A stretch of DNA of 46,776 nucleotides from NCBI GenBank assembly GCA_023145575.1, contig JAGLDN010000153.1, positions 1 through 46,776 on the forward strand, in the 5' to 3' direction. A program made the position numbers and the translations under genes. A model generated the notes under the pieces. That model saw only the letters and a list, made by a program, of their open reading frames with translations. It was not told where the DNA came from and ran no database searches. Below, piece after piece: positions 1 through 46,776 of this stretch. Each line of letters starts with the position of its first letter. Position 1 is the first letter of the stretch. This stretch comes from Psychromonas sp. Its GTDB lineage: Bacteria; Pseudomonadota; Gammaproteobacteria; Enterobacterales; Psychromonadaceae.

Positions 1-315
1 AGCGCGTTCTCATTAGAAATTTTTTTTCTTGAACTGTGTCATCAAAAATTAAAACGAGATCATCAGATTCAATTTACGCACCTTTTTTTTACATTTACCC
101 ACAAATCAGCCGGAGTAAACTGTTTGTGAGATAAGAAGCGGGTAATTTTGCGTGACTGATCTCTCCATCTAAAAGATTCGATAGACCTGTCGCTGTTGTA
201 TAGTTCAATGAAGTTAAAAGTAATCAATAAACAGCTCAAATATTTGTTTGTTTTTATTCATATTGTCACTTTAACAGGTTTTAATCTAAAATTTTAGCTT
301 ACTGCGCAACATCAG
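1..315 (-). mobile_element. Degraded IS701/IS4-like DDE transposase, 5' part (runs off window edge), with left terminal inverted repeat
   Basis: Minus strand from ATG at 261 reads, across frameshifts, MNKNKQIFELFIDY/..NYTTATGLSNLLDGEISH/KITRFLSHKQFTPADLWVNVK../..ESDDLVLIFDDTVQEK, a typical DDE_5-type N-terminus. Putative IR ctgcgcaacatcag at 302-315 matches 11/14 with 4356-4369. Confidence 0.8.
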
Positions 316-342
316 CTGATAAGTTTAATAAAAAGGGATAAA

Positions 343-987
343 ATGAAAAAATTGAAATAGATGAAGATATATTCAAGTATATTTTATCCAAAATTGAAGA
401 TTTTGGTGAAAGTCCGTCCGCTATTTTACGACGTTCACATATCAATGAACATGATATTTGATCTGCTAGTCTACAGAGTACGATAAAAAACAATATAAAA
501 ATATAAATGCTAAAGTACAATTAAAAATATAAAAAAATAAACCAACCTCGAAAAAGAGAAAATACCAAGCACTATTTTTGTTCAGTGAAGATCCCTGAAG
601 TAATTTCAAAAGGGATTGTGTTTTTATATCAAAGCAAGCAACTTTAAAAAGAACAGTTAATTGTCAATAAGCTTAAAATGATACTATTTAAAATGATGCT
701 AACAACACTTTATTTTAAGATAACGAATCGTTTTTAAAAGCATCTAAAATAGCTAAAGGGACGACTAGGGCTTACATAAGTGAAAAATTAATTGAGCTGC
801 TTGCATCATCAAATACACAGGAAGTTACCATTTTAAGTTGCGATTAAGCCGCGTGAAATACCCTATACACTAATTTGTGCGGTGACAACATATCAACTTA
901 TCATGAAACCGTATACTTTTAACGCTACCAATGAATATAATAGGGTATTCAAATGAACTAATTGCCAATATTACAAATTAAATTTAA
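343..987 (+). pseudogene. seqA: SeqA (negative modulator of replication initiation) pseudogene
   Basis: ATG at 343, then a frameshift in the A-run; frame 351-461 reads IEIDEDIFKYILSKIEDFGESPSAILRR (E. coli SeqA: [28 protein letters not shown]). Later fragments DNESFLKASKIAKGTTRAY (719-775), KPREIPYT (846-869) and MNIIGYSNELIANITN (931-978) match the SeqA C-domain. Lies directly upstream of pgm, the conserved seqA-pgm order. Multiple stops and indels. Confidence 0.85.
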
Positions 988-1066
988 CACGATCACAGTA
1001 TTTGTATCTTACCTATGCAATCATTGAGTTAAATTTATCCACAAATTATAAAGAGGTTAATACAAA

Positions 1067-2815
1067 ATGAGAATACATCCCCGCGCAGGGCTACCTGCAT
1101 TAGCAAGTGATTTGGTGAATATCCCTAAATTAGTTTCTGCTTATTACCTCAACGGACCTGATGTTTTTGTTCATAGTGAACAGGTTGTATTTGGTACATC
1201 CGGACACCGCGGGAGCTCGTTTAAAAATGCATTCACCGAGCCTCATATCTTAGCAATTACCCAGGCTATTGCAGAATATCGAATCGGACAAAGGTATACA
1301 GGACCAGTGTTTATTGGTAAAGATACACATGCATTATCTGAGCCTGCATTTGCTTCAGCTGTACAAGTATTAGTTGCTAATGGCATTAAAGTCATTGTGC
1401 AAGCAGGAGGCGGTTACACACCAACCCCTGTTATTTCTCATGCTATTTTACACCACAATAAAACAAATCCAAATAAGTTAGCAGATGGCATTGTCATTAC
1501 ACCTTCTCATAATCCACCTGAAGATGGTGGTTTTAAATATAATCCACCTAATGGCGGTCCTGCAGATAGCAATGTCACGAAAATAATTCAAGATCGTGCT
1601 AATGAAATTCTAAGCAACCTTTATCCTGATGATCTTGATTATATAGATGAAATTAATGATATAGATGATATTCATGAGCGTTGTGGTAGCATTAAAAGTT
1701 GTAATTTTTCTGAAGCCATGACCTCTGATTTAGTTGAAGAATATGACTATATCCAACCTTATGTTGACGATCTTAAAAATGTATTAGATCTAGACATTAT
1801 TGCAAAAGAGGGCATTAAAATTGGGGTTGATACCCTAGGTGGATCAGGGGTTGCATATTGGCCAGTCATTGCAAAAACTTATGGACTTAATATTACCGTC
1901 GTAAATGATCGTGTTGATCCAACATTTTCATTTATGACACTTGATAAAGACGGCAAAATCCGAATGGATTGTTCATCCCCCTATGCAATGGCAAGCTTAA
2001 TCAAATTAAAAGATGATTTTGATGTGTCTATTGCTAACGATCCTGATTATGATCGTCATGGTATCGTAACAAAAAGCTCTGGTTTATTAAATCCGAATCA
2101 TTACCTTGCTGTTGCAATAAACTATTTGTTTACACATCGTAAAGGATGGGCTAGTGATGCAGTGGTTGGTAAAACACTCGTTTCAAGTTCAATGATTGAT
2201 CGCGTTGTGGCTAATCTTGGTAGAGAAATGTCAGAAGTGCCTGTTGGCTTCAAATGGTTCGTAGATGGCTTATTTGAAGGAGAATTAGGTTTCGGTGGTG
2301 AAGAAAGTGCGGGCGCATCATTCCTACGTAAAGATGGCACTGTTTGGACCACCGATAAAGACGGTATTATTATGGCTTTACTTGCCGCAGAAATCATTGC
2401 AGCAACGAAGAAAGATCCTAGTGATCATTATGCTGAGTTTACAGCAAAGTTTGGCAATCCAGTTTATACGCGATTTGATGCACCAGCAAGCCCTGAGCAA
2501 AAAAATATCCTTGCAAACTTGACGGCTGATATGGTTGAGGCAACGACGCTCGCAGGTGAAGAAATTACAGCAAAATTAACACATGCAGCCGGTAATGGTG
2601 CCGCAATAGGCGGATTAAAAGTAACCACTAAAAATGGCTGGTTTGCTGCACGTCCATCAGGCACAGAAAATATTTACAAAATATACTCAGAATCATTTAT
2701 CGGCGAGGAGCATATCGCCTTGATCCAAAAAGAAGCACAAGAAATTGTTGCTCAAGCCTTTGCAAAAGCAGGTATAAAATCAACAGAGCCCGAAGTTTTT
2801 CAATACGCAAAATGA
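1067..2815 (+). CDS. pgm: Phosphoglucomutase (alpha-D-glucose-1,6-bisphosphate-dependent)
   Basis: FGTSGHRG, catalytic TPSHNP, metal-binding DPDYDR, GEESAG and RPSGTE motifs; RBS AGAGG upstream. Confidence 0.97.
1628..1681 (+). repeat. Degenerate in-frame 9-bp tandem repeat (about 6 units) encoding [18 protein letters not shown] inside pgm
   Basis: gatgatctt gattatata gatgaaatt aatgatata gatgatatt catgagcgt. Confidence 0.65.
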
Positions 2816-2857
2816 GCACATTTTCGTGTCGATAGGTTTTATTTATGAACAATGTAA

Positions 2858-2891
2858 GTGATCAATAAAGCCACTTAGCTATATTGATCAC
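2858..2891 (+). terminator. Long stem-loop downstream of pgm (possible terminator or stability hairpin)
   Basis: gtgatcaata-a-agc / cactta / gct-a-tattgatcac inverted repeat; no clear U-tract. Confidence 0.45.
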
Positions 2892-3391
2892 ATCCCATTA
2901 AATGGATATTTGTAAGAGTACATGGCATTAATTTAGCGACTTGATCATCGGTTTTTGCAAATTATAGCTTTCCGATTATATACACATGTGATGTAAAATT
3001 GCTTTGTCAGGCTATAGCTCGAACATCAGAGCAAGGTGTAACAGCAGGTCTGTCAACGATTAGCGATGCTAATCTTTTACCCGTAGCATTATCGAAGATA
3101 TATTATTTATTGGTTACTCCATTTTAGAATGTCATAGCGAAGCAGTATTTTTTTTCATAAAAATCGAGCTTAAGCCTCGAAGGACATGGCTGCCAGCACC
3201 AATCAACAAAGTTATAACTTACTGTTCATAAACAAGTCGATTTAGAATAACTAGTTAAGAATTAAAGTCTTTATTTTAATTCGACCTTTGATGATTAACG
3301 TAGTTAAGCATCAAGAGGGCAATTTTATGCATAGCAGCTTGGCACTATTTTCCGATCTGACATTGAATTTTTGCGTCACATCGGTAGAGAT

Positions 3392-4369
3392 AGAGATCTT
3401 AGTCACCATCAAAGAACTCGCTTTTATCTCACAAACAGTTTACGTTGGCTGACTTGGTCCCAAATGTAAAAATAGGTGCGGGAACTTGAGTCTTATGATC
3501 TCGTGTTAATCTTTGGCAACACAGTTCAAGCTAAACCATTCTCAAATGAAAATGAGCTTAATTATCTGCCACTTTGATCATACTGTTGGTCGTTGAGCCA
3601 AAGGAATTAACTTACTAAATTGTATTTATCATGCTGGACAATAATGGATCCCAATTGCCGCTGAGCTCATTACAAAAGAGTTCCAATACTCAAAAATTGT
3701 GACCAAAAAACGAAAAAAAACAGTAACATCAATAAAAAAAGGACTTAATATTCATACTTAAAGCATGTAAAAAATCAATTGAAATGGCTTTATATATTGG
3801 ATGACAGTTGGTTTTATAAATTCGTTACATGAGATTTATTCATGAAAAAATTAAAAAACATTTTATTCTCGTATTAAAAAGTATCCGTTTAATTGCGTGA
3901 AGTAGAGAAGATACATTACAAGGGCGTTCCAACGAATTGATTCATTGGATTGGTCAGAAACTCCGATCTGCGCTTGGATAAAAGCAATGGATGTTGCAAT
4001 TCTGATACATCCACAAATCTTTAAAAACAAAGAGGGCAATAAAAGAATATTATATTTGATCAGTCATGACGTTAAGTTTATTAAACAGTCAATTGAAACG
4101 ATCTATCAAAAAAGATGGAAAGTTGAGGTTTTTCACAAAAAGATTATACTTAACTCGCATAATCACCTGTGAAAACAAATAAGATACAGAGTAACCCTAT
4201 TTTCATGTCATACTATCGACATTATAATTGGAGTGTCTCAGTCTTAAAAAAAAGACTGAATACGTTCGCTTTCAAAACGAAGCTTTATATCAAAGCACAA
4301 AAATATAAAGCACAAAAAGTAGCAATTGAGGCGTTGCATCATGAACTGGCATCAACTGCTTAACATGAG
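3392..4369 (+). mobile_element. Degraded IS701/IS4-like transposase pseudogene with right terminal IR
   Basis: Fragments SHKQFTLADL, YDLVLIFGNTVQAKPFSNENEL, AKGINLLNCIYH and ETIYQKRWKVEVFHKK. Shares the 20-mer TTATCTCACAAACAGTTTAC (3424-3443) with the reverse complement of 115-134. IR ctgcttaacatgag at 4356-4369. ORFs 3945-4172 and 4169-4363 are pieces of it. Confidence 0.85.
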
Positions 4370-4441
4370 TTAATAAAATGGAAAATACTCTAATTAACAC
4401 ATTAATTATACACGCTAATTACATTTTAAGAGAGAAATACC

Positions 4442-6955
4442 ATGAGTAGTAAACAAAAATCTAAATCATCACCAAAAAAAAACAAAATAAAAAAAGAAAG
4501 CTCGCTCATGCCTGAAATGATTTGTACTGAAAAAGAGATGCAAACTGCAATCATAAATCGTTTGTGCAAAGGTCTTGGCACAGATACCAAAAAAGCAAAT
4601 AAGAAAGCGTGGTGGAATGCCACTTGCTGTGCTGTTAATGAATTAATCTTTGAAAAACTAACACAAACACAACAAACCCACAGTTCACACGATGCGCGTG
4701 CTGTAAATTACTTATCACTAGAGTTTTTAATGGGCCGTTTGCTCTCAAACAACCTGCATAATTTAGAGTTATTTAAAGTGACTGAAAAAGCACTTGAAAA
4801 TCTTGGGCAAGATTTATACGAGCTTTGCGATGAAGAGCCTGATATGGCTTTAGGTAACGGTGGTTTAGGGCGACTTGCGGCCTGTTTCATTGATTCACTC
4901 GCTACACTTGGGTACCCTGCAATTGGCTACGGGATCCACTACGAAAACGGATTATTTAAACAAGAATTTCTAAACGGGCATCAAATTGAACGTCCTGATA
5001 AATGGCGTGAGTATGGTAACCCTTGGGAAATTTGTCGTCCTGAATCAATACAAATGATCCCTTTATATGGTTACGTTGAAACTGTCTTTATTAGCGATGG
5101 ATCTTCCTACAAAATTTGGCACGCTGGTCAAGAAATTAAAGGTGTGCCATGGGATGTTCCAATTGTAGGTTACGGCGCTAAGACTGTAAATATTTTACGC
5201 CTATGGGAATCGCGCTCTTCTGAAGCATTTAACTGGGATGTATTTAATGCAGGCGGTTATATTGACGCACAAGCTGAAAAATCAGCCGCAGAAACGATTT
5301 CTAAAGTACTTTACCCGAATGATTCAACGGAAGCAGGCAAACAGTTACGATTTATTCAACAATACTTCTTCTGTGCGTGCTCTATAAAAGATATTCTACG
5401 TCGTTTTAAACGTCATAATTCAGATTGGAAAAAACTGCCAACTAAAGTAGCGATTCAATTAAATGATACACACCCAACAATTACTATCCTCGAATTAATG
5501 CGCATTTTGGTGGATGAAGAGCGTATAGAATGGAATGTCGCATGGGCAATTTGTCAGGGAATATTTTCTTACACTAACCATACTTTATTGCCAGAAGCAC
5601 TAGAGAAGTGGTTTGTTAAACTCTTTGAAACTGTACTTCCACGCCATCTTGAAATTTTGTATGAAATCAACCGTCAATTTATGAGCGTTGTTGAAGAAAA
5701 GTGGCCTGGCGATGATGAGAAGAAAGCAAAACTTTCAATCATTGAAGAAGGGCCTGAGCGTCTAGTGCGCATGGCAAATCTTTGTGTCATTACATCTTAC
5801 AAAGTAAACGGCGTTGCTGCGGTTCATTCAGCGTTAGTAAAAACAGAATTGTTTCCTGAATTTAATGAGTTATTTCCAGGTAAACTGGTAAACGTCACAA
5901 ATGGTATTACACCACGACGTTGGTTAAAAGTATGTAACGAGCCATTAGCCCAGTTATACACTGAAACTGTGGGTGCAGATTGGGTTGTAAACCTTGAGAA
6001 ACTAAAAGATGCACGGCCCATGGCAACCAATAAGGCATTTCAAACGCGCTTTATGAACATCAAGAAAGGAAACAAACTTGCACTCGCTAAGATCATTAAA
6101 AAAATATTGAATATTGATGTCAGTGTAGATGCGATCTTTGATATTCAGATCAAACGATTACACGAGTACAAACGTCAGCAATTAAACTTGCTCCATATTT
6201 TAACACTGTACAAACGTCTGCTAGAAAATCCAAAACTCGATATCGTGCCTCGTGTCTTTATCTTTGGCGCGAAGGCTGCACCTAGTTATGACATGGCTAA
6301 GAAAATCATTTTTGCAATAAATAAAGTTGCGGATAAAGTTAATAATGATTCGCGTATTAAAAACAAAATAAAAATTGTATTTTTACCTAACTACCGTGTT
6401 TCTCTAGCAGAAATAATGTTCCCTGCAGCGGATATTTCAGAGCAGATCTCGACAGCTGGTCTTGAAGCATCAGGCACAGGCAACATGAAGTTCGCATTAA
6501 ATGGTGCATTAACTGTCGGCACAATGGATGGAGCAAACATTGAAATGGCGGAAGAAATTGGCGCTGAGAACATGTTTATTTTTGGCTTAAGTGTTGCTGA
6601 AGTCAAAGCACTTAAAGTAAGCGGTTATCATCCTCATGATTATTACTACAACAATCCAGAACTTAAAGCAGTACTCGATTGGTTAGATACTGATTTCTTT
6701 ACACCAGGTTACGCTGGGGCATTATCAGATATCAAACGTAGCCTGCTTAAGTGGGGGGATGAGTATTTATGTTTAGCCGACTATGCTTCATACATTAAAG
6801 CACATGATGATATTGATGCTACATACCGGAACAAAACACTTTGGGCCAAAAAAGCAATCATAAACTCAGTGGCAATGGGTAAGTTTAACTCAGATCGTTC
6901 AATTGAAGAATACGCATCAAAAATCTGGAAGTTAAAGAAGGATCCATTAAAATAA
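4442..6955 (+). CDS. glgP: Glycogen/starch/maltodextrin phosphorylase
   Basis: YLSLEFLMGR, ALGNGGLGRLAACF, QLNDTHP, QIKRLHEYKRQ and PLP-lysine motif EASGTGNMKF. glgP versus malP not resolved. Confidence 0.93.
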   Translation: MSSKQKSKSSPKKNKIKKESSLMPEMICTEKEMQTAIINRLCKGLGTDTKKANKKAWWNATCCAVNELIFEKLTQTQQTHSSHDARAVNYLSLEFLMGRLLSNNLHNLELFKVTEKALENLGQDLYELCDEEPDMALGNGGLGRLAACFIDSLATLGYPAIGYGIHYENGLFKQEFLNGHQIERPDKWREYGNPWEICRPESIQMIPLYGYVETVFISDGSSYKIWHAGQEIKGVPWDVPIVGYGAKTVNILRLWESRSSEAFNWDVFNAGGYIDAQAEKSAAETISKVLYPNDSTEAGKQLRFIQQYFFCACSIKDILRRFKRHNSDWKKLPTKVAIQLNDTHPTITILELMRILVDEERIEWNVAWAICQGIFSYTNHTLLPEALEKWFVKLFETVLPRHLEILYEINRQFMSVVEEKWPGDDEKKAKLSIIEEGPERLVRMANLCVITSYKVNGVAAVHSALVKTELFPEFNELFPGKLVNVTNGITPRRWLKVCNEPLAQLYTETVGADWVVNLEKLKDARPMATNKAFQTRFMNIKKGNKLALAKIIKKILNIDVSVDAIFDIQIKRLHEYKRQQLNLLHILTLYKRLLENPKLDIVPRVFIFGAKAAPSYDMAKKIIFAINKVADKVNNDSRIKNKIKIVFLPNYRVSLAEIMFPAADISEQISTAGLEASGTGNMKFALNGALTVGTMDGANIEMAEEIGAENMFIFGLSVAEVKALKVSGYHPHDYYYNNPELKAVLDWLDTDFFTPGYAGALSDIKRSLLKWGDEYLCLADYASYIKAHDDIDATYRNKTLWAKKAIINSVAMGKFNSDRSIEEYASKIWKLKKDPLK

Positions 6956-7025
6956 TTAATTATATCCTTGCTAGTTGAAAGAGTAAAGTCAGTACGATTT
7001 ATTCTACAAAAATACTCAGTATAAA

Positions 7026-7068
7026 ATTGATCATAGATGATTAACTGCATTAATCATCTGATGTCAAT
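7026..7068. terminator. Stem-loop after phosphorylase
   Basis: Perfect 10-bp IR agatgattaa (7035-7044) / ttaatcatct (7050-7059), imperfectly extendable; no U-tract. Confidence 0.4.
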
Positions 7069-7180
7069 CTGCCAAAGCTTTAAATATTAATTAATTATTC
7101 TAAAACAAAATACGCTGTCGGCAAAGCTATGCAAAGTCATGGCTATGAGTAATTCATTGGATTGATTTTAAGGAGTTTTT

Positions 7181-7486
7181 ATGTCTAAGGTTAAAAATAA
7201 TACTGGAGAAACTGATGTATATGAGACATGTGGTACTATTGTTGAAGTAGGAACTATTATTTCAGAAGATGATACCGTGTTAACATTACCTTTTGAAGGT
7301 GTTGATTTAGCAAGTGCTGAAGCACTTGCTAAAAAATACGTTGATGCAGCAAGGCAGCGTTTTGCAACCGTTAAGGTAAAATATAAGGAATCAACAACAC
7401 AAAAGGCTGTTACATTAAACCTTACATTAATATTTGAATGTGCTGCTGAAAAAATAATATTTGAAATGGCATTAAGCACAATTTGA
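7181..7486 (+). CDS. YfcZ/YiiS family (DUF406) protein
   Basis: CG..VEVGTII N-terminal motif and FECAAEKIIFEMAL C-terminus; strong RBS AAGGAG. Confidence 0.85.
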   Translation: MSKVKNNTGETDVYETCGTIVEVGTIISEDDTVLTLPFEGVDLASAEALAKKYVDAARQRFATVKVKYKESTTQKAVTLNLTLIFECAAEKIIFEMALSTI

Positions 7487-7511
7487 CCACTCATATGTTA
7501 AACTTGTCATT

Positions 7512-7537
7512 TATACTCATGTAACGTCAAGATGCAA
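7512..7537 (+). repeat. Terminal motif of an ERIC/MITE-like dispersed repeat (copy 1)
   Basis: tatactcatgtaacgtcaagatgcaa; 21/26 identical to 40724-40749 and 20/24 to 40882-40905. Confidence 0.55.
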
Positions 7538-7783
7538 CGTCAGATCGACAAAAGTTTCGTGGTAAGAGGCAAGAGGCAAGAATTGCCACCGGATGATTAA
7601 CCTGTTTTAGTTAATTATACCATCCGACTATTATTACGCTAATTGTTGATAGCGAAATGTCGCACTCTACTTTAGCCTCCAATCTTATACTTAATACAAT
7701 ATTTTTAGGTCATGTTCGTATAATTATTACTTCCCACATAGCCATCACTCGCTTTATATTAAATATTCACTTTGGAGGATCCT

Positions 7784-9103
7784 TTGCTAATTACTGATTT
7801 ACCCATTGATCGCCGTTTAATTACGTCGCTTACACATTTGGGCTTTACGAAAGCAACAAAAATACAAGCTACCGCAATTCCGGTTGCACTAGCTGGCAAA
7901 GATTTGCTTGCATCCTCAAAAACAGGATCAGGTAAAACGCTCGCTTTTTTATTACCAGCTGTGCAAAGAGTATTAAAAACACGTGCCCTGACCAAACGTG
8001 ATCCACGCGTACTCATCTTAACGCCCACGCGTGAGCTGGCAAAACAAGTTTATTCACAATTACGTTTGCTGGTATCAAATACAAATTTAAAATCAACATT
8101 GGTATTAGGTGGAGAAAATTTTAACGATCAAGTAAAGAAAATCGACAAAAATCCGCATTTTGTGGTAGGCACACCTGGACGTATTGTTGATCACCTAAAA
8201 AAAGGCTTGTTACACCTTAATGGACTAGAGCTACTCATTTTAGATGAAGCTGATCGCATGTTAGATCTTGGCTTTGCCCCACAATTAATAGCGGTAAATA
8301 AACAAGCAAATCATCGTTTACGGCAAACACTATTATTTTCAGCAACGCTTGAACATACAAAAGTAAACGTATTTTTCACACAATTATTAAAAGCACCAGA
8401 GCAGATCTCCATCGATGATGAAAAACAGCTACACAGCGAAATAACGCAACGCTTTTATTTAGCTGATAACCTTAATCAAAAAGAAAAATTACTGTTTACT
8501 TTTATACAAAATGAAAAAATAAAACAAGCGATAATATTTACCGCAACGCGTGAAGATACTGAGCGACTGAGTGCAATAATTCTTGAAAAAGGCTATTCAT
8601 CATTAGCATTACATGGAAATTTATCACAATCTCAGCGTAATCAAATTATGGATTCATTTTCTAGAGGTAAAAACAAAATTCTTGTGACAACGGATATCGC
8701 ATCGCGCGGCCTCGATCTACTTAATGTAAGCCATGTTTTTAATTTTGATATCCCTAGACATACCGAGGAATATATTCATCGTATTGGCAGAACAGGAAGA
8801 GCTGGCGCTAAAGGCAATGCGCTTTCTCTCGTAGGACCTAAAGATTGGCTTAACTTTCAAAAAATAGAAGCATATGTCGCACATTCTATTAGCTTTAGTC
8901 GCCTAGATGGGATTAATCCAAAATTTAAAGGCTTAAAAGAAAAACGAGCAAAGGTAGATAAAAGCAAAGTTACACATAAAGAAATCAATAAAAAAATTGT
9001 GAATAAAACCACAAAGGTAAGAAGATCAATAAACAAAAAATTCCACGAAGCAAAAGATGCCGGCTTTGAACCAATCCGCCGAAAAAATAAAAAAGAACAA
9101 TGA
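7784..9103 (+). CDS. DEAD-box ATP-dependent RNA helicase (SrmB-like paralog)
   Basis: SKTGSGKT, PTRELA, TPGR, DEAD, SAT and HRIGRTGRAG motifs; basic C-tail. Start moved to TTG 7784 because GGAGG (7774-7778) lies 5 nt upstream; ORF track gives 7772. Confidence 0.93.
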   Translation: MLITDLPIDRRLITSLTHLGFTKATKIQATAIPVALAGKDLLASSKTGSGKTLAFLLPAVQRVLKTRALTKRDPRVLILTPTRELAKQVYSQLRLLVSNTNLKSTLVLGGENFNDQVKKIDKNPHFVVGTPGRIVDHLKKGLLHLNGLELLILDEADRMLDLGFAPQLIAVNKQANHRLRQTLLFSATLEHTKVNVFFTQLLKAPEQISIDDEKQLHSEITQRFYLADNLNQKEKLLFTFIQNEKIKQAIIFTATREDTERLSAIILEKGYSSLALHGNLSQSQRNQIMDSFSRGKNKILVTTDIASRGLDLLNVSHVFNFDIPRHTEEYIHRIGRTGRAGAKGNALSLVGPKDWLNFQKIEAYVAHSISFSRLDGINPKFKGLKEKRAKVDKSKVTHKEINKKIVNKTTKVRRSINKKFHEAKDAGFEPIRRKNKKEQ

Positions 9104-9137
9104 TAAATTACATCGTTCGGACGTAAAGATGAAAAAT

Positions 9138-9175
9138 AAAATAGAAAAATAGGAAAATAGGAAAATAGGAAAATA
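9138..9175 (+). repeat. 8-bp tandem repeat (AAAATAGG), about 4.7 units
   Basis: aaaataga aaaatagg aaaatagg aaaatagg aaaata, between the convergent helicase and hemB genes. Confidence 0.85.
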
Positions 9176-9216
9176 TATCTTAATTGGTAATGATTATACT
9201 AGCTAAAATGTGCGGG

Positions 9217-10260
<1,044 letters not shown>

Positions 10261-10807
10261 TTATGCAATAAAAGCTTTGCATGTCTATTGATCCACGCAA
10301 CCTCAATATGTACAGTTATTATGGTCATTGTGATCATTATGTACTGATACAAGGTTTAAATTATTATTTAACCTTAGTTCGGGTTAAAGATCGCTTTTAT
10401 TTATAGTTAATAGATATTACACGTATTAATAGCCAATACTAAAATTTTGATCACATCAACAAATTGAGACAAATTACCTTGCCCGTTAGTGCATGAGCTA
10501 GATGAACAACTCCGCGTTAAATAATCGAAAACGAAGCAAGCATAAAAGCAATAACATTTTTTAGTTAACTCGACCGACAAACGATTAGTCCACTAATGAC
10601 GGGCGATTAATGAATATAATCTTTGTTAGATCAGATCTTTCGCCTTGCACACGTTGTCTGAGCCTCTGACAAGGTAGCTTGAGCTAAGTTGACTATAAAG
10701 TAAATAACTGTTCAGATAATTATGTTATTTAATGACAGAATAATCAAACTATAAAAGGCTTAAAGACGATATTAATGTACTTTATTTAAATAATTACTCA
10801 ATTTAGC

Positions 10808-10834
10808 TAAAGAAATTTATAACATGGGCGATAA
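10808..10834 (+). promoter_or_regulatory. sigma28 (FliA) promoter P1 of flagellin
   Basis: TAAA-N15-GGCGATAA versus consensus TAAA-N15-GCCGATAA. Confidence 0.8.
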
Positions 10835-10897
10835 CTATTTTAAGTCAGCACATCGACTGTTTCAAAAATGAATCGAAACGAACTTATTAAATATTTA

Positions 10898-10924
10898 TAA
10901 AGTTATTTTTTAAGCAGTCGATAT
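10898..10924 (+). promoter_or_regulatory. sigma28 (FliA) promoter P2 of flagellin
   Basis: TAAA-N15-GTCGATAT with exact spacing, 86 nt upstream of the ATG. Confidence 0.7.
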
Positions 10925-11010
10925 CAACATTAACACGAACTTAAACCTGATTTACATTTTTTTAATAATTAAATAACGTAAATCAGAAAATATAAACCAA
11001 GGAGTAACTC

Positions 11011-12738
11011 ATGGCTTCAGTAATCAACACAAATGTTATGTCATTAAACGCACAACGTCAATTAGGCAAATCACAGGAAACAAGCAACCAGGCGATGGAA
11101 CGTTTATCTTCTGGTTTACGTATTAACAGTGCAAAAGATGATGCCGCAGGGCTTGCCATTTCAACTGGCATGCAATCACAAATCAAAGGTATTAACCAAG
11201 CCGTTCGTAACTCAAATGATGGTGTATCTATGGCACAAACAGCTGAAGGTGCAATGGGTGAAATGACTAACATTTTACAACGTATGAGAGAACTATCGGT
11301 TCAATCTGCGAATGATACAAACTCTGCATTAAACAGAGGGGCAATTCAAAAAGAAGTTGACCAACTTCACTCTGAACTTGATCGCATAGCTCAAACAACT
11401 GCATTTAACGGCATCAATTTATTAGATGGCAGTAGTGGAACAACAACACTACAAATAGGTGCTAACGCTAAAGAAACTTTATCATTCTCGATTGATTCTG
11501 TCACCACTAATGATCTTGGTTTAAATGGTAACTTGAATAAAGGAGAGCTTAATGGTGGCCGTGTTGATGGGCTTGTTGAACAATCAACTGTATTAATTAA
11601 CAATGTCTCAATAGGTGCTGGAACTAAAATCGAAGGTAATGAAGCATTAGCTAATGCCAACACTATTAACGAAAAAACTGCAGAAACAGGTGTTACTGCT
11701 ACTTCTTATAATGTCGTACAAGGTATGCATACAGATGGTGAAGGAAAAGCGCTAACTGGTATTACTGAAGGCATAGAAATTAAGGTTGGAGATGCCGCGG
11801 CTGTATCATTAGGTGTTACATCATCAATGAATAATTTAGTTTCGACTATTAATCGTGATGTTGAAGGAGTCACTGCTTCACTTGATAATCAGGGTGGTTT
11901 GGTATTAACAAATGCTACAGGTGCTGATATACAAATAAGTGGTGGAGTAGGTGATTCACTTAAAGACTCAGGTCTCTCAAGTGCTTCGGGAACACACAAA
12001 GGTTACTTAGCACTTTCAAGTGCAAATAATTCACCGATAAGTATTAGTGATGGGACATCTGAAAAAGCAACGCCAAATATAGGCGCTAAAATAAAAGATC
12101 TTGGATTTGCAATATCAAACGGCTCAGGATCATTTAAAACAGATGAAGGTGGAACTGTGGCAGGTGGAATAACAAAAAGTGATGGAATTCAAATAAATGG
12201 TGTTGATTTAGTTGTAAGCGGAACCTCGGTTACTGACGTAGTCTCTGGAGTTAATGCGTTGTCTTCCGAAACTGGCGTTAAAGCGACAGAAGTAGGCTCT
12301 CAAATTCAATTTTCTAGCATGAATGGACAGGCTATTCAAATCACGTCTAGTCAAGATGGTCAGACGTTGCAAGCAACATCCTTAGAAAAGTTGGGTATCA
12401 CGAATGAAGTGGGCGGAAAGGTAATAGACTCTTTGGGTACTAATGTATCTACTATGCAAGGAGCCAGTGATACTATTAGTAAAATTGATAAAGCACTAGA
12501 TAAGATAAGTGAATCACGAGCTAATCTTGGTGCCATTCAAAATAGACTTGGATCAACCATTTCAAACTTGGAAAATGTTTCACAAAACTTATCGGCTTCG
12601 AACTCTCGGATCCAAGATGCAGACTTTGCGGTAGAAACATCCAAAATGAGTAAAGCACAAATCTTGCAACAAGCAGGTACCTCAATGCTTGCACAAGCAA
12701 ATGCCTCAGCACAAAGTGTTCTTTCTCTTTTAGGATAA
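11011..12738 (+). CDS. fliC: Flagellin
   Basis: N-terminal [25 protein letters not shown] and C-terminal [25 protein letters not shown]; RBS AAGGAG. Confidence 0.98.
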
Positions 12739-12762
12739 TAAAAGGAGTTTGAACATTGTATT

Positions 12763-12785
12763 AAGCTCCTAGGTTAGGAGCTTTT
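12763..12785 (+). terminator. Rho-independent terminator after flagellin
   Basis: aagctccta-ggt-taggagctt followed by T residues. Confidence 0.75.
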
Positions 12786-12896
12786 ACAACTTATAAAAAT
12801 TTAAAGTAGAAGTTGTTGGTTAAAATTTAGTTTATACGTGAGAGGTAAGCTAAGTTTTACACCATCAATAAATCATAATAACAACAGGGGGTATTT

Positions 12897-13265
12897 ATGT
12901 CTGATTCAAACATGGCAATACCAGCCTCTGGACTAAACGCTTCAAATATCAATAGCTCAAAGGTTGATTCTAAACCAATTATTAAAACTGAAGCTAAAGC
13001 AGAAGCCAACGATCTGCAGACAGAGAAAGCAATAAAGCCAACGCAAGAGGAAGTCGAAATTGTAATAAAAGAATTGAATGAATTTATGGAAACCACTAAA
13101 CGTGGTTTATCCTTTTCAGTCGATAAACAATTAGGCATAGAACTTGTATCAGTTATGGATTTAGAAACAGAGGAGGTCATCCGCCAAATCCCATCAGAGG
13201 AATTAGTGGTTTTAAGAAAAAAAATGGATGATATCGCAGGGGTATTATTCGAAACAAAAGTGTAA
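12897..13265 (+). CDS. flaG: Flagellar protein FlaG
   Basis: LSFSVD..V.VMD.ETEEVIRQIPSEE..GVLF motif; lies between fliC and fliD. Confidence 0.93.
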   Translation: MSDSNMAIPASGLNASNINSSKVDSKPIIKTEAKAEANDLQTEKAIKPTQEEVEIVIKELNEFMETTKRGLSFSVDKQLGIELVSVMDLETEEVIRQIPSEELVVLRKKMDDIAGVLFETKV

Positions 13266-13273
13266 AAAAAAGT

Positions 13274-13310
13274 AAACTAATAAAGAGGCGAAAGCCTCTT
13301 TTTAGTTTTT
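13274..13310 (+). terminator. Rho-independent terminator after flaG
   Basis: aaagaggc-gaaa-gcctcttt with a GNRA loop and T-tract. Confidence 0.85.
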
Positions 13311-13331
13311 AAACGTTTTATTATTACTAAA

Positions 13332-13347
13332 TGGTCTGATTTTTGCT
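13332..13347 (+). promoter_or_regulatory. sigma54 (-24/-12) promoter of fliD
   Basis: TGGTCTGATTTTTGCT, i.e. GG-N10-GC with TTGC at -12, directly after the flaG terminator. Confidence 0.65.
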
Positions 13348-13404
13348 GTATTATTTAAAGAAAATGCAAAATTTAAATTAATAAATGTTAATAGGGGACG
13401 CAAT

Positions 13405-15459
13405 ATGCCACCAATCACATCAACAGGTCTTGGAACTGGCCTTGATATCAATGCCATTGTGACCGCTATTGTTGGCGCAGAAAAAGATCCTATTATTGCA
13501 AAAGTGACAAAAGGATCTGCCCACGCGACTGCCGCTATCTCAGCTTATGGTTTATTAAACAGCGACCTTTCTACATTTAAATCATCTTATAAAGACCTAG
13601 GTTACAATTCTACCTTTGCTGCAGCTAAGGCATCATCAACTGATAGTGATATTTTAGATGCCAAATTAGGTATTGGTGCAGAGATCGGCAACTGGGAATT
13701 TGAAGTTAAGCAACGCGCACAAGCGCAAACATTAGTATCAAGCCCTGGAAATTTTACAGCAGTCACAGATCCGGTGGGTGAAGGTGTTATTTCATTGCGC
13801 TTTGGAAGTTATAGTGCAGACGGCAATACTTTTAATTTGAACGCGGACAAAGCGATTGAAAAAATTACCATTGATGGCTCAAATAACTCACTTGAAGGTC
13901 TGCGCAATACTATTAATGAAGGTGATTTTAGTGTTAAGGCCTCGATCATCAATGATGGTACAAATTATCGATTAGTATTAACCAACAAAGATACTGGTGA
14001 AAAAAATGCTGTTGAAATAACATCAACAGATACCAGTGGAAATGCAATACCCGCTGGAACAGGTCTTGACCGTTTGACTTACAGTGCAACGATAAAAAAT
14101 ATTGAGGAAACTAAGTCTGCCCAAGATGCAAAGATAATCATGAATGGGATTACTATCACACGAGATAGTAATCAAATTGACAGTGTAATTCAAGGGATAA
14201 CGCTAAATATCAACGGTGAAACAGAGATTGGTAAAAAAGTTTCTTTAACAATAAGTAGCGATACCAGTAAAGTCGAAGAAAAAATAAGAGCGTTTGTTGA
14301 AAATTATAATATTACGATAAAGAAAATGAATGATTTAACCAAGTTTAGTGGCGAGGGAGGAACAAATGGTGTACTAAATGGCGACTCTACCATACGAAAT
14401 ATTCAAGGAGTTCTGCGTAGTGTACTTAACACACCCGTGAATCATATTCCTGGGTCAATCCATAGTTTTGCTGATTTAGGCATGCTTACCCAAAAAGATG
14501 GCACATTAGAGTTAGATATAACAAAGTTTGAAAAGGCTTTAAAAAATGACATGGCAGGGATAGCAGACTTCTTTACCGCTTCAGGTGGTTCAAATGATCC
14601 TTTTATCTCATTTGAAGGCAGTAATAGCTTAACAAAACCAGGAACTTATTCCGTTGAAGTGACACAATTAGCAACACAATCAAGCTTGATTGGTAGCTCG
14701 GTTGCAAGTGCTACGCCGACTGTGAATGCTGATAATGACACATTTAAAATGCGTTTAAATGGCATTTTGACAGATGATATCGTTTTATCACAAGGAGCAT
14801 ATGCGTCAATTAGTGATCTTGCCAATGAATTGCAAGTACAAATAAATTCAGATAAGAACCTAATGGAAAATGACATTAGCATTCGAGTAATTGAAGATGC
14901 AGGAAAACTATCGTTTACATCAAGTAAATACGGCTCTGAGTCAACTATCGCATTTACTGAAGTTGATTCTAACTTTTTGTCAGACTTTGGAATAGGTGTA
15001 CAATCAGGCACAACGGGTCTTGATGTTGAAGGTTTGATTGATGGTAAACAAGCTTCAGGCTATGGGCAAACATTACTTTCTGACAACGGGGATTCAACGG
15101 GCATTAAATTATTAATTGAAGGCGGCTTATTAGGCCCTCGAGAAGATATTACTTTTTCCGAAGGGATGAGCTTTGCCATGAGCAAGGTCTTGTCAGGGAT
15201 CATTGATATCAATATTTCTAGTTCAACTGGAGATATAAACTCAAGTAACAGCATCATTGATGGTAAACTTGATTCTTTATATAAGGGGATTTCCGCTCTT
15301 GAAGAAACACAAAAGACAGCTATCTATCGTGCAGATAAATTAGAAGCGCGATTATATAAAGAGTTCAATGCGATGGATATCGCTGTTTCTAGTTTGCATA
15401 ACACAATGGAATATCTAAAAGGTGCACTTGATGCACTCCCTGGCTATACGAGAGACTAG
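13405..15459 (+). CDS. fliD: Flagellar filament cap protein FliD (long form, 684 aa)
   Basis: ITSTGLGTGLDIN..IV..IV.AE N-terminus, ASIINDG, AQDA.I..NG, GVLNGDS and RLYKEFNAMD. Confidence 0.95.
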   Translation: MPPITSTGLGTGLDINAIVTAIVGAEKDPIIAKVTKGSAHATAAISAYGLLNSDLSTFKSSYKDLGYNSTFAAAKASSTDSDILDAKLGIGAEIGNWEFEVKQRAQAQTLVSSPGNFTAVTDPVGEGVISLRFGSYSADGNTFNLNADKAIEKITIDGSNNSLEGLRNTINEGDFSVKASIINDGTNYRLVLTNKDTGEKNAVEITSTDTSGNAIPAGTGLDRLTYSATIKNIEETKSAQDAKIIMNGITITRDSNQIDSVIQGITLNINGETEIGKKVSLTISSDTSKVEEKIRAFVENYNITIKKMNDLTKFSGEGGTNGVLNGDSTIRNIQGVLRSVLNTPVNHIPGSIHSFADLGMLTQKDGTLELDITKFEKALKNDMAGIADFFTASGGSNDPFISFEGSNSLTKPGTYSVEVTQLATQSSLIGSSVASATPTVNADNDTFKMRLNGILTDDIVLSQGAYASISDLANELQVQINSDKNLMENDISIRVIEDAGKLSFTSSKYGSESTIAFTEVDSNFLSDFGIGVQSGTTGLDVEGLIDGKQASGYGQTLLSDNGDSTGIKLLIEGGLLGPREDITFSEGMSFAMSKVLSGIIDINISSSTGDINSSNSIIDGKLDSLYKGISALEETQKTAIYRADKLEARLYKEFNAMDIAVSSLHNTMEYLKGALDALPGYTRD

Positions 15460-16660
15460 CGCATTCAGACTTAAGTTGCCTTAATTTAGTTTGGGTTTTC
15501 AGCACCTTATTGCTAAATTTCCAATGATACGGATGAGCATAAAATTTATTATGATGATCTATGAACTCTAAAAACTTTGATTTCAAGTTATCGGTCGATA
15601 TAAAACTTCCTCGCTTTAAAACTTTGCGCATTAAAATACCCAGCCAAATCTTTATTAGATCCATCCCTGATGCATATTTTTGTGTTATTAAAAACAATTT
15701 TATGTGATTTACGGCTTAAAACTCGGCGCGATTTATTGAATTTCAAGAATTTCTGTTCCACCTTTAATGCCAATGATTGCCTTCAAACCCACTGCGCTCT
15801 GTAACATGACGAACTAAACTTTCTGATTGATGTGTATTTAAATTATCAGCAACAATTTGTAGTTGGATATAACCATAATGATGATCCTCAAGAGCCTTTA
15901 TAAAGTTCACAAAATCGTCTTCTTTTCAACGATTTGGCAAACTGAGAACACCTCACCAGTCACCACATCAAAACCCCCAACAAACATTGAGCTCTGAGAC
16001 GAATATATTCATATTCTGGTCGTTTAACCATGCCTTGTTTTATTGGAAATGTTGCTTGGGCTCGCTAAAGAGGTTGTATTCCGTTCATTTCATCAAAGCT
16101 AACCGTTATTCCAAACATTTTTTAAAGCCTTGCATTTTTATAAAAATCGCAAACATTTGCAATTTCTTGTTCCCTAAACTCATCAATTTTTAGGCCTCTA
16201 TTATTTATTTTTGTGTGGTTTAAGTTAAATTTTTATTAATAATCGGCCAATGTACTGTACTGAAATTGATTTGAAGATCCCTTGTTTTATTGAATCCATT
16301 TATAGCTGTGATTATGTCCACTGACTGATGGGTCGATTGTATTTTTTAGGACGATCGCAAGCTAAAGCGACGAGTTGACAAAGACTTTCAGCGCATATCT
16401 TCGAGGTGCTCTGCACCATTTAGTAACTATCAAGCAGTCCTTCATGGAATGATCATAGATCAAATAATTACAACGATGGCACCATTTTTCAACTATTCGT
16501 GCTGAAGCATTTACTTCAGCAATGACCATCTTGCTGCCTTGTAAGACTTCATCTCTAAATGTCATTTTAGCAACAAGAGCCAAATATTATATGCCAAATC
16601 CTTTAAAGTTATTGACTGTCGTTCTAATCGATACTTATCAAATAGTGTCATTTGTCCTCT
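15460..16660 (-). mobile_element. Degraded IS630-family transposase
   Basis: Minus-strand fragments IVEKWCHR, APRRY, CDRPKKYNRPISQWT, FDVVTGEV, QIVADNLNTH and IWLGILMRKVLKRGSFISTDNLKSKFLEFIDHHN..HPYHW; many frameshifts. Abuts the TA of the fliD stop codon (IS630 targets TA). The boundary near 16660 is approximate. Confidence 0.85.
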
Positions 16661-17036
16661 TGCAAGACGCAAGGAATAACTTAAAGTGATGTGATTGAAT
16701 TTCTATTTAAAGTTGAGCTTCCTGATTTTACTAGGAACATGAAATACATCTATAAGACGCCGAAGGGATACAAAATAACTTACTTCCACATTATTAATTT
16801 CGTAAAGATAACAACCATTGACATCAACTTGCGTATTTAATTAAGCTGTTTTTTCTTCGAAAATTTAGTTCATATACTTAATGTTATTAGTATCAGTTTT
16901 TCTTGTTTAATTTTTTCAATTTGAAACATTATTAAAACAGATATTTATTTTTTTTGTTTCTGTGATATCTAATGCGCCCTCTCCATTTATTTTTTATATA
17001 ATCAATAATTAAATTAACTATATATAAGGTTTTTAG

Positions 17037-19016
17037 ATGGCCTCTAAGCTAGATCCTCTAATGGTGAAGATCCAAACTCAGCTTTTACAAGTAACGTTCA
17101 TTAAAAATATGACACTTTTACAGAATAAAATGCCTACTATTTATGAATATTATAAAGATTACATACCAACAAAAGTACAATTAAAGCTAGATGATGATAG
17201 TCGGGTTAATTTGCTTGCTAATGGACAGTTTGTTTACCAAGGGGATCCTAGGTTAGAGAGTCAGGCACAAGTTGATGCGTTTTCAAAATCGCCAGTAAAT
17301 TTTGATTATGAGATAATTCCTGAAGAAACATATTTCTATCAGCATCAGCAAGTTGTTAATGAAATATTTAATAAACGAATAGAGGAAATTGGGTCAAGTA
17401 TGCCAAGCTGCCTCCACAAAAATGGAGATATTACATTTCTTGCCATCATGGGTGCTGGGCTTGGTTACCATATTGAAATTCTATTAACTCAATTTTCAAT
17501 TCGCAGTGTTTTTTTATTTGAACCTGAGCCTGATTGTTTTTTTTCGGCACTGCACTGCGTTGACTTTGAGCCATTACTCGCGCATTGCACAAAACGTGGT
17601 GGCGAATTTACTATCAAAATCGGGGGGGATGAATATGAATATGTTAATGACATTAATGCTTCTTTTAAAAGTCGAGGGTATTTTAATTGTGTAAAAATGT
17701 ATTTATATCGTCATTATATTAGCGATAAAACAACAGATGCATTTAAACTGATCAATGATCTTGGTTACCGCTACCAAAGTGGTTGGGGATTTTGTGAAGA
17801 TGAAGTGATTGGTATTAGTCATACACTCACCAATATATCTGAAAATAACGCCCCAATATTATTAACCTCGGCAAAACAAAACAAAAGAAATCTACCCGTT
17901 TTTGTGATAGGTAATGGCCCCTCCCTAAATACATGCATCGAGTATTTAAAAGTAAATCAAGACAATGCTATTATTTTCTCTTCAGGTACGACTTTAAAAC
18001 CATTATTAAATAATGACATCATCCCAGACTTTCATGTTGAGCAAGAACGTCCTGCTACAATTTATCAATGGGTGAAGAAAATTGGACATGAAAAAACATT
18101 AAAAAAAATCGACTTGATTTGTCTTAATACAGTTTACCCTAAAATTTTATCTTTATTTAAAAAAGCATACATTGTATTAAAAGCCGGAGATGCGGGGACA
18201 ACTTTTATCCACGATTCAATTTCTAAAAAATATGAAGAGCTCTTTTTTTCTAACCCTACAGTGACCAATGCTTCAACAGCTATCGCTATCGCAATGGGTT
18301 TTAAAAGAATCTATTTATTTGGACTTGACTATGGCTTTAAAACCGAAGGCGAGCAGCATGCCCAAGGGAGTATTTATGATGATATAAAAGATTATAAGTT
18401 AAGCAAACACTTGGAAGTGCTTGGAAATTTTGGCGGGAATATTGAAACGACTCGCACCTTTGATTTTTCGCGCGGTGTACTCGAAATGCTACTTGCTGAA
18501 AATACAGATGTCCAGTGCCTAAATACAAGTGATGGCGCTAAAATAACACATACAATCCCGATAAAAATAACAGATATGCCAATATTTCCATTACTCAAAG
18601 GAAAACAAAAATATGCTCAAAAAGCATTATCAAGCAGTTTTAATAACAATTATTGGCAACAATGCAATATAATAGCATCGTTTCAAACATTACAGCCAAA
18701 ATTCCAACAATATATAAAACAGCTTATTGAATTTACTGCTAATGTAAAAACGCGCTTGGAATTAGTCAATGCGTTTACTGTGCAATATCAATTTTTAAAT
18801 GATGTTAAAAATGACAGCACAAAAAAATTATTTCTTCGTTTTATGAGTGGTTCGCTTAATTACTTGCAATCAACGGTGGTAAGTAACGTATATTATTTTT
18901 CAAAGGCAGAAGATCAAAGCGCATTTATTTCGTTCTCTTTGAATAAAATGAATGATCATTTCATTTGGCTCGTCAATGATCTGGCACAGAATTATAATCA
19001 ACCAGCAAAAAGGTAG
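17037..19016 (+). CDS. maf: Motility-associated factor (Maf, DUF115/MAF_flag10) flagellin nonulosonic-acid glycosyltransferase
   Basis: GAGLGYH, FEPEPD, GWGF, VIGNGPSL, PDFHVEQER, PTVTN and IYLFGLDYGF; lies between fliD and pse genes. Confidence 0.9.
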   Translation: MASKLDPLMVKIQTQLLQVTFIKNMTLLQNKMPTIYEYYKDYIPTKVQLKLDDDSRVNLLANGQFVYQGDPRLESQAQVDAFSKSPVNFDYEIIPEETYFYQHQQVVNEIFNKRIEEIGSSMPSCLHKNGDITFLAIMGAGLGYHIEILLTQFSIRSVFLFEPEPDCFFSALHCVDFEPLLAHCTKRGGEFTIKIGGDEYEYVNDINASFKSRGYFNCVKMYLYRHYISDKTTDAFKLINDLGYRYQSGWGFCEDEVIGISHTLTNISENNAPILLTSAKQNKRNLPVFVIGNGPSLNTCIEYLKVNQDNAIIFSSGTTLKPLLNNDIIPDFHVEQERPATIYQWVKKIGHEKTLKKIDLICLNTVYPKILSLFKKAYIVLKAGDAGTTFIHDSISKKYEELFFSNPTVTNASTAIAIAMGFKRIYLFGLDYGFKTEGEQHAQGSIYDDIKDYKLSKHLEVLGNFGGNIETTRTFDFSRGVLEMLLAENTDVQCLNTSDGAKITHTIPIKITDMPIFPLLKGKQKYAQKALSSSFNNNYWQQCNIIASFQTLQPKFQQYIKQLIEFTANVKTRLELVNAFTVQYQFLNDVKNDSTKKLFLRFMSGSLNYLQSTVVSNVYYFSKAEDQSAFISFSLNKMNDHFIWLVNDLAQNYNQPAKR

Positions 19017-19030
19017 CAGGGATAAAACTG

Positions 19031-20437
19031 ATGAGTTTGATGGTAAAAAATAATCCAAGTTCAATAAAAAAATTAAAGCAAGCAACTCAAGAAACGAATA
19101 AGGGAAACTATCAAAAATCTATTAAGTTATGTCACAAAATAATAAAAAAATTCCCTAACGATGCGGTTACTTATAAATTGCTCGCGACTAATTTACTAGA
19201 ACTGAATCGATTTTCTGAAGTTGAAATAGCATTAAAAAAAGCAATTAGCCATTGCGATGAAGCGGGATCTCAGCCACTGATACACCTACTGGGCTGCAAT
19301 TATTTAAACCTTGAATCCTATAAAAAAGCACTGGGTATATTTGAAGACTTATTTAATAAAACCGGCGATCCTAAGATTTTACTCGATATAGCGCTTTCTT
19401 ACTTTAAATTAGGTGATTATGAAAGTGCACGCGATGTTTACTATAAATTGCTCGAGTTAGATCCAGATAATCATCAAGCTAAATTTAATTTATACCCTAT
19501 TCTAATCTATTTTCAAGACTATAAAAATGCTTGGACTTGTTTTCATAGTCGTATTGAACGCCAAGAGATGAAGGATCAATTGCATTGGTTTGCACCTGCT
19601 TGGAATGGTGAATCATTGGTAGGAAAAAATATACTGATTTATCCAGAGCAGGGGATTGGAGATAATCTTTCTTATACAAGCTGTTTTTCTGAAGCCATAA
19701 ATGATGCGAAACAGGCGCATATTGTTTGTGATAACCGTTTAAAAGGGCTGTATGAATATAACTTTCCAAATGCGACTATTCACTCCTACCAAGATGTTAA
19801 TAAAAGGCAAGCTGTGAGCACTGATCTAGATCTTCAAATTTTGGCGGGTTCATTAACTTATTTATATAGGACTTCAGCTGCTTCTTTTAGCAACAATAAA
19901 CGCCTAGTGATTAGTGATAAATTAAAACAACAAAAGAATAATTACCTCTCTAAGACAAAACTTCGCATTGGTTTATCTTGGTATCATGGGAAAGTTAATG
20001 ACGGTAATCAATACTCAATGACGCTTGAAGAGATGCTACCGCTATTAAAAATAGAAGGTGTTCAATGGATCAACCTACAATTTGGCGAGTGGAAAAAAGA
20101 AGTTGATAATATGCAAGGAAAACACAATATTTGTATTCAGCATTTTGACGATTGTTCTGCGGCAGGTAATTTTGAGGATTATGGCGCATTGATTGCTAAC
20201 CTAGATTTAGTGATCTCTGCAAGTAATGCCGCGCTAATGTTATCAACACGCCTAGGTGTTAAATCTTGGATGTTTTTGCCATTGAAAAATTTTTCTAAGG
20301 AAGGTCAAGCATTTCAAGATTGTTTATCATTTAAGGGACAACGTAATTTCTATAAAGATTTTTCTTCTGATTGGTGCGCTGTGATTAATCAATTTTGTGA
20401 AGGATTAAACAGCATAATAAAAAGAGATGTCAAATGA
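19031..20437 (+). CDS. TPR-repeat protein with C-terminal GT-B (GT9-like) glycosyltransferase domain
   Basis: N-terminal TPR helices; WNGESLVGKNILIYPEQGIGD, RIGLSW, WINLQFG and LIANLDLVIS. Confidence 0.8.
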   Translation: MSLMVKNNPSSIKKLKQATQETNKGNYQKSIKLCHKIIKKFPNDAVTYKLLATNLLELNRFSEVEIALKKAISHCDEAGSQPLIHLLGCNYLNLESYKKALGIFEDLFNKTGDPKILLDIALSYFKLGDYESARDVYYKLLELDPDNHQAKFNLYPILIYFQDYKNAWTCFHSRIERQEMKDQLHWFAPAWNGESLVGKNILIYPEQGIGDNLSYTSCFSEAINDAKQAHIVCDNRLKGLYEYNFPNATIHSYQDVNKRQAVSTDLDLQILAGSLTYLYRTSAASFSNNKRLVISDKLKQQKNNYLSKTKLRIGLSWYHGKVNDGNQYSMTLEEMLPLLKIEGVQWINLQFGEWKKEVDNMQGKHNICIQHFDDCSAAGNFEDYGALIANLDLVISASNAALMLSTRLGVKSWMFLPLKNFSKEGQAFQDCLSFKGQRNFYKDFSSDWCAVINQFCEGLNSIIKRDVK

Positions 20438-21174
20438 AAAATATTGCGGTGATCCCTGCTCGAGGGGGAAGTAAGCGGATCCCTGAAAAGAATATAAAAC
20501 TCTTTTGTGGAAAACCAATCATTGCCTATAGCATTGAAGCGGCTTTAAACTCTGGAATTTTTGATTCTGTAATTGTTTCTACCGATGATGAAAAAATTTC
20601 CAAAATTGCAAAACAATTTGGTGCTGAAGTCCCTTTTCTACGACCTAAGCATTTAGCAGATGACCATACCAGTACTTCCAGTGTCATTCAGCATACCGTT
20701 GTAGAGTTGCAAATACTAGGCTATGAAATCAACTTGGTTTGTTGTATTTATGCAACCGCGCCTTTTTTACAAAAAAAATATATTGTTAACGCAGTTAATG
20801 AATTAAAAAAACAAACAAATAAAACCTCAGCCTTTACCGTGTGCAAATTTAATTACCCTATCCAACGCTCATTTACCCTTGAGTCGCCCAATCAAAATGT
20901 AACCCCAGTTGATAAAAGTGCGCTACCTAAACGTTCACAAGACTTGCCAAATGTTTATCATGACGCAGGGCAATTTTATTTGGCACAAAAAAACGATTTT
21001 TTACATAACAGTTTCAATATTTTTTCTCCTCATTCAATACCTATCATTTTGCCTCATTATTTAGTCCAAGACATTGATGATAACGATGATTGGCGTAGAG
21101 CTGAATATATGTATAAAGCTTTTATTTTAGATAATGACAACATTGAAAAAAGTGTTCGTTATGATGAGTCATAA
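20434..21174 (+). CDS. pseF: Pseudaminic acid cytidylyltransferase
   Basis: IPARGGSKRIPEKNI, CCIYATAPF, RSQDL..YHDAGQFY and VQDID. Confidence 0.92.
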   Translation: MKNIAVIPARGGSKRIPEKNIKLFCGKPIIAYSIEAALNSGIFDSVIVSTDDEKISKIAKQFGAEVPFLRPKHLADDHTSTSSVIQHTVVELQILGYEINLVCCIYATAPFLQKKYIVNAVNELKKQTNKTSAFTVCKFNYPIQRSFTLESPNQNVTPVDKSALPKRSQDLPNVYHDAGQFYLAQKNDFLHNSFNIFSPHSIPIILPHYLVQDIDDNDDWRRAEYMYKAFILDNDNIEKSVRYDES

Positions 21175-22225
21175 CGTCCAGATATCAGGGCGAAAAATAT
21201 CTCAAACTGAGCCGCCTTTTGTGATTGCAGAGCTATCAGGTAATCACAACCAATCATTAGATCTTGCATTGAAAATGGTAGAAGCCGCTGCACAAGCTGG
21301 AGTAGATGCGATTAAGCTACAAACCTACATAGCCGAAACAATGACGCTCGACTGTGAATTAGATGATTTTCAAATATTATCAGACAACAACCTATGGAAA
21401 GGTAATTCGCTTTATAATTTATATGAAAAAGCGCACACTCCTTGGGATTGGCATCAAACACTTTTTAATAAAGCAAAATCATTAGGCTTAATTGCTTTTA
21501 GCTCCCCCTTTGATATTAGCGCCGTTGAGTTTTTAGAAACATTAGATGTGCCTTGTTATAAAATAGCCTCCTTTGAAAATAATGATATTCCACTAATAAA
21601 ACGCATTGCAGAAACTGGGAAACCTGTCATTATGTCCACGGGTATGGCCTCACTTACAGAAATTTCAGAAGCTGTTGATTGCTTGAAAAATAATGGTTGC
21701 TCAGAACTTATCTTATTGAAATGTACTAGTGCTTATCCTGCCAGCCCTGCGCACGCTAATTTAAAAACTATTAAGCATCTGCGTGAGACATTTAAATGTG
21801 AGATAGGAATATCTGATCATACTTTAGGCATAGGTGTCGCGCTAGCAGGGGTTGCATTAGGCGCATCAGTGATTGAAAAACATTTTGTATTATCACGAGA
21901 TGCTGGGGGTGTTGATGCGGCCTTCTCATTAGAACCCGAAGAATTAAAACTATTAGTTAATGAAAGTAAGGCTGCAGCATTAGCTGTTGGACAGGTATTA
22001 TACGGTGGTACATGTAGTGAGCGAGATTCTAAAAAATATCGCCGCTCAATTTATATTTCTCAAAACATAAAAAAAGGTGATGTTTTAACCAATAAGAACT
22101 TACAAGTCATTCGCCCTGCCTTAGGGCTTGCTCCAAAGTTTCATACCTTGGTGTTAGGTCAACGTATAATAAAAGACACCGTTAAGGGAACACCACTGTC
22201 TTGGGACTTATTAAAAAATGAATAA
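21161..22225 (+). CDS. pseI: Pseudaminic acid synthase
   Basis: IAELSGNHNQ, AIKLQTY, AHTPWDWH, YKIASFE, SDHTLG, IEKHF and C-terminal SAF domain. Start probably ATG 21161 or 21164; ORF track gives 21134. Confidence 0.93.
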   Translation: MMSHNVQISGRKISQTEPPFVIAELSGNHNQSLDLALKMVEAAAQAGVDAIKLQTYIAETMTLDCELDDFQILSDNNLWKGNSLYNLYEKAHTPWDWHQTLFNKAKSLGLIAFSSPFDISAVEFLETLDVPCYKIASFENNDIPLIKRIAETGKPVIMSTGMASLTEISEAVDCLKNNGCSELILLKCTSAYPASPAHANLKTIKHLRETFKCEIGISDHTLGIGVALAGVALGASVIEKHFVLSRDAGGVDAAFSLEPEELKLLVNESKAAALAVGQVLYGGTCSERDSKKYRRSIYISQNIKKGDVLTNKNLQVIRPALGLAPKFHTLVLGQRIIKDTVKGTPLSWDLLKNE

Positions 22226-22228
22226 CGT

Positions 22229-23257
22229 ATGACATATCCCATTCTTTTCAGATTTGATGGTGGAAATAAGATAGGGCTAGGGCATGCTTATCGTTGTTTT
22301 GCTTTAATCGAATATTTGGCATTACACCATAAAATAATCTGCTTGATTATTGTAAACCAATTGCCAGAATTTCTCTGTTTAAAGCTAAAAACGCTTAATT
22401 GTTCGGTGTTATCATTTAAGAAAAATGATGATGAAATAGCGATAATTAAACGATGTAGCGCTCAAAATAACAGTACAGGATTAATTTTAGATGGCTATCA
22501 ATTTGATCAAGCTTACAGGCTTAAGCTTGCGCGTTTAGGTTTGAAAATTATATGTTTTGACGATACCAATTCATTACGAAAATTACATTGCGATATTATC
22601 ATTAATTCACAGCCACAGGCTAAACTATTAGGCTATCAATATTCAGCGCCTTATGCCTTACACTTGCTTGGTTTGTGTTATAGTATAGTATGTCAAGACT
22701 TTATCGCAAGTCGTAAGCTTAATTTTTGTGATAGAAAAAAAATCCTGATCAATTTTGGTGGCAGTGATTGTACTGATTTAACAATAACATTTATTCAAAA
22801 ATTAGCAATTGTTCAGGATCTGATTGATCCGTGCGATGTAGTTATTGTCACAGGAGGGGCTTACTCAAGCCCTGATAAAGTCGATGACCTGTGTCAAGAT
22901 GCAGGGTTTGAACATGTCCATAATAGCCAAAATATGGCAAGACTTTTAACCCGATGTCGCATGGCAATTTGTGCTGCTGGTTCAATAGTTTATGAACTTG
23001 CCTATTGTGGTGTACCAAGTATTTTATTAACCGTTGCAGATAATCAACTGTTTTCTGCTCAATCACACCAAAAAGCTGGTTGGTGTTATGCTTTTGATGG
23101 GTTAGACAGTCATGGATTACGCCTAGCATTTTCACGCGCAATATATCTTTGGGCAGATAACGTTCAATTAACTGCCATGTCAGAAAAAGCGATGCAACTC
23201 ATTGATGGGAAAGGTGTTAAACGGATCACTGATCAAATATTAAAAATCTTAGATTAA
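22229..23257 (+). CDS. pseG: UDP-2,4-diacetamido-2,4,6-trideoxy-beta-L-altropyranose hydrolase
   Basis: FRFDGGNKIGLGHAYRC, ILDGY, FGGSD, AAGS..YEL and VADNQ. Confidence 0.88.
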   Translation: MTYPILFRFDGGNKIGLGHAYRCFALIEYLALHHKIICLIIVNQLPEFLCLKLKTLNCSVLSFKKNDDEIAIIKRCSAQNNSTGLILDGYQFDQAYRLKLARLGLKIICFDDTNSLRKLHCDIIINSQPQAKLLGYQYSAPYALHLLGLCYSIVCQDFIASRKLNFCDRKKILINFGGSDCTDLTITFIQKLAIVQDLIDPCDVVIVTGGAYSSPDKVDDLCQDAGFEHVHNSQNMARLLTRCRMAICAAGSIVYELAYCGVPSILLTVADNQLFSAQSHQKAGWCYAFDGLDSHGLRLAFSRAIYLWADNVQLTAMSEKAMQLIDGKGVKRITDQILKILD

Positions 23258-23288
23258 ATATGAAAAAACAACACAAGATATTTTTGAA

Positions 23289-23849
23289 ATGATTAATACA
23301 CCAGGTCCTTCCCGAAAATGGGATTTTCATCGCTATGGTGTTAGCCTTAGCAAATTCATTGAGTCTGATATTGAAATGGTTAGACAATGGCGAAACACGC
23401 CAAAAATTTCTCAGCAGATGCTCGATAAAACATATATCACCGAAAAGCAACAACAAGCCTGGTATCAACAACTGATACAAGACGAAAGTCAACAATACTT
23501 TCTCGCTTATTTCAAAGAGCAAGCAATCGGTGTAGTTTCACTTACTAAGATTGACAGATTAGGTGGCACAGCAGAGCCGGGAATGTATATATATAATGAT
23601 GACTTTCTCAATAATATCGTACCTTTTTGTGTTGCATTTGCACTCAATGATTTCGCCTTTGAGGAACTACAATTAAAGCGTTTATACGGTAAGATTTACC
23701 TTACCAATAGAGCATCTATTCGCTTTCATGAAGCATCAGGTTATCAAATTGATAAGCATGATAAAAACACAGGCTTGCAGATAATACATTTAGATAAACA
23801 TGCCTATAACTTTGCGAAACAAAAAATAACCCAGTTTATAAGGTATTAA
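23289..23849 (+). CDS. pseH: PseH-like GNAT N-acyltransferase
   Basis: IEMVRQWRN, N.ASIRFHE..G; follows pseG. Confidence 0.75.
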   Translation: MINTPGPSRKWDFHRYGVSLSKFIESDIEMVRQWRNTPKISQQMLDKTYITEKQQQAWYQQLIQDESQQYFLAYFKEQAIGVVSLTKIDRLGGTAEPGMYIYNDDFLNNIVPFCVAFALNDFAFEELQLKRLYGKIYLTNRASIRFHEASGYQIDKHDKNTGLQIIHLDKHAYNFAKQKITQFIRY

Positions 23850-23850
23850 T

Positions 23851-24075
23851 TTGAAAACTATTAATGACATATTCGCAGAAAGCTTAGATATTCCATTAGC
23901 TGATGTGACAGATGATTTAAGCTATCAAGCAATTGCACAATGGGATTCAACTGCTCACATGGTATTGATTGGCGCAATTGAAAATCATTACGATATAATG
24001 ATGGATACGGATGATATTATTGATATGAGCTCTGTTGCCAAAGCTAAAAAGATCATCAAAAAATATCAACAATAA
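23851..24075 (+). CDS. Acyl carrier protein
   Basis: 74-aa acidic protein with phosphopantetheine site WDS.AHM.LI..IE; TTG start. Confidence 0.9.
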   Translation: MKTINDIFAESLDIPLADVTDDLSYQAIAQWDSTAHMVLIGAIENHYDIMMDTDDIIDMSSVAKAKKIIKKYQQ

Positions 24076-24086
24076 ATTGAAAAAAT

Positions 24087-24833
24087 ATGAAACTTCTTGA
24101 AAATAAAAATATTATTGTCACTGGATCATGTCGTGGAATAGGGCTTGCGACCAGTCAATTATTTGCTCAACATGGCGCCAATTTATGGCTCAATGGTCGC
24201 GACGAGCTAGCACTACAAACACTCAGCGCGAAGCTAACATCTCAATTTAAAAATAATAATCATGTGTGTTGTTTTGATGTTTCTGTCTATGATCAGGTTA
24301 AAAATGGTTTTCAATCTCTTTTTAAACAATGTAAAAAACTCGATGTATTAGTTAATAATGCTGGTATATTAGACGATGCTTTGATCGGTATGGTGAGCCA
24401 AAAACAAATTGCTCACACATTTTCAACAAACACTTATAGTGTCCTGTATTGTAGTCAATATGCACAACGATTAATGATACGAAATGGTGGAGGATCTATT
24501 ATTAATTTAGCATCTATTGTCGGTGTGAATGGCAATGCAGGGCAATCTGTCTATGCCGCGAGTAAGGCCGCCATCATTGGCGCGACATTATCTTTATCAA
24601 AGGAGTTGGCAAGCGCTAATATTCGTGTAAATGCAATTGCACCAGGCTTTATCGATACTGACATGGCGCGCTCAATAGGTGACGAGTTATATTTACAACG
24701 CGTTGATAGTATTGCAATGAAACGTGTGGGTAAAGCGCAAGATATTGCCAATACAGCACTGTATCTTGCAAGTGATTTGTCCAGCTATGTGACAGGCCAA
24801 GTTATCGGCGTAGATGGTGGTATGTTAATTTGA
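24087..24833 (+). CDS. FabG-like SDR oxidoreductase
   Basis: TGSCRGIG, NNAG, YAASK, RVNAIAPG and GQVIGVDGG. Confidence 0.92.
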   Translation: MKLLENKNIIVTGSCRGIGLATSQLFAQHGANLWLNGRDELALQTLSAKLTSQFKNNNHVCCFDVSVYDQVKNGFQSLFKQCKKLDVLVNNAGILDDALIGMVSQKQIAHTFSTNTYSVLYCSQYAQRLMIRNGGGSIINLASIVGVNGNAGQSVYAASKAAIIGATLSLSKELASANIRVNAIAPGFIDTDMARSIGDELYLQRVDSIAMKRVGKAQDIANTALYLASDLSSYVTGQVIGVDGGMLI

Positions 24834-24870
24834 GTCATTGTATCTCCTATACCCTTGTTACTGGAATTAT

Positions 24871-26295
24871 ATGAAAAATGCATTTTGGCAGACTAATCAC
24901 CTAGCAGCACAAGAACAAGAAAATACCGCATTAATAATGATAGATAATATACTGCTTGAGAACACGCCAATTGAAGAAAAAGTAAGCTACTCACAATTAA
25001 ATCATCTTGTCACTCAAGCGAAACAAAAAATACGCACGCAATTAACGATATATTCGTCAAAAAAACAATTATTGATGATAGTCGCTCAGTACAGCATTAA
25101 TAGCATTGTTTATTATTTGGCTGCTTTGCAATTAAAGCAGGTTGTTTGGTGGGTAGATAAAGACTTATCAACTGAAAAACAGCAACATTTATGCTCGTAT
25201 TATCAAGTTAATTTATTGATAAACAATGGTCATATAATACGTATTGGATACTTTGAACATACGATACATCCTGATCTCGCGTTATTGATGACGACGTCAG
25301 GTAGCACCGGAAGTCCCACATTAGTTCGTTTGAGTTATGAAAATTTACGCAGCAATTGCCACTCAATTTGCCATGCTTTAACATTACAAAGCAATGATAG
25401 TGTGATCACCACCCTGCCCTTTCACTATAGTTTTGGATTGTCTATTTTAAACACGCACTTAAATCAAGGCGCAACCATCGTATTAAATGCAGATGGAGTA
25501 TTAACGCGTGAATTTTGGCAAAAAATAAAGCGCTACAACATTCGTTGTTTATATGGTGTGCCTTATGTTTTTGATATGCTTTTACGCCTCGGTTTTGCGC
25601 GTCTTTCTCTGCATTCTTTGCGATTTTTAGCGGTTGCTGGTGGAAAACTCAATCATAAAAAAGTAACACGGGTCAATGACTGGTGTTTAGCAGAGCAAAA
25701 ACAATTTTTCCTGATGTATGGGCAAACAGAGGCAACCGCAAGAATAGCTATTTTAGATCCTAATCAAGTTAAAAATAAGCCTTACTCAATTGGTAAAGCC
25801 ATTTTAGGAGGAAAACTTTGGATTAATAAAAAACAAGGATCTCAACAAGGCGAACTTTGTTATTTAGGTAATAATGTCATGATGGGTACAGCTAATAATA
25901 CTGATATGCTTAGTTTGCCAGCCTCTCATAATATATTACGTACTGGTGATCTTGCCGTTTGTGATAACGAGGGAGACTTTCAAATTGTCGCCCGTTTAAA
26001 ACGTTTTATAAAAATAGTGGGAAAACGCATTAATTTAGATGACGTTGAAATATTTTTCAACGACAATCATCTCAGCGCGGCTTGTTGTGGTGAAGATGAT
26101 TTAATAGTGTGTTATATTTTAAACGCATCATTAAAAGATAAAACGCCTAAGCAGTTAAAGACCATATTATGCCGTTATTTACAAATACACAGCAGTTATG
26201 CTCAGATTGTTGTGCTTGATACTTTTCCTTATTTATCCTCAGGAAAAATTAACTACTCTTTTTTATTACAGCGTGAAAAAAATGAACTGGGATGA
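24871..26295 (+). CDS. AMP-binding (ANL) acyl-activating enzyme
   Basis: TTSGSTGSP, MYGQTEAT, RTGDL and SSGKINY. ATG 24871 preferred over TTG 24838. Confidence 0.9.
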   Translation: MKNAFWQTNHLAAQEQENTALIMIDNILLENTPIEEKVSYSQLNHLVTQAKQKIRTQLTIYSSKKQLLMIVAQYSINSIVYYLAALQLKQVVWWVDKDLSTEKQQHLCSYYQVNLLINNGHIIRIGYFEHTIHPDLALLMTTSGSTGSPTLVRLSYENLRSNCHSICHALTLQSNDSVITTLPFHYSFGLSILNTHLNQGATIVLNADGVLTREFWQKIKRYNIRCLYGVPYVFDMLLRLGFARLSLHSLRFLAVAGGKLNHKKVTRVNDWCLAEQKQFFLMYGQTEATARIAILDPNQVKNKPYSIGKAILGGKLWINKKQGSQQGELCYLGNNVMMGTANNTDMLSLPASHNILRTGDLAVCDNEGDFQIVARLKRFIKIVGKRINLDDVEIFFNDNHLSAACCGEDDLIVCYILNASLKDKTPKQLKTILCRYLQIHSSYAQIVVLDTFPYLSSGKINYSFLLQREKNELG

Positions 26296-27346
26296 ATTGA
26301 TAACACTACCTGTTTATCGCCTAACGACAAAACAAAAATCGCCTTTATTTAAAAAGGCATTACAAAACTTAGCGCAATACCATTTTGAAAACAGTGAAGA
26401 TTATCGGTCAATCATACAATTTTTATATCCCGCGCAATGGCTTAATAAAGAGGTCCCTCCCCTGGCTGTCAGCCTTTTTAAACATCACCTACTAAAAAGC
26501 ATCGCAAATGATGATGTTTTCAAAATAACCACGTCATCAGGTACAACCTCTCAACACGTTTCGCGTATTGTTTTAGATAAAATAAATATTGTCCGACAAC
26601 AAAAAATATTGTCAAAAATAATGCAACAATGGCTGGGGCCAAAGCGACTACCCATGTTAATTATCGATCACGCCAATGTGATCAAAGATAAATTTAGTTA
26701 CTCAGCAAGAGGCGTCGGCATTCAAGGTTTATCTTTATTTGGTTATGATCATACCTATGCTTTACATGAGGATATGAGCATCAACATGGCAGCGATAAGT
26801 CAATTCTTTGAGACGTATAAAAACCAGCATATTATTATTTTTGGCTTTACTTTTATTATTTGGCAATACTTTATTGAGGTATTAAAAAAACATGAAAAGC
26901 ATTTTAAGCTTAATAATGTTACCTTGTTTCACAGTGGTGGTTGGAAAAAACTGCAAGCGTTAGCTGTATCAAATAAAACGTTTACCGCGCAAATTAAAGC
27001 ACAATTAGGTCAAATATCCGTGCATAATTTTTATGCCATGGTGGAACAAACAGGTACTATTTATGTCGAATGTGACGCGGGATATCTACATTGTCCCGTT
27101 TGGAGTGATGTGATCATTCGCAGTAAAAAAGATTTATCCGTCATCGAAGAGCTGGGAGTAGAGGGTGTTATTCAAGTGAATTCATTGCTAGCAACAAGCT
27201 ACCCTGGCCATGCGCTCTTAACAGAAGATCTCGGGGTTATCTTTGGTGAAGATAACTGCAACTGTGGGCTAAAAGGTAAATATTTCCAGGTAAATGGCCG
27301 TTTGAAAAAAGCACAAGTAAGAGGCTGTAGTGATACTCAATCTTGA
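26282..27346 (+). CDS. LuxE-like acyl-protein synthetase
   Basis: TSSGTTS..SRI, FGFTF, HSGGWKKL, YAMVEQ, SYPGHALLTEDLG and C-terminal RGC. Start ATG 26282 overlaps the upstream gene; ORF track gives 26198. Confidence 0.88.
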   Translation: MNWDELITLPVYRLTTKQKSPLFKKALQNLAQYHFENSEDYRSIIQFLYPAQWLNKEVPPLAVSLFKHHLLKSIANDDVFKITTSSGTTSQHVSRIVLDKINIVRQQKILSKIMQQWLGPKRLPMLIIDHANVIKDKFSYSARGVGIQGLSLFGYDHTYALHEDMSINMAAISQFFETYKNQHIIIFGFTFIIWQYFIEVLKKHEKHFKLNNVTLFHSGGWKKLQALAVSNKTFTAQIKAQLGQISVHNFYAMVEQTGTIYVECDAGYLHCPVWSDVIIRSKKDLSVIEELGVEGVIQVNSLLATSYPGHALLTEDLGVIFGEDNCNCGLKGKYFQVNGRLKKAQVRGCSDTQS

Positions 27347-28511
27347 AGCATATGCCGTAAAAATATTATTGCCAATCGACCGAACAACTAAAATAGATAC
27401 GACTTTTTGTTTGCCTCCTTTTTCAACTGACCTACTAAATGAATTAACTCAGCTAGGCACATTTTTAATGCGTTTTGGTCGCGAATTCCCCAATATTGTA
27501 GCGGCTGGGTATTGGTTAAGAAAAAGTAACCTTTTAACAATTAAGTCGCAATATCCTACGCAACAATTGAAAGCAACAGGCTGCGTTTTTCATATTGCGC
27601 CAGGCAATGTAGACACTCTTTTTTTTTACTCCATGATGGTGTCTGTTTTATGCGGCAACCAAACCATATTGAGGTTGAGTAATAAGTTAACGACAGATAG
27701 TCACGTTTTACTTGAATTGATCAATCAATTCTTTTGTAAATCGTCAGATAAACATCTAATTTTTTCATTAATCACTGTGCTTCAATATGAGCATAACGAC
27801 CTGATTAGTTCAAAAATATCTTCTGTTTCAACAGCAAGAGTTATCTGGGGAAGTAATAAAACCATTAAGCATCTTAGTCAATTTCCTTTATATAAATCAA
27901 CCAACAATATTTGCTTCCCCGACAGGTATTCGGTCGCCATCATTCAAATTGACACCGAGGCTCAAATTAAACCTGCTGTAGAGAATTTATTGCGCGATAT
28001 TCAACCCTATTTTCAACAGGCCTGCTCCTCGCCTAAAGTCGTCTATTGGTTGAATACCAAAACATGGATCCAAGAAAAATTTTGGCGGTTATTGTCCAAC
28101 CAATTAAATGAAAAAGAAACATTAGATACAAGCGACCTTATGGCGCAATTACTTTATCTACAACGTCTTCCATTATTACTTAATACGAGTATGAACCAGA
28201 ATACCTGTTTATTCAAAAAGTATGATCCATTACACTTAATCGAACTTGAATTTATTACCGTTGATAGCGTAAAGTATCATTGTGGACTTTGGGTGTTATT
28301 AAGCGTGCAAATTAATCAATTAAATGATGTGAAATTATTTGACCATTGCCAAAGCGTCACCCTATCTGGCATTGAACCAACACAATGCCAACATTGGCAA
28401 AAAAACACACAGCAACCGATGAAACGCATTTTACCCGCAGGGCAGGCCTTGACTTTTTCGCATAAATGGGACGGGGTGGATTTAGTTGCACGGTTGTCGG
28501 TTAATTGTTAG
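27330..28511 (+). CDS. LuxC-like acyl-CoA reductase
   Basis: VFHIAPGNV, RVIWG, FPDRYS, catalytic QQACSSP and WDG. Confidence 0.85.
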   Translation: MILNLEAYAVKILLPIDRTTKIDTTFCLPPFSTDLLNELTQLGTFLMRFGREFPNIVAAGYWLRKSNLLTIKSQYPTQQLKATGCVFHIAPGNVDTLFFYSMMVSVLCGNQTILRLSNKLTTDSHVLLELINQFFCKSSDKHLIFSLITVLQYEHNDLISSKISSVSTARVIWGSNKTIKHLSQFPLYKSTNNICFPDRYSVAIIQIDTEAQIKPAVENLLRDIQPYFQQACSSPKVVYWLNTKTWIQEKFWRLLSNQLNEKETLDTSDLMAQLLYLQRLPLLLNTSMNQNTCLFKKYDPLHLIELEFITVDSVKYHCGLWVLLSVQINQLNDVKLFDHCQSVTLSGIEPTQCQHWQKNTQQPMKRILPAGQALTFSHKWDGVDLVARLSVNC

Positions 28512-28570
28512 CGTCGTCTCACTGACGTTGCATTTTAAAGTAACATTAGTATCAACTATTGGCTGATAAT

Positions 28571-30010
28571 ATGGATATTAATATCAACGTTATCAAAATA
28601 TATGTTGCACCTGCAAACCCTGCTGGTCGGCAACTCATGCAAAAATTAAAGTCTCAAGGAATCAATGTCGTGGGTATGATGGATAATATAAAGGTTGGTG
28701 AAAATATTATCTCCTCTTCACAACCAACGCACGCATTTAAAGTTATTGTCGCCAATGGTGCCTTTCAATTGAATGTTGCAGAAGGCTTATTCAACAACGG
28801 CGTTAATATAAAGCAAATTTATATTGCTTCAAAGCAAGGATATATTAATCAATACTCTCGCAGTTTTACACGACGGCTTAGAACAAAGCTGACAACTATT
28901 TTCGTCCTAGCGATCCAATTATTACGCCTAATTCCTTACCGTCATCGTAGAGTATATTACGCAGAATCATTTGTTGACGCTAATATACTTGTACTGTATG
29001 CAAAAGATCGCGCTAACAATCAAGATGTGGTACTCGTTGTGGATAAACCCAAGGCGGCCTCAAGTGAACTCAATGCAATTAGCATTAAGCAACAGCCTTT
29101 GCTCGCATTTTTCTCAATGCTTTTTGCTCGCTCTTTTATTGTTGATCATGAATACCAATCTTTACTGTTCTCCTCATTAAGGCTTTTTGTGCCAGTAGTG
29201 CAGCTTTGGCATGGTTTACCATATAAGCACCTTAGTGGAAACGCGCATTACCACAATATTAATGATGCCTGCTTTATATCAAGCTCCACTTGGTTTAATG
29301 ATCATGTCTTTAGTAAAATATTTAATAGTAAACAATTTTCCAACATAGGTTATCCCCGTAATGATGTTTTTTTTCAAACAAAAATACAGCGGTCTTGGCT
29401 GAACGCTGAGCCTTTATCGACACTTGAAACAATCATTAATAAAACAGGACAGATCATAATTTACGCACCGACATATAGAGACAGTCAAGATGATAATTAC
29501 CCACTAAACTTTGATGAAATCAATCTTTGGTGTCAGCAACACAACTGTAGTTTTATTTTAAAATATCACCCCTTCATCTCCCGTACCATCACTGAAAATA
29601 TGGGAATTGCAGCGAGCGAACAACTCTCTCCATTACTTGATTTTAGCCATATTTATATTTATCCAAATGGTAAAAATGTATACCCTTGGCTTGCAGAAGC
29701 TATCATGTTAATTACTGATTATTCATCCATTGCGTTTGATTTTATGTTATCAGAAAAACCAATTTTATATTATCAATTTGATAAGGCGGAATATAACAAA
29801 ATACGTGGCGAGCCTTTAGTTGGAGACGATATTTTCATCAAAGGATCCCTTGTAACAACCTTTGCAGAGTTATTACCGGCAATGACTCAATCTCTTAAAT
29901 GTTTTGCAGATCCAAAAGAAAAACGCAATAAATTAATAATGAATGACCAACATCAAGCCTGCTCATCAGCAATTATTTCACTTATTAATGAAATAGAGCA
30001 ACAAGGATAA
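28571..30010 (+). CDS. TagF/TagB-like CDP-glycerol(polyol) phosphotransferase with N-terminal Rossmann-like extension
   Basis: QLWHG.P.K, GYPRND, IYAPTYRD, LKYHP and LITDYSSIAFDF motifs. Start ATG 28571 or TTG 28559. Confidence 0.9.
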   Translation: MDININVIKIYVAPANPAGRQLMQKLKSQGINVVGMMDNIKVGENIISSSQPTHAFKVIVANGAFQLNVAEGLFNNGVNIKQIYIASKQGYINQYSRSFTRRLRTKLTTIFVLAIQLLRLIPYRHRRVYYAESFVDANILVLYAKDRANNQDVVLVVDKPKAASSELNAISIKQQPLLAFFSMLFARSFIVDHEYQSLLFSSLRLFVPVVQLWHGLPYKHLSGNAHYHNINDACFISSSTWFNDHVFSKIFNSKQFSNIGYPRNDVFFQTKIQRSWLNAEPLSTLETIINKTGQIIIYAPTYRDSQDDNYPLNFDEINLWCQQHNCSFILKYHPFISRTITENMGIAASEQLSPLLDFSHIYIYPNGKNVYPWLAEAIMLITDYSSIAFDFMLSEKPILYYQFDKAEYNKIRGEPLVGDDIFIKGSLVTTFAELLPAMTQSLKCFADPKEKRNKLIMNDQHQACSSAIISLINEIEQQG

Positions 30011-30012
30011 AC

Positions 30013-30420
30013 ATGTCGAAAAACATTGTTGTAACCTATGGCTCCTTTGATCTTTTTCATATTGGTCACCTGCGACTACTAGCACGCGCTAAACAGTACG
30101 GAGACACTCTGATAGTGTTTGTATCCTCGGATGAATTTACTCAACAAAAAGGTAAGCAATGCTTGCTCCCTTATGAGCAACGCGCTGAAATGATTTCTGG
30201 CTGTCGCTATGTTGATAAAGTATTTACAGAACATTGCTGGGAGCAGAAAATTGAAAATATTGAAACGCTTAATGTTTCAACTTTCGTAATGGGCGATGAC
30301 TGGCAAGGGAAATTTGATTTTTTAAAAACTTATTGCGATGTTGTCTATTTGCCGAGGACCTCTTCTATTTCATCAACCTTTGTCAAGCAATCAATGCGCA
30401 TAATAGCAAATATTAATTAA
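30013..30420 (+). CDS. tagD: Glycerol-3-phosphate cytidylyltransferase-like
   Basis: TYGSFDLFHIGH, MGDDW.GKFDFL and YLPRT..ISST. Confidence 0.88.
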   Translation: MSKNIVVTYGSFDLFHIGHLRLLARAKQYGDTLIVFVSSDEFTQQKGKQCLLPYEQRAEMISGCRYVDKVFTEHCWEQKIENIETLNVSTFVMGDDWQGKFDFLKTYCDVVYLPRTSSISSTFVKQSMRIIANIN

Positions 30421-30442
30421 ACCATTAACTATAGAGTAACGT

Positions 30443-32797
30443 ATGAATAATAAAAATTTAGTGGCATTTACCCAATGCATCAAAAAGAGTAGCTTATATC
30501 AAGATTTTGTTGCCGCAATAAGTCACCCTGAAGTAACGCATGTCTCTTTTGATGTATTTGATACATTAGTTAGAAGAAGGTGCCATCTCCCAGAAAAAAT
30601 TTTTACTAAAGTCGTTGAGTGCCTTCCTGCTGATATTTCTGCTAATTTTTCACTAGACGCTACTGAATATCAACAAATACGGAAGGCTGCAGAACGATTA
30701 GCACGACATGATAGTCACAGTGAAGATATACATTTTGATGATATTTTCAAACAAATGATATTACCTCAAGCACACATTGACGTGCTGAAACAAAAAGAAA
30801 TAGAAATAGAAATAGAGCAAAGCTTTGCCGATCCTTTTTGTCACTTATTGATCAAAGCGGTGCAAAAGCTTGATAAGCAAGTGATATTTATATCCGATAT
30901 GTATCTACCTCATGCAATTATTAAACGGTTAATTGATAAATCTTGCAAGCTAACTAATTACCAATTATTTGTATCCTCTGAATTAGGAAAAACTAAGTAC
31001 ACAGGTAGCTTATTTGTGCATGTCTTATCCGAGCTTGGTATTAATGCCAGTAAACTCGTGCACATAGGCGATGACAGACTCGCAGATGTAAATTCACCCA
31101 AGATAATGGATATCAATAGTTTTTTATTTAATACCGACAAAGATTTTCTTGATATTTTGCTTCGAGAAAATAATTATCAAGTTGATTTACCAGCCAAAGT
31201 GAAGTTATCGCGTACTTTAGCAAGCTTATCAATGCCAAAGTATGAAAAAGATAGTCAACAATTTTTTTACCTGATGGGTGCTAGAATACTAGGCCCCATA
31301 TTAACACAAATGAGTCAGTGGGTAGTTGCCAATTGTTTACGATTAAAAGTAGATACGCTATTGAGCATGATGCGAGAAGGAGAAATATTTAAGGAGTGCA
31401 TAAACCGCCATATTAGCTGTCAATCTATTACAGCACTGACCACAGCCAATTTTTATGTTTCTCGACAGTCTACCTACTTACCATCAATGATAAATGCTGA
31501 TATTAAAGAGACTTTAGCTAAAATATTAAATCGTATGGGTTATACAATAGGCGATTTAATGAATGAATTTGAGATTAAGTCCTCACAATTACAGGCTTTT
31601 TCATCATTGCCTGTGAGTAGCTTAAGTAAGTTGGATGTGACAGGTAAAAATGTTTTATCCATCCTGAAAAAGGTCTTTAAGGATGCCTCTGTTAAGGTGA
31701 ACACTCAGATCAAAGAAAATCATCAACTATTTATTAAATACTTAAATCAAACCTTAGATTTTGAAGATGTCGACCAAAGTTTTGCTACCCTAGATTTAGG
31801 CCCAGGTGGCACGATAGCGAAACAATTATCAAAAGCCTCGACATTGCAAGCAAAAGTCAATTTCCAGTTGTTTTCTAGTCAACGCAGTTATGACAAATCT
31901 GTGGACATAGCGATTAAATCATTCTTGCCGCTCCTAGGTAAAAGTCACAAATCCAATGCCATTTTAGCGCGCTCTCCTGAAGTGATTGAGTATTTGCTAG
32001 TGGGAAAATCAGGCACGACCTTGGGCTATCAACGAGACAATGGAAAGGTGCAACCTGTGTGTGAAAAAAGAGAATTGAACGAGGCACAAATCCTTCAATA
32101 TGAGGCGTTTACTGAAGGAGTACGCGCTTTTCAAATTGTCGCTCAGACCTTAAATCTAGAACCTGCAGATGAGAAAGAGCGGGTCAGTTATACGCACCTA
32201 TTATCTCGATTAATTGATTGTCCGGTAAGCGATGAAGTCAAGTTTATGGGGCAATGTCAACATGAGGATAACTTTGGCACTCAAAACAAATACAACATTA
32301 TCAAAGCCGACAATATTAAATATGTTAAAGAAAAAGGCATCAATAAATTTTATATGAATTTTTGTAGGCAACCAAATGAAACTCAACGAAAAATGCCTTG
32401 GCCACAAGGAGTAATAACTCACTTGGAACCGAGTTTTTTAAATACGATTAATCGTGTTAATACTCACAAGGATGTACATTTTAGTGCAGCTCAGGAATTA
32501 ATTACCGTTTTAATCGCGAGCGATATTAACGATATTATTATTTATGGTGCAGGTGATTTTTATTTATATATCAAGCGATTTTTAGCCGAAAACAAAATTA
32601 AAGTGAGTGGCATAATAGATCGTCGAGCTCAGTTTTCGACTTTTAAAATAAATGATATTACGGTTTCTAGCATTCATAATTTTGATTTTTCGAAAACAAA
32701 AACCATTGTAATTGCATCAAGTGCATTTGTCTCTGAAATCAAAGCAGATCTTAGACAAGTAATCGATCTTAAAAAATATAATATTATTAATATTTAA
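30443..32797 (+). CDS. HAD phosphatase + phosphoribosyltransferase-like domain (candidate dual-domain ribofuranosyltransferase) + C-terminal Rossmann-like domain
   Basis: HAD: SFDVFDTL, ISDMY, K, HIGDD..AD. Second domain: MMREG, YVSRQS, PRPP-loop-like DLGPGGT and IEYLL. C-terminal IIIYGAG. Confidence 0.7.
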   Translation: MNNKNLVAFTQCIKKSSLYQDFVAAISHPEVTHVSFDVFDTLVRRRCHLPEKIFTKVVECLPADISANFSLDATEYQQIRKAAERLARHDSHSEDIHFDDIFKQMILPQAHIDVLKQKEIEIEIEQSFADPFCHLLIKAVQKLDKQVIFISDMYLPHAIIKRLIDKSCKLTNYQLFVSSELGKTKYTGSLFVHVLSELGINASKLVHIGDDRLADVNSPKIMDINSFLFNTDKDFLDILLRENNYQVDLPAKVKLSRTLASLSMPKYEKDSQQFFYLMGARILGPILTQMSQWVVANCLRLKVDTLLSMMREGEIFKECINRHISCQSITALTTANFYVSRQSTYLPSMINADIKETLAKILNRMGYTIGDLMNEFEIKSSQLQAFSSLPVSSLSKLDVTGKNVLSILKKVFKDASVKVNTQIKENHQLFIKYLNQTLDFEDVDQSFATLDLGPGGTIAKQLSKASTLQAKVNFQLFSSQRSYDKSVDIAIKSFLPLLGKSHKSNAILARSPEVIEYLLVGKSGTTLGYQRDNGKVQPVCEKRELNEAQILQYEAFTEGVRAFQIVAQTLNLEPADEKERVSYTHLLSRLIDCPVSDEVKFMGQCQHEDNFGTQNKYNIIKADNIKYVKEKGINKFYMNFCRQPNETQRKMPWPQGVITHLEPSFLNTINRVNTHKDVHFSAAQELITVLIASDINDIIIYGAGDFYLYIKRFLAENKIKVSGIIDRRAQFSTFKINDITVSSIHNFDFSKTKTIVIASSAFVSEIKADLRQVIDLKKYNIINI

Positions 32798-32809
32798 AGG
32801 AATGCCCGT

Positions 32810-34162
32810 ATGAAATCAACCCCTCTCGTCAGTATTGTTATCCCTTGTTATCAACAGCAAGATTTATTGTTGCGTGCGCTCAATTCAGTTGCAAAACAAC
32901 ATTATGATAATATCGAAGTTATCGTGGTCGATGATGGCAGTGAACCTCCTATTGTGATCAATTGGCCTCAATTTGATTTTACAGTTAAAAATATTAGGCA
33001 AGAAAATAAAGGGTTATCTAATGCGAGAAACACTGGGTTGTCTAAAGCAAGTGGTAAATACATAAAATTCCTAGATGCTGATGATAAGTTATTGCCAAAC
33101 TGCATAGAAGATCAAGTCAATAGTTTACCAGATAATAACCATTTTATTAGTGTTATCGGTTATATTGAACACCAAGAAGAAACGCAATGTGAATACAGCG
33201 TTATCCCTGCCTTTACCGATGGTTTATCTGCGTTATTGCTTGTTAATATCGGGCCACCACACGCATTTTTATATACAACTCAAAGCGTCAACAGCATCGG
33301 TGGATTTTATGAAGGTGATCGTGTAGATGGTGGTCATGAAGATTATGATCTGCTCTTTAGATTGATGATCAGTGGCATGTCCCTCATAAGCGTTCACAAA
33401 AACGGCGTGATTTACTATAAAAGAGCTGGATCGATGTCAACGATTAAACGAAGGATGGATCGCACGCTAACAAAAGTTTGGATTTATAATGTTCGACAAT
33501 TATGTCGGCAACAGGTGACGCTATCACAAACGCTATTTCTGTCTTTATTAACTGGCTATTGTCACTTAATAGAAATTACGTCACCAGAATGCTTAGCACC
33601 AATACTGGAAATTGAAGCGGAGATAATAGAATATTTAATTCATTTTATGCCTAAAACACTCGATGCTGAATTATCGTTATTGACTAAAAGGTTTTCACTC
33701 ACGAATAGAGTGCCAAAACTTGTCTCAATGATATCATTGACCAATTCGTATACAGACAACCCCATTCTCATTAATAATCAAGAAATTAATAATTGCAGAG
33801 TGAATTTAATGCAATACAATAGCGTTAATTCGACGTTAGAACAACACTATAGCATTCATCCAACGTTAGATTGGTTACAGGAAATCCTCTCTGCCGTCGC
33901 CTGCCATGAAGGATCAATCGCAGTCTATGGCGCGGGTGATTTTGGTCGCAAAATCGTTACCTTACTCTGTACTATCAACCGGCATCCTATTATAATATTT
34001 GATAGAAACCACAATCAATTTAACGCAATAAACAATATCGAAGTAGTTTCTCCTGATAATATAAACAACTATGATCTAGCACTTGTTATAGTTGCATCAC
34101 TTTTATTTAGATCTGAAATATTATCTAAACTTGATGCTTTCTCCCTTTTTGACAAAGTGTAA
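32810..34162 (+). CDS. GT2 family glycosyltransferase with C-terminal Rossmann-like domain
   Basis: VSIVIPCY, VVDDGS, GLSNARN.G, FLDADD and EDYDL; C-terminal IAVYGAGDFG. Confidence 0.9.
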   Translation: MKSTPLVSIVIPCYQQQDLLLRALNSVAKQHYDNIEVIVVDDGSEPPIVINWPQFDFTVKNIRQENKGLSNARNTGLSKASGKYIKFLDADDKLLPNCIEDQVNSLPDNNHFISVIGYIEHQEETQCEYSVIPAFTDGLSALLLVNIGPPHAFLYTTQSVNSIGGFYEGDRVDGGHEDYDLLFRLMISGMSLISVHKNGVIYYKRAGSMSTIKRRMDRTLTKVWIYNVRQLCRQQVTLSQTLFLSLLTGYCHLIEITSPECLAPILEIEAEIIEYLIHFMPKTLDAELSLLTKRFSLTNRVPKLVSMISLTNSYTDNPILINNQEINNCRVNLMQYNSVNSTLEQHYSIHPTLDWLQEILSAVACHEGSIAVYGAGDFGRKIVTLLCTINRHPIIIFDRNHNQFNAINNIEVVSPDNINNYDLALVIVASLLFRSEILSKLDAFSLFDKV

Positions 34163-34174
34163 AGTGAGATACAA

Positions 34175-34915
34175 ATGAAAAGTTATATAAATGAAATCAT
34201 TGAAAAAGCTGCAAATAAGAAAATTATTTCAGTTGATATTTTTGATACCTTGCTTCTCCGTTGCGCTAATAGCGAAGTAACACGCTTTTTCAAGGCCGCA
34301 ACTGCATTAAAAGAATCCTCCCCAGAGCTTAAAATAGATAGATATAAAGTTTTCACCACTAGACACAAGGCGCATCACTCATTATATGCTCTCTATCATC
34401 AAGGTATCCTAAGCGAACCAAACATTGAGAGTATTTTTAATTACCAAATTAATTTATTAAAAAATAAACAACTTACTTTAGAATTATTTTTAGATGCTGA
34501 AACTAAAATTGAACTCGAGTCGTTGAGTCTTAATCAACCTTTACTAAAAGCATTAGAAGTCCTAAGTGCCAGTTCGAAAATTGTATTATTATCTGATATG
34601 TATCTGACCAGTAAATTTATTAAAAACATACTTGACGCTAAAAATGTTAATCTAAAATATGACCTTCACGTTAGTAATGAAATAAAAAAATCAAAGGCTA
34701 AGGGTGATGCATACCCTTGGTTAATAGATAAATACGGTGTTTCTCCCGAGGATATTCTGCACATGGGGGATAATTATAATTCAGATGTTCTTTCAGCAGA
34801 TAAGTTCTCAATTTCCGCCATACATACTCCCAGATCAGAGATGTTTTATTTTAAACAGCGATTCTTGAATGATCGTTATGATCCCAAATTTAGGAAATAT
34901 ATCGATGAGCGTTGA
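34175..34915 (+). CDS. Stand-alone HAD phosphatase (paralog of the 30443 N-domain)
   Basis: ISVDIFDTLLLR, LSDMY, SK and LHMGDNYNSDV. Confidence 0.85.
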   Translation: MKSYINEIIEKAANKKIISVDIFDTLLLRCANSEVTRFFKAATALKESSPELKIDRYKVFTTRHKAHHSLYALYHQGILSEPNIESIFNYQINLLKNKQLTLELFLDAETKIELESLSLNQPLLKALEVLSASSKIVLLSDMYLTSKFIKNILDAKNVNLKYDLHVSNEIKKSKAKGDAYPWLIDKYGVSPEDILHMGDNYNSDVLSADKFSISAIHTPRSEMFYFKQRFLNDRYDPKFRKYIDER

Positions 34916-35696
34916 TGAATACTACAATGATGCATTCTATGAAGATCAAGCAAAACTGTCTTATCAATCAGCGCAGATTGTGCTTAAATATGTTTTTGCA
35001 CATATTGTATCAGCGACGAGTTTGCTTGACATAGGCTGTGGCACAGGCAGTTGGTTATCTGCGGCTACACAGCTCGGCGTTAAAAATATTTTAGGTTTAG
35101 ATAGTTCAAGCTCTGTTGCCAATAAATTAATGATCGACAAAAATAACTGGCAACAAACCGATATTAGTCAACCAATCTCATTACACCGAAAATTTGACCT
35201 CGCCATGTCAATGGAAGTTGCCGAACATATTAATATAGACTTCCATGAGTGTTTCATAAACAATCTAACCCAACATGCAGATACAATCCTTTTTTCTGCC
35301 GCATTACCTTATCAGGGAGGTACGGGACATCAAAGTGAAAACTGGCCACAATATTGGGCCGCGCTTTTTTCTGAAAAAGGTTATGACTGTTACGACATTA
35401 TCAGGCATAACATTTGGAACAACCCTGAAATTCAATTTTGGTACAAGCAAAATATTTTTATTTTTGCCAAACAATCATTACGAAGTAGCTTTAATAAGCG
35501 CAACTTGTTTCATACCAACAATATAATGAGTTTGATTCATCCTGAGATGTATTTATGGGCAATGGCTAGAAATAATACTGAGCAGGAAAAACAACATAAC
35601 AGAGACTTAACCTATTATCTTGCTATTACAGAAGGTCAAGAACAGTCAAGAAAGGAGCCGATATCATATGGTAAAGAATTCGAAAATAAATTCTGA
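34905..35696 (+). CDS. Class I SAM-dependent methyltransferase
   Basis: LLDIGCGTG, FDLAMSMEVAEH, FSAA.P.QGG.GH and WYKQN. Start ATG 34905 likely; ORF track gives 34869. Confidence 0.9.
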   Translation: MSVDEYYNDAFYEDQAKLSYQSAQIVLKYVFAHIVSATSLLDIGCGTGSWLSAATQLGVKNILGLDSSSSVANKLMIDKNNWQQTDISQPISLHRKFDLAMSMEVAEHINIDFHECFINNLTQHADTILFSAALPYQGGTGHQSENWPQYWAALFSEKGYDCYDIIRHNIWNNPEIQFWYKQNIFIFAKQSLRSSFNKRNLFHTNNIMSLIHPEMYLWAMARNNTEQEKQHNRDLTYYLAITEGQEQSRKEPISYGKEFENKF

Positions 35697-36855
35697 TAAT
35701 TTCTATTACAAGGTAATTGGTCCGTACATGTATGAGTGCTCCATGCGTTTATACGCGCTCATCCAAACACTCAATGAAAATAAAACGTTAAGAGTATATT
35801 TTTGTACCCGCGCAGGTATTACACTTCAACATATGTTAGATATGTTCATGAAAAAAAATAATTTAGTCTTAAATGTCGAGTTAGTGACCTTACCAGTTTC
35901 AAGGTTATCCGTTTTTATCGCATTGATAGGAGACTCACCCTTATATGCTGGGCAACAAGGTTCATTACTCTTCCCTGGCAAAAAGATAAAACAAATAATT
36001 AACTATTTACATAAAGGTAGAGAGAAAATAAATGTACAAGACTATATTAAGTTAATTCCTAAATCGATACTAACAATGAAGATCAGTCCTTGGTCTATAA
36101 GAGAATGGAGGAACTTTGACAGAGATAATATAAGTAATCAAATGTCATTTACAAAATATTCACAGCAACAAAAAGCTTTACTGAGTGAATACTTCCCTTC
36201 CGATATAGATCTTCATCTTATTGTTGATTCTGGCTTATACGGATCGACTATTGAAATGCTCTCTGCAATCGAATCTGATAAAAAAATCCTTGGTGCAATG
36301 GTTTACTTTTCAAATTACCGGTACGCGAACCCCGTTCCTCACTTTGATAATTGTACCGGATTAATGGCATTCTCTGGTAACGTCAATTTTGACATACCAC
36401 ACTCTTCAGTATTGCTACACTGGCACCTTATCGAAAATATATTAGAACCACAAAATATGAGTTCGATTACAAGTTTACCTGCAAATGTTAATATTCAAGA
36501 CATCAAATATAACAGCAATACCCAACAAGTTTTTAACTATTTTAATAGTGACAATAATTATGATATTAAAGAGGTTTTGTATCGCTTGATGAAAATCCTT
36601 GCAATACCAACAAAGGAAAACATTAAACAAATATATACAAGTCAAGTGTGTAACGATGTTGATGGCACATTACTAAACGTTATTCTCTCGCAAGAATTAC
36701 AGAAAAAGGTGAAGGCAAGAGATAAACTAAGTCACTATCGCGTTGGAATTATTAATAGAAGCTTATGGAAACCTGCACAAAGAGTGATATCTTATGGCAT
36801 ATGGGGGTATATGTTTAATTTATTTACATGGTATTATAAAAGATATATAAAATGA
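35668..36855 (+). CDS. Stand-alone glycan phosphoribosyltransferase-like protein (paralog of the 30443 middle domain)
   Basis: IGP, YFCTRAG, PVSRLS, IVDSGLYGST, LIENILE and LW.P parallel LGP, MMREG, YVSRQS, DLGPGGT, IEYLL and W in the 30443 protein. Start ATG 35668 likely. Confidence 0.6.
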   Translation: MVKNSKINSDNFYYKVIGPYMYECSMRLYALIQTLNENKTLRVYFCTRAGITLQHMLDMFMKKNNLVLNVELVTLPVSRLSVFIALIGDSPLYAGQQGSLLFPGKKIKQIINYLHKGREKINVQDYIKLIPKSILTMKISPWSIREWRNFDRDNISNQMSFTKYSQQQKALLSEYFPSDIDLHLIVDSGLYGSTIEMLSAIESDKKILGAMVYFSNYRYANPVPHFDNCTGLMAFSGNVNFDIPHSSVLLHWHLIENILEPQNMSSITSLPANVNIQDIKYNSNTQQVFNYFNSDNNYDIKEVLYRLMKILAIPTKENIKQIYTSQVCNDVDGTLLNVILSQELQKKVKARDKLSHYRVGIINRSLWKPAQRVISYGIWGYMFNLFTWYYKRYIK

Positions 36856-38867
36856 CTAAAAAAACAATGATAAAGAAATCCGTAATAGAAATCTTTATCA
36901 GTGGCTCTAAAAATGCCCGCGACTATCCTCTGGGCACTAATATAACCACTTCTTTTTTAATGATTAAAAATAAAATAACTTATACATCACCTGCTTCAAC
37001 AAGGGTAATAGGCTTTCGTACTTACCCTGCCGCTTATTCACACCATCTTATTGATTTAATGCGTATCATTGAATGTCATATGAAGGTGAAATTATATTTT
37101 ATAATCAGCATTAATGAATTTAACCAAGATCCTGATTGGTATATTACACATACCGCTGGTTTTAATTTGTTGCTATGTGATGATGAACAATTTAGTCTAC
37201 TATATTTTTTTGATATTGTTTTCTTACAAGAAAATTATCTTTATAATACAAATGTTTTACCACAAAACGTTGCCAAAATTGGTTTGGCGCATGGCGTAGA
37301 TGTTGACTTAAGCATGTCATTAACATTATTTGGTGGTGCTTTTGAATATGACTATTTATTGCTTAGTAAAGCACCAAACAAGCACACTTTCGGGGAATAT
37401 TTAGACACTTTTCCCAGTCAATTACGAGATCACTGTAGTAGTAACATTACTTTGATCCCTTTTGGAAGTCCTAAACTTGATCGAATGATCAAAGCAGTTA
37501 ATCTGACGAGTCAATCCGCAATTATTTATCATCTATCTCATCTTTCAATGGAAGCTGAATGGGTTCTTGACGTGATTTACCCAACGTTGTTGTTGTTACT
37601 AAAAAACTTTCCCAATAATCAAATCATTTTTAGACCATTTCCAAAATATATTAATAGTGATTTTATCAGAGATCTTGAATTAAGTTTCTCGACATATCCT
37701 AATTTTTTCTTAAGCAAAGGGGCCTCATATATTGATGATTATGCAAAGGGTGCAGTGATGATAGCCCACAGAAAATATGATGAGCATTTATTTAATTTAG
37801 CGACAGGTTTTAAGACGATAATCTATGAGCCGAATCAGTCAATGCTAACACTTGAACCGTCAATAAAACCTGATTATATTATCTATAGTAATACGGATTT
37901 AGTGACGCAAGTCAAATACTGCTTGGAATTTGCAAAAACAATCATGCCAGACAATCGATTTGATATTGCCAAACAAGCGGGTATTTATAATGTAGGAAAA
38001 TCTTTGAATGCACTTATTAGTGCGATTGAAACGATTTTGAGAAAGCAAGACCCCCCCGATACCTGGCCGATAATTGCGCTACAATCTGATGTAGATATAC
38101 CATTAAACACCTTACTGAAAATATATCTTTATAGCGGCCTTCCATTTCATAGCATCGCACTTATAGCGGCAAGCAAATTCCCAAAAAGTGTTATATTTCA
38201 ATTATTGGTTAGTGAGGCTTGTTCAAGATGCTTTAGTTTTGAAGGTGAATATTGGACAATAGCATTTGATGCTTTTTATAATGCCATCAATCACGTAAAC
38301 CTGTCCCCTGTTATGAAACATATGTTAACGCATTGGTGGATATTAAATGGTGATAAATTGATGCAAAGACATCAAATAGAATTACAAATGCGCGAGGCTA
38401 AACTCAGGAAAAAAGAGATTTTCATCATTAAGCAAATGGAAACAATAACACGCAGATTACAAAATATAGCAGGGAGTTACGAGTATTTTCTTGAAAATAT
38501 TGAAACAAGTTGCATTTATGAGTTAGGGTCTAAATCTGAAACTCTGAGTCTGTCTCTTATCGGATCAGAGGAATTAGCAGTATCATTTATTCAATGGAAT
38601 AATATTCACAAACGCCATCATATTGTCAGTGTTCATCATTTAGATGCCGAAAAGCACGGCAGTAAATTTTATCAATATACTATCGAAAGCCTTACATCTC
38701 TTGCACAAAAAAAAAATCCTATTTTAATTTGTTATAAAGAGCTTTATAAAAATGTTTATCTGTATTTAAGACGAACCCAGCACTACACACAAGACATCTT
38801 ATTTTGGGATAATAACCCTTGCTGGAAAGCATTAACGATACCCATGTTAGCGAAAGATACTTTGTGA
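36852..38867 (+). CDS. Hypothetical protein with divergent TagF/GT-B-like motifs (candidate CDP-donor phosphotransferase)
   Basis: 671-aa ORF; IGLAHG, PFGSPKLD, IIY and IIFRPFP occur in the order of TagF HG / GYPR.D / IYAPT / K.HP. C-terminal Rossmann-like segment. Confidence 0.5.
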   Translation: MTKKTMIKKSVIEIFISGSKNARDYPLGTNITTSFLMIKNKITYTSPASTRVIGFRTYPAAYSHHLIDLMRIIECHMKVKLYFIISINEFNQDPDWYITHTAGFNLLLCDDEQFSLLYFFDIVFLQENYLYNTNVLPQNVAKIGLAHGVDVDLSMSLTLFGGAFEYDYLLLSKAPNKHTFGEYLDTFPSQLRDHCSSNITLIPFGSPKLDRMIKAVNLTSQSAIIYHLSHLSMEAEWVLDVIYPTLLLLLKNFPNNQIIFRPFPKYINSDFIRDLELSFSTYPNFFLSKGASYIDDYAKGAVMIAHRKYDEHLFNLATGFKTIIYEPNQSMLTLEPSIKPDYIIYSNTDLVTQVKYCLEFAKTIMPDNRFDIAKQAGIYNVGKSLNALISAIETILRKQDPPDTWPIIALQSDVDIPLNTLLKIYLYSGLPFHSIALIAASKFPKSVIFQLLVSEACSRCFSFEGEYWTIAFDAFYNAINHVNLSPVMKHMLTHWWILNGDKLMQRHQIELQMREAKLRKKEIFIIKQMETITRRLQNIAGSYEYFLENIETSCIYELGSKSETLSLSLIGSEELAVSFIQWNNIHKRHHIVSVHHLDAEKHGSKFYQYTIESLTSLAQKKNPILICYKELYKNVYLYLRRTQHYTQDILFWDNNPCWKALTIPMLAKDTL

Positions 38868-38989
38868 TATTAAGCGACAATTAACTTGCCCGATCCGCGA
38901 CAACTAACGCGACCAATTTTGGTAAACTTCAGACACGTTTAATCACTAAGATATTTTACATGCCTAAACATCGAATGATCTTTTAAGGG

Positions 38990-39480
38990 ATCCTTTACTA
39001 TTTAGTCGCCATAACGGACATTAAGGCAAGACATTTATAGGTGTTTAAATACCACCACTGTTTGCCCTGAGACCACACCTAAAGCAGTGCAATATGGCGA
39101 TAAAGATAAGACCCATGTCGTGTACATGTTGCAATACCAATTATTACCTTGCCATCGCGTGAAAGCACTTTTTTTAGCCAAATGGGCTTCACTATTTGGG
39201 TATCGCTATTGGTGTTGTCTCACTCTATAATTTTAATAAAATAGTTTATTAAGCCCTTAGTAATTTTAAAAAATAAGTAAAAGCATTGGTAGGCGCGACG
39301 ATTACACATGTTGATGAAGCAGGCGTAAACATTGCAGATCAGGATCACTGGCTACACTTAACTTCAAATGAAGCGTGGACTTTTTGCTACCCTCATAAAA
39401 AGCGCGTCATACCCACTGAAATGATCCCATTTCATGAATATAGCCATGTTACAGTAAGGTGCACTCTCTGCCATTAACTC
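38990..39480 (+). mobile_element. IS66-family TnpC transposase remnant
   Basis: Fragments PKAVQYG, HVVYMLQYQLLP..R and HVDEAGVNI...HWLHLTSNEAWTFCYPHKKR; frameshifted; boundaries approximate. Confidence 0.75.
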
Positions 39481-39761
39481 AGATGGCAGGTCAAGGCACA
39501 ACATGTGGAAGTAGATACTCCCTTTTACATTGTTGAGCCTAAAGCTGCATTTCGACAAAAGTACAAACTTGTGAACATAAAGCATACAGTTCAATTAGAC
39601 CAGTATATGATATTACGGTATTATGGGTTGTCAACTTTATACTTTTAGCTAAGCCTCAACTCTGCCCGTGGTCAATTTCACGGTTTATCGAAGATGTACG
39701 CTTTAATTATAATTCTCTAAAGTAGTTGCAATTATTATTTATATAACTTTAAAGGTTTAAC

Positions 39762-40754
39762 ATGCCCCTTCAACGAAATGGCGATAGTCACGAAAACAAC
39801 GTCTTTACATATATTGAATTTGGTTCGATCAATCGTAAAAAAGGCAAGAAAGAAGTATATGACTTCCGTGTTGATCAAAAAGCATATGACTGGTTGATGC
39901 ATGCTCGCTATTCTAATGATATATTTGCTTATAAGCTGATGACTGATGCCTTAATAACGTTGAATATTGAACAAATAATTAGCACTTTTAAAAATGAAAT
40001 TCATCATGATAATGATTTCATTTTCAACCTAAATAAAAAAATTGCGTTAGATATTACAGGTGACTCTTTTTTTGAATTAGGACAAACTCTTTATGGTTGT
40101 ATTGAGAGTATTGATTTTATTAATAAACTAGAGCAACATTTGTTTCCTGCAAATTCACAGAAAATATGTTTAAAAAATATTAAATGGTTCGGTGTTGATA
40201 TCTCATCATTTTTTAATTTTATGGCACGAAAAATACATGAAGGTTACAAAATAGATACATCAACCCTGCTCTGTGATGCACCTGCGCGTTATGATGTGTT
40301 TTACGCAAAGGGGGTTACCTTGTTATATGCCATTAACTCGGCAAGGGAACTATTTAATCTTGTAACTAACGCTAAAATAGCAGTATTTGATTACTCTATC
40401 AGTTTAACTGAACAAGAGGACACATATATTGGGACGGGCAAGTCTGTACGGTTCTTGAGTAAAGGTCAATTCAACTCTTTTGTTAAATTGGTACGTAGTA
40501 CAGGGAAAGATGTTTGGGTGAGGGGCAATCTAAAAGGTGATTTTAAAACCAACAGATTATATTTGGAAGTCGTAATCGCTGATGATTTTTTATTCAACAC
40601 TTTTATGAAAAAGCAAAATGATTATATTTTAACGTTACAAAAAAATGAGCCAATGCTCTTTGCAACCTTGGTACATAATAAAAATCCAAACTATTGCAAT
40701 TGGTCTAAATTTTCAGATAGTTGTATACCCATGAGTCTTCAAGATGCAAGGTAA
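39762..40754 (+). CDS. Hypothetical protein with degenerate class I methyltransferase fold
   Basis: FFELGQTLYG (motif I-like), WFGVDIS (motif II) and YDVFYAKGVTLLYA (motif IV-like) in canonical order. Confidence 0.5.
   Translation: MPLQRNGDSHENNVFTYIEFGSINRKKGKKEVYDFRVDQKAYDWLMHARYSNDIFAYKLMTDALITLNIEQIISTFKNEIHHDNDFIFNLNKKIALDITGDSFFELGQTLYGCIESIDFINKLEQHLFPANSQKICLKNIKWFGVDISSFFNFMARKIHEGYKIDTSTLLCDAPARYDVFYAKGVTLLYAINSARELFNLVTNAKIAVFDYSISLTEQEDTYIGTGKSVRFLSKGQFNSFVKLVRSTGKDVWVRGNLKGDFKTNRLYLEVVIADDFLFNTFMKKQNDYILTLQKNEPMLFATLVHNKNPNYCNWSKFSDSCIPMSLQDAR
40724..40749 (+). repeat. ERIC/MITE-like terminal motif (copy 2), overlapping the 3' end of ORF 39762-40754
   Basis: tatacccatgagtcttcaagatgcaa; 21/26 identical to 7512-7537. 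Confidence 0.55.
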
Positions 40755-40881
40755 TCAAAGGGAATTTTACAAAAGGGAAGTCATAATATTGTTCTCTGGC
40801 ATGATTAATGGCGTTATTAATACTAGAAATGCATTAAAGTGGAGACGTTAATTGTTAATTAATTATTCGAGATCAATATTA

Positions 40882-40905
40882 TATGCTCATTTAACCTAAA
40901 GATGC
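40882..40905 (+). repeat. ERIC/MITE-like terminal motif (copy 3)
   Basis: tatgctcatttaacctaaagatgc; 20/24 identical to 7512-7535. Confidence 0.5.
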
Positions 40906-41000
40906 TTGATCAGGTAAACTCATGTCTAACAATGCATGATTGGTTTCATGGCAATAATGACAGTATCAAAAGCCTCTAATAAGTTTTATACGGAGTCATA

Positions 41001-41522
41001 ATGGTTATTTGGTTAATTGGCTTGTCAGGCGCAGGTAAAACCATGATAGGCAAAGTACTTTATCAACAATTAAAAAACAAAAAACAGGCAACGGTGTTTG
41101 TTGATGGTGATGACATTAGGGCTATTTTTGCGCAAAGTTCACTACATGACTACTCAATTGAAGGACGGCGCATAAGTGCCGAGAGAATACAAGAAATTTG
41201 TTTATGGCTGGATAAACAAGGAATCGATGTGGTTTGCTGTAATTTGGGACTTTTTACCGATATTAATAATAATAATCGAAACATATTTTCAACTTATAAA
41301 GAAATATTTATTGATGTGCCAATTAAAAATTTAATAAATAGAGATAATAAGGGATTATATAGTGCTGCACTTAACGGCGAAAGATCAGACGTAGTGGGAA
41401 TTAATATCAAGTACACGACTCCTCTCTTTGCCGATTTAATTATAAAAAACAGTCAAAAGACAAAAGACATAAACAGATATGTTGAAAAAATAATATTAAT
41501 GATCAATAAGGACGTAATGTGA
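41001..41522 (+). CDS. APS-kinase-like protein; probable cytidine diphosphoramidate 3'-kinase (Cj1415-like)
   Basis: IWLIGLSGAGKT P-loop, VDGDDIR, RDNKGLY and VVG; co-operonic with Cj1416/17/18 homologs; RBS GGAG. Confidence 0.8.
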   Translation: MVIWLIGLSGAGKTMIGKVLYQQLKNKKQATVFVDGDDIRAIFAQSSLHDYSIEGRRISAERIQEICLWLDKQGIDVVCCNLGLFTDINNNNRNIFSTYKEIFIDVPIKNLINRDNKGLYSAALNGERSDVVGINIKYTTPLFADLIIKNSQKTKDINRYVEKIILMINKDVM

Positions 41523-42964
41523 ACGCTTATCCATATTGTTATGGCCCATTACTTGAAACACCACAGAATTATATGTACAGCCCCTATTTAGGCCCTGGAT
41601 TTATTTCTGATTGGGCTTTATCGCGAGGATCCTATTTAACTAAATTTGGCACTCCCGAGCTTATAGTGTTAACTCCACAATATTCTTTTTTCAGTTCAGA
41701 TCACCCTAATGCTTTTTCGACAAGAGCTATCATAGAACAGCTTTGCTTGGATCTAAGGGGGGGAAATAAAACCTCATATGATGTGACATACTGGCTTGAT
41801 CGTTTGCTAAAAAAATTCGAAGTGAGTAAACGCATTTACAAAAGTTATGGCAAAAATTCGCCACATTATATGATTAGAGAGAGTGGCTTTGAGGATTTAA
41901 ACCTTTATTTACTGTTCGCTGAAGTACTTGTTCATGCGTGGAAACACAAATCAATATCACAGTATATTAATGGATTACTGAAGTTAGTAGATACACTGAT
42001 ATCACAAACCGCTCTTTTAAATATAAAGCAAAAGAAACACCTAGCATGGGTTATAAATAAAGAAAAAATTATTTTAGATAGCATCATTAGCCGCTTAAAA
42101 TTAACAGAAATGAATGATTTTCAGCACGATTCAATTCAATTTGACTCATTGTCATTTAATGAGTATATGTCGCCACATATAGAGCCATCTTACTCTGAAT
42201 TTACATATAAGATGAATAATGATTGTTCTTATGATACTAAACAACACCCTAAGATATTACTTTTGTTTGGACATACTGTCCGATCAGCTAGTTATATCCA
42301 GGCCCTTTGCAATGCTAATATTACACCTCATTCTATTATTGCTTATGGTCAGCAACAAGAGCAACCGACATCATCAAGAATACTCAATATGAGTACTTAT
42401 TCTGATCTTTTTTCTCCTAATCTTCAATTAAATCTTCTACAAAGTTTGATCCAATCTCAATATTTATATACATTATCGACATCAAATGAGCTCTCTTCTC
42501 CTGATTTATTAAGGCAAATTGCTGAGGTAGATCCTGACTTAATTATTTATTCTGGATATGCAGGACAGTTAGTACCAGCATCCATTATTAGCAATTACCA
42601 TGTATTGCATATTCACGCTGGATGGCTTCCTGATTTTCGAGGCAGTACAACATTGTTTTATGAAATAATTGAGGAGAAGATGTGCGCTACCACTGCTATT
42701 TTATTAGATGAAACGATAGATACTGGTGACATTGTTGCTCAAAAACACTTTGCAATGCCGACACCTGGTATGGATGTAGATCATCTATATGATAATATGA
42801 TCAGAGCTGATCTATTAATCGAGATTTTAACGCATTATAACGAATCTGTAGAAGATTGGAAAATAACACCTCAAACCCAACATTGTTTGCCTTATTTCAT
42901 TATTCATCCTTTATTAAAGCATTTGGCGATGTTGATCATTGATAAAGAGAAAGTGGCTCTATGA
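41519..42964 (+). CDS. Fusion of an unknown helical N-terminal domain (~200 aa) and a formyltransferase (Fmt/PurN fold)
   Basis: C-half PDLIIYSGY.GQ, LHIHAGWLPDFRGST and LDETIDTGDIV. N-half has YMYSPY.G, LLKKFEV.KRIY and YINGLLKLVDTL. GTGA and ATGA overlaps with both neighbours. Confidence 0.78.
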   Translation: MNAYPYCYGPLLETPQNYMYSPYLGPGFISDWALSRGSYLTKFGTPELIVLTPQYSFFSSDHPNAFSTRAIIEQLCLDLRGGNKTSYDVTYWLDRLLKKFEVSKRIYKSYGKNSPHYMIRESGFEDLNLYLLFAEVLVHAWKHKSISQYINGLLKLVDTLISQTALLNIKQKKHLAWVINKEKIILDSIISRLKLTEMNDFQHDSIQFDSLSFNEYMSPHIEPSYSEFTYKMNNDCSYDTKQHPKILLLFGHTVRSASYIQALCNANITPHSIIAYGQQQEQPTSSRILNMSTYSDLFSPNLQLNLLQSLIQSQYLYTLSTSNELSSPDLLRQIAEVDPDLIIYSGYAGQLVPASIISNYHVLHIHAGWLPDFRGSTTLFYEIIEEKMCATTAILLDETIDTGDIVAQKHFAMPTPGMDVDHLYDNMIRADLLIEILTHYNESVEDWKITPQTQHCLPYFIIHPLLKHLAMLIIDKEKVAL

Positions 42965-45345
42965 CAATTGATCATCCTCAATTTATTTTTGGCAGCAAAT
43001 CGGAAACGTTAACGCGCCTTAAACCGTTATTAAACGAATCTACAATTTTACCAATGATATATTTTTCGCAAGAAGATTGGCAACATGATCGCAACCTAAT
43101 TTTAACAAGGATCAGAGCATTTTCATCGGCAGAAAAATTAATTATTAGGAGCAGTGCGAAAAATGAAGACAGCCATGAAAGCTCAATGGCGGGAGCTTAT
43201 TTAAGTTGTCTTAATATCTGCATTAATAATGAAACAGGGCTCATAAGCGCAATTGAAAAAGTTATCGGATCCTTTAGTGAATTTTCTCAAGCAGATAATC
43301 AAATATTAATTCAACCTATGTTAACTGATATCAACATGTCAGGTGTTATCATGACGCACGATATTGAGCGTGGCTCTCCGTATTATGTCATAAATTATGA
43401 TGATGAGAGTGGGTTAACCGATACCATTACTGGTGGCGTGGGCATTCACAAAACGGTACTTATTTACCGATATGTGTCGCGAGATAAGATTCATTCTACT
43501 CGCATAAAATCACTATTACTTGCTTGTACCGAGATAGAAAAATACTGTGCCAATGTGCCACTTGATATTGAATTTGCTATCAATAAATCGGGTAATGTTT
43601 ACATATTTCAAGTTCGACGTATTACTCTGATCAATACATGGCACCCTGTAACAGAGCGAAAAATAGCGAGAACGTTAAAGTATGTCACACAGTTTATTCA
43701 TCAAACGATGAACAAAAAAAAAGGGGTGTATGGTAAAAAAACAATACTGGGTGTTATGCCTGATTGGAACCCCGCAGAAATTATTGGCACAACGCCTCGG
43801 CCTTTATCTTCATCTTTATATCGCTATCTAATTACCGATTCTATTTGGCGGACATCACGTGCTGCAATGGGCTATTATCATCCTAAAAACGAAGACTTGA
43901 TGGTAATGATTGATCATCATCCCTATATTGATGTGAGAAATAGCTTCAACACTTTTCTACCTGACAAACTCTCAAGCAGCATTAAAGAAAAATTACTTAA
44001 CGCGTGGATAGCTAGATTAGAAAAATACCCTGAAATGCATGATAAAATTGAGTTTGAGATAGTTCAAACCTGTTTAGATTTTACTTTTGATCAGGATTTT
44101 GAAAATCGTTATAAAAATCTATTAAGTGCCTCTGAGCTGATCGAATACCGCAATGCACTTTGTTCATTAACCTATGACGCAATACTTATGGCAAAAAGTG
44201 GAACATTATCCCAAGCAACCACAATGATTAATGAACTTGCTATTGAACAATCAGTTCATGATTTGCAATCTCGCCAAGCAGATCTGAGCACAGTGCGGGA
44301 TTTATTAATTTCATGCAGAGATAAAGGCACTTATGCTTTTTCAATACTCGCACGTCATGCCTTTATTGCTGAGGCTTTACTACGATCAATTGTTTTTCGA
44401 GATGTGTTGAGTCCTGAACGTTCGCAACAATTTAAACAATCCATCCACACCATTACAACGAATTTAGCTTCTGAATATAGTGAAGTGTGCCAAGGTTTAA
44501 AGCCCGTAAAAGAATTTCTAAATATATTTGGTCACCTTCGCCCAGGTACCTATGATATTACTTCCCTTCGTTATGATGAGCGAAATGATCTTTTTAAGGG
44601 CTCTATTAACAAGACAATAACAAATATTGCAACTTCGTTCACTTTAAATAAATCTGAACGAAAAAAACTACGGTTGTTATTAAAAGAAGCTCAATTTTCA
44701 ATTGAGGTTGAACAACTTTTAACATACATGAAAAGTGCAATTAAAGGTCGTGAATTTGCTAAATGTGTCTTTACGCGTGACTTATCTGATGCGCTTGCCA
44801 CTTTGACGCAATGGGGACAAAAAAACGGATTATCACGGAAGGATCTTTCCTACCTTGATATCAACATTTTACTCGACACATTAACTAATCCATTACTTGA
44901 CGATCCTGACCGCGTTTTATTGCATTATGTAGAGAAGGCAAAACGTGAATGCGAGCAAGCAAACTCACTCAAGTTAGGGCATTTGATTTCAAATCCTAAT
45001 AATGTTTTTGTCATACCCATTCATCGTAGTTTGGCGAACTTTATCACCAGCAAAGTGGTTGAATCTGCCTTAAGTGTATTGTATTTAGACACACCTGCAA
45101 CAACGAAGTTAAGGAATAAAATAATCTGTATTAAAAATGCAGATCCTGGCTATGATTGGTTATTTACCAAAGGGATTGCCGGATTAATTACTCAATACGG
45201 TGGCACAAATTCACATATGGCCATCCGTTGTGCTGAGTTTTCTATTCCTGCTGCTATCGGTTGTGGTGAACAACTATTTTCTCGCATTCTCAAATCTCAA
45301 AAGTTAGTATTAAATTGCCGAGATAAAAAGATTGAGTTGTTGTAA
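42961..45345 (+). CDS. L-glutamine kinase (Cj1418-like; PPDK/PEP-utiliser family)
   Basis: ATP-grasp IIRSSA..ED, LIQPM and DIEFA..YIFQVR; central MPDWNPAEIIG and GHLRPGTYDI; phospho-His domain ADPGYDWLF..GGTNSHMAIRCAE; 794 aa. Confidence 0.88.
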   Translation: MTIDHPQFIFGSKSETLTRLKPLLNESTILPMIYFSQEDWQHDRNLILTRIRAFSSAEKLIIRSSAKNEDSHESSMAGAYLSCLNICINNETGLISAIEKVIGSFSEFSQADNQILIQPMLTDINMSGVIMTHDIERGSPYYVINYDDESGLTDTITGGVGIHKTVLIYRYVSRDKIHSTRIKSLLLACTEIEKYCANVPLDIEFAINKSGNVYIFQVRRITLINTWHPVTERKIARTLKYVTQFIHQTMNKKKGVYGKKTILGVMPDWNPAEIIGTTPRPLSSSLYRYLITDSIWRTSRAAMGYYHPKNEDLMVMIDHHPYIDVRNSFNTFLPDKLSSSIKEKLLNAWIARLEKYPEMHDKIEFEIVQTCLDFTFDQDFENRYKNLLSASELIEYRNALCSLTYDAILMAKSGTLSQATTMINELAIEQSVHDLQSRQADLSTVRDLLISCRDKGTYAFSILARHAFIAEALLRSIVFRDVLSPERSQQFKQSIHTITTNLASEYSEVCQGLKPVKEFLNIFGHLRPGTYDITSLRYDERNDLFKGSINKTITNIATSFTLNKSERKKLRLLLKEAQFSIEVEQLLTYMKSAIKGREFAKCVFTRDLSDALATLTQWGQKNGLSRKDLSYLDINILLDTLTNPLLDDPDRVLLHYVEKAKRECEQANSLKLGHLISNPNNVFVIPIHRSLANFITSKVVESALSVLYLDTPATTKLRNKIICIKNADPGYDWLFTKGIAGLITQYGGTNSHMAIRCAEFSIPAAIGCGEQLFSRILKSQKLVLNCRDKKIELL

Positions 45346-45965
45346 TGCATGAAAAACACACTTTTAAAGCTTTAATTTTTATAAGCCAACGAGTCGATTA
45401 CCTTAAAGAGCGTAATGAAACAAGAGATTCGATTGACCAAGCATTAACTCAGTGGGTGATCGCAGCTGATGCAATTCCCCTGTGTTTACCAAATGTTTTA
45501 TCAGAAGACATGCTAAATCAATTGCTAACACAACTAAAGCCAGATGGTATTATTCTCTCTGGCGGCAATAATATCGGCCAGTATTTGCAACGAGATAGCA
45601 CTGAACACTTTTTGTTTAATTGGGCGTTGTTAAACAAAATACCTGTATTAGGCATTTGTCGTGGTATGCAACTGATCGGTAAATTATCTGGCGTATCGCT
45701 AATCTCTGTTAGCGGGCATACGGCAGTAAAACATAAAATTGAGGGAATATTAAACGCTGATGTGAAGAGCTATCATGATAAAGTATTAGAGAATGTGCCT
45801 AGTGGTTTTAATGCATTAGCTTATGCTTTAGATGGACATCTAGAAGCCATTAAATCTACCTCAGATTGGCCCTGTGAGGCATGGATGTGGCATCCTGAAA
45901 GAGAAACCCCTTTTAACTCAATATGGCTAGCACGGTTTCGATCATTAATCAAAGAGAATAAATAG
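45345..45965 (+). CDS. gamma-glutamyl-CDP-amidate hydrolase (Cj1417-like; class I glutamine amidotransferase/peptidase C26)
   Basis: ISQRVD..ETRDSIDQ, LSGGN, catalytic GICRGMQ and MWHPERE. Confidence 0.85.
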   Translation: MHEKHTFKALIFISQRVDYLKERNETRDSIDQALTQWVIAADAIPLCLPNVLSEDMLNQLLTQLKPDGIILSGGNNIGQYLQRDSTEHFLFNWALLNKIPVLGICRGMQLIGKLSGVSLISVSGHTAVKHKIEGILNADVKSYHDKVLENVPSGFNALAYALDGHLEAIKSTSDWPCEAWMWHPERETPFNSIWLARFRSLIKENK

Positions 45966-46676
45966 ATGAAAGCATTAATATTAGCTGCTGGTAGAGGAAG
46001 TCGAATGAACGATCTCACAGAGCACCGCCCAAAATGTTTAGTTAAATTAAATGGAAAAACATTACTTGCCTATCAGTTAGCTGCGTTACAGGAAGCTGGG
46101 ATAACTGATATTGGCATTGTAACTGGCTATCGTGCAAAAATGCTTAGGCAATTTAACTTAACAGAATTTCATAATGCTCGTTGGTCACAAACTAATATGG
46201 TGCATTCGCTTAGTTGTGCTAAGACATGGCTAAAAGATGATTGTATCATCAGCTATTCAGATATATTCTATAGCGCATCAGCTGTTACCTTGTTGATTAA
46301 AACGAAAGCTGATATTGCGATTACCTACGATCCAAATTGGTTAGAGCTATGGAAAAATCGTTTTGAAGATCCACTCAGCGATGCTGAAACATTTCGCATA
46401 AATGATCACAATGAGTTAATGGAAATTGGCGGTAAGCCACAAAATATTGAGCAAGTGCAAGGCCAATATATGGGATTGCTTAAGTTTACCCCAATAGGCT
46501 GGGCTAGACTTGAAGAATTACGTCAAACGCTTACACCAGAATTACGAGACAAAATACACATGACAGGTGCACTACAAAACATAATTAAAAGGCGTATATT
46601 AGCGATTAAAGCAATCCCCTATTTGGAACGATGGGGAGAGGTTGATTCAGCAGAAGATTTAGCATGTTATCACTAA
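45966..46676 (+). CDS. CTP:phosphoglutamine cytidylyltransferase (Cj1416-like; LicC family)
   Basis: ILAAGRGSRM, PKCL, TNMVHSL, YSDI, W..RFEDPLSDAETF, GQYMGLLKF and W.EVDS..DL. Confidence 0.85.
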   Translation: MKALILAAGRGSRMNDLTEHRPKCLVKLNGKTLLAYQLAALQEAGITDIGIVTGYRAKMLRQFNLTEFHNARWSQTNMVHSLSCAKTWLKDDCIISYSDIFYSASAVTLLIKTKADIAITYDPNWLELWKNRFEDPLSDAETFRINDHNELMEIGGKPQNIEQVQGQYMGLLKFTPIGWARLEELRQTLTPELRDKIHMTGALQNIIKRRILAIKAIPYLERWGEVDSAEDLACYH

Positions 46677-46776
46677 TCGCCCTCTTGCCAAGCTCATATC
46701 ATATTACATAACTAGATTTATTTGTAATACCTAAAGAGCATGAGAATAAAAAGCTTTATCAGACGTCAACTACCTT

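What the first reader, a model, noticed from the sequence alone, without database searches (positions are those of the whole stretch)
17037..46676. A ~30 kb modular island predicting an unusually elaborate flagellin glycan
Seen: about 24 co-oriented genes directly after fliC/fliD, falling into modules: Maf+Pse, acyl-ACP/LuxCE, CDP-polyol-P, two ribosylation sets, GT2, methyltransferases and phosphoramidate+formyl. None looks like a polytopic membrane protein, initiating phosphoglycosyl transferase, flippase, polymerase or ABC exporter. Inference: the acceptor is cytoplasmic, i.e. flagellin primed with Pse by Maf and then extended with chemistry normally seen in capsules and teichoic acids.
Basis: inference. 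Interest (0 to 1): 0.8.

Follow-up and report, generated by a model that had tools for sequence, protein, structure and literature searches.

The report
Flagellin sugar island with capsule chemistry
Next to this marine bacterium's flagellin gene lie 25 genes that most likely build a long sugar chain directly on the flagellum; the island type is known from Aeromonas, but here it is predicted to add glycerol-phosphate, ribose and a rare phosphorus-nitrogen group otherwise known from capsules and cell walls.

Summary
In detail: 25 co-oriented ORFs fill 96% of 17037-46676, none polytopic. It is a flagellin glycosylation island (FGI) of the known Aeromonas group II kind: maf, pseF/I/G/H, acp-fabG-AMP-ligase-luxE-luxC, then variable transferases. 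Its size is ordinary: a 27 kb island is published, and related genomes reach 29-31 kb. No capsule exporter or Wzx was found in this genome or a complete sister genome. The distal chemistry recurs in other maf/pse-bounded islands: the six closest PRPP-ribofuranosyltransferase hits, and 8 of 13 phosphoramidate gene sets. Glycerol-phosphate, ribofuranose and phosphoramidate on flagellin are therefore plausible, untested, and were not found in five literature searches. Corrections: (1) the contig ends at a multicopy repeat, so the island may continue; (2) pseB is missing here and broken in the sister, and WbjB likely substitutes; (3) the second ribosylation set is divergent, with Ala at an acidic PRPP-binding site; (4) the TPR-glycosyltransferase beside maf occurs without any Maf in two near-complete genomes, so it may be the FlmG-like priming enzyme. 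Verdict: new variant of a known kind.

The parts
11011..12738 (+). fliC flagellin, 575 aa, 58,497 Da without Met, 73 Ser + 49 Thr; likely acceptor
   Evidence: Pfam Flagellin_N/C; mass and counts; two loose sigma-28-like sites upstream at 10808 and 10898, no chance control
12897..15459 (+). flaG and fliD
   Evidence: Pfam
15460..17036 (.). non-coding gap of multicopy repeats, probably IS remnants; much shorter in G248
   Evidence: 58 BLAST hits on other contigs; G248 map; IS identity is my inference, Pfam found nothing
17037..19016 (+). Maf, flagellin nonulosonate transferase family
   Evidence: Pfam Maf_flag10_N 6.7e-43 and MptE-like 1.1e-36; dN/dS 0.16 against G248
19031..20437 (+). TPR + putative glycosyltransferase with FlmG-like architecture; candidate second or main priming Pse transferase
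   Evidence: TPR hits; 61-64% orthologues directly after fliD in Maf-less G193 and G205; GT-B fold of the C-terminal part is inferred
20434..23849 (+). pseF, pseI, pseG, pseH (CMP-pseudaminic acid, steps 3-6)
   Evidence: TIGR03584, TIGR03586, TIGR03590 over cut-off; TIGR03585 90.9 bits against a cut-off of 93.1
23851..28511 (+). acp, fabG, AMP-ligase, luxE, luxC; likely supply an N-acyl group for Pse
   Evidence: same five genes define Aeromonas group II FGIs
28559..30420 (+). TagF-like transferase and TagD-like cytidylyltransferase (most likely CDP-glycerol)
   Evidence: PF04464 1.9e-37; TIGR01518 152.9 bits against a cut-off of 165.4; motifs; in FGIs of G248, G075, G107
30443..32797 (+). 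HAD phosphatase + PRPP-dependent ribofuranosyltransferase (CrpP-CriT / gPRT family) with a C-terminal Rossmann-like domain
   Evidence: Bcs3 E 4e-23, PDB 7SHG E 4e-14; motifs D37, SDMY, GD..D215, R311-E312, D451, E516 invariant in 7 FGI homologues
32810..34162 (+). GT2 glycosyltransferase with a C-terminal Rossmann-like domain; not Fgi-1-like
   Evidence: PF00535; only 31-37% over about 110 aa to the GT2s after luxC in G201/G353, which are 63% to each other
34175..36855 (+). stand-alone HAD (34175-34915), SAM methyltransferase (34869-35696), divergent stand-alone gPRT-like protein (35620-36855)
   Evidence: hhalign 92% probability, E 5.8e-7, 313 columns, with R-A-G instead of R-D/E-G; only 3 other homologue clusters found
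36852..38867 (+). TagF-like GT-B protein; candidate phosphoramidate transferase
   Evidence: 8 of its 13 aligned family members hit PF04464, the window protein itself does not; model pLDDT 64 matches GT-B folds including TagF and Bcs3
38868..39761 (.). repeat gap, probably an IS remnant
   Evidence: 12 BLAST hits on other contigs
39762..40754 (+). uncharacterised protein, probable class I SAM methyltransferase
   Evidence: 66 homologues, several from Aeromonas; Atlas feature hits on homologue P0019, 0.91; Pfam and PDB profile gave no support
41001..46676 (+). phosphoramidate donor genes: CysC-like kinase (41001), fused unknown + formyltransferase (41519), PPDK-like glutamine kinase (42961), glutamine amidotransferase-fold hydrolase (45345), nucleotidyltransferase (45966)
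   Evidence: PRK05849 943.7 bits, PRK05541 150.9 bits, both over cut-off; NF045546 66.9, under cut-off; motifs His752, Cys105/His183/Glu185; same order at about 54% in FGIs of G107, G145, G113

Best explanation
The region holds a Maf, pseudaminic-acid genes, an acyl-carrier module and soluble transferases next to fliC, and most likely builds an extended O-linked glycan on flagellin in the cytoplasm before export. Inferred steps: (1) UDP-GlcNAc is dehydrated, likely by the WbjB/FnlA on contig C202 because pseB is lost; PseC (contig C371) and PseH/G/I/F then give CMP-Pse, N-acylated by the ACP/LuxCE module. (2) Maf and/or the TPR-GT put Pse on Ser/Thr. (3) If gene order follows sugar order as in A. 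hydrophila ATCC 7966, TagD/TagF would add glycerol-phosphate, the CrpP-CriT enzyme ribofuranose from PRPP, and the GT2 a hexose or HexNAc. (4) The divergent gPRT/HAD pair and a methyltransferase may add a further pentofuranose and a methyl group. (5) The Cj1415-1418-like enzymes make a CDP-phosphoramidate, which the TagF-like 671-aa protein would transfer, perhaps O-methylated by the 330-aa protein. Shown: genes, families, synteny, purifying selection on the 14 genes shared with G248. Not shown: any glycan. I give the exact chain about 0.15; the confidence below is for 'extended flagellin glycan'.
For: Layout equals Aeromonas group II FGIs (PMC7874193 passages), where GT deletions shorten the flagellin glycan in gene order (bioRxiv 2024.06.23.600306). 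Same-genus G193 and G205 have the complete form: fliD, TPR-GT, pseF/I/G/H, acp..luxC, variable genes, pseC, pseB, fliT/fliS, flrABC. The six best of 23 non-self ribofuranosyltransferase hits in 400 genomes lie in maf/pse islands; 6 weaker hits examined do not. Of 80 generic homologues, 1 has maf or flagellin within 10 kb. 8 of 13 phosphoramidate loci lie in maf/pse islands. No KpsC/S, Wza/KpsD or Wzx in G000 or G248. 0 of 15 comparable islands have an ORF with 4 or more hydrophobic windows inside the marker-bounded span. dN/dS 0.07-0.36 for maf to the ribofuranosyltransferase. The flagellar genes tested (fliE-I, flgA-J) match as open frames.
Against: No glycan data. pseB is below cut-off in G000 and a pseudogene in G248; the WbjB rescue is untested. 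The 11 genes after the ribofuranosyltransferase are not in G248's island, so selection on them could not be measured. The Aeromonas marker Fgi-1 is absent after luxC. 4 of 13 phosphoramidate loci are non-flagellar (capsule-like, O-antigen, EPS, isolated) and 1 is ambiguous. RNA support is weak: 37 reads in one stranded run; contigs of another run cover the island but little of fliC/fliD, and one carries a +1 T in a T8 tract of maf. G000 is 94% complete in 500 contigs, so absences are not proven.
Confidence: 0.78

Rival explanations
1. Hybrid island: the proximal genes (to luxC or to the ribofuranosyltransferase) glycosylate flagellin. The IS-separated distal cassette, above all the phosphoramidate genes, supplies donors for LPS/LOS or another surface glycan.
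For: Repeat gaps separate the last six genes. Phosphoramidate is reported in Shewanella and Xanthomonas LPS (PMC3907429 passage). An A. caviae FGI serves both flagellin and O-antigen. 4 of 13 homologous loci are non-flagellar.
Against: The three closest homologous cassettes (54%; G107, G145, G113) are all in maf/pse islands. G107 holds tagF, tagD, the 671-aa and 330-aa homologues and the whole cassette between pseB/C/F and pseI/maf.
Confidence: 0.13
2. Decaying island in an IS-rich, probably host-associated genome: without PseB no Pse is made, so the chain has no primer and the genes are silent or coasting.
For: pseB is lost or broken; ORF density 69%; many repeats; little flagellin signal in RNA runs and a frameshifting T9 allele of maf in one contig.
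Against: All 25 frames are open. pseC dN/dS 0.17 and pseF/I/G/H 0.15-0.33 at dS 0.3-0.5. WbjB is intact in both genomes while the next enzyme wbjC has a stop at codon 194 of 295 in G000.
Confidence: 0.06
3. A Hib/K18-like ribose-polyol-phosphate capsule or teichoic-acid-like polymer locus that happens to sit beside fliC.
For: TagF + TagD + CrpP-CriT is the Bcs3 enzyme set (PMC10299916).
Against: No KpsC/S, KpsD/Wza or Wzx in G000 or G248, and no match to KpsM/E/D/S/C queries in G000. The same trio follows luxC in the FGI of G075.
Confidence: 0.03

Closest known systems
Aeromonas group II flagellin glycosylation islands (A. piscicola AH-3, A. hydrophila ATCC 7966)
   Same: pseFGHI, acp, 3-oxoacyl-ACP reductase, AMP ligase, luxE, luxC, adjacent Maf, variable soluble transferases, transposases, 18-27 kb
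   Different: TagF/TagD instead of Fgi-1 after luxC; PRPP ribosyltransferases and phosphoramidate genes; an extra TPR-GT; pseB lost and pseC elsewhere
H. influenzae b Bcs3 (CroT-CrpP-CriT) and the ribofuranosyltransferase of PDB 7SHG
   Same: HAD + PRPP-transferase domains, E 4e-23 and 4e-14, with a TagF-family neighbour
   Different: Separate TagF gene, R-E-G instead of R-D-G, extra C-terminal Rossmann-like domain, no Kps export; likely single additions rather than polymerisation
C. jejuni O-methyl phosphoramidate pathway Cj1415-Cj1418 (capsule)
   Same: Kinase, glutamine kinase, amidate hydrolase and cytidylyltransferase families in one block (pathway)
   Different: Flagellar context; inserted formyltransferase fusion; a TagF-like protein as the only candidate transferase
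Caulobacter FlmG flagellin Pse transferase
   Same: N-terminal TPR plus C-terminal putative GT-B domain, soluble, beside Pse genes
   Different: 468 aa against 596 aa; in a gammaproteobacterium, whereas FlmG is described as confined to Caulobacterales; sequence homology not tested

Membership tests
Aeromonas group II FGI | pseF/G/H/I cluster at one end | tested here: met
   (PseH 2 bits under cut-off)
Aeromonas group II FGI | acp, reductase, AMP ligase, luxE, luxC next to pseH | tested here: met
Aeromonas group II FGI | Maf adjacent | tested here: met
Aeromonas group II FGI | pseB/pseC closing the far end of the variable region | tested here: inconclusive
   Contig ends at a repeat; pseC on C371, no pseB over cut-off; in G248 pseC lies about 50 kb away beside a pseB pseudogene; met in same-genus G193 and G205
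Aeromonas group II FGI | Fgi-1 GT2 directly after luxC | tested here: not met
   TagF-like gene follows luxC; the window GT2 is unlike the after-luxC GT2s of G201/G353, whose Fgi-1 identity is inferred from position and size
Aeromonas group II FGI | oligosaccharide on flagellin by mass spectrometry | not testable with these tools
   needs protein
CrpP-CriT ribofuranosyltransferase, ORF 30443-32797 | HAD catalytic Asp and motifs | tested here: met
   D37 aligns with the Bcs3 FDIFDT motif
CrpP-CriT ribofuranosyltransferase, ORF 30443-32797 | acidic residues at the CriT D680, E818, E874 positions | tested here: met
   E312 aligns with Bcs3 RDG; D451 and E516 are invariant, their equivalence to E818/E874 is inferred because the Bcs3 alignment ends at residue 440
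CrpP-CriT ribofuranosyltransferase, ORFs 34175 and 35620 | acidic residue at the D680 position | tested here: not met
   R-A-G in the window and two homologues, R-S-G in one; fold-level homology holds (hhalign 92%; control 0.2%)
C. jejuni MeOPN pathway | four donor enzymes of the Cj1415-1418 families | tested here: met
   that PRK05849 and PRK05541 are the Cj1418 and Cj1415 families is recalled
C. jejuni MeOPN pathway | Cj1421/Cj1422-type transferase | not tested
   No Cj1421 sequence was available from a tool; no Pfam or NCBIfam hit points to one
Group 2/3 or Wzy-dependent capsule | KpsC/S, KpsD/Wza, Wzx | tested here: not met
   0 of 2 genomes for PF05159, PF02563, PF01943
FlmG | N-terminal TPR domain | tested here: met
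FlmG | C-terminal GT-B domain homologous to FlmG | tested here: inconclusive
   No Pfam hit; own profile hits a Pfam GT9 protein only at E 0.001; FlmG itself not compared
FlmG | TPR binds flagellin and transfers Pse | not tested
   No complex prediction was obtained

The most novel reading that the evidence does not exclude
Marine Gammaproteobacteria assemble, directly on cytoplasmic flagellin, a teichoic-acid-like chain Pse-phosphoglycerol-ribofuranose capped by a (methyl)phosphoramidate. They use an FGI-specific clade of PRPP ribofuranosyltransferases and a TagF-fold phosphoramidate transferase, primed by an FlmG-like TPR-glycosyltransferase that can replace Maf, with WbjB standing in for the lost PseB.
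Probability: 0.3. Interest if true: 0.78.

Novelty: new variant of a known kind. Interest (0 to 1): 0.52.

Why it matters
It would extend protein O-glycosylation to PRPP-derived ribofuranose, polyol-phosphate and P-N chemistry. It would name candidate enzymes for two open steps: a phosphoramidate transferase outside the Cj1421 type, and a Maf-independent flagellin Pse transferase outside Caulobacterales. All enzymes are soluble and use soluble donors, so the pathway could be rebuilt in a laboratory strain. Several cultured-type, complete genomes carry the same cassettes, so the prediction is testable without this fragmented genome. MeOPN is a phage receptor in Campylobacter, so such caps may matter for phage or host recognition (inference).

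Tried and rejected
Single-sequence AlphaFold of the 671-aa protein failed (pLDDT 34); the alignment-based model gave only a generic GT-B match. PDB sequence searches found nothing for the 411-aa, 671-aa and 794-aa proteins, or for profiles A3 and A5. A narrow gPRT HMM did not detect the 411-aa protein (E 6); only profile-profile comparison did. I first suspected a frameshift in wbjC; it is an in-frame stop. The sigma-70 promoter scan was at chance level (75 found, 79.6 expected). The N-terminal half of the formyltransferase fusion stayed unassigned. The RNA lays cannot separate transcription from DNA carry-over. No complex prediction of TPR with flagellin was obtained. No earlier findings of this scan were returned. 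PF01061 hits were inspected only in G000 (C189, C366), so a Wzm/Wzt O-antigen exporter in G248 is not excluded.
Full report
Observation. The window is the whole of contig C61, the longest of 500 in a 3.18-Mb, 94% complete genome. From 17037 to 46676 there are 25 ORFs on the + strand, covering 95.6% of the span. No ORF has more than one hydrophobic 19-residue window at or above 1.6. Pfam and NCBIfam assign Maf, a TPR protein, PseF/I/G/H, ACP, FabG, AMP ligase, LuxE, LuxC, TagF, TagD, GT2, HAD, a methyltransferase, a CysC-like kinase, a formyltransferase, a PPDK-like protein, a glutamine amidotransferase and a nucleotidyltransferase. The 784-aa ORF matches the CrpP-CriT part of Hib Bcs3 and the ribofuranosyltransferase 7SHG. 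Two gaps (1,577 and 894 bp) are multicopy repeats, and the contig's last 21 bases end 13 contigs, so the island may continue. That the genus is Psychromonas-like is my inference; no call names it. Public runs holding the DNA include cold-seep, seawater and gill metagenomes.

What it is. The first eleven genes reproduce the Aeromonas group II flagellin glycosylation island (FGI): pseFGHI, acp, reductase, AMP ligase, luxE, luxC, an adjacent Maf and then variable transferases (PMC7874193, passages). In A. hydrophila ATCC 7966 such an island is 27 kb with 31 ORFs. Deleting the GTs that follow luxC shortens the flagellin glycan one sugar at a time in gene order (bioRxiv 2024.06.23.600306, parts 1, 3 and 4 of 5). 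Enterobacterial FGIs reach about 23 kb and often carry LuxC/E and formyltransferases (PMC4875605, one section and passages). Within the genus, G015 and G016 have only 5-6 sugar genes after maf, and G001 only the TPR-GT. G193 and G205 have the full form, closed by pseC-pseB-fliT/fliS-flrABC. Marker-bounded spans of 29.6-31.5 kb occur in G107, G205, G286 and G363, and 0 of 15 such islands contain an ORF with 4 or more hydrophobic windows (some spans are partial). Size and lack of membrane proteins are thus normal for this class.

Capsule rival. Neither G000 nor the single-contig sister G248 has KpsC/S, Wza/KpsD or Wzx (0 of 2 each). G248 has O-antigen-ligase-family hits and G000 none. G248 is syntenic from pgm to the ribofuranosyltransferase and then diverges. 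The 14 shared island genes have dN/dS 0.07-0.36, similar to flanking housekeeping genes at 0.10-0.26. The other 11 genes could not be tested this way.

Ribose and glycerol-phosphate. Of 400 genomes of the order, 23 had a homologue of the 784-aa protein; I mapped 12. The six full-length best hits (G248, G075, G363, G201, G353, G070) all lie in maf/pse islands after luxC. The six weaker hits lie in capsule-like, sugar or unrelated loci. The island clade has R-E-G/A where the others have R-D-G. Among 80 generic homologues from named genomes, 1 had maf or flagellin nearby. luxC-tagF-tagD-ribosyltransferase recurs in G248 and G075; G363 has tagD with LicD-family proteins in that position. TagD scores best with glycerol-3-phosphate cytidylyltransferase, just under cut-off. 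The second set, HAD 34175 plus ORF 35620, is a remote gPRT homologue (hhalign 92%, E 5.8e-7, control 0.2%). It has Ala at the position of Bcs3 D680, whose replacement by Ala reduces activity (PMC10299916 passages). Its donor is uncertain.

Phosphoramidate. 13 of 400 genomes had a homologue of the PPDK-like protein; I mapped all 13. Eight lie in islands with maf and pse genes (G107, G145, G113, G027, G391, G285, G286, G192). G282 lies beside pseB/pseC without maf in 40 kb. Four are non-flagellar (G219, G308, G383, G020). These genomes are related, so the counts are not independent. G107 carries tagF, tagD, homologues of the 671-aa and 330-aa proteins and the whole cassette between pseB/C/F and pseI/maf. 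A TagF-like protein lies near the cassette in 9 of 13 loci. TagF enzymes move a phospho-X group from CDP-X (established knowledge), so the 671-aa protein is the natural transferase candidate; this is inference. TagB-like domains also occur in nonulosonate transferases (PMC5420450, passages), and the family is large (1,771 representatives). The 330-aa protein resembles class I methyltransferases only in the Atlas search.

The missing pseB. Of 42 genus genomes, 11 have PseI over cut-off and 9 of these have PseB; the exceptions are G000 and G248. G248 keeps a pseB pseudogene between fliT and pseC. pseC is intact in both, dN/dS 0.17. Both keep an intact WbjB/FnlA-like gene, while the next gene wbjC has a stop at codon 194 of 295 in G000. 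WbjB and FlaA1/PseB are both UDP-GlcNAc 4,6-dehydratases with C5 epimerisation (PMC5774825 and PMC7591256, passages). Substitution is likely but untested.

Who primes. The TPR-GT after maf has FlmG's architecture. G193 (100% complete) and G205 (99%) place a 61-64% orthologue right after fliD with a full Pse set and have no Maf-family gene. Two of 29 distant homologue loci have flagellin within about 1.5 kb. Homology to FlmG and flagellin binding were not tested.

Expression. One stranded run gave 37 reads over the region, mostly in the orientation expected for sense RNA. Contigs from another run cover most of the island but little of fliC/fliD and may include DNA. This is weak evidence.

Known versus new. 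Pentoses and a phosphate moiety are known on Pseudomonas flagellin glycans (PMC3958885, passages). Phosphoramidate is known on Campylobacter capsule and on Shewanella and Xanthomonas LPS (PMC3907429, PMC6429109, PMC9561416, passages). Five searches (listings only) showed no paper placing phosphoramidate, PRPP-derived ribofuranose or glycerol-phosphate on a flagellin glycan. The library lacks most subscription papers, and I saw no supplements.

Verdict. A real and probably functional group II-type FGI with an unusual set of distal cassettes: new variant of a known kind, interest 0.52.

Noticed in passing
G248:C1 about 1,932,000-1,954,000 (L052:7326 to L053:9077): About 13 tandem paralogous ORFs of about 445 aa; the two scanned hit M35 aspzincin metallopeptidase. 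They lie between the second flagellin and a legionaminic-acid-type gene cluster.
   Followed up: partly
window 32483-32797 and 33870-34162; related islands: A small Rossmann-like accessory domain is appended to island transferases. It was found in 12 of 14 FGI loci, 1 of 11 other mapped loci and 2 of 78 background loci (profile seeded from FGI proteins, so biased).
   Followed up: partly
window 17537-17544: T8 tract in maf; one contig of RNA run X11 (depth 11) has an extra T, a frameshifting allele, either phase variation or error. The island has 12 homopolymer tracts.
   Followed up: partly
G000:C228:961-2667: A second flagellin, 58% identical, with no Maf beside it; in G248 it follows flrC. 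It is a possible second acceptor.
   Followed up: no
window 41519-42964: Fusion of an unknown domain of about 190 aa and a formyltransferase; two separate genes in G107, G145 and G113, always between the CysC-like kinase and the glutamine kinase. Role unknown.
   Followed up: partly
window 9217-12738: fliC follows hemB here and in G248, but follows pyrF and one more gene in G012, G015, G016 and G193: the flagellin locus has been rearranged.
   Followed up: partly
G000 C241 against C415 and C395: Genes such as eno, ispD and surE occur twice at 68-95% identity: possible contamination of the bin by a relative.
   Followed up: no
G193 L194:9195-11060: Duplicated fliS/fliT and a fliD fragment stand where maf would be.
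   Followed up: no

Follow-up and report, generated by a model that had tools for sequence, protein, structure and literature searches.

A seven-gene cassette predicted to place a formylated phosphoramidate on the flagellin glycan of Psychromonas sp.

We propose that seven genes in a flagellar glycosylation island of Psychromonas sp. build a CDP-activated phosphoramidate, formylate it, and attach it to the flagellin glycan, a reading that we regard as fairly probable when taken whole. The window analyzed, 46,776 nucleotides, is all of contig JAGLDN010000153.1. That flagellin is a target seems to us quite likely. The broader proposition is that N-formyl phosphoramidate, in some cases methylated, is present on flagellin glycans of Aeromonas and of marine relatives such as this Psychromonas; that the seven-gene cassette producing it includes a His-type formyltransferase and a family of TagF-like phosphoramidate transferases, both new; and that the group has already been measured on flagellin of strain ATCC 7966 and read as phosphate plus methyls. 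To this we give an even chance.

Genes for a predicted phosphoramidate donor

The initial annotation described a translationally coupled block of five genes and named four functions. Rereading the sequence bore out the five open reading frames and their junctions (GTGA, ATGA, TAATG, and TAG/ATG), all on the forward strand, as are all genes of the window discussed below; the gene that had been missed among the functions encodes a formyltransferase-like fusion. The first gene (41001..41522) encodes a 173-aa APS-kinase-like protein, likely a cytidine diphosphoramidate 3'-kinase resembling Cj1415. It scored 150.9 bits with NF004041 (PRK05541; cut-off 127), a model that we take to be the link to Cj1415, and far under the cut-offs for true CysC proteins, and it is 57% identical to its counterpart in genome G418. 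The 794-aa PEP-synthase/PPDK-like kinase (42961..45345), likely an L-glutamine kinase resembling Cj1418, scored 943.7 bits with NF004508 (PRK05849; cut-off 501), presumably the Cj1418 family. The MPDWNPAEIIG signature previously pointed out in this protein is present, beginning at residue 266, and DWNPAE, Arg63, and the phospho-histidine His752 are invariant in 120 of 120 homologues. A 48% homologue has been named glutamine kinase by JGI. No relatives of the kinase were found in the PDB.

The kinase gene is followed by that of a 206-aa class I amidohydrolase (45345..45965; PF07722, Peptidase_C26; Cys105/His183/Glu185), likely a gamma-glutamyl-CDP-amidate hydrolase of the Cj1417 type. Its best NCBIfam match was the model of that name, NF045546, at 66.9 bits, far below the cut-off of 250. 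The last gene (45966..46676; PF12804, NTP_transf_3) encodes a 236-aa LicC-like nucleotidyltransferase, likely a Cj1416-like CTP:phosphoglutamine cytidylyltransferase, for which LicC was the best PDB match (E 5e-13); there was no specific model among the matches listed, and in 16 of 16 genome loci the gene lies next to that of the kinase. The pathway to a P-N donor put forward earlier is supported by the scores of the families, by the conservation of catalytic residues, and by the order of the genes, and we are highly confident, from sequence comparison, that the cassette would make such a donor. The four-enzyme set had also been presented as rare, which was an overstatement: the cassette as such occurs widely, and the kinase has at least 6882 homologues.

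Two further genes upstream, encoding proteins of 671 and 330 aa and likewise missed in the initial annotation, belong with this block and make it a set of seven. The seven frames are without exception intact and coupled, their catalytic residues are invariant, and DNA runs of several studies contain near-identical sequence, which argues against the cassette being an unexpressed acquisition that is decaying in a genome rich in insertion sequences, or its kinase having a substrate other than glutamine. We consider this account very improbable, although mobile-element copies are many in the genome and IS-like repeats lie between the island genes, G259, the nearest of the relatives examined, has no cassette at the equivalent place, and a search of the metagenome-assembled genome (MAG) for pseB gave none over the cut-off. 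Raw RNA runs yielded 2 and 15 reads, and the contigs of one RNA run span genes and spacers alike. Scans for promoters and terminators ahead of the cassette remained at chance level.

Island context and occurrence in other genomes

Domain families confirmed that fliC, flaG, fliD, maf, and pseF/I/G/H lie upstream of the cassette on the same strand. The 575-aa flagellin FliC (11011..12738; PF00669/PF00700) probably carries the glycan, and a second flagellin is encoded on another contig (C228; 58% match). Downstream lie a Maf flagellin glycosyltransferase gene (17037..19016; PF20157 and PF01973) and the pseudaminic acid synthesis genes pseF, pseI, pseG, and pseH (20434..23849), with TIGR03584, TIGR03586, and TIGR03590 over their cut-offs and TIGR03585 at 90.9 against 93.1. 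A pseC-like gene is on contig C371. The fabG-like, AMP-ligase, luxE, and luxC genes (24087..28511), assigned by domain family, form a block characteristic of the group II flagellar glycosylation islands of Aeromonas (PMC7874193), of which the flagellin, maf, pseFGHI, and lux/fatty-acid features are all present in the window. They are followed by genes for a CDP-glycerol glycerophosphotransferase and a glycerol-3-phosphate cytidylyltransferase-like protein (28559..30420; PF04464 and PF01467; TIGR01518 at 152.9 against 165.4) and for a 784-aa ribofuranosyltransferase-like protein (30443..32797; PDB matches Bcs3, E 4e-23, and ribofuranosyl transferase 7SHG, E 4e-14).

The initial annotation held that the block closes the island, which the sequence does not show. 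The window is an entire contig, and its last bases are the terminal repeat of a mobile element present in many copies (46757..46776; 54 matches in the MAG, nearly all at contig ends), so the sequence to the right is unreadable. Beside the repeat there is only TA, and partner contigs therefore cannot be paired; contigs from four other runs had no loose end. The last cassette gene stops 100 bases short of the contig end, which is consistent with an account in which the donor is made but decorates LPS, capsule, or EPS; the cassette would then simply have inserted next to the flagellar genes, or be part of a polysaccharide locus past the break. TagF-like and ribofuranosyl transferases are indeed typical of capsule polymers, Xanthomonas and Shewanella LPS are reported to carry unmethylated phosphoramidates (PMC3907429), and the pse genes of A. 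caviae serve both flagellin and O-antigen (PMC7874193). We nevertheless judge this account decidedly unlikely. The absence of export or polymerase genes from the window was upheld, as no such family matched; searches of the 94% complete MAG for the capsule families KpsS/C and Wza (PF05159, PF02563) and for Wzx found none, and its O-antigen-type genes are on contigs C202 and C304. In other members of the genus, the genes that close the island are pseC-pseB-fliT-fliS and not export genes.

The distribution of the cassette also bears on its target. In a draw of 401 genomes, 13 others at the order level had the kinase, and in nine of these the cassette was located in a maf/pse island; eight of these island loci were flanked by maf/pse genes on both sides, and eight had fliC in the stretches fetched. 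Three further genomes (G416, G418, and G423) have the cassette between luxC and pseC. The remaining four of the 13 loci were O-antigen-like (G026), EPS, kps capsule, and stand-alone; G026, with its kinase in a wzx locus, is the only other full-length kinase match in the genus and lends the polysaccharide account some support. The window kinase, however, falls in a 100/100 clade with those of G418, G159, G123, and G129, all in flagellar islands (5/5). Among 43 metagenome loci of at least 10 kb, maf was present in two and fliC in one, and a related-locus search of genome contigs returned three distant loci only. The earlier suggestion that the phosphoramidate decorates the flagellin glycan is supported by this repeated enclosure in maf/pse islands, and by the fit of Aeromonas glycopeptide masses described below.

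Predicted transfer and formylation, and flagellin masses of Aeromonas hydrophila

The 671-aa protein (36852..38867), with an N-terminal GT-B domain like those of the TagF/Bcs3 CDP-alditol phosphotransferases, is our candidate phosphoramidate transferase, an assignment that we think rather probable from predicted fold and synteny. Its model (pLDDT 92) had Bcs3 as the top Foldseek match (E 2e-10), and in structure alignment (VIA-align) TagF/Bcs3 tied with epimerases at Z 15-16. PF04464 matched six of 12 aligned family sequences and not the window protein itself; one row of alignment A1 (L043:8024), a GT61 false positive, was left out of alignment A2. A word-index search with the protein returned itself only, and a profile search 1801 matches; among 20 family members looked up, none was named Cj1421/22. 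The family adjoins the cassette in eight of 12 island loci versus none of four others. The 330-aa protein (39762..40754) is methyltransferase-like: most structural matches of its model, which is of low confidence (pLDDT 56), were SAM-dependent methyltransferases (best Z 8.1), and its gene occupies the same position in G123 and G418. It had no Pfam match, a PDB sequence search gave nothing convincing, and its profile matched nothing in 399 other class-level genomes.

The fusion (41519..42964; 481 aa) joins a domain of unknown function of about 200 aa to a formyltransferase-like domain (PF00551, Formyl_trans_N, at residues 285-424; E 2e-8 with PDB formyltransferases). The gene lies inside the cassette and overlaps both neighbors; in G123, G129, G159, and G418, all of which carry both halves, it is two separate genes. 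H364, H366, and D401 are invariant in 70 of 70 sequences, with His364 in the position occupied by Asn in the aligned formyltransferases for methionyl-tRNA and sugars. The motif and a mass increment in Aeromonas incline us to think, with modest confidence, that the formyl group would sit on the phosphoramidate.

In C. jejuni, Gln, ATP, and CTP are converted to CDP-phosphoramidate 3'-phosphate (PMC11800397). By family and by analogy with that pathway, the 794-aa kinase would phosphorylate the Gln amide via His752, the cytidylyltransferase would form CDP-Gln, the amidohydrolase would release Glu, and the small APS-kinase-like enzyme would add the 3'-phosphate. The formyltransferase-like domain would then formylate the P-NH2 using N10-formyl-THF, either on the donor or once the group has been transferred, as its motif and the +106.976 Da increment in Aeromonas suggest. 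From fold and synteny, the 671-aa protein may transfer the group onto a hydroxyl of a sugar, with the cytidine nucleotide as leaving group; the sugar acceptor would be part of the pseudaminic-acid-anchored flagellin glycan. The 330-aa protein might conceivably methylate the group.

The G418 genome has the identical seven-gene order between luxC and pseC, with 35-57% identity to the window genes, and its kinase is identical to ABK38911.1 (P0298) of A. hydrophila. The published ATCC 7966 island lies between luxC and pseC and has glycosyltransferases of 318, 366, 378, and 277 aa; in G418 the same families are represented by proteins of 318, 366, 387 (taking the longest start), and 277 aa. From accession series and layout we infer that ABK38911.1 is the ATCC 7966 island gene, and ATCC 7966 likely carries the same seven-gene cassette. 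Deletion of the luxC-pseC region lowers the mass of its flagellin.

We recomputed the glycopeptide m/z values of the ATCC 7966 flagellin preprint (bioRxiv 10.1101/2024.05.20.594992), which are given to two decimals from two instruments, for 16 modified forms. Eleven of the 16 ions lay 0.98-1.04 Da under the masses for phosphate plus n methyls. Two fit phosphoramidate without formyl (+H2NO2P, +78.98) within 0.009 Da, and nine fit formyl-phosphoramidate, +CH2NO3P(+CH2), with a mean of 106.976 +/- 0.011 against 106.977 calculated; two more were ambiguous, fitting phosphate plus methyl and the M+1 peak of the formyl form equally, and three fit no model. The masses thus fit a P-N group rather than the authors' plain phosphate. 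Sulfamate analogues (78.973, 106.968) are within error, and isomers, for example phosphate plus amidine, have exactly the same mass. Aminoethylphosphonate was rejected as the +107 group, since 107.014 is 0.038 Da off and PEP mutase is lacking (none over the cut-off in G418 or the MAG); dimethyl-phosphoramidate would likewise be 107.014 against the mean of 106.976.

These ions also weigh on the alternative that the flagellin glycan carries plain or O-methyl phosphoramidate, as in Campylobacter capsule, with the formyltransferase-like gene acting elsewhere, on an amino sugar, or not at all. For all nine, the formyl model is within 0.021 Da and dimethyl or trimethyl models miss by 0.025-0.057 Da; the prominent masses listed in the preprint include no glycoform with formyl alone; and the formyltransferase gene is embedded in the cassette. 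The +78.98 forms, the His-for-Asn change in the motif, and the lack of the two-domain pair in eight of 12 island loci would be expected under this alternative, which we rate as unlikely. The Aeromonas papers, in the parts available, assign phosphate and methyl groups and do not mention phosphoramidate; the supplements of PMC7874193 had no relevant match, and our literature search found no report of a P-N-CHO group. A "phosphoramidate" match in a C. botulinum flagellar-island paper was discarded, being a reference title only.

Significance and comparison with known systems

If N-formyl phosphoramidate is indeed carried on flagellin, phosphoramidate modification, seen in capsule and LPS, would extend to a glycan linked to protein, a formylated form would be added, and the reading of the existing ATCC 7966 dataset would be corrected; a candidate family of phosphoramidate transferases and a formyltransferase whose acceptor is unusual would follow. 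The C. jejuni capsule phosphoramidate is a phage receptor and influences serum resistance (PMC9561416, PMC3907429); a counterpart on flagella may therefore be relevant to flagellotropic phages and to recognition by the host. Testing would be inexpensive, as ATCC 7966 is a type strain for which genetics, flagellin purification, and mass spectrometry are already published.

With the C. jejuni capsule pathway for O-methyl phosphoramidate (MeOPN; Cj1415-Cj1418; transferases Cj1421/Cj1422), the window shares four enzyme types and the adjacency of kinase, hydrolase, and cytidylyltransferase. The C. jejuni genes, however, are in a kps locus, whereas those described here are in a flagellin glycosylation island in which no kps family matched, with an inserted formyltransferase-like fusion, a TagF-like candidate transferase, and a predicted formylated product. 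TalE, of talopeptin/phosphoramidon biosynthesis, is likewise a PPDK-like kinase making an N-P bond, but it acts on a dipeptide amine, has <20% identity to Cj1418, and stands in another gene context (PMC6482885). Compared with TagF and Haemophilus Bcs3 (PF04464), the 671-aa family shares the GT-B fold and a weak profile match, at 10-15% identity, and its predicted cargo is phosphoramidate, not alditol phosphate. The formyltransferase-like domain has the HxxxLPxxRG motif and IDxG aspartate of the N10-formyl-THF N-formyltransferases Fmt, VioF, and PurN, from which it differs in its His for the motif Asn, an invariant C-terminal HPLLKH, its partner domain, and a predicted P-NH2 acceptor. Aeromonas group II islands (A. 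hydrophila ATCC 7966, A. piscicola AH-3) share the pse genes, the fabG-AMP-luxE-luxC block, and a variable transferase region (PMC7874193). Unlike these, the window has a PF04464 glycerophosphotransferase gene after luxC rather than the Fgi-1 GT2, together with ribofuranosyltransferase-like genes and a fused formyltransferase; the acceptor in this organism would differ, since transferases for glycerol phosphate and ribofuranose take the place of the Aeromonas Fgi-1.

The proposed phosphoramidate block and the genes that accompany it

The initial annotation had proposed a five-gene Campylobacter-type phosphoramidate (P-N) block inside a flagellar glycosylation island. Re-checking the sequence confirmed all five ORFs together with the overlaps between them and the signature of the kinase, and the pathway reading was supported by family scores and extended by formyltransferase, transferase-candidate and methyltransferase-like genes. 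The 794-aa kinase scored 943.7 bits against NF004508 (cut-off 501), the small kinase was above the NF004041 cut-off, and the final gene of the block was LicC-like. The amidohydrolase contained a Cys-His-Glu triad but, at 66.9 bits, fell far short of the NF045546 cut-off (250). The second gene, previously unnamed, encodes a formyltransferase domain at its C-terminal end, which retains His366 and Asp401 and has His364 in place of Asn; all three residues were invariant in 70/70 sequences. Fused to it is a helical-looking partner domain of ~200 aa (41519-42120) with a KKFEVSKR motif and without a Pfam match or named function.

The 671-aa ORF of the cassette had no Pfam match, and PF04464 was matched by six of the 12 aligned members of its family. 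This family adjoined the cassette in 8/12 island loci vs. 0/4 others. Its N-terminal model adopted a GT-B fold (pLDDT 92) for which Foldseek ranked Bcs3 first, while VIA-align placed Bcs3 and TagF level with epimerases (Z 15-16). We infer that the 671-aa protein is the best transferase candidate. The 330-aa ORF occupies an identical position in genomes G123 and G418, and its model, of low confidence (pLDDT 56), resembled mainly SAM-dependent methyltransferases.

Genomic setting of the cassette

Upstream of the cassette, its strand carries fliC, flaG, fliD, maf, a gene for a TPR protein and pseF/I/G/H. In the same upstream stretch are a fabG-AMP ligase-luxE-luxC block, a glycerophosphotransferase gene with its cytidylyltransferase gene, a ribofuranosyltransferase-like gene, and GT2, HAD and methyltransferase genes. 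The glycerophosphotransferase and tagD-like genes (28559-30420) occupy the place of Fgi-1 after luxC, as in G259 and the G123 island, and the pair suggests that the flagellin glycan contains a linkage through glycerol phosphate. A HAD gene weakly matching the island's 784-aa ribofuranosyltransferase-like protein (34175-34915) and a 411-aa ORF without a Pfam match (35620-36855), the latter judged from motifs by eye, may be halves of a split second ribofuranosyltransferase.

Ten of 42 genomes in the genus carried the window-type maf, and in five of the eight examined for the island end (G036, G015, G016, G030 and G411) the island was closed by pseC/pseB-like genes, followed in four by fliS. The closest genome, G259, had gene content in common with the window up to 32.8 kb and then diverged, without the cassette. 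Between two flagellin genes, its loci L064 and L065 held a second nonulosonic acid operon and about a dozen similar 430-460-aa ORFs, which may be transposases because weak matches recur on several contigs of the window's assembly.

That assembly (500 contigs, 94% complete) contained no match to the KpsS/C, Wza or Wzx families and one Wzz-family gene, with O-antigen-type genes on contigs C202 and C304. A pseC-like gene (C371:466-1620) had no pseB match beside it, and no pseB match exceeded the cut-off in the assembly; the best PseB-family match was an FnlA-like dehydratase in an O-antigen-type locus (C202:2875-3906). The first Pse step might be catalysed by this dehydratase; alternatively, pseB may have escaped assembly. 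The window is all of contig C61, and the contig breaks off at one end of a mobile element to which the assembly has 54 matches; given its TA flank, the element may be IS630-like. Long spacers at 1-320, 2816-4441, 15460-17036 and 38868-39761 contain repeats common to many other contigs, and the genome looks insertion-sequence-rich. Window DNA was also present in cold-seep and gill metagenomes, among others.

Kinase homologues are common, numbering at least 6882 with E<=1e-100; the closest that bear a name (53-58%) are from Aeromonas, Shewanella, Motilimonas, Alteromonas and Pseudomonas. The full-length kinase was patchy, occurring in 1/36 other genus members and in 14/401 order-level genomes including the window's own. 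It lay inside a maf/pse island in nine of the other 13, with maf/pse genes on both sides in eight (the G159 locus is cut by a contig end) and fliC seen in all but G395; the remaining four were a wzx, an EPS and a kps locus and one kinase alone. These tallies are counts rather than a statistical test because kin are not independent. In genus g39 the kinase occurred in 5/46 genomes, and the three newly found genomes all place it between luxC and pseC. From a metagenome sample (80 loci kept of 580), the 43 loci of >=10 kb contained maf in two, fliC in one, a NeuB/PseI-like gene in 13 and both formyltransferase halves, partner domain accompanying formyltransferase, in 26, and the island link is thus weak beyond this order.

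In a 17-row tree, the window kinase formed a clade with those of G418, G159, G123 and G129 (support 100/100), whose members are all island-linked and have the formyltransferase pair. Kinases from O-antigen, EPS and capsule loci (L024:2326-5298, L026:3-1691, L048:1-1839) formed their own clade; they have an N-terminal extension of ~200 aa, without a separate small kinase gene. In the 2.2-Mb genome G038, a cassette accompanied by a 250-aa gene and an unknown of 795 aa (L029:13160-19968, L030:2-2655) sits by itself among housekeeping genes, away from any glycan locus.

Aeromonas flagellin and its glycan masses

Cluster look-up returned protein P0298 as ABK38911.1, 'Aeromonas hydrophila subsp. ...', and the same accession series is used for ATCC 7966 island proteins in bioRxiv 10.1101/2024.06.23.600306. 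The G418 kinase gene is identical to P0298. Between luxC and pseC, G418 carries, in order, the transferase candidate (35% identity to the window), methyltransferase-like gene (49%), small kinase (57%), formyl partner (37%), formyltransferase (48%), kinase (57%), hydrolase (32%) and cytidylyltransferase (42%). Its GT families and lengths after luxC agree with the ATCC 7966 island as given in that preprint, and we infer that ATCC 7966 carries the cassette within AHA_4152-4171. According to bioRxiv 10.1101/2024.05.20.594992, deletion of AHA_4152-4171 lowers flagellin mass; the glycan is assigned there as bearing phosphate and up to four methyls, MS3 of the modified sugars having not been possible.

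We recalculated all 24 precursor m/z printed there as glycan masses. Eight unmodified forms gave a base glycan of 1164.462 +/- 0.013. Eleven of the 16 modified forms fell 0.98-1.04 Da under every phosphate+methyl value, a deficit that isotope picking cannot explain. Two of the 11 agreed with phosphoramidate (78.979 and 78.992 vs. 78.982) and nine with formyl-phosphoramidate +/- one methyl (mean 106.976 +/- 0.011 vs. 106.977). Each of these nine ions lay 0.025-0.057 away from the value for dimethyl-phosphoramidate or aminoethylphosphonate (107.014), and no PEP mutase exceeded the cut-off in G418. Two of the 16 ions agreed equally with phosphate+methyl and with the M+1 peak of the formyl form; three agreed with no model and are perhaps misprints. 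Sulfamate analogues and isomers are compatible with mass alone, and the genes favour P-N.

Proposed pathway and relation to known systems

By analogy with C. jejuni, where PMC11800397 and PMC6429109 describe conversion of Gln to Gln-phosphate, CDP-Gln, cytidine diphosphoramidate and its 3'-phosphate (an enzyme-by-enzyme order also given in the Borg preprint), the window would make its donor through the same steps. The P-NH2 would be formylated, a TagF-like protein would move the group onto the Maf/Pse-anchored glycan, and methylation would be optional. The acceptor sugar must differ from that of Aeromonas. At the level of literature listings, with subscription literature mostly outside coverage, we found no report of phosphoramidate-bearing flagellin or of formyl phosphoramidate. 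The weight of the finding lies in a testable mass reinterpretation and a predicted formyl group rather than in the four-enzyme set.

Unmethylated phosphoramidates are reported for Xanthomonas and Shewanella LPS in PMC3907429. The window island resembles Aeromonas group II islands, which according to PMC7874193 produce extended flagellin glycans. The cassette probably operates in the manner of the Campylobacter donor pathway. Unlike the C. jejuni capsule set, it stands outside a kps-linked MeOPN capsule system.

Follow-up and report, generated by a model that had tools for sequence, protein, structure and literature searches.

A formyltransferase-like two-protein module of phosphoramidate gene cassettes and its possible role in N-formyl phosphoramidate decoration

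Why would a formyltransferase-like protein be encoded in the middle of an operon for phosphoramidate synthesis? The window analyzed here, the whole 46.8-kb contig of Psychromonas sp., holds a flagellin glycosylation island. At its start are flagellin, fliD, maf, and pseF/I/G, along with a PseH-like gene; it continues with an SDR/AMP-ligase/LuxE/LuxC block, a TagF/TagD pair, and glycosyltransferases, and closes with a five-gene operon, just past which the contig ends. Four genes of this operon encode the domain set of the Cj1415-1418 pathway of Campylobacter jejuni, namely a PPDK-like kinase, a nucleotidyltransferase, a class I amidohydrolase, and an APS-kinase-fold kinase. The fifth encodes an N-terminal domain joined to a formyltransferase-fold domain, and an earlier note on this DNA had suggested that its product could formylate the phosphoramidate nitrogen or a pathway intermediate, with a formamido-pseudaminic acid as the alternative. 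The features of the operon are as follows:

41001..41522, + strand: APS-kinase-fold gene, Cj1415-like, likely cytidine diphosphoramidate 3'-kinase (PF01583; NF004041 over its cut-off)
41519..42964, + strand: fused gene, 481 aa, with a helical N-domain, a linker, and a formyltransferase-fold domain
41519..42103, + strand: N-domain, aa 1-195, all-helical, predicted partner subunit of the formyltransferase domain
42116..42238, + strand: disordered linker, aa 200-240 (pLDDT < 50), missing in split relatives
42245..42943, + strand: formyltransferase-fold domain, aa 243-475 (PF00551), structural match to Fmt
42608..42721, + strand: altered catalytic site, His364/His366/Asp401, with His364 in the place of Asn in amine formyltransferases
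42893..42925, + strand: C-terminal YFIIHPLLKHL motif, aa 459-469, predicted docking surface for the N-domain
42961..45345, + strand: PPDK-like gene, Cj1418-like, likely glutamine kinase (PF01326 and PF00391; NF004508 over its cut-off; His752 in the mobile domain)
45345..45965, + strand: class I glutamine-amidotransferase-fold gene, Cj1417-like, likely gamma-glutamyl-CDP-amidate hydrolase (PF07722; Cys105/His183)
45966..46676, + strand: nucleotidyltransferase, Cj1416-like, likely phosphoglutamine cytidylyltransferase (PF12804)

The best NCBIfam match of the hydrolase-like gene (45345..45965) was NF045546, which scored below its cut-off (66.9 vs 250). The fused ORF (41519-42964, +) encodes 481 aa from a GTG start with AAGGA 7 nt upstream, and, as the earlier note had stated, it overlaps both neighboring kinase genes; the overlap is 4 nt with the APS-kinase-like gene (41001-41522) and again 4 nt with the glutamine-kinase-like gene (42961-45345). 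Contigs from two other runs cross the fusion junction with 0 differences (41622-42372; 41912-42243), which rules out an assembly artefact as the source of the fusion. Contigs of RNA libraries cover part of the five-gene operon, and these may be DNA. A promoter and terminator scan returned chance-level counts (32 vs 34.1; 4 vs 4.4). The AlphaFold2 model of the 481-aa protein, built with 44 sequences, had a pLDDT of 85.7 and a pTM of 0.86, with one disordered stretch at 200-240. The linker that had been read between the two halves thus exists, and its length is about 40 aa (residues 200-240, low confidence) rather than about 50.

In C. jejuni, Cj1415-1418 are described as producing CDP-phosphoramidate 3'-phosphate from glutamine, ATP, and CTP (PMC11800397). 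Compared with the C. jejuni MeOPN pathway (Cj1415-Cj1418; transferases Cj1421/Cj1422; methyltransferases Cj1419/Cj1420), the present locus has four neighbors of matching domain types, likened by domain and profile. It differs in that an N-domain and formyltransferase-fold module is inserted, and no such C. jejuni gene is named in the pathway passages of PMC11800397. The usual partner transferase of module-bearing loci is TagF-like (PF04464; 49 of the 80 loci described below), and in this window the genes lie in a flagellin glycosylation island rather than in a capsule locus.

We assessed whether the C-half is a formyltransferase and found that it matched Pfam Formyl_trans_N (PF00551) with an E of 3e-10 and 40.6 bits against a cut-off of 26.1. 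The NCBIfam formyltransferase models all scored below their cut-offs (fmt 42.5 vs 201.5; PurN 27.8 vs 150.1; dTDP-Qui4N formyltransferase, NF005755, 33.2 vs 238). Structural comparison matched the domain to Fmt (Z 19.2, rmsd 2.9-3.0 Å over 190-197 residues), ArnA (Z 18.3), the FDH hydrolase domain (18.1), HypX (16.2), and sugar formyltransferases (~15.5), and weak similarity to VioF, FdtF, WbkC, and PseJ was also detected. The formyl-THF transferase motifs claimed for this half are present as H364-I-H366-A-G-W-L-P-D-F-R-G and D397-E-T-I-D401-T-G, and the claimed replacement of the usual Asn was likewise borne out, with His364 occupying the alignment column that holds Asn in Fmt, PurN, and VioF-type enzymes.

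The results showed that H364, H366, D401, R429, and H463 were invariant in 182/182 close members of the family and D425 was retained in 181, an invariance that is partly circular because the GTDB scan selected on the HxH and IHPxLKH motifs. Four distant members, found by neighborhood alone, keep H364, H366, D401, D425, R429, and H463 and do not retain R255. The folate-site segments SGxGGQ[IV], LPxxRG, and IDxG are conserved. The catalytic His (H366) and Asp (D401) of amine N-formyltransferases are therefore present in all close (182/182) and distant (4/4) members, while the Asn two residues before the catalytic His is absent and His364 stands there in the same 182/182 and 4/4. PMC4388273 describes this Asn as crucial for Fmt, ArnA, and GART and notes Ile in its place in the hydrolase domain of FDH, which acts on an acceptor other than an amine; the acceptors of FDH and HypX are described as thiols (PMC6802093). 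Judged by its residues, the site looks active but non-canonical, and its chemistry may differ from amine transfer because the crucial Asn is replaced by His364.

With Fmt, PurN, ArnA, VioF, FdtF/QdtF, WlaRD, WbkC, and PseJ, the family has in common the fold (Z 15-19), the catalytic His and Asp, and the folate-site segments. It differs from the amine formyltransferases in having His for Asn, in being without the Formyl_trans_C barrel and without ankyrin repeats, and in having a helical partner, separate or fused, that is predicted to dock on a family-specific C-terminal motif. The fold is also common to the FDH hydrolase domain (Z ~18) and the HypX N-domain (~16), and FDH likewise lacks the Asn. 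In contrast to FDH and HypX, the family has no acyl-carrier, dehydrogenase, or enoyl-CoA-hydratase partner, carries His instead of Ile, and occurs in a glycan-decoration context.

The N-terminal ~200 aa had been described as a domain that could not be named, and this held: residues 1-200 had no Pfam match below E 0.09, no Pfam family was common to more than 2 of 73 N-domain members, and no PDB sequence match was found (best E 0.78). A 73-row profile of the N-domain matched 1999 representatives at E≤0.001 and 496 at 1e-30. The structure search that had been suggested for this region yielded an all-helical model (pLDDT 93.6, pTM 0.91) but no identity, with no Foldseek match at E≤0.001 (E above 0.09). 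Structurally, the N-domain came closest to portions of sugar epimerases and hydrolases with an (alpha/alpha)6 fold (Z 10.1, rmsd 3.5 Å, 154 aligned, 10% identity). The helical hairpins of the N-domain superpose on part of the barrel of AGE/cellobiose 2-epimerases and GH88 enzymes, although the N-domain amounts to only about half a barrel. For helical proteins the tool advises a Z of ~13, and because a Z of 10 lies below this, within the range of common helical packing, we draw neither kinship nor function from the match.

To assess the interaction between the two domains, we folded them as separate chains. The pair scored 0.93, compared with 0.00 for the best control, and the runs agreed in at least 97% of contacts with a partner pLDDT of at least 89. 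The docking mark was reached by 116/157 solved pairs and 2/215 mismatched pairs. Pairs of halves from a single fused gene, as here, are prone to pass, although no solved relative of the N-domain was found. In the predicted interface, the motif at 459-469 of the formyltransferase domain faces N-domain residues 18-32, 97-102, and 146-155, and formyltransferase residues 348, 377, 381, and 421 also take part; this interface would explain many invariant residues of both domains. Judging from the model, the N-domain may complete the acceptor pocket. Six conserved residues of the N-domain (K104, R105, Y110, Y130, D158, and E182) lie outside the listed interface residues. In the distant members, what the short partners retain is chiefly the docking helix, a pattern that favors a structural role of the N-domain.

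N-formylation of the phosphoramidate is not the only reaction that such a module could perform in this pathway. It might instead act as a folate-linked hydrolase, transfer formyl to O or S like FDH and HypX, or catalyze a metal-dependent step, in which His364/His366/Asp401 would be the ligands and K104, R105, Y110, D158, and E182 a possible second site on the N-domain. The cassette linkage presented below would fit these reactions as well, and fold relatives without the amine-type site are described as passing formyl to thiols or water (PMC4388273, PMC6802093). The conserved residues outside the listed interface (K104, R105, Y110, Y130, D158, and E182) and the resemblance of the N-domain to parts of (alpha/alpha)6 epimerases and hydrolases (Z 10.1) point the same way. 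However, the folate-site segments are conserved, Fmt and ArnA (Z 19.2 and 18.3) are nearer in fold than FDH (~18) and HypX (16.2), the N-domain Z of 10 is below the ~13 advised, and a partner reduced mainly to its docking helix speaks for structure rather than catalysis. We consider such other chemistry unlikely, while giving it serious weight.

We then turn to the family. The protein search, which took in lengths of 264-842 aa only and therefore returned mostly full-length fusions, found 47 members at E≤8e-39 among 58 matches. From the GTDB scan, the best 80 of 203 relatives, which span several phyla, were kept as loci. The N-domain was present in 79/80 loci, fused in 16 and split in 63, where it is a separate gene before the formyltransferase gene; the single locus without it lies at a contig start. 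Since 63/79 relatives are split, the fusion is incidental and a special meaning for it was rejected: the unit is a two-protein module, of which the fusion is one arrangement.

The module was strongly linked to phosphoramidate genes, with a glutamine kinase in 78 of the 80 loci, a cytidylyltransferase in 78, a 3'-kinase in 76, and a hydrolase in 76; the two loci without a glutamine kinase are contigs of 2.6 and 10 kb. The gene-neighborhood survey thus revealed the linkage to glutamine-kinase clusters (78/80) on which the proposal of the earlier note depended. The 3'-kinase lies directly upstream of the N-domain in 73/74 loci holding both, and further fusions tie the N-domain to pathway enzymes, namely kinase-N-domain-formyltransferase (P0007), kinase-N-domain (P0303, L029, and L066), and cytidylyltransferase-N-domain (P0308). 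A seven-gene cassette, headed by the TagF-like transferase, further comprises the kinase, N-domain, formyltransferase, glutamine kinase, hydrolase, and cytidylyltransferase. In L003, L004, L007, and L047, this cassette sits among housekeeping genes with no sugar-gene profile match among the matches listed, an arrangement that is compatible with the sugar being made elsewhere in these genomes. Among viral contigs, 62 pattern matches included 0 relatives, and a metagenome scan with one distant member gave 2 near-identical loci. Cultured, non-pathogenic pseudomonads carry the cassette, and the family is present in Pseudomonas chlororaphis.

Upstream of the operon, two further genes of the window were considered:

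36852..38867, + strand: 671-aa gene, candidate phosphoramidate transferase of the locus, with relatives in 4/80 loci
39762..40754, + strand: 330-aa gene of unknown function, with relatives in 4/80 loci

None of the 4 loci with relatives of the 671-aa gene has the usual TagF-like gene, and as the phosphoramidate transferase of the locus this gene is a weak lead only. Profile comparisons of it with the TagF-like family were not significant (probability 0.2-0.3%), and its PDB profile search gave matches solely to the C-terminal Rossmann-like part. For the 330-aa gene as a methyltransferase, 1 of 4 members matched at E 0.036, the PDB search gave none, and profile-profile comparison gave 2% or less. 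The window has a methyltransferase at 34869-35696.

The module could also be an unusual NDP-amino-sugar N-formyltransferase, of the Qui3N/Fuc3N type or acting on a formamido-pseudaminic acid precursor, that accompanies the cassette because the phosphoramidate is put on the same sugar. The earlier note had argued against an amino sugar from the lack of an aminotransferase. None was found within the 46.8-kb window, as it had said, but this is weak alone, given that the contig ends just past the operon and that an aminotransferase which we take from its sequence to be PseC-like lies on another contig of the same genome. Across the family the argument fails, since a DegT-type aminotransferase was found within the fetched flanks in 52/80 loci, and FdtA in 45. 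These counts, together with the weak similarity to VioF, FdtF, WbkC, and PseJ and the pse genes and maf of the window, are in keeping with an amino-sugar substrate. However, 41/52 aminotransferase loci have their own acylase (an FdtC-type acetyltransferase in 29 and a second conventional formyltransferase in 12), an aminotransferase is absent from 14 of the 51 loci whose flanks reach the full 10 kb, and the four housekeeping cassettes above showed no sugar genes. Moreover, the module adjoins the kinase (73/74) and not an aminotransferase, and NF005755 scored 33 against a cut-off of 238. We judge an amino-sugar substrate improbable. Formamido-pseudaminic acid was rejected as the family function on the ground that pse genes occur in just 2-5 of 80 loci, and as the alternative named in the earlier note it is unlikely also because the window has a PseH-like acetyltransferase (90.9 bits vs a cut-off of 93.1).

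A reverse survey was performed with the glutamine kinase, in which loci were picked regardless of the module and fetched with up to ~9 kb per side. Three overlapping samples gave 6, 13, and 11 per 400 genomes and led to 31 loci. The module was present in 10/31, six close and four distant, and 4 of these 10 are also in the forward set. Among the distant loci, two have a short partner that scores against the N-domain profile, and the other two have an adjacent small gene that does not (E 0.6 and 2.9). No 3'-kinase was found nearby in 3/4 distant members and in four forward loci (one at the contig start), indicating that the acceptor need not carry a 3'-phosphate.

A 250-aa class I SAM-methyltransferase family was found in 14/21 module-negative loci, compared with 0/10 module-positive and 0/80 forward loci; seven loci had neither the module nor this methyltransferase, one of them a 2-kb contig. 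The Fisher test gave p 0.0005, a value that ignores kinship and overstates the exclusion, and in the kinship-corrected test (100 rows) 0 pairs ran the same way and ~4 the opposite way, which was not significant (p 0.125). The FastTree tree was built from 72 glutamine kinases, leaving out 29 near-duplicate forward loci, 4 duplicates, and partial sequences. In this tree, module-bearing loci were interleaved in a methyltransferase-rich clade with 7 methyltransferase changes, at least 5 of them forced by well-supported branches. The mutual exclusion of methyltransferase and module is thus suggestive and not significant. In NCBIfam, PDB, plasmid, and homologue searches, the excluded methyltransferase was a class I SAM enzyme, with no Cj gene among the matches listed, and the relevant passages of two papers assign no function to Cj1419 or Cj1420 (PMC11800397; PMC3417588). 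A search of the genome to which the window belongs (94% complete) gave no full-length match to this family (best E 7e-8 over ~100 positions), and other methyltransferase families occur in 23/80 module loci.

If the glutamyl carrier (glutamine phosphate or CDP-glutamine) were formylated on its alpha-amine, this would be a protecting or channelling step, and we regard it as very improbable. The alpha-amine is the sole ordinary amine in the phosphoramidate pathway, and the cytidylyltransferase-N-domain fusion (P0308) would suit this step; however, with a hydrolase in 76/80 loci (Cys105/His183 here), the formyl would leave with the glutamate, and the module is missing from 21/31 glutamine-kinase loci. 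The least probable reading, a catalytically dead scaffold or a folate-sensing pathway regulator, would agree with the loss of the catalytic Asn and with the fusion of the N-domain to two different pathway enzymes, but even the four distant members retain the two His, two Asp, and one Arg that surround the site.

The leading reading remains that the phosphoramidate nitrogen is formylated with 10-formyl-THF as the donor, giving an N-formyl phosphoramidate decoration, and we place it just short of an even chance. It is now helped by the cassettes without sugar-gene matches and by the methyltransferase exclusion, the fusion and aminotransferase arguments of the earlier note having been corrected. 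Among the points against it, the nitrogen of a phosphoramidate is only weakly nucleophilic, and acylating it would give an amide of higher energy.

If N-formyl phosphoramidate is the product, the glutamine kinase, cytidylyltransferase, hydrolase, and 3'-kinase would first make 3'-phospho-CDP-amidate as in C. jejuni, judging by their homology. The formyltransferase domain would then bind the folate via His366/Asp401. The N-domain is predicted to clamp the YFIIHPLLKHL motif and to touch the T377/Y381/D421 side of the site, where it would probably complete the acceptor pocket and so replace the C-terminal barrel of Fmt, and His364 may, speculatively, adapt the site to the poorly nucleophilic P-NH2. 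A transferase would finally attach the group to a glycan made in the cytoplasm, here most likely the flagellin glycan because flagellin, fliD, maf, and pse genes open the island. Formylation could take place either before or after this transfer, and the module would offer another way of capping besides SAM-dependent methylation. The fuller proposal, that a heterodimeric His-His-Asp formyltransferase generates sugar-O-P(O)(OH)-NH-CHO on flagellin and surface glycans as a widespread, undescribed branch of the phosphoramidate pathway and that the module is swapped against the SAM-methyltransferase as a choice between a formyl and a methyl cap, is one that we hold tentatively and at somewhat less than an even chance.

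The MeOPN of C. jejuni is described as a phage receptor that affects serum resistance and invasion (PMC9561416). Unmethylated phosphoramidates have been described in the LPS of Xanthomonas and Shewanella (PMC3907429) and in C. jejuni (PMC9561416). No description of the module was found among the papers listed from open-access PMC and bioRxiv. The passage of a Borg preprint that mentions the Cj1416-1418 trio does so without "formyl". The terms "formyl phosphoramidate", "formylphosphoramidate", and "formamidophosphate" were absent from the open-access matches listed, and a term search for "formyl" in a review of natural organophosphorus groups (PMC6429109) gave no occurrence. The module is a real, widespread, and apparently undescribed formyltransferase-like pair of phosphoramidate cassettes.

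By our arithmetic, an N-formyl phosphoramidate would add 106.977 Da to the glycan, compared with 107.014 Da for aminoethylphosphonate, and because the two masses are so close, low-resolution data could have misassigned the group. If the proposal is true, it would provide a natural P-NH-CHO group and a phosphoramidate-acylating formyltransferase, neither of which was met in the literature searched, and the module would give a role to an unnamed domain family with ~2000 representatives. A swappable formyl-versus-methyl cap would then be a new axis of surface variation.

Among the reverse-survey loci, which were picked by glutamine kinase regardless of the formyl module (helical N-domain plus formyltransferase-fold domain, fused or split), cassettes without the module were the setting of a conserved methyltransferase in L133 and 13 other loci:
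L133:5575-6321, class I SAM-methyltransferase of 250 aa, conserved family shared with the 13 other loci
A homologue search returned 3800 proteins of this 250-aa family at E<=1e-30. It is a candidate for the enzyme of the O-methylation step of MeOPN, the O-methyl phosphoramidate of Campylobacter jejuni.

In many loci, the Cj1415-like kinase gene lies directly downstream of a second conserved gene:
L006:8407-9462 and relatives, TagF-like (PF04464) gene, family of about 350 aa
Fusions of TPR/GT41/GT61 proteins with this TagF-like family were also found, and the family is a candidate phosphoramidate transferase. An alternative transferase, working with a PAPS-like donor, may be found among the sulfatase-family genes that adjoin the cassette in L040, L046, L050, L058, L061 and L068 (6 of the 80 forward loci, which are the best 80 of 203 relatives), or among putative sulfotransferase-like genes:
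L079:8175-9431, unnamed gene, N-terminus sulfotransferase-like by impression
L089:12644-13735, unnamed gene, N-terminus likewise

One branch (L062, L063, L076, L091, L131, L134 and L142) carries glutamine kinases of about 1000-1030 aa with an extra N-terminal nucleotidyltransferase-like domain, and a search near these genes revealed no 3'-kinase. Protein P0209 carries the N-domain at the C-terminus of a 400-aa partner that has no Pfam match and is probably membrane-anchored.

Two further genes of the window lie upstream of the kinase:
36852-38867, 671-aa protein of no known function
39762-40754, 330-aa protein of no known function
Relatives of the 671-aa protein occur in 4/80 loci, all four without the TagF-like family; its motifs faintly resemble that family, and a profile comparison of the two was not significant. 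The 330-aa protein, also conserved in 4/80 loci, may have a divergent methyltransferase fold, judging by one member (E 0.036). The two genes are adjacent in L002 and L011; in the window they are kept apart by one of three intergenic stretches:
38870-39760, short broken frames
15400-17030, short broken frames
2820-4440, short broken frames
From their sequence, these frames look like transposase remnants, putatively IS66-, IS630- and IS4-like by their motifs. A joint skipping 1774 bases (window 40874-42649), seen in one contig of one run with only 20 letters on its short side, is probably spurious.

The glycosylation island holds other putative decoration genes:
24087-28511, SDR, AMP-ligase, LuxE-like and LuxC-like genes
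28559-36855, TagF-like transferase and TagD-like cytidylyltransferase, two HAD-domain proteins, GT2, methyltransferase, 411-aa unknown
Genes of the first group, which in two other loci (L011 and L016) also adjoin the cassette, likely provide an acyl or reduced substituent. The second group would supply further decorations, glycerol phosphate being one possibility.
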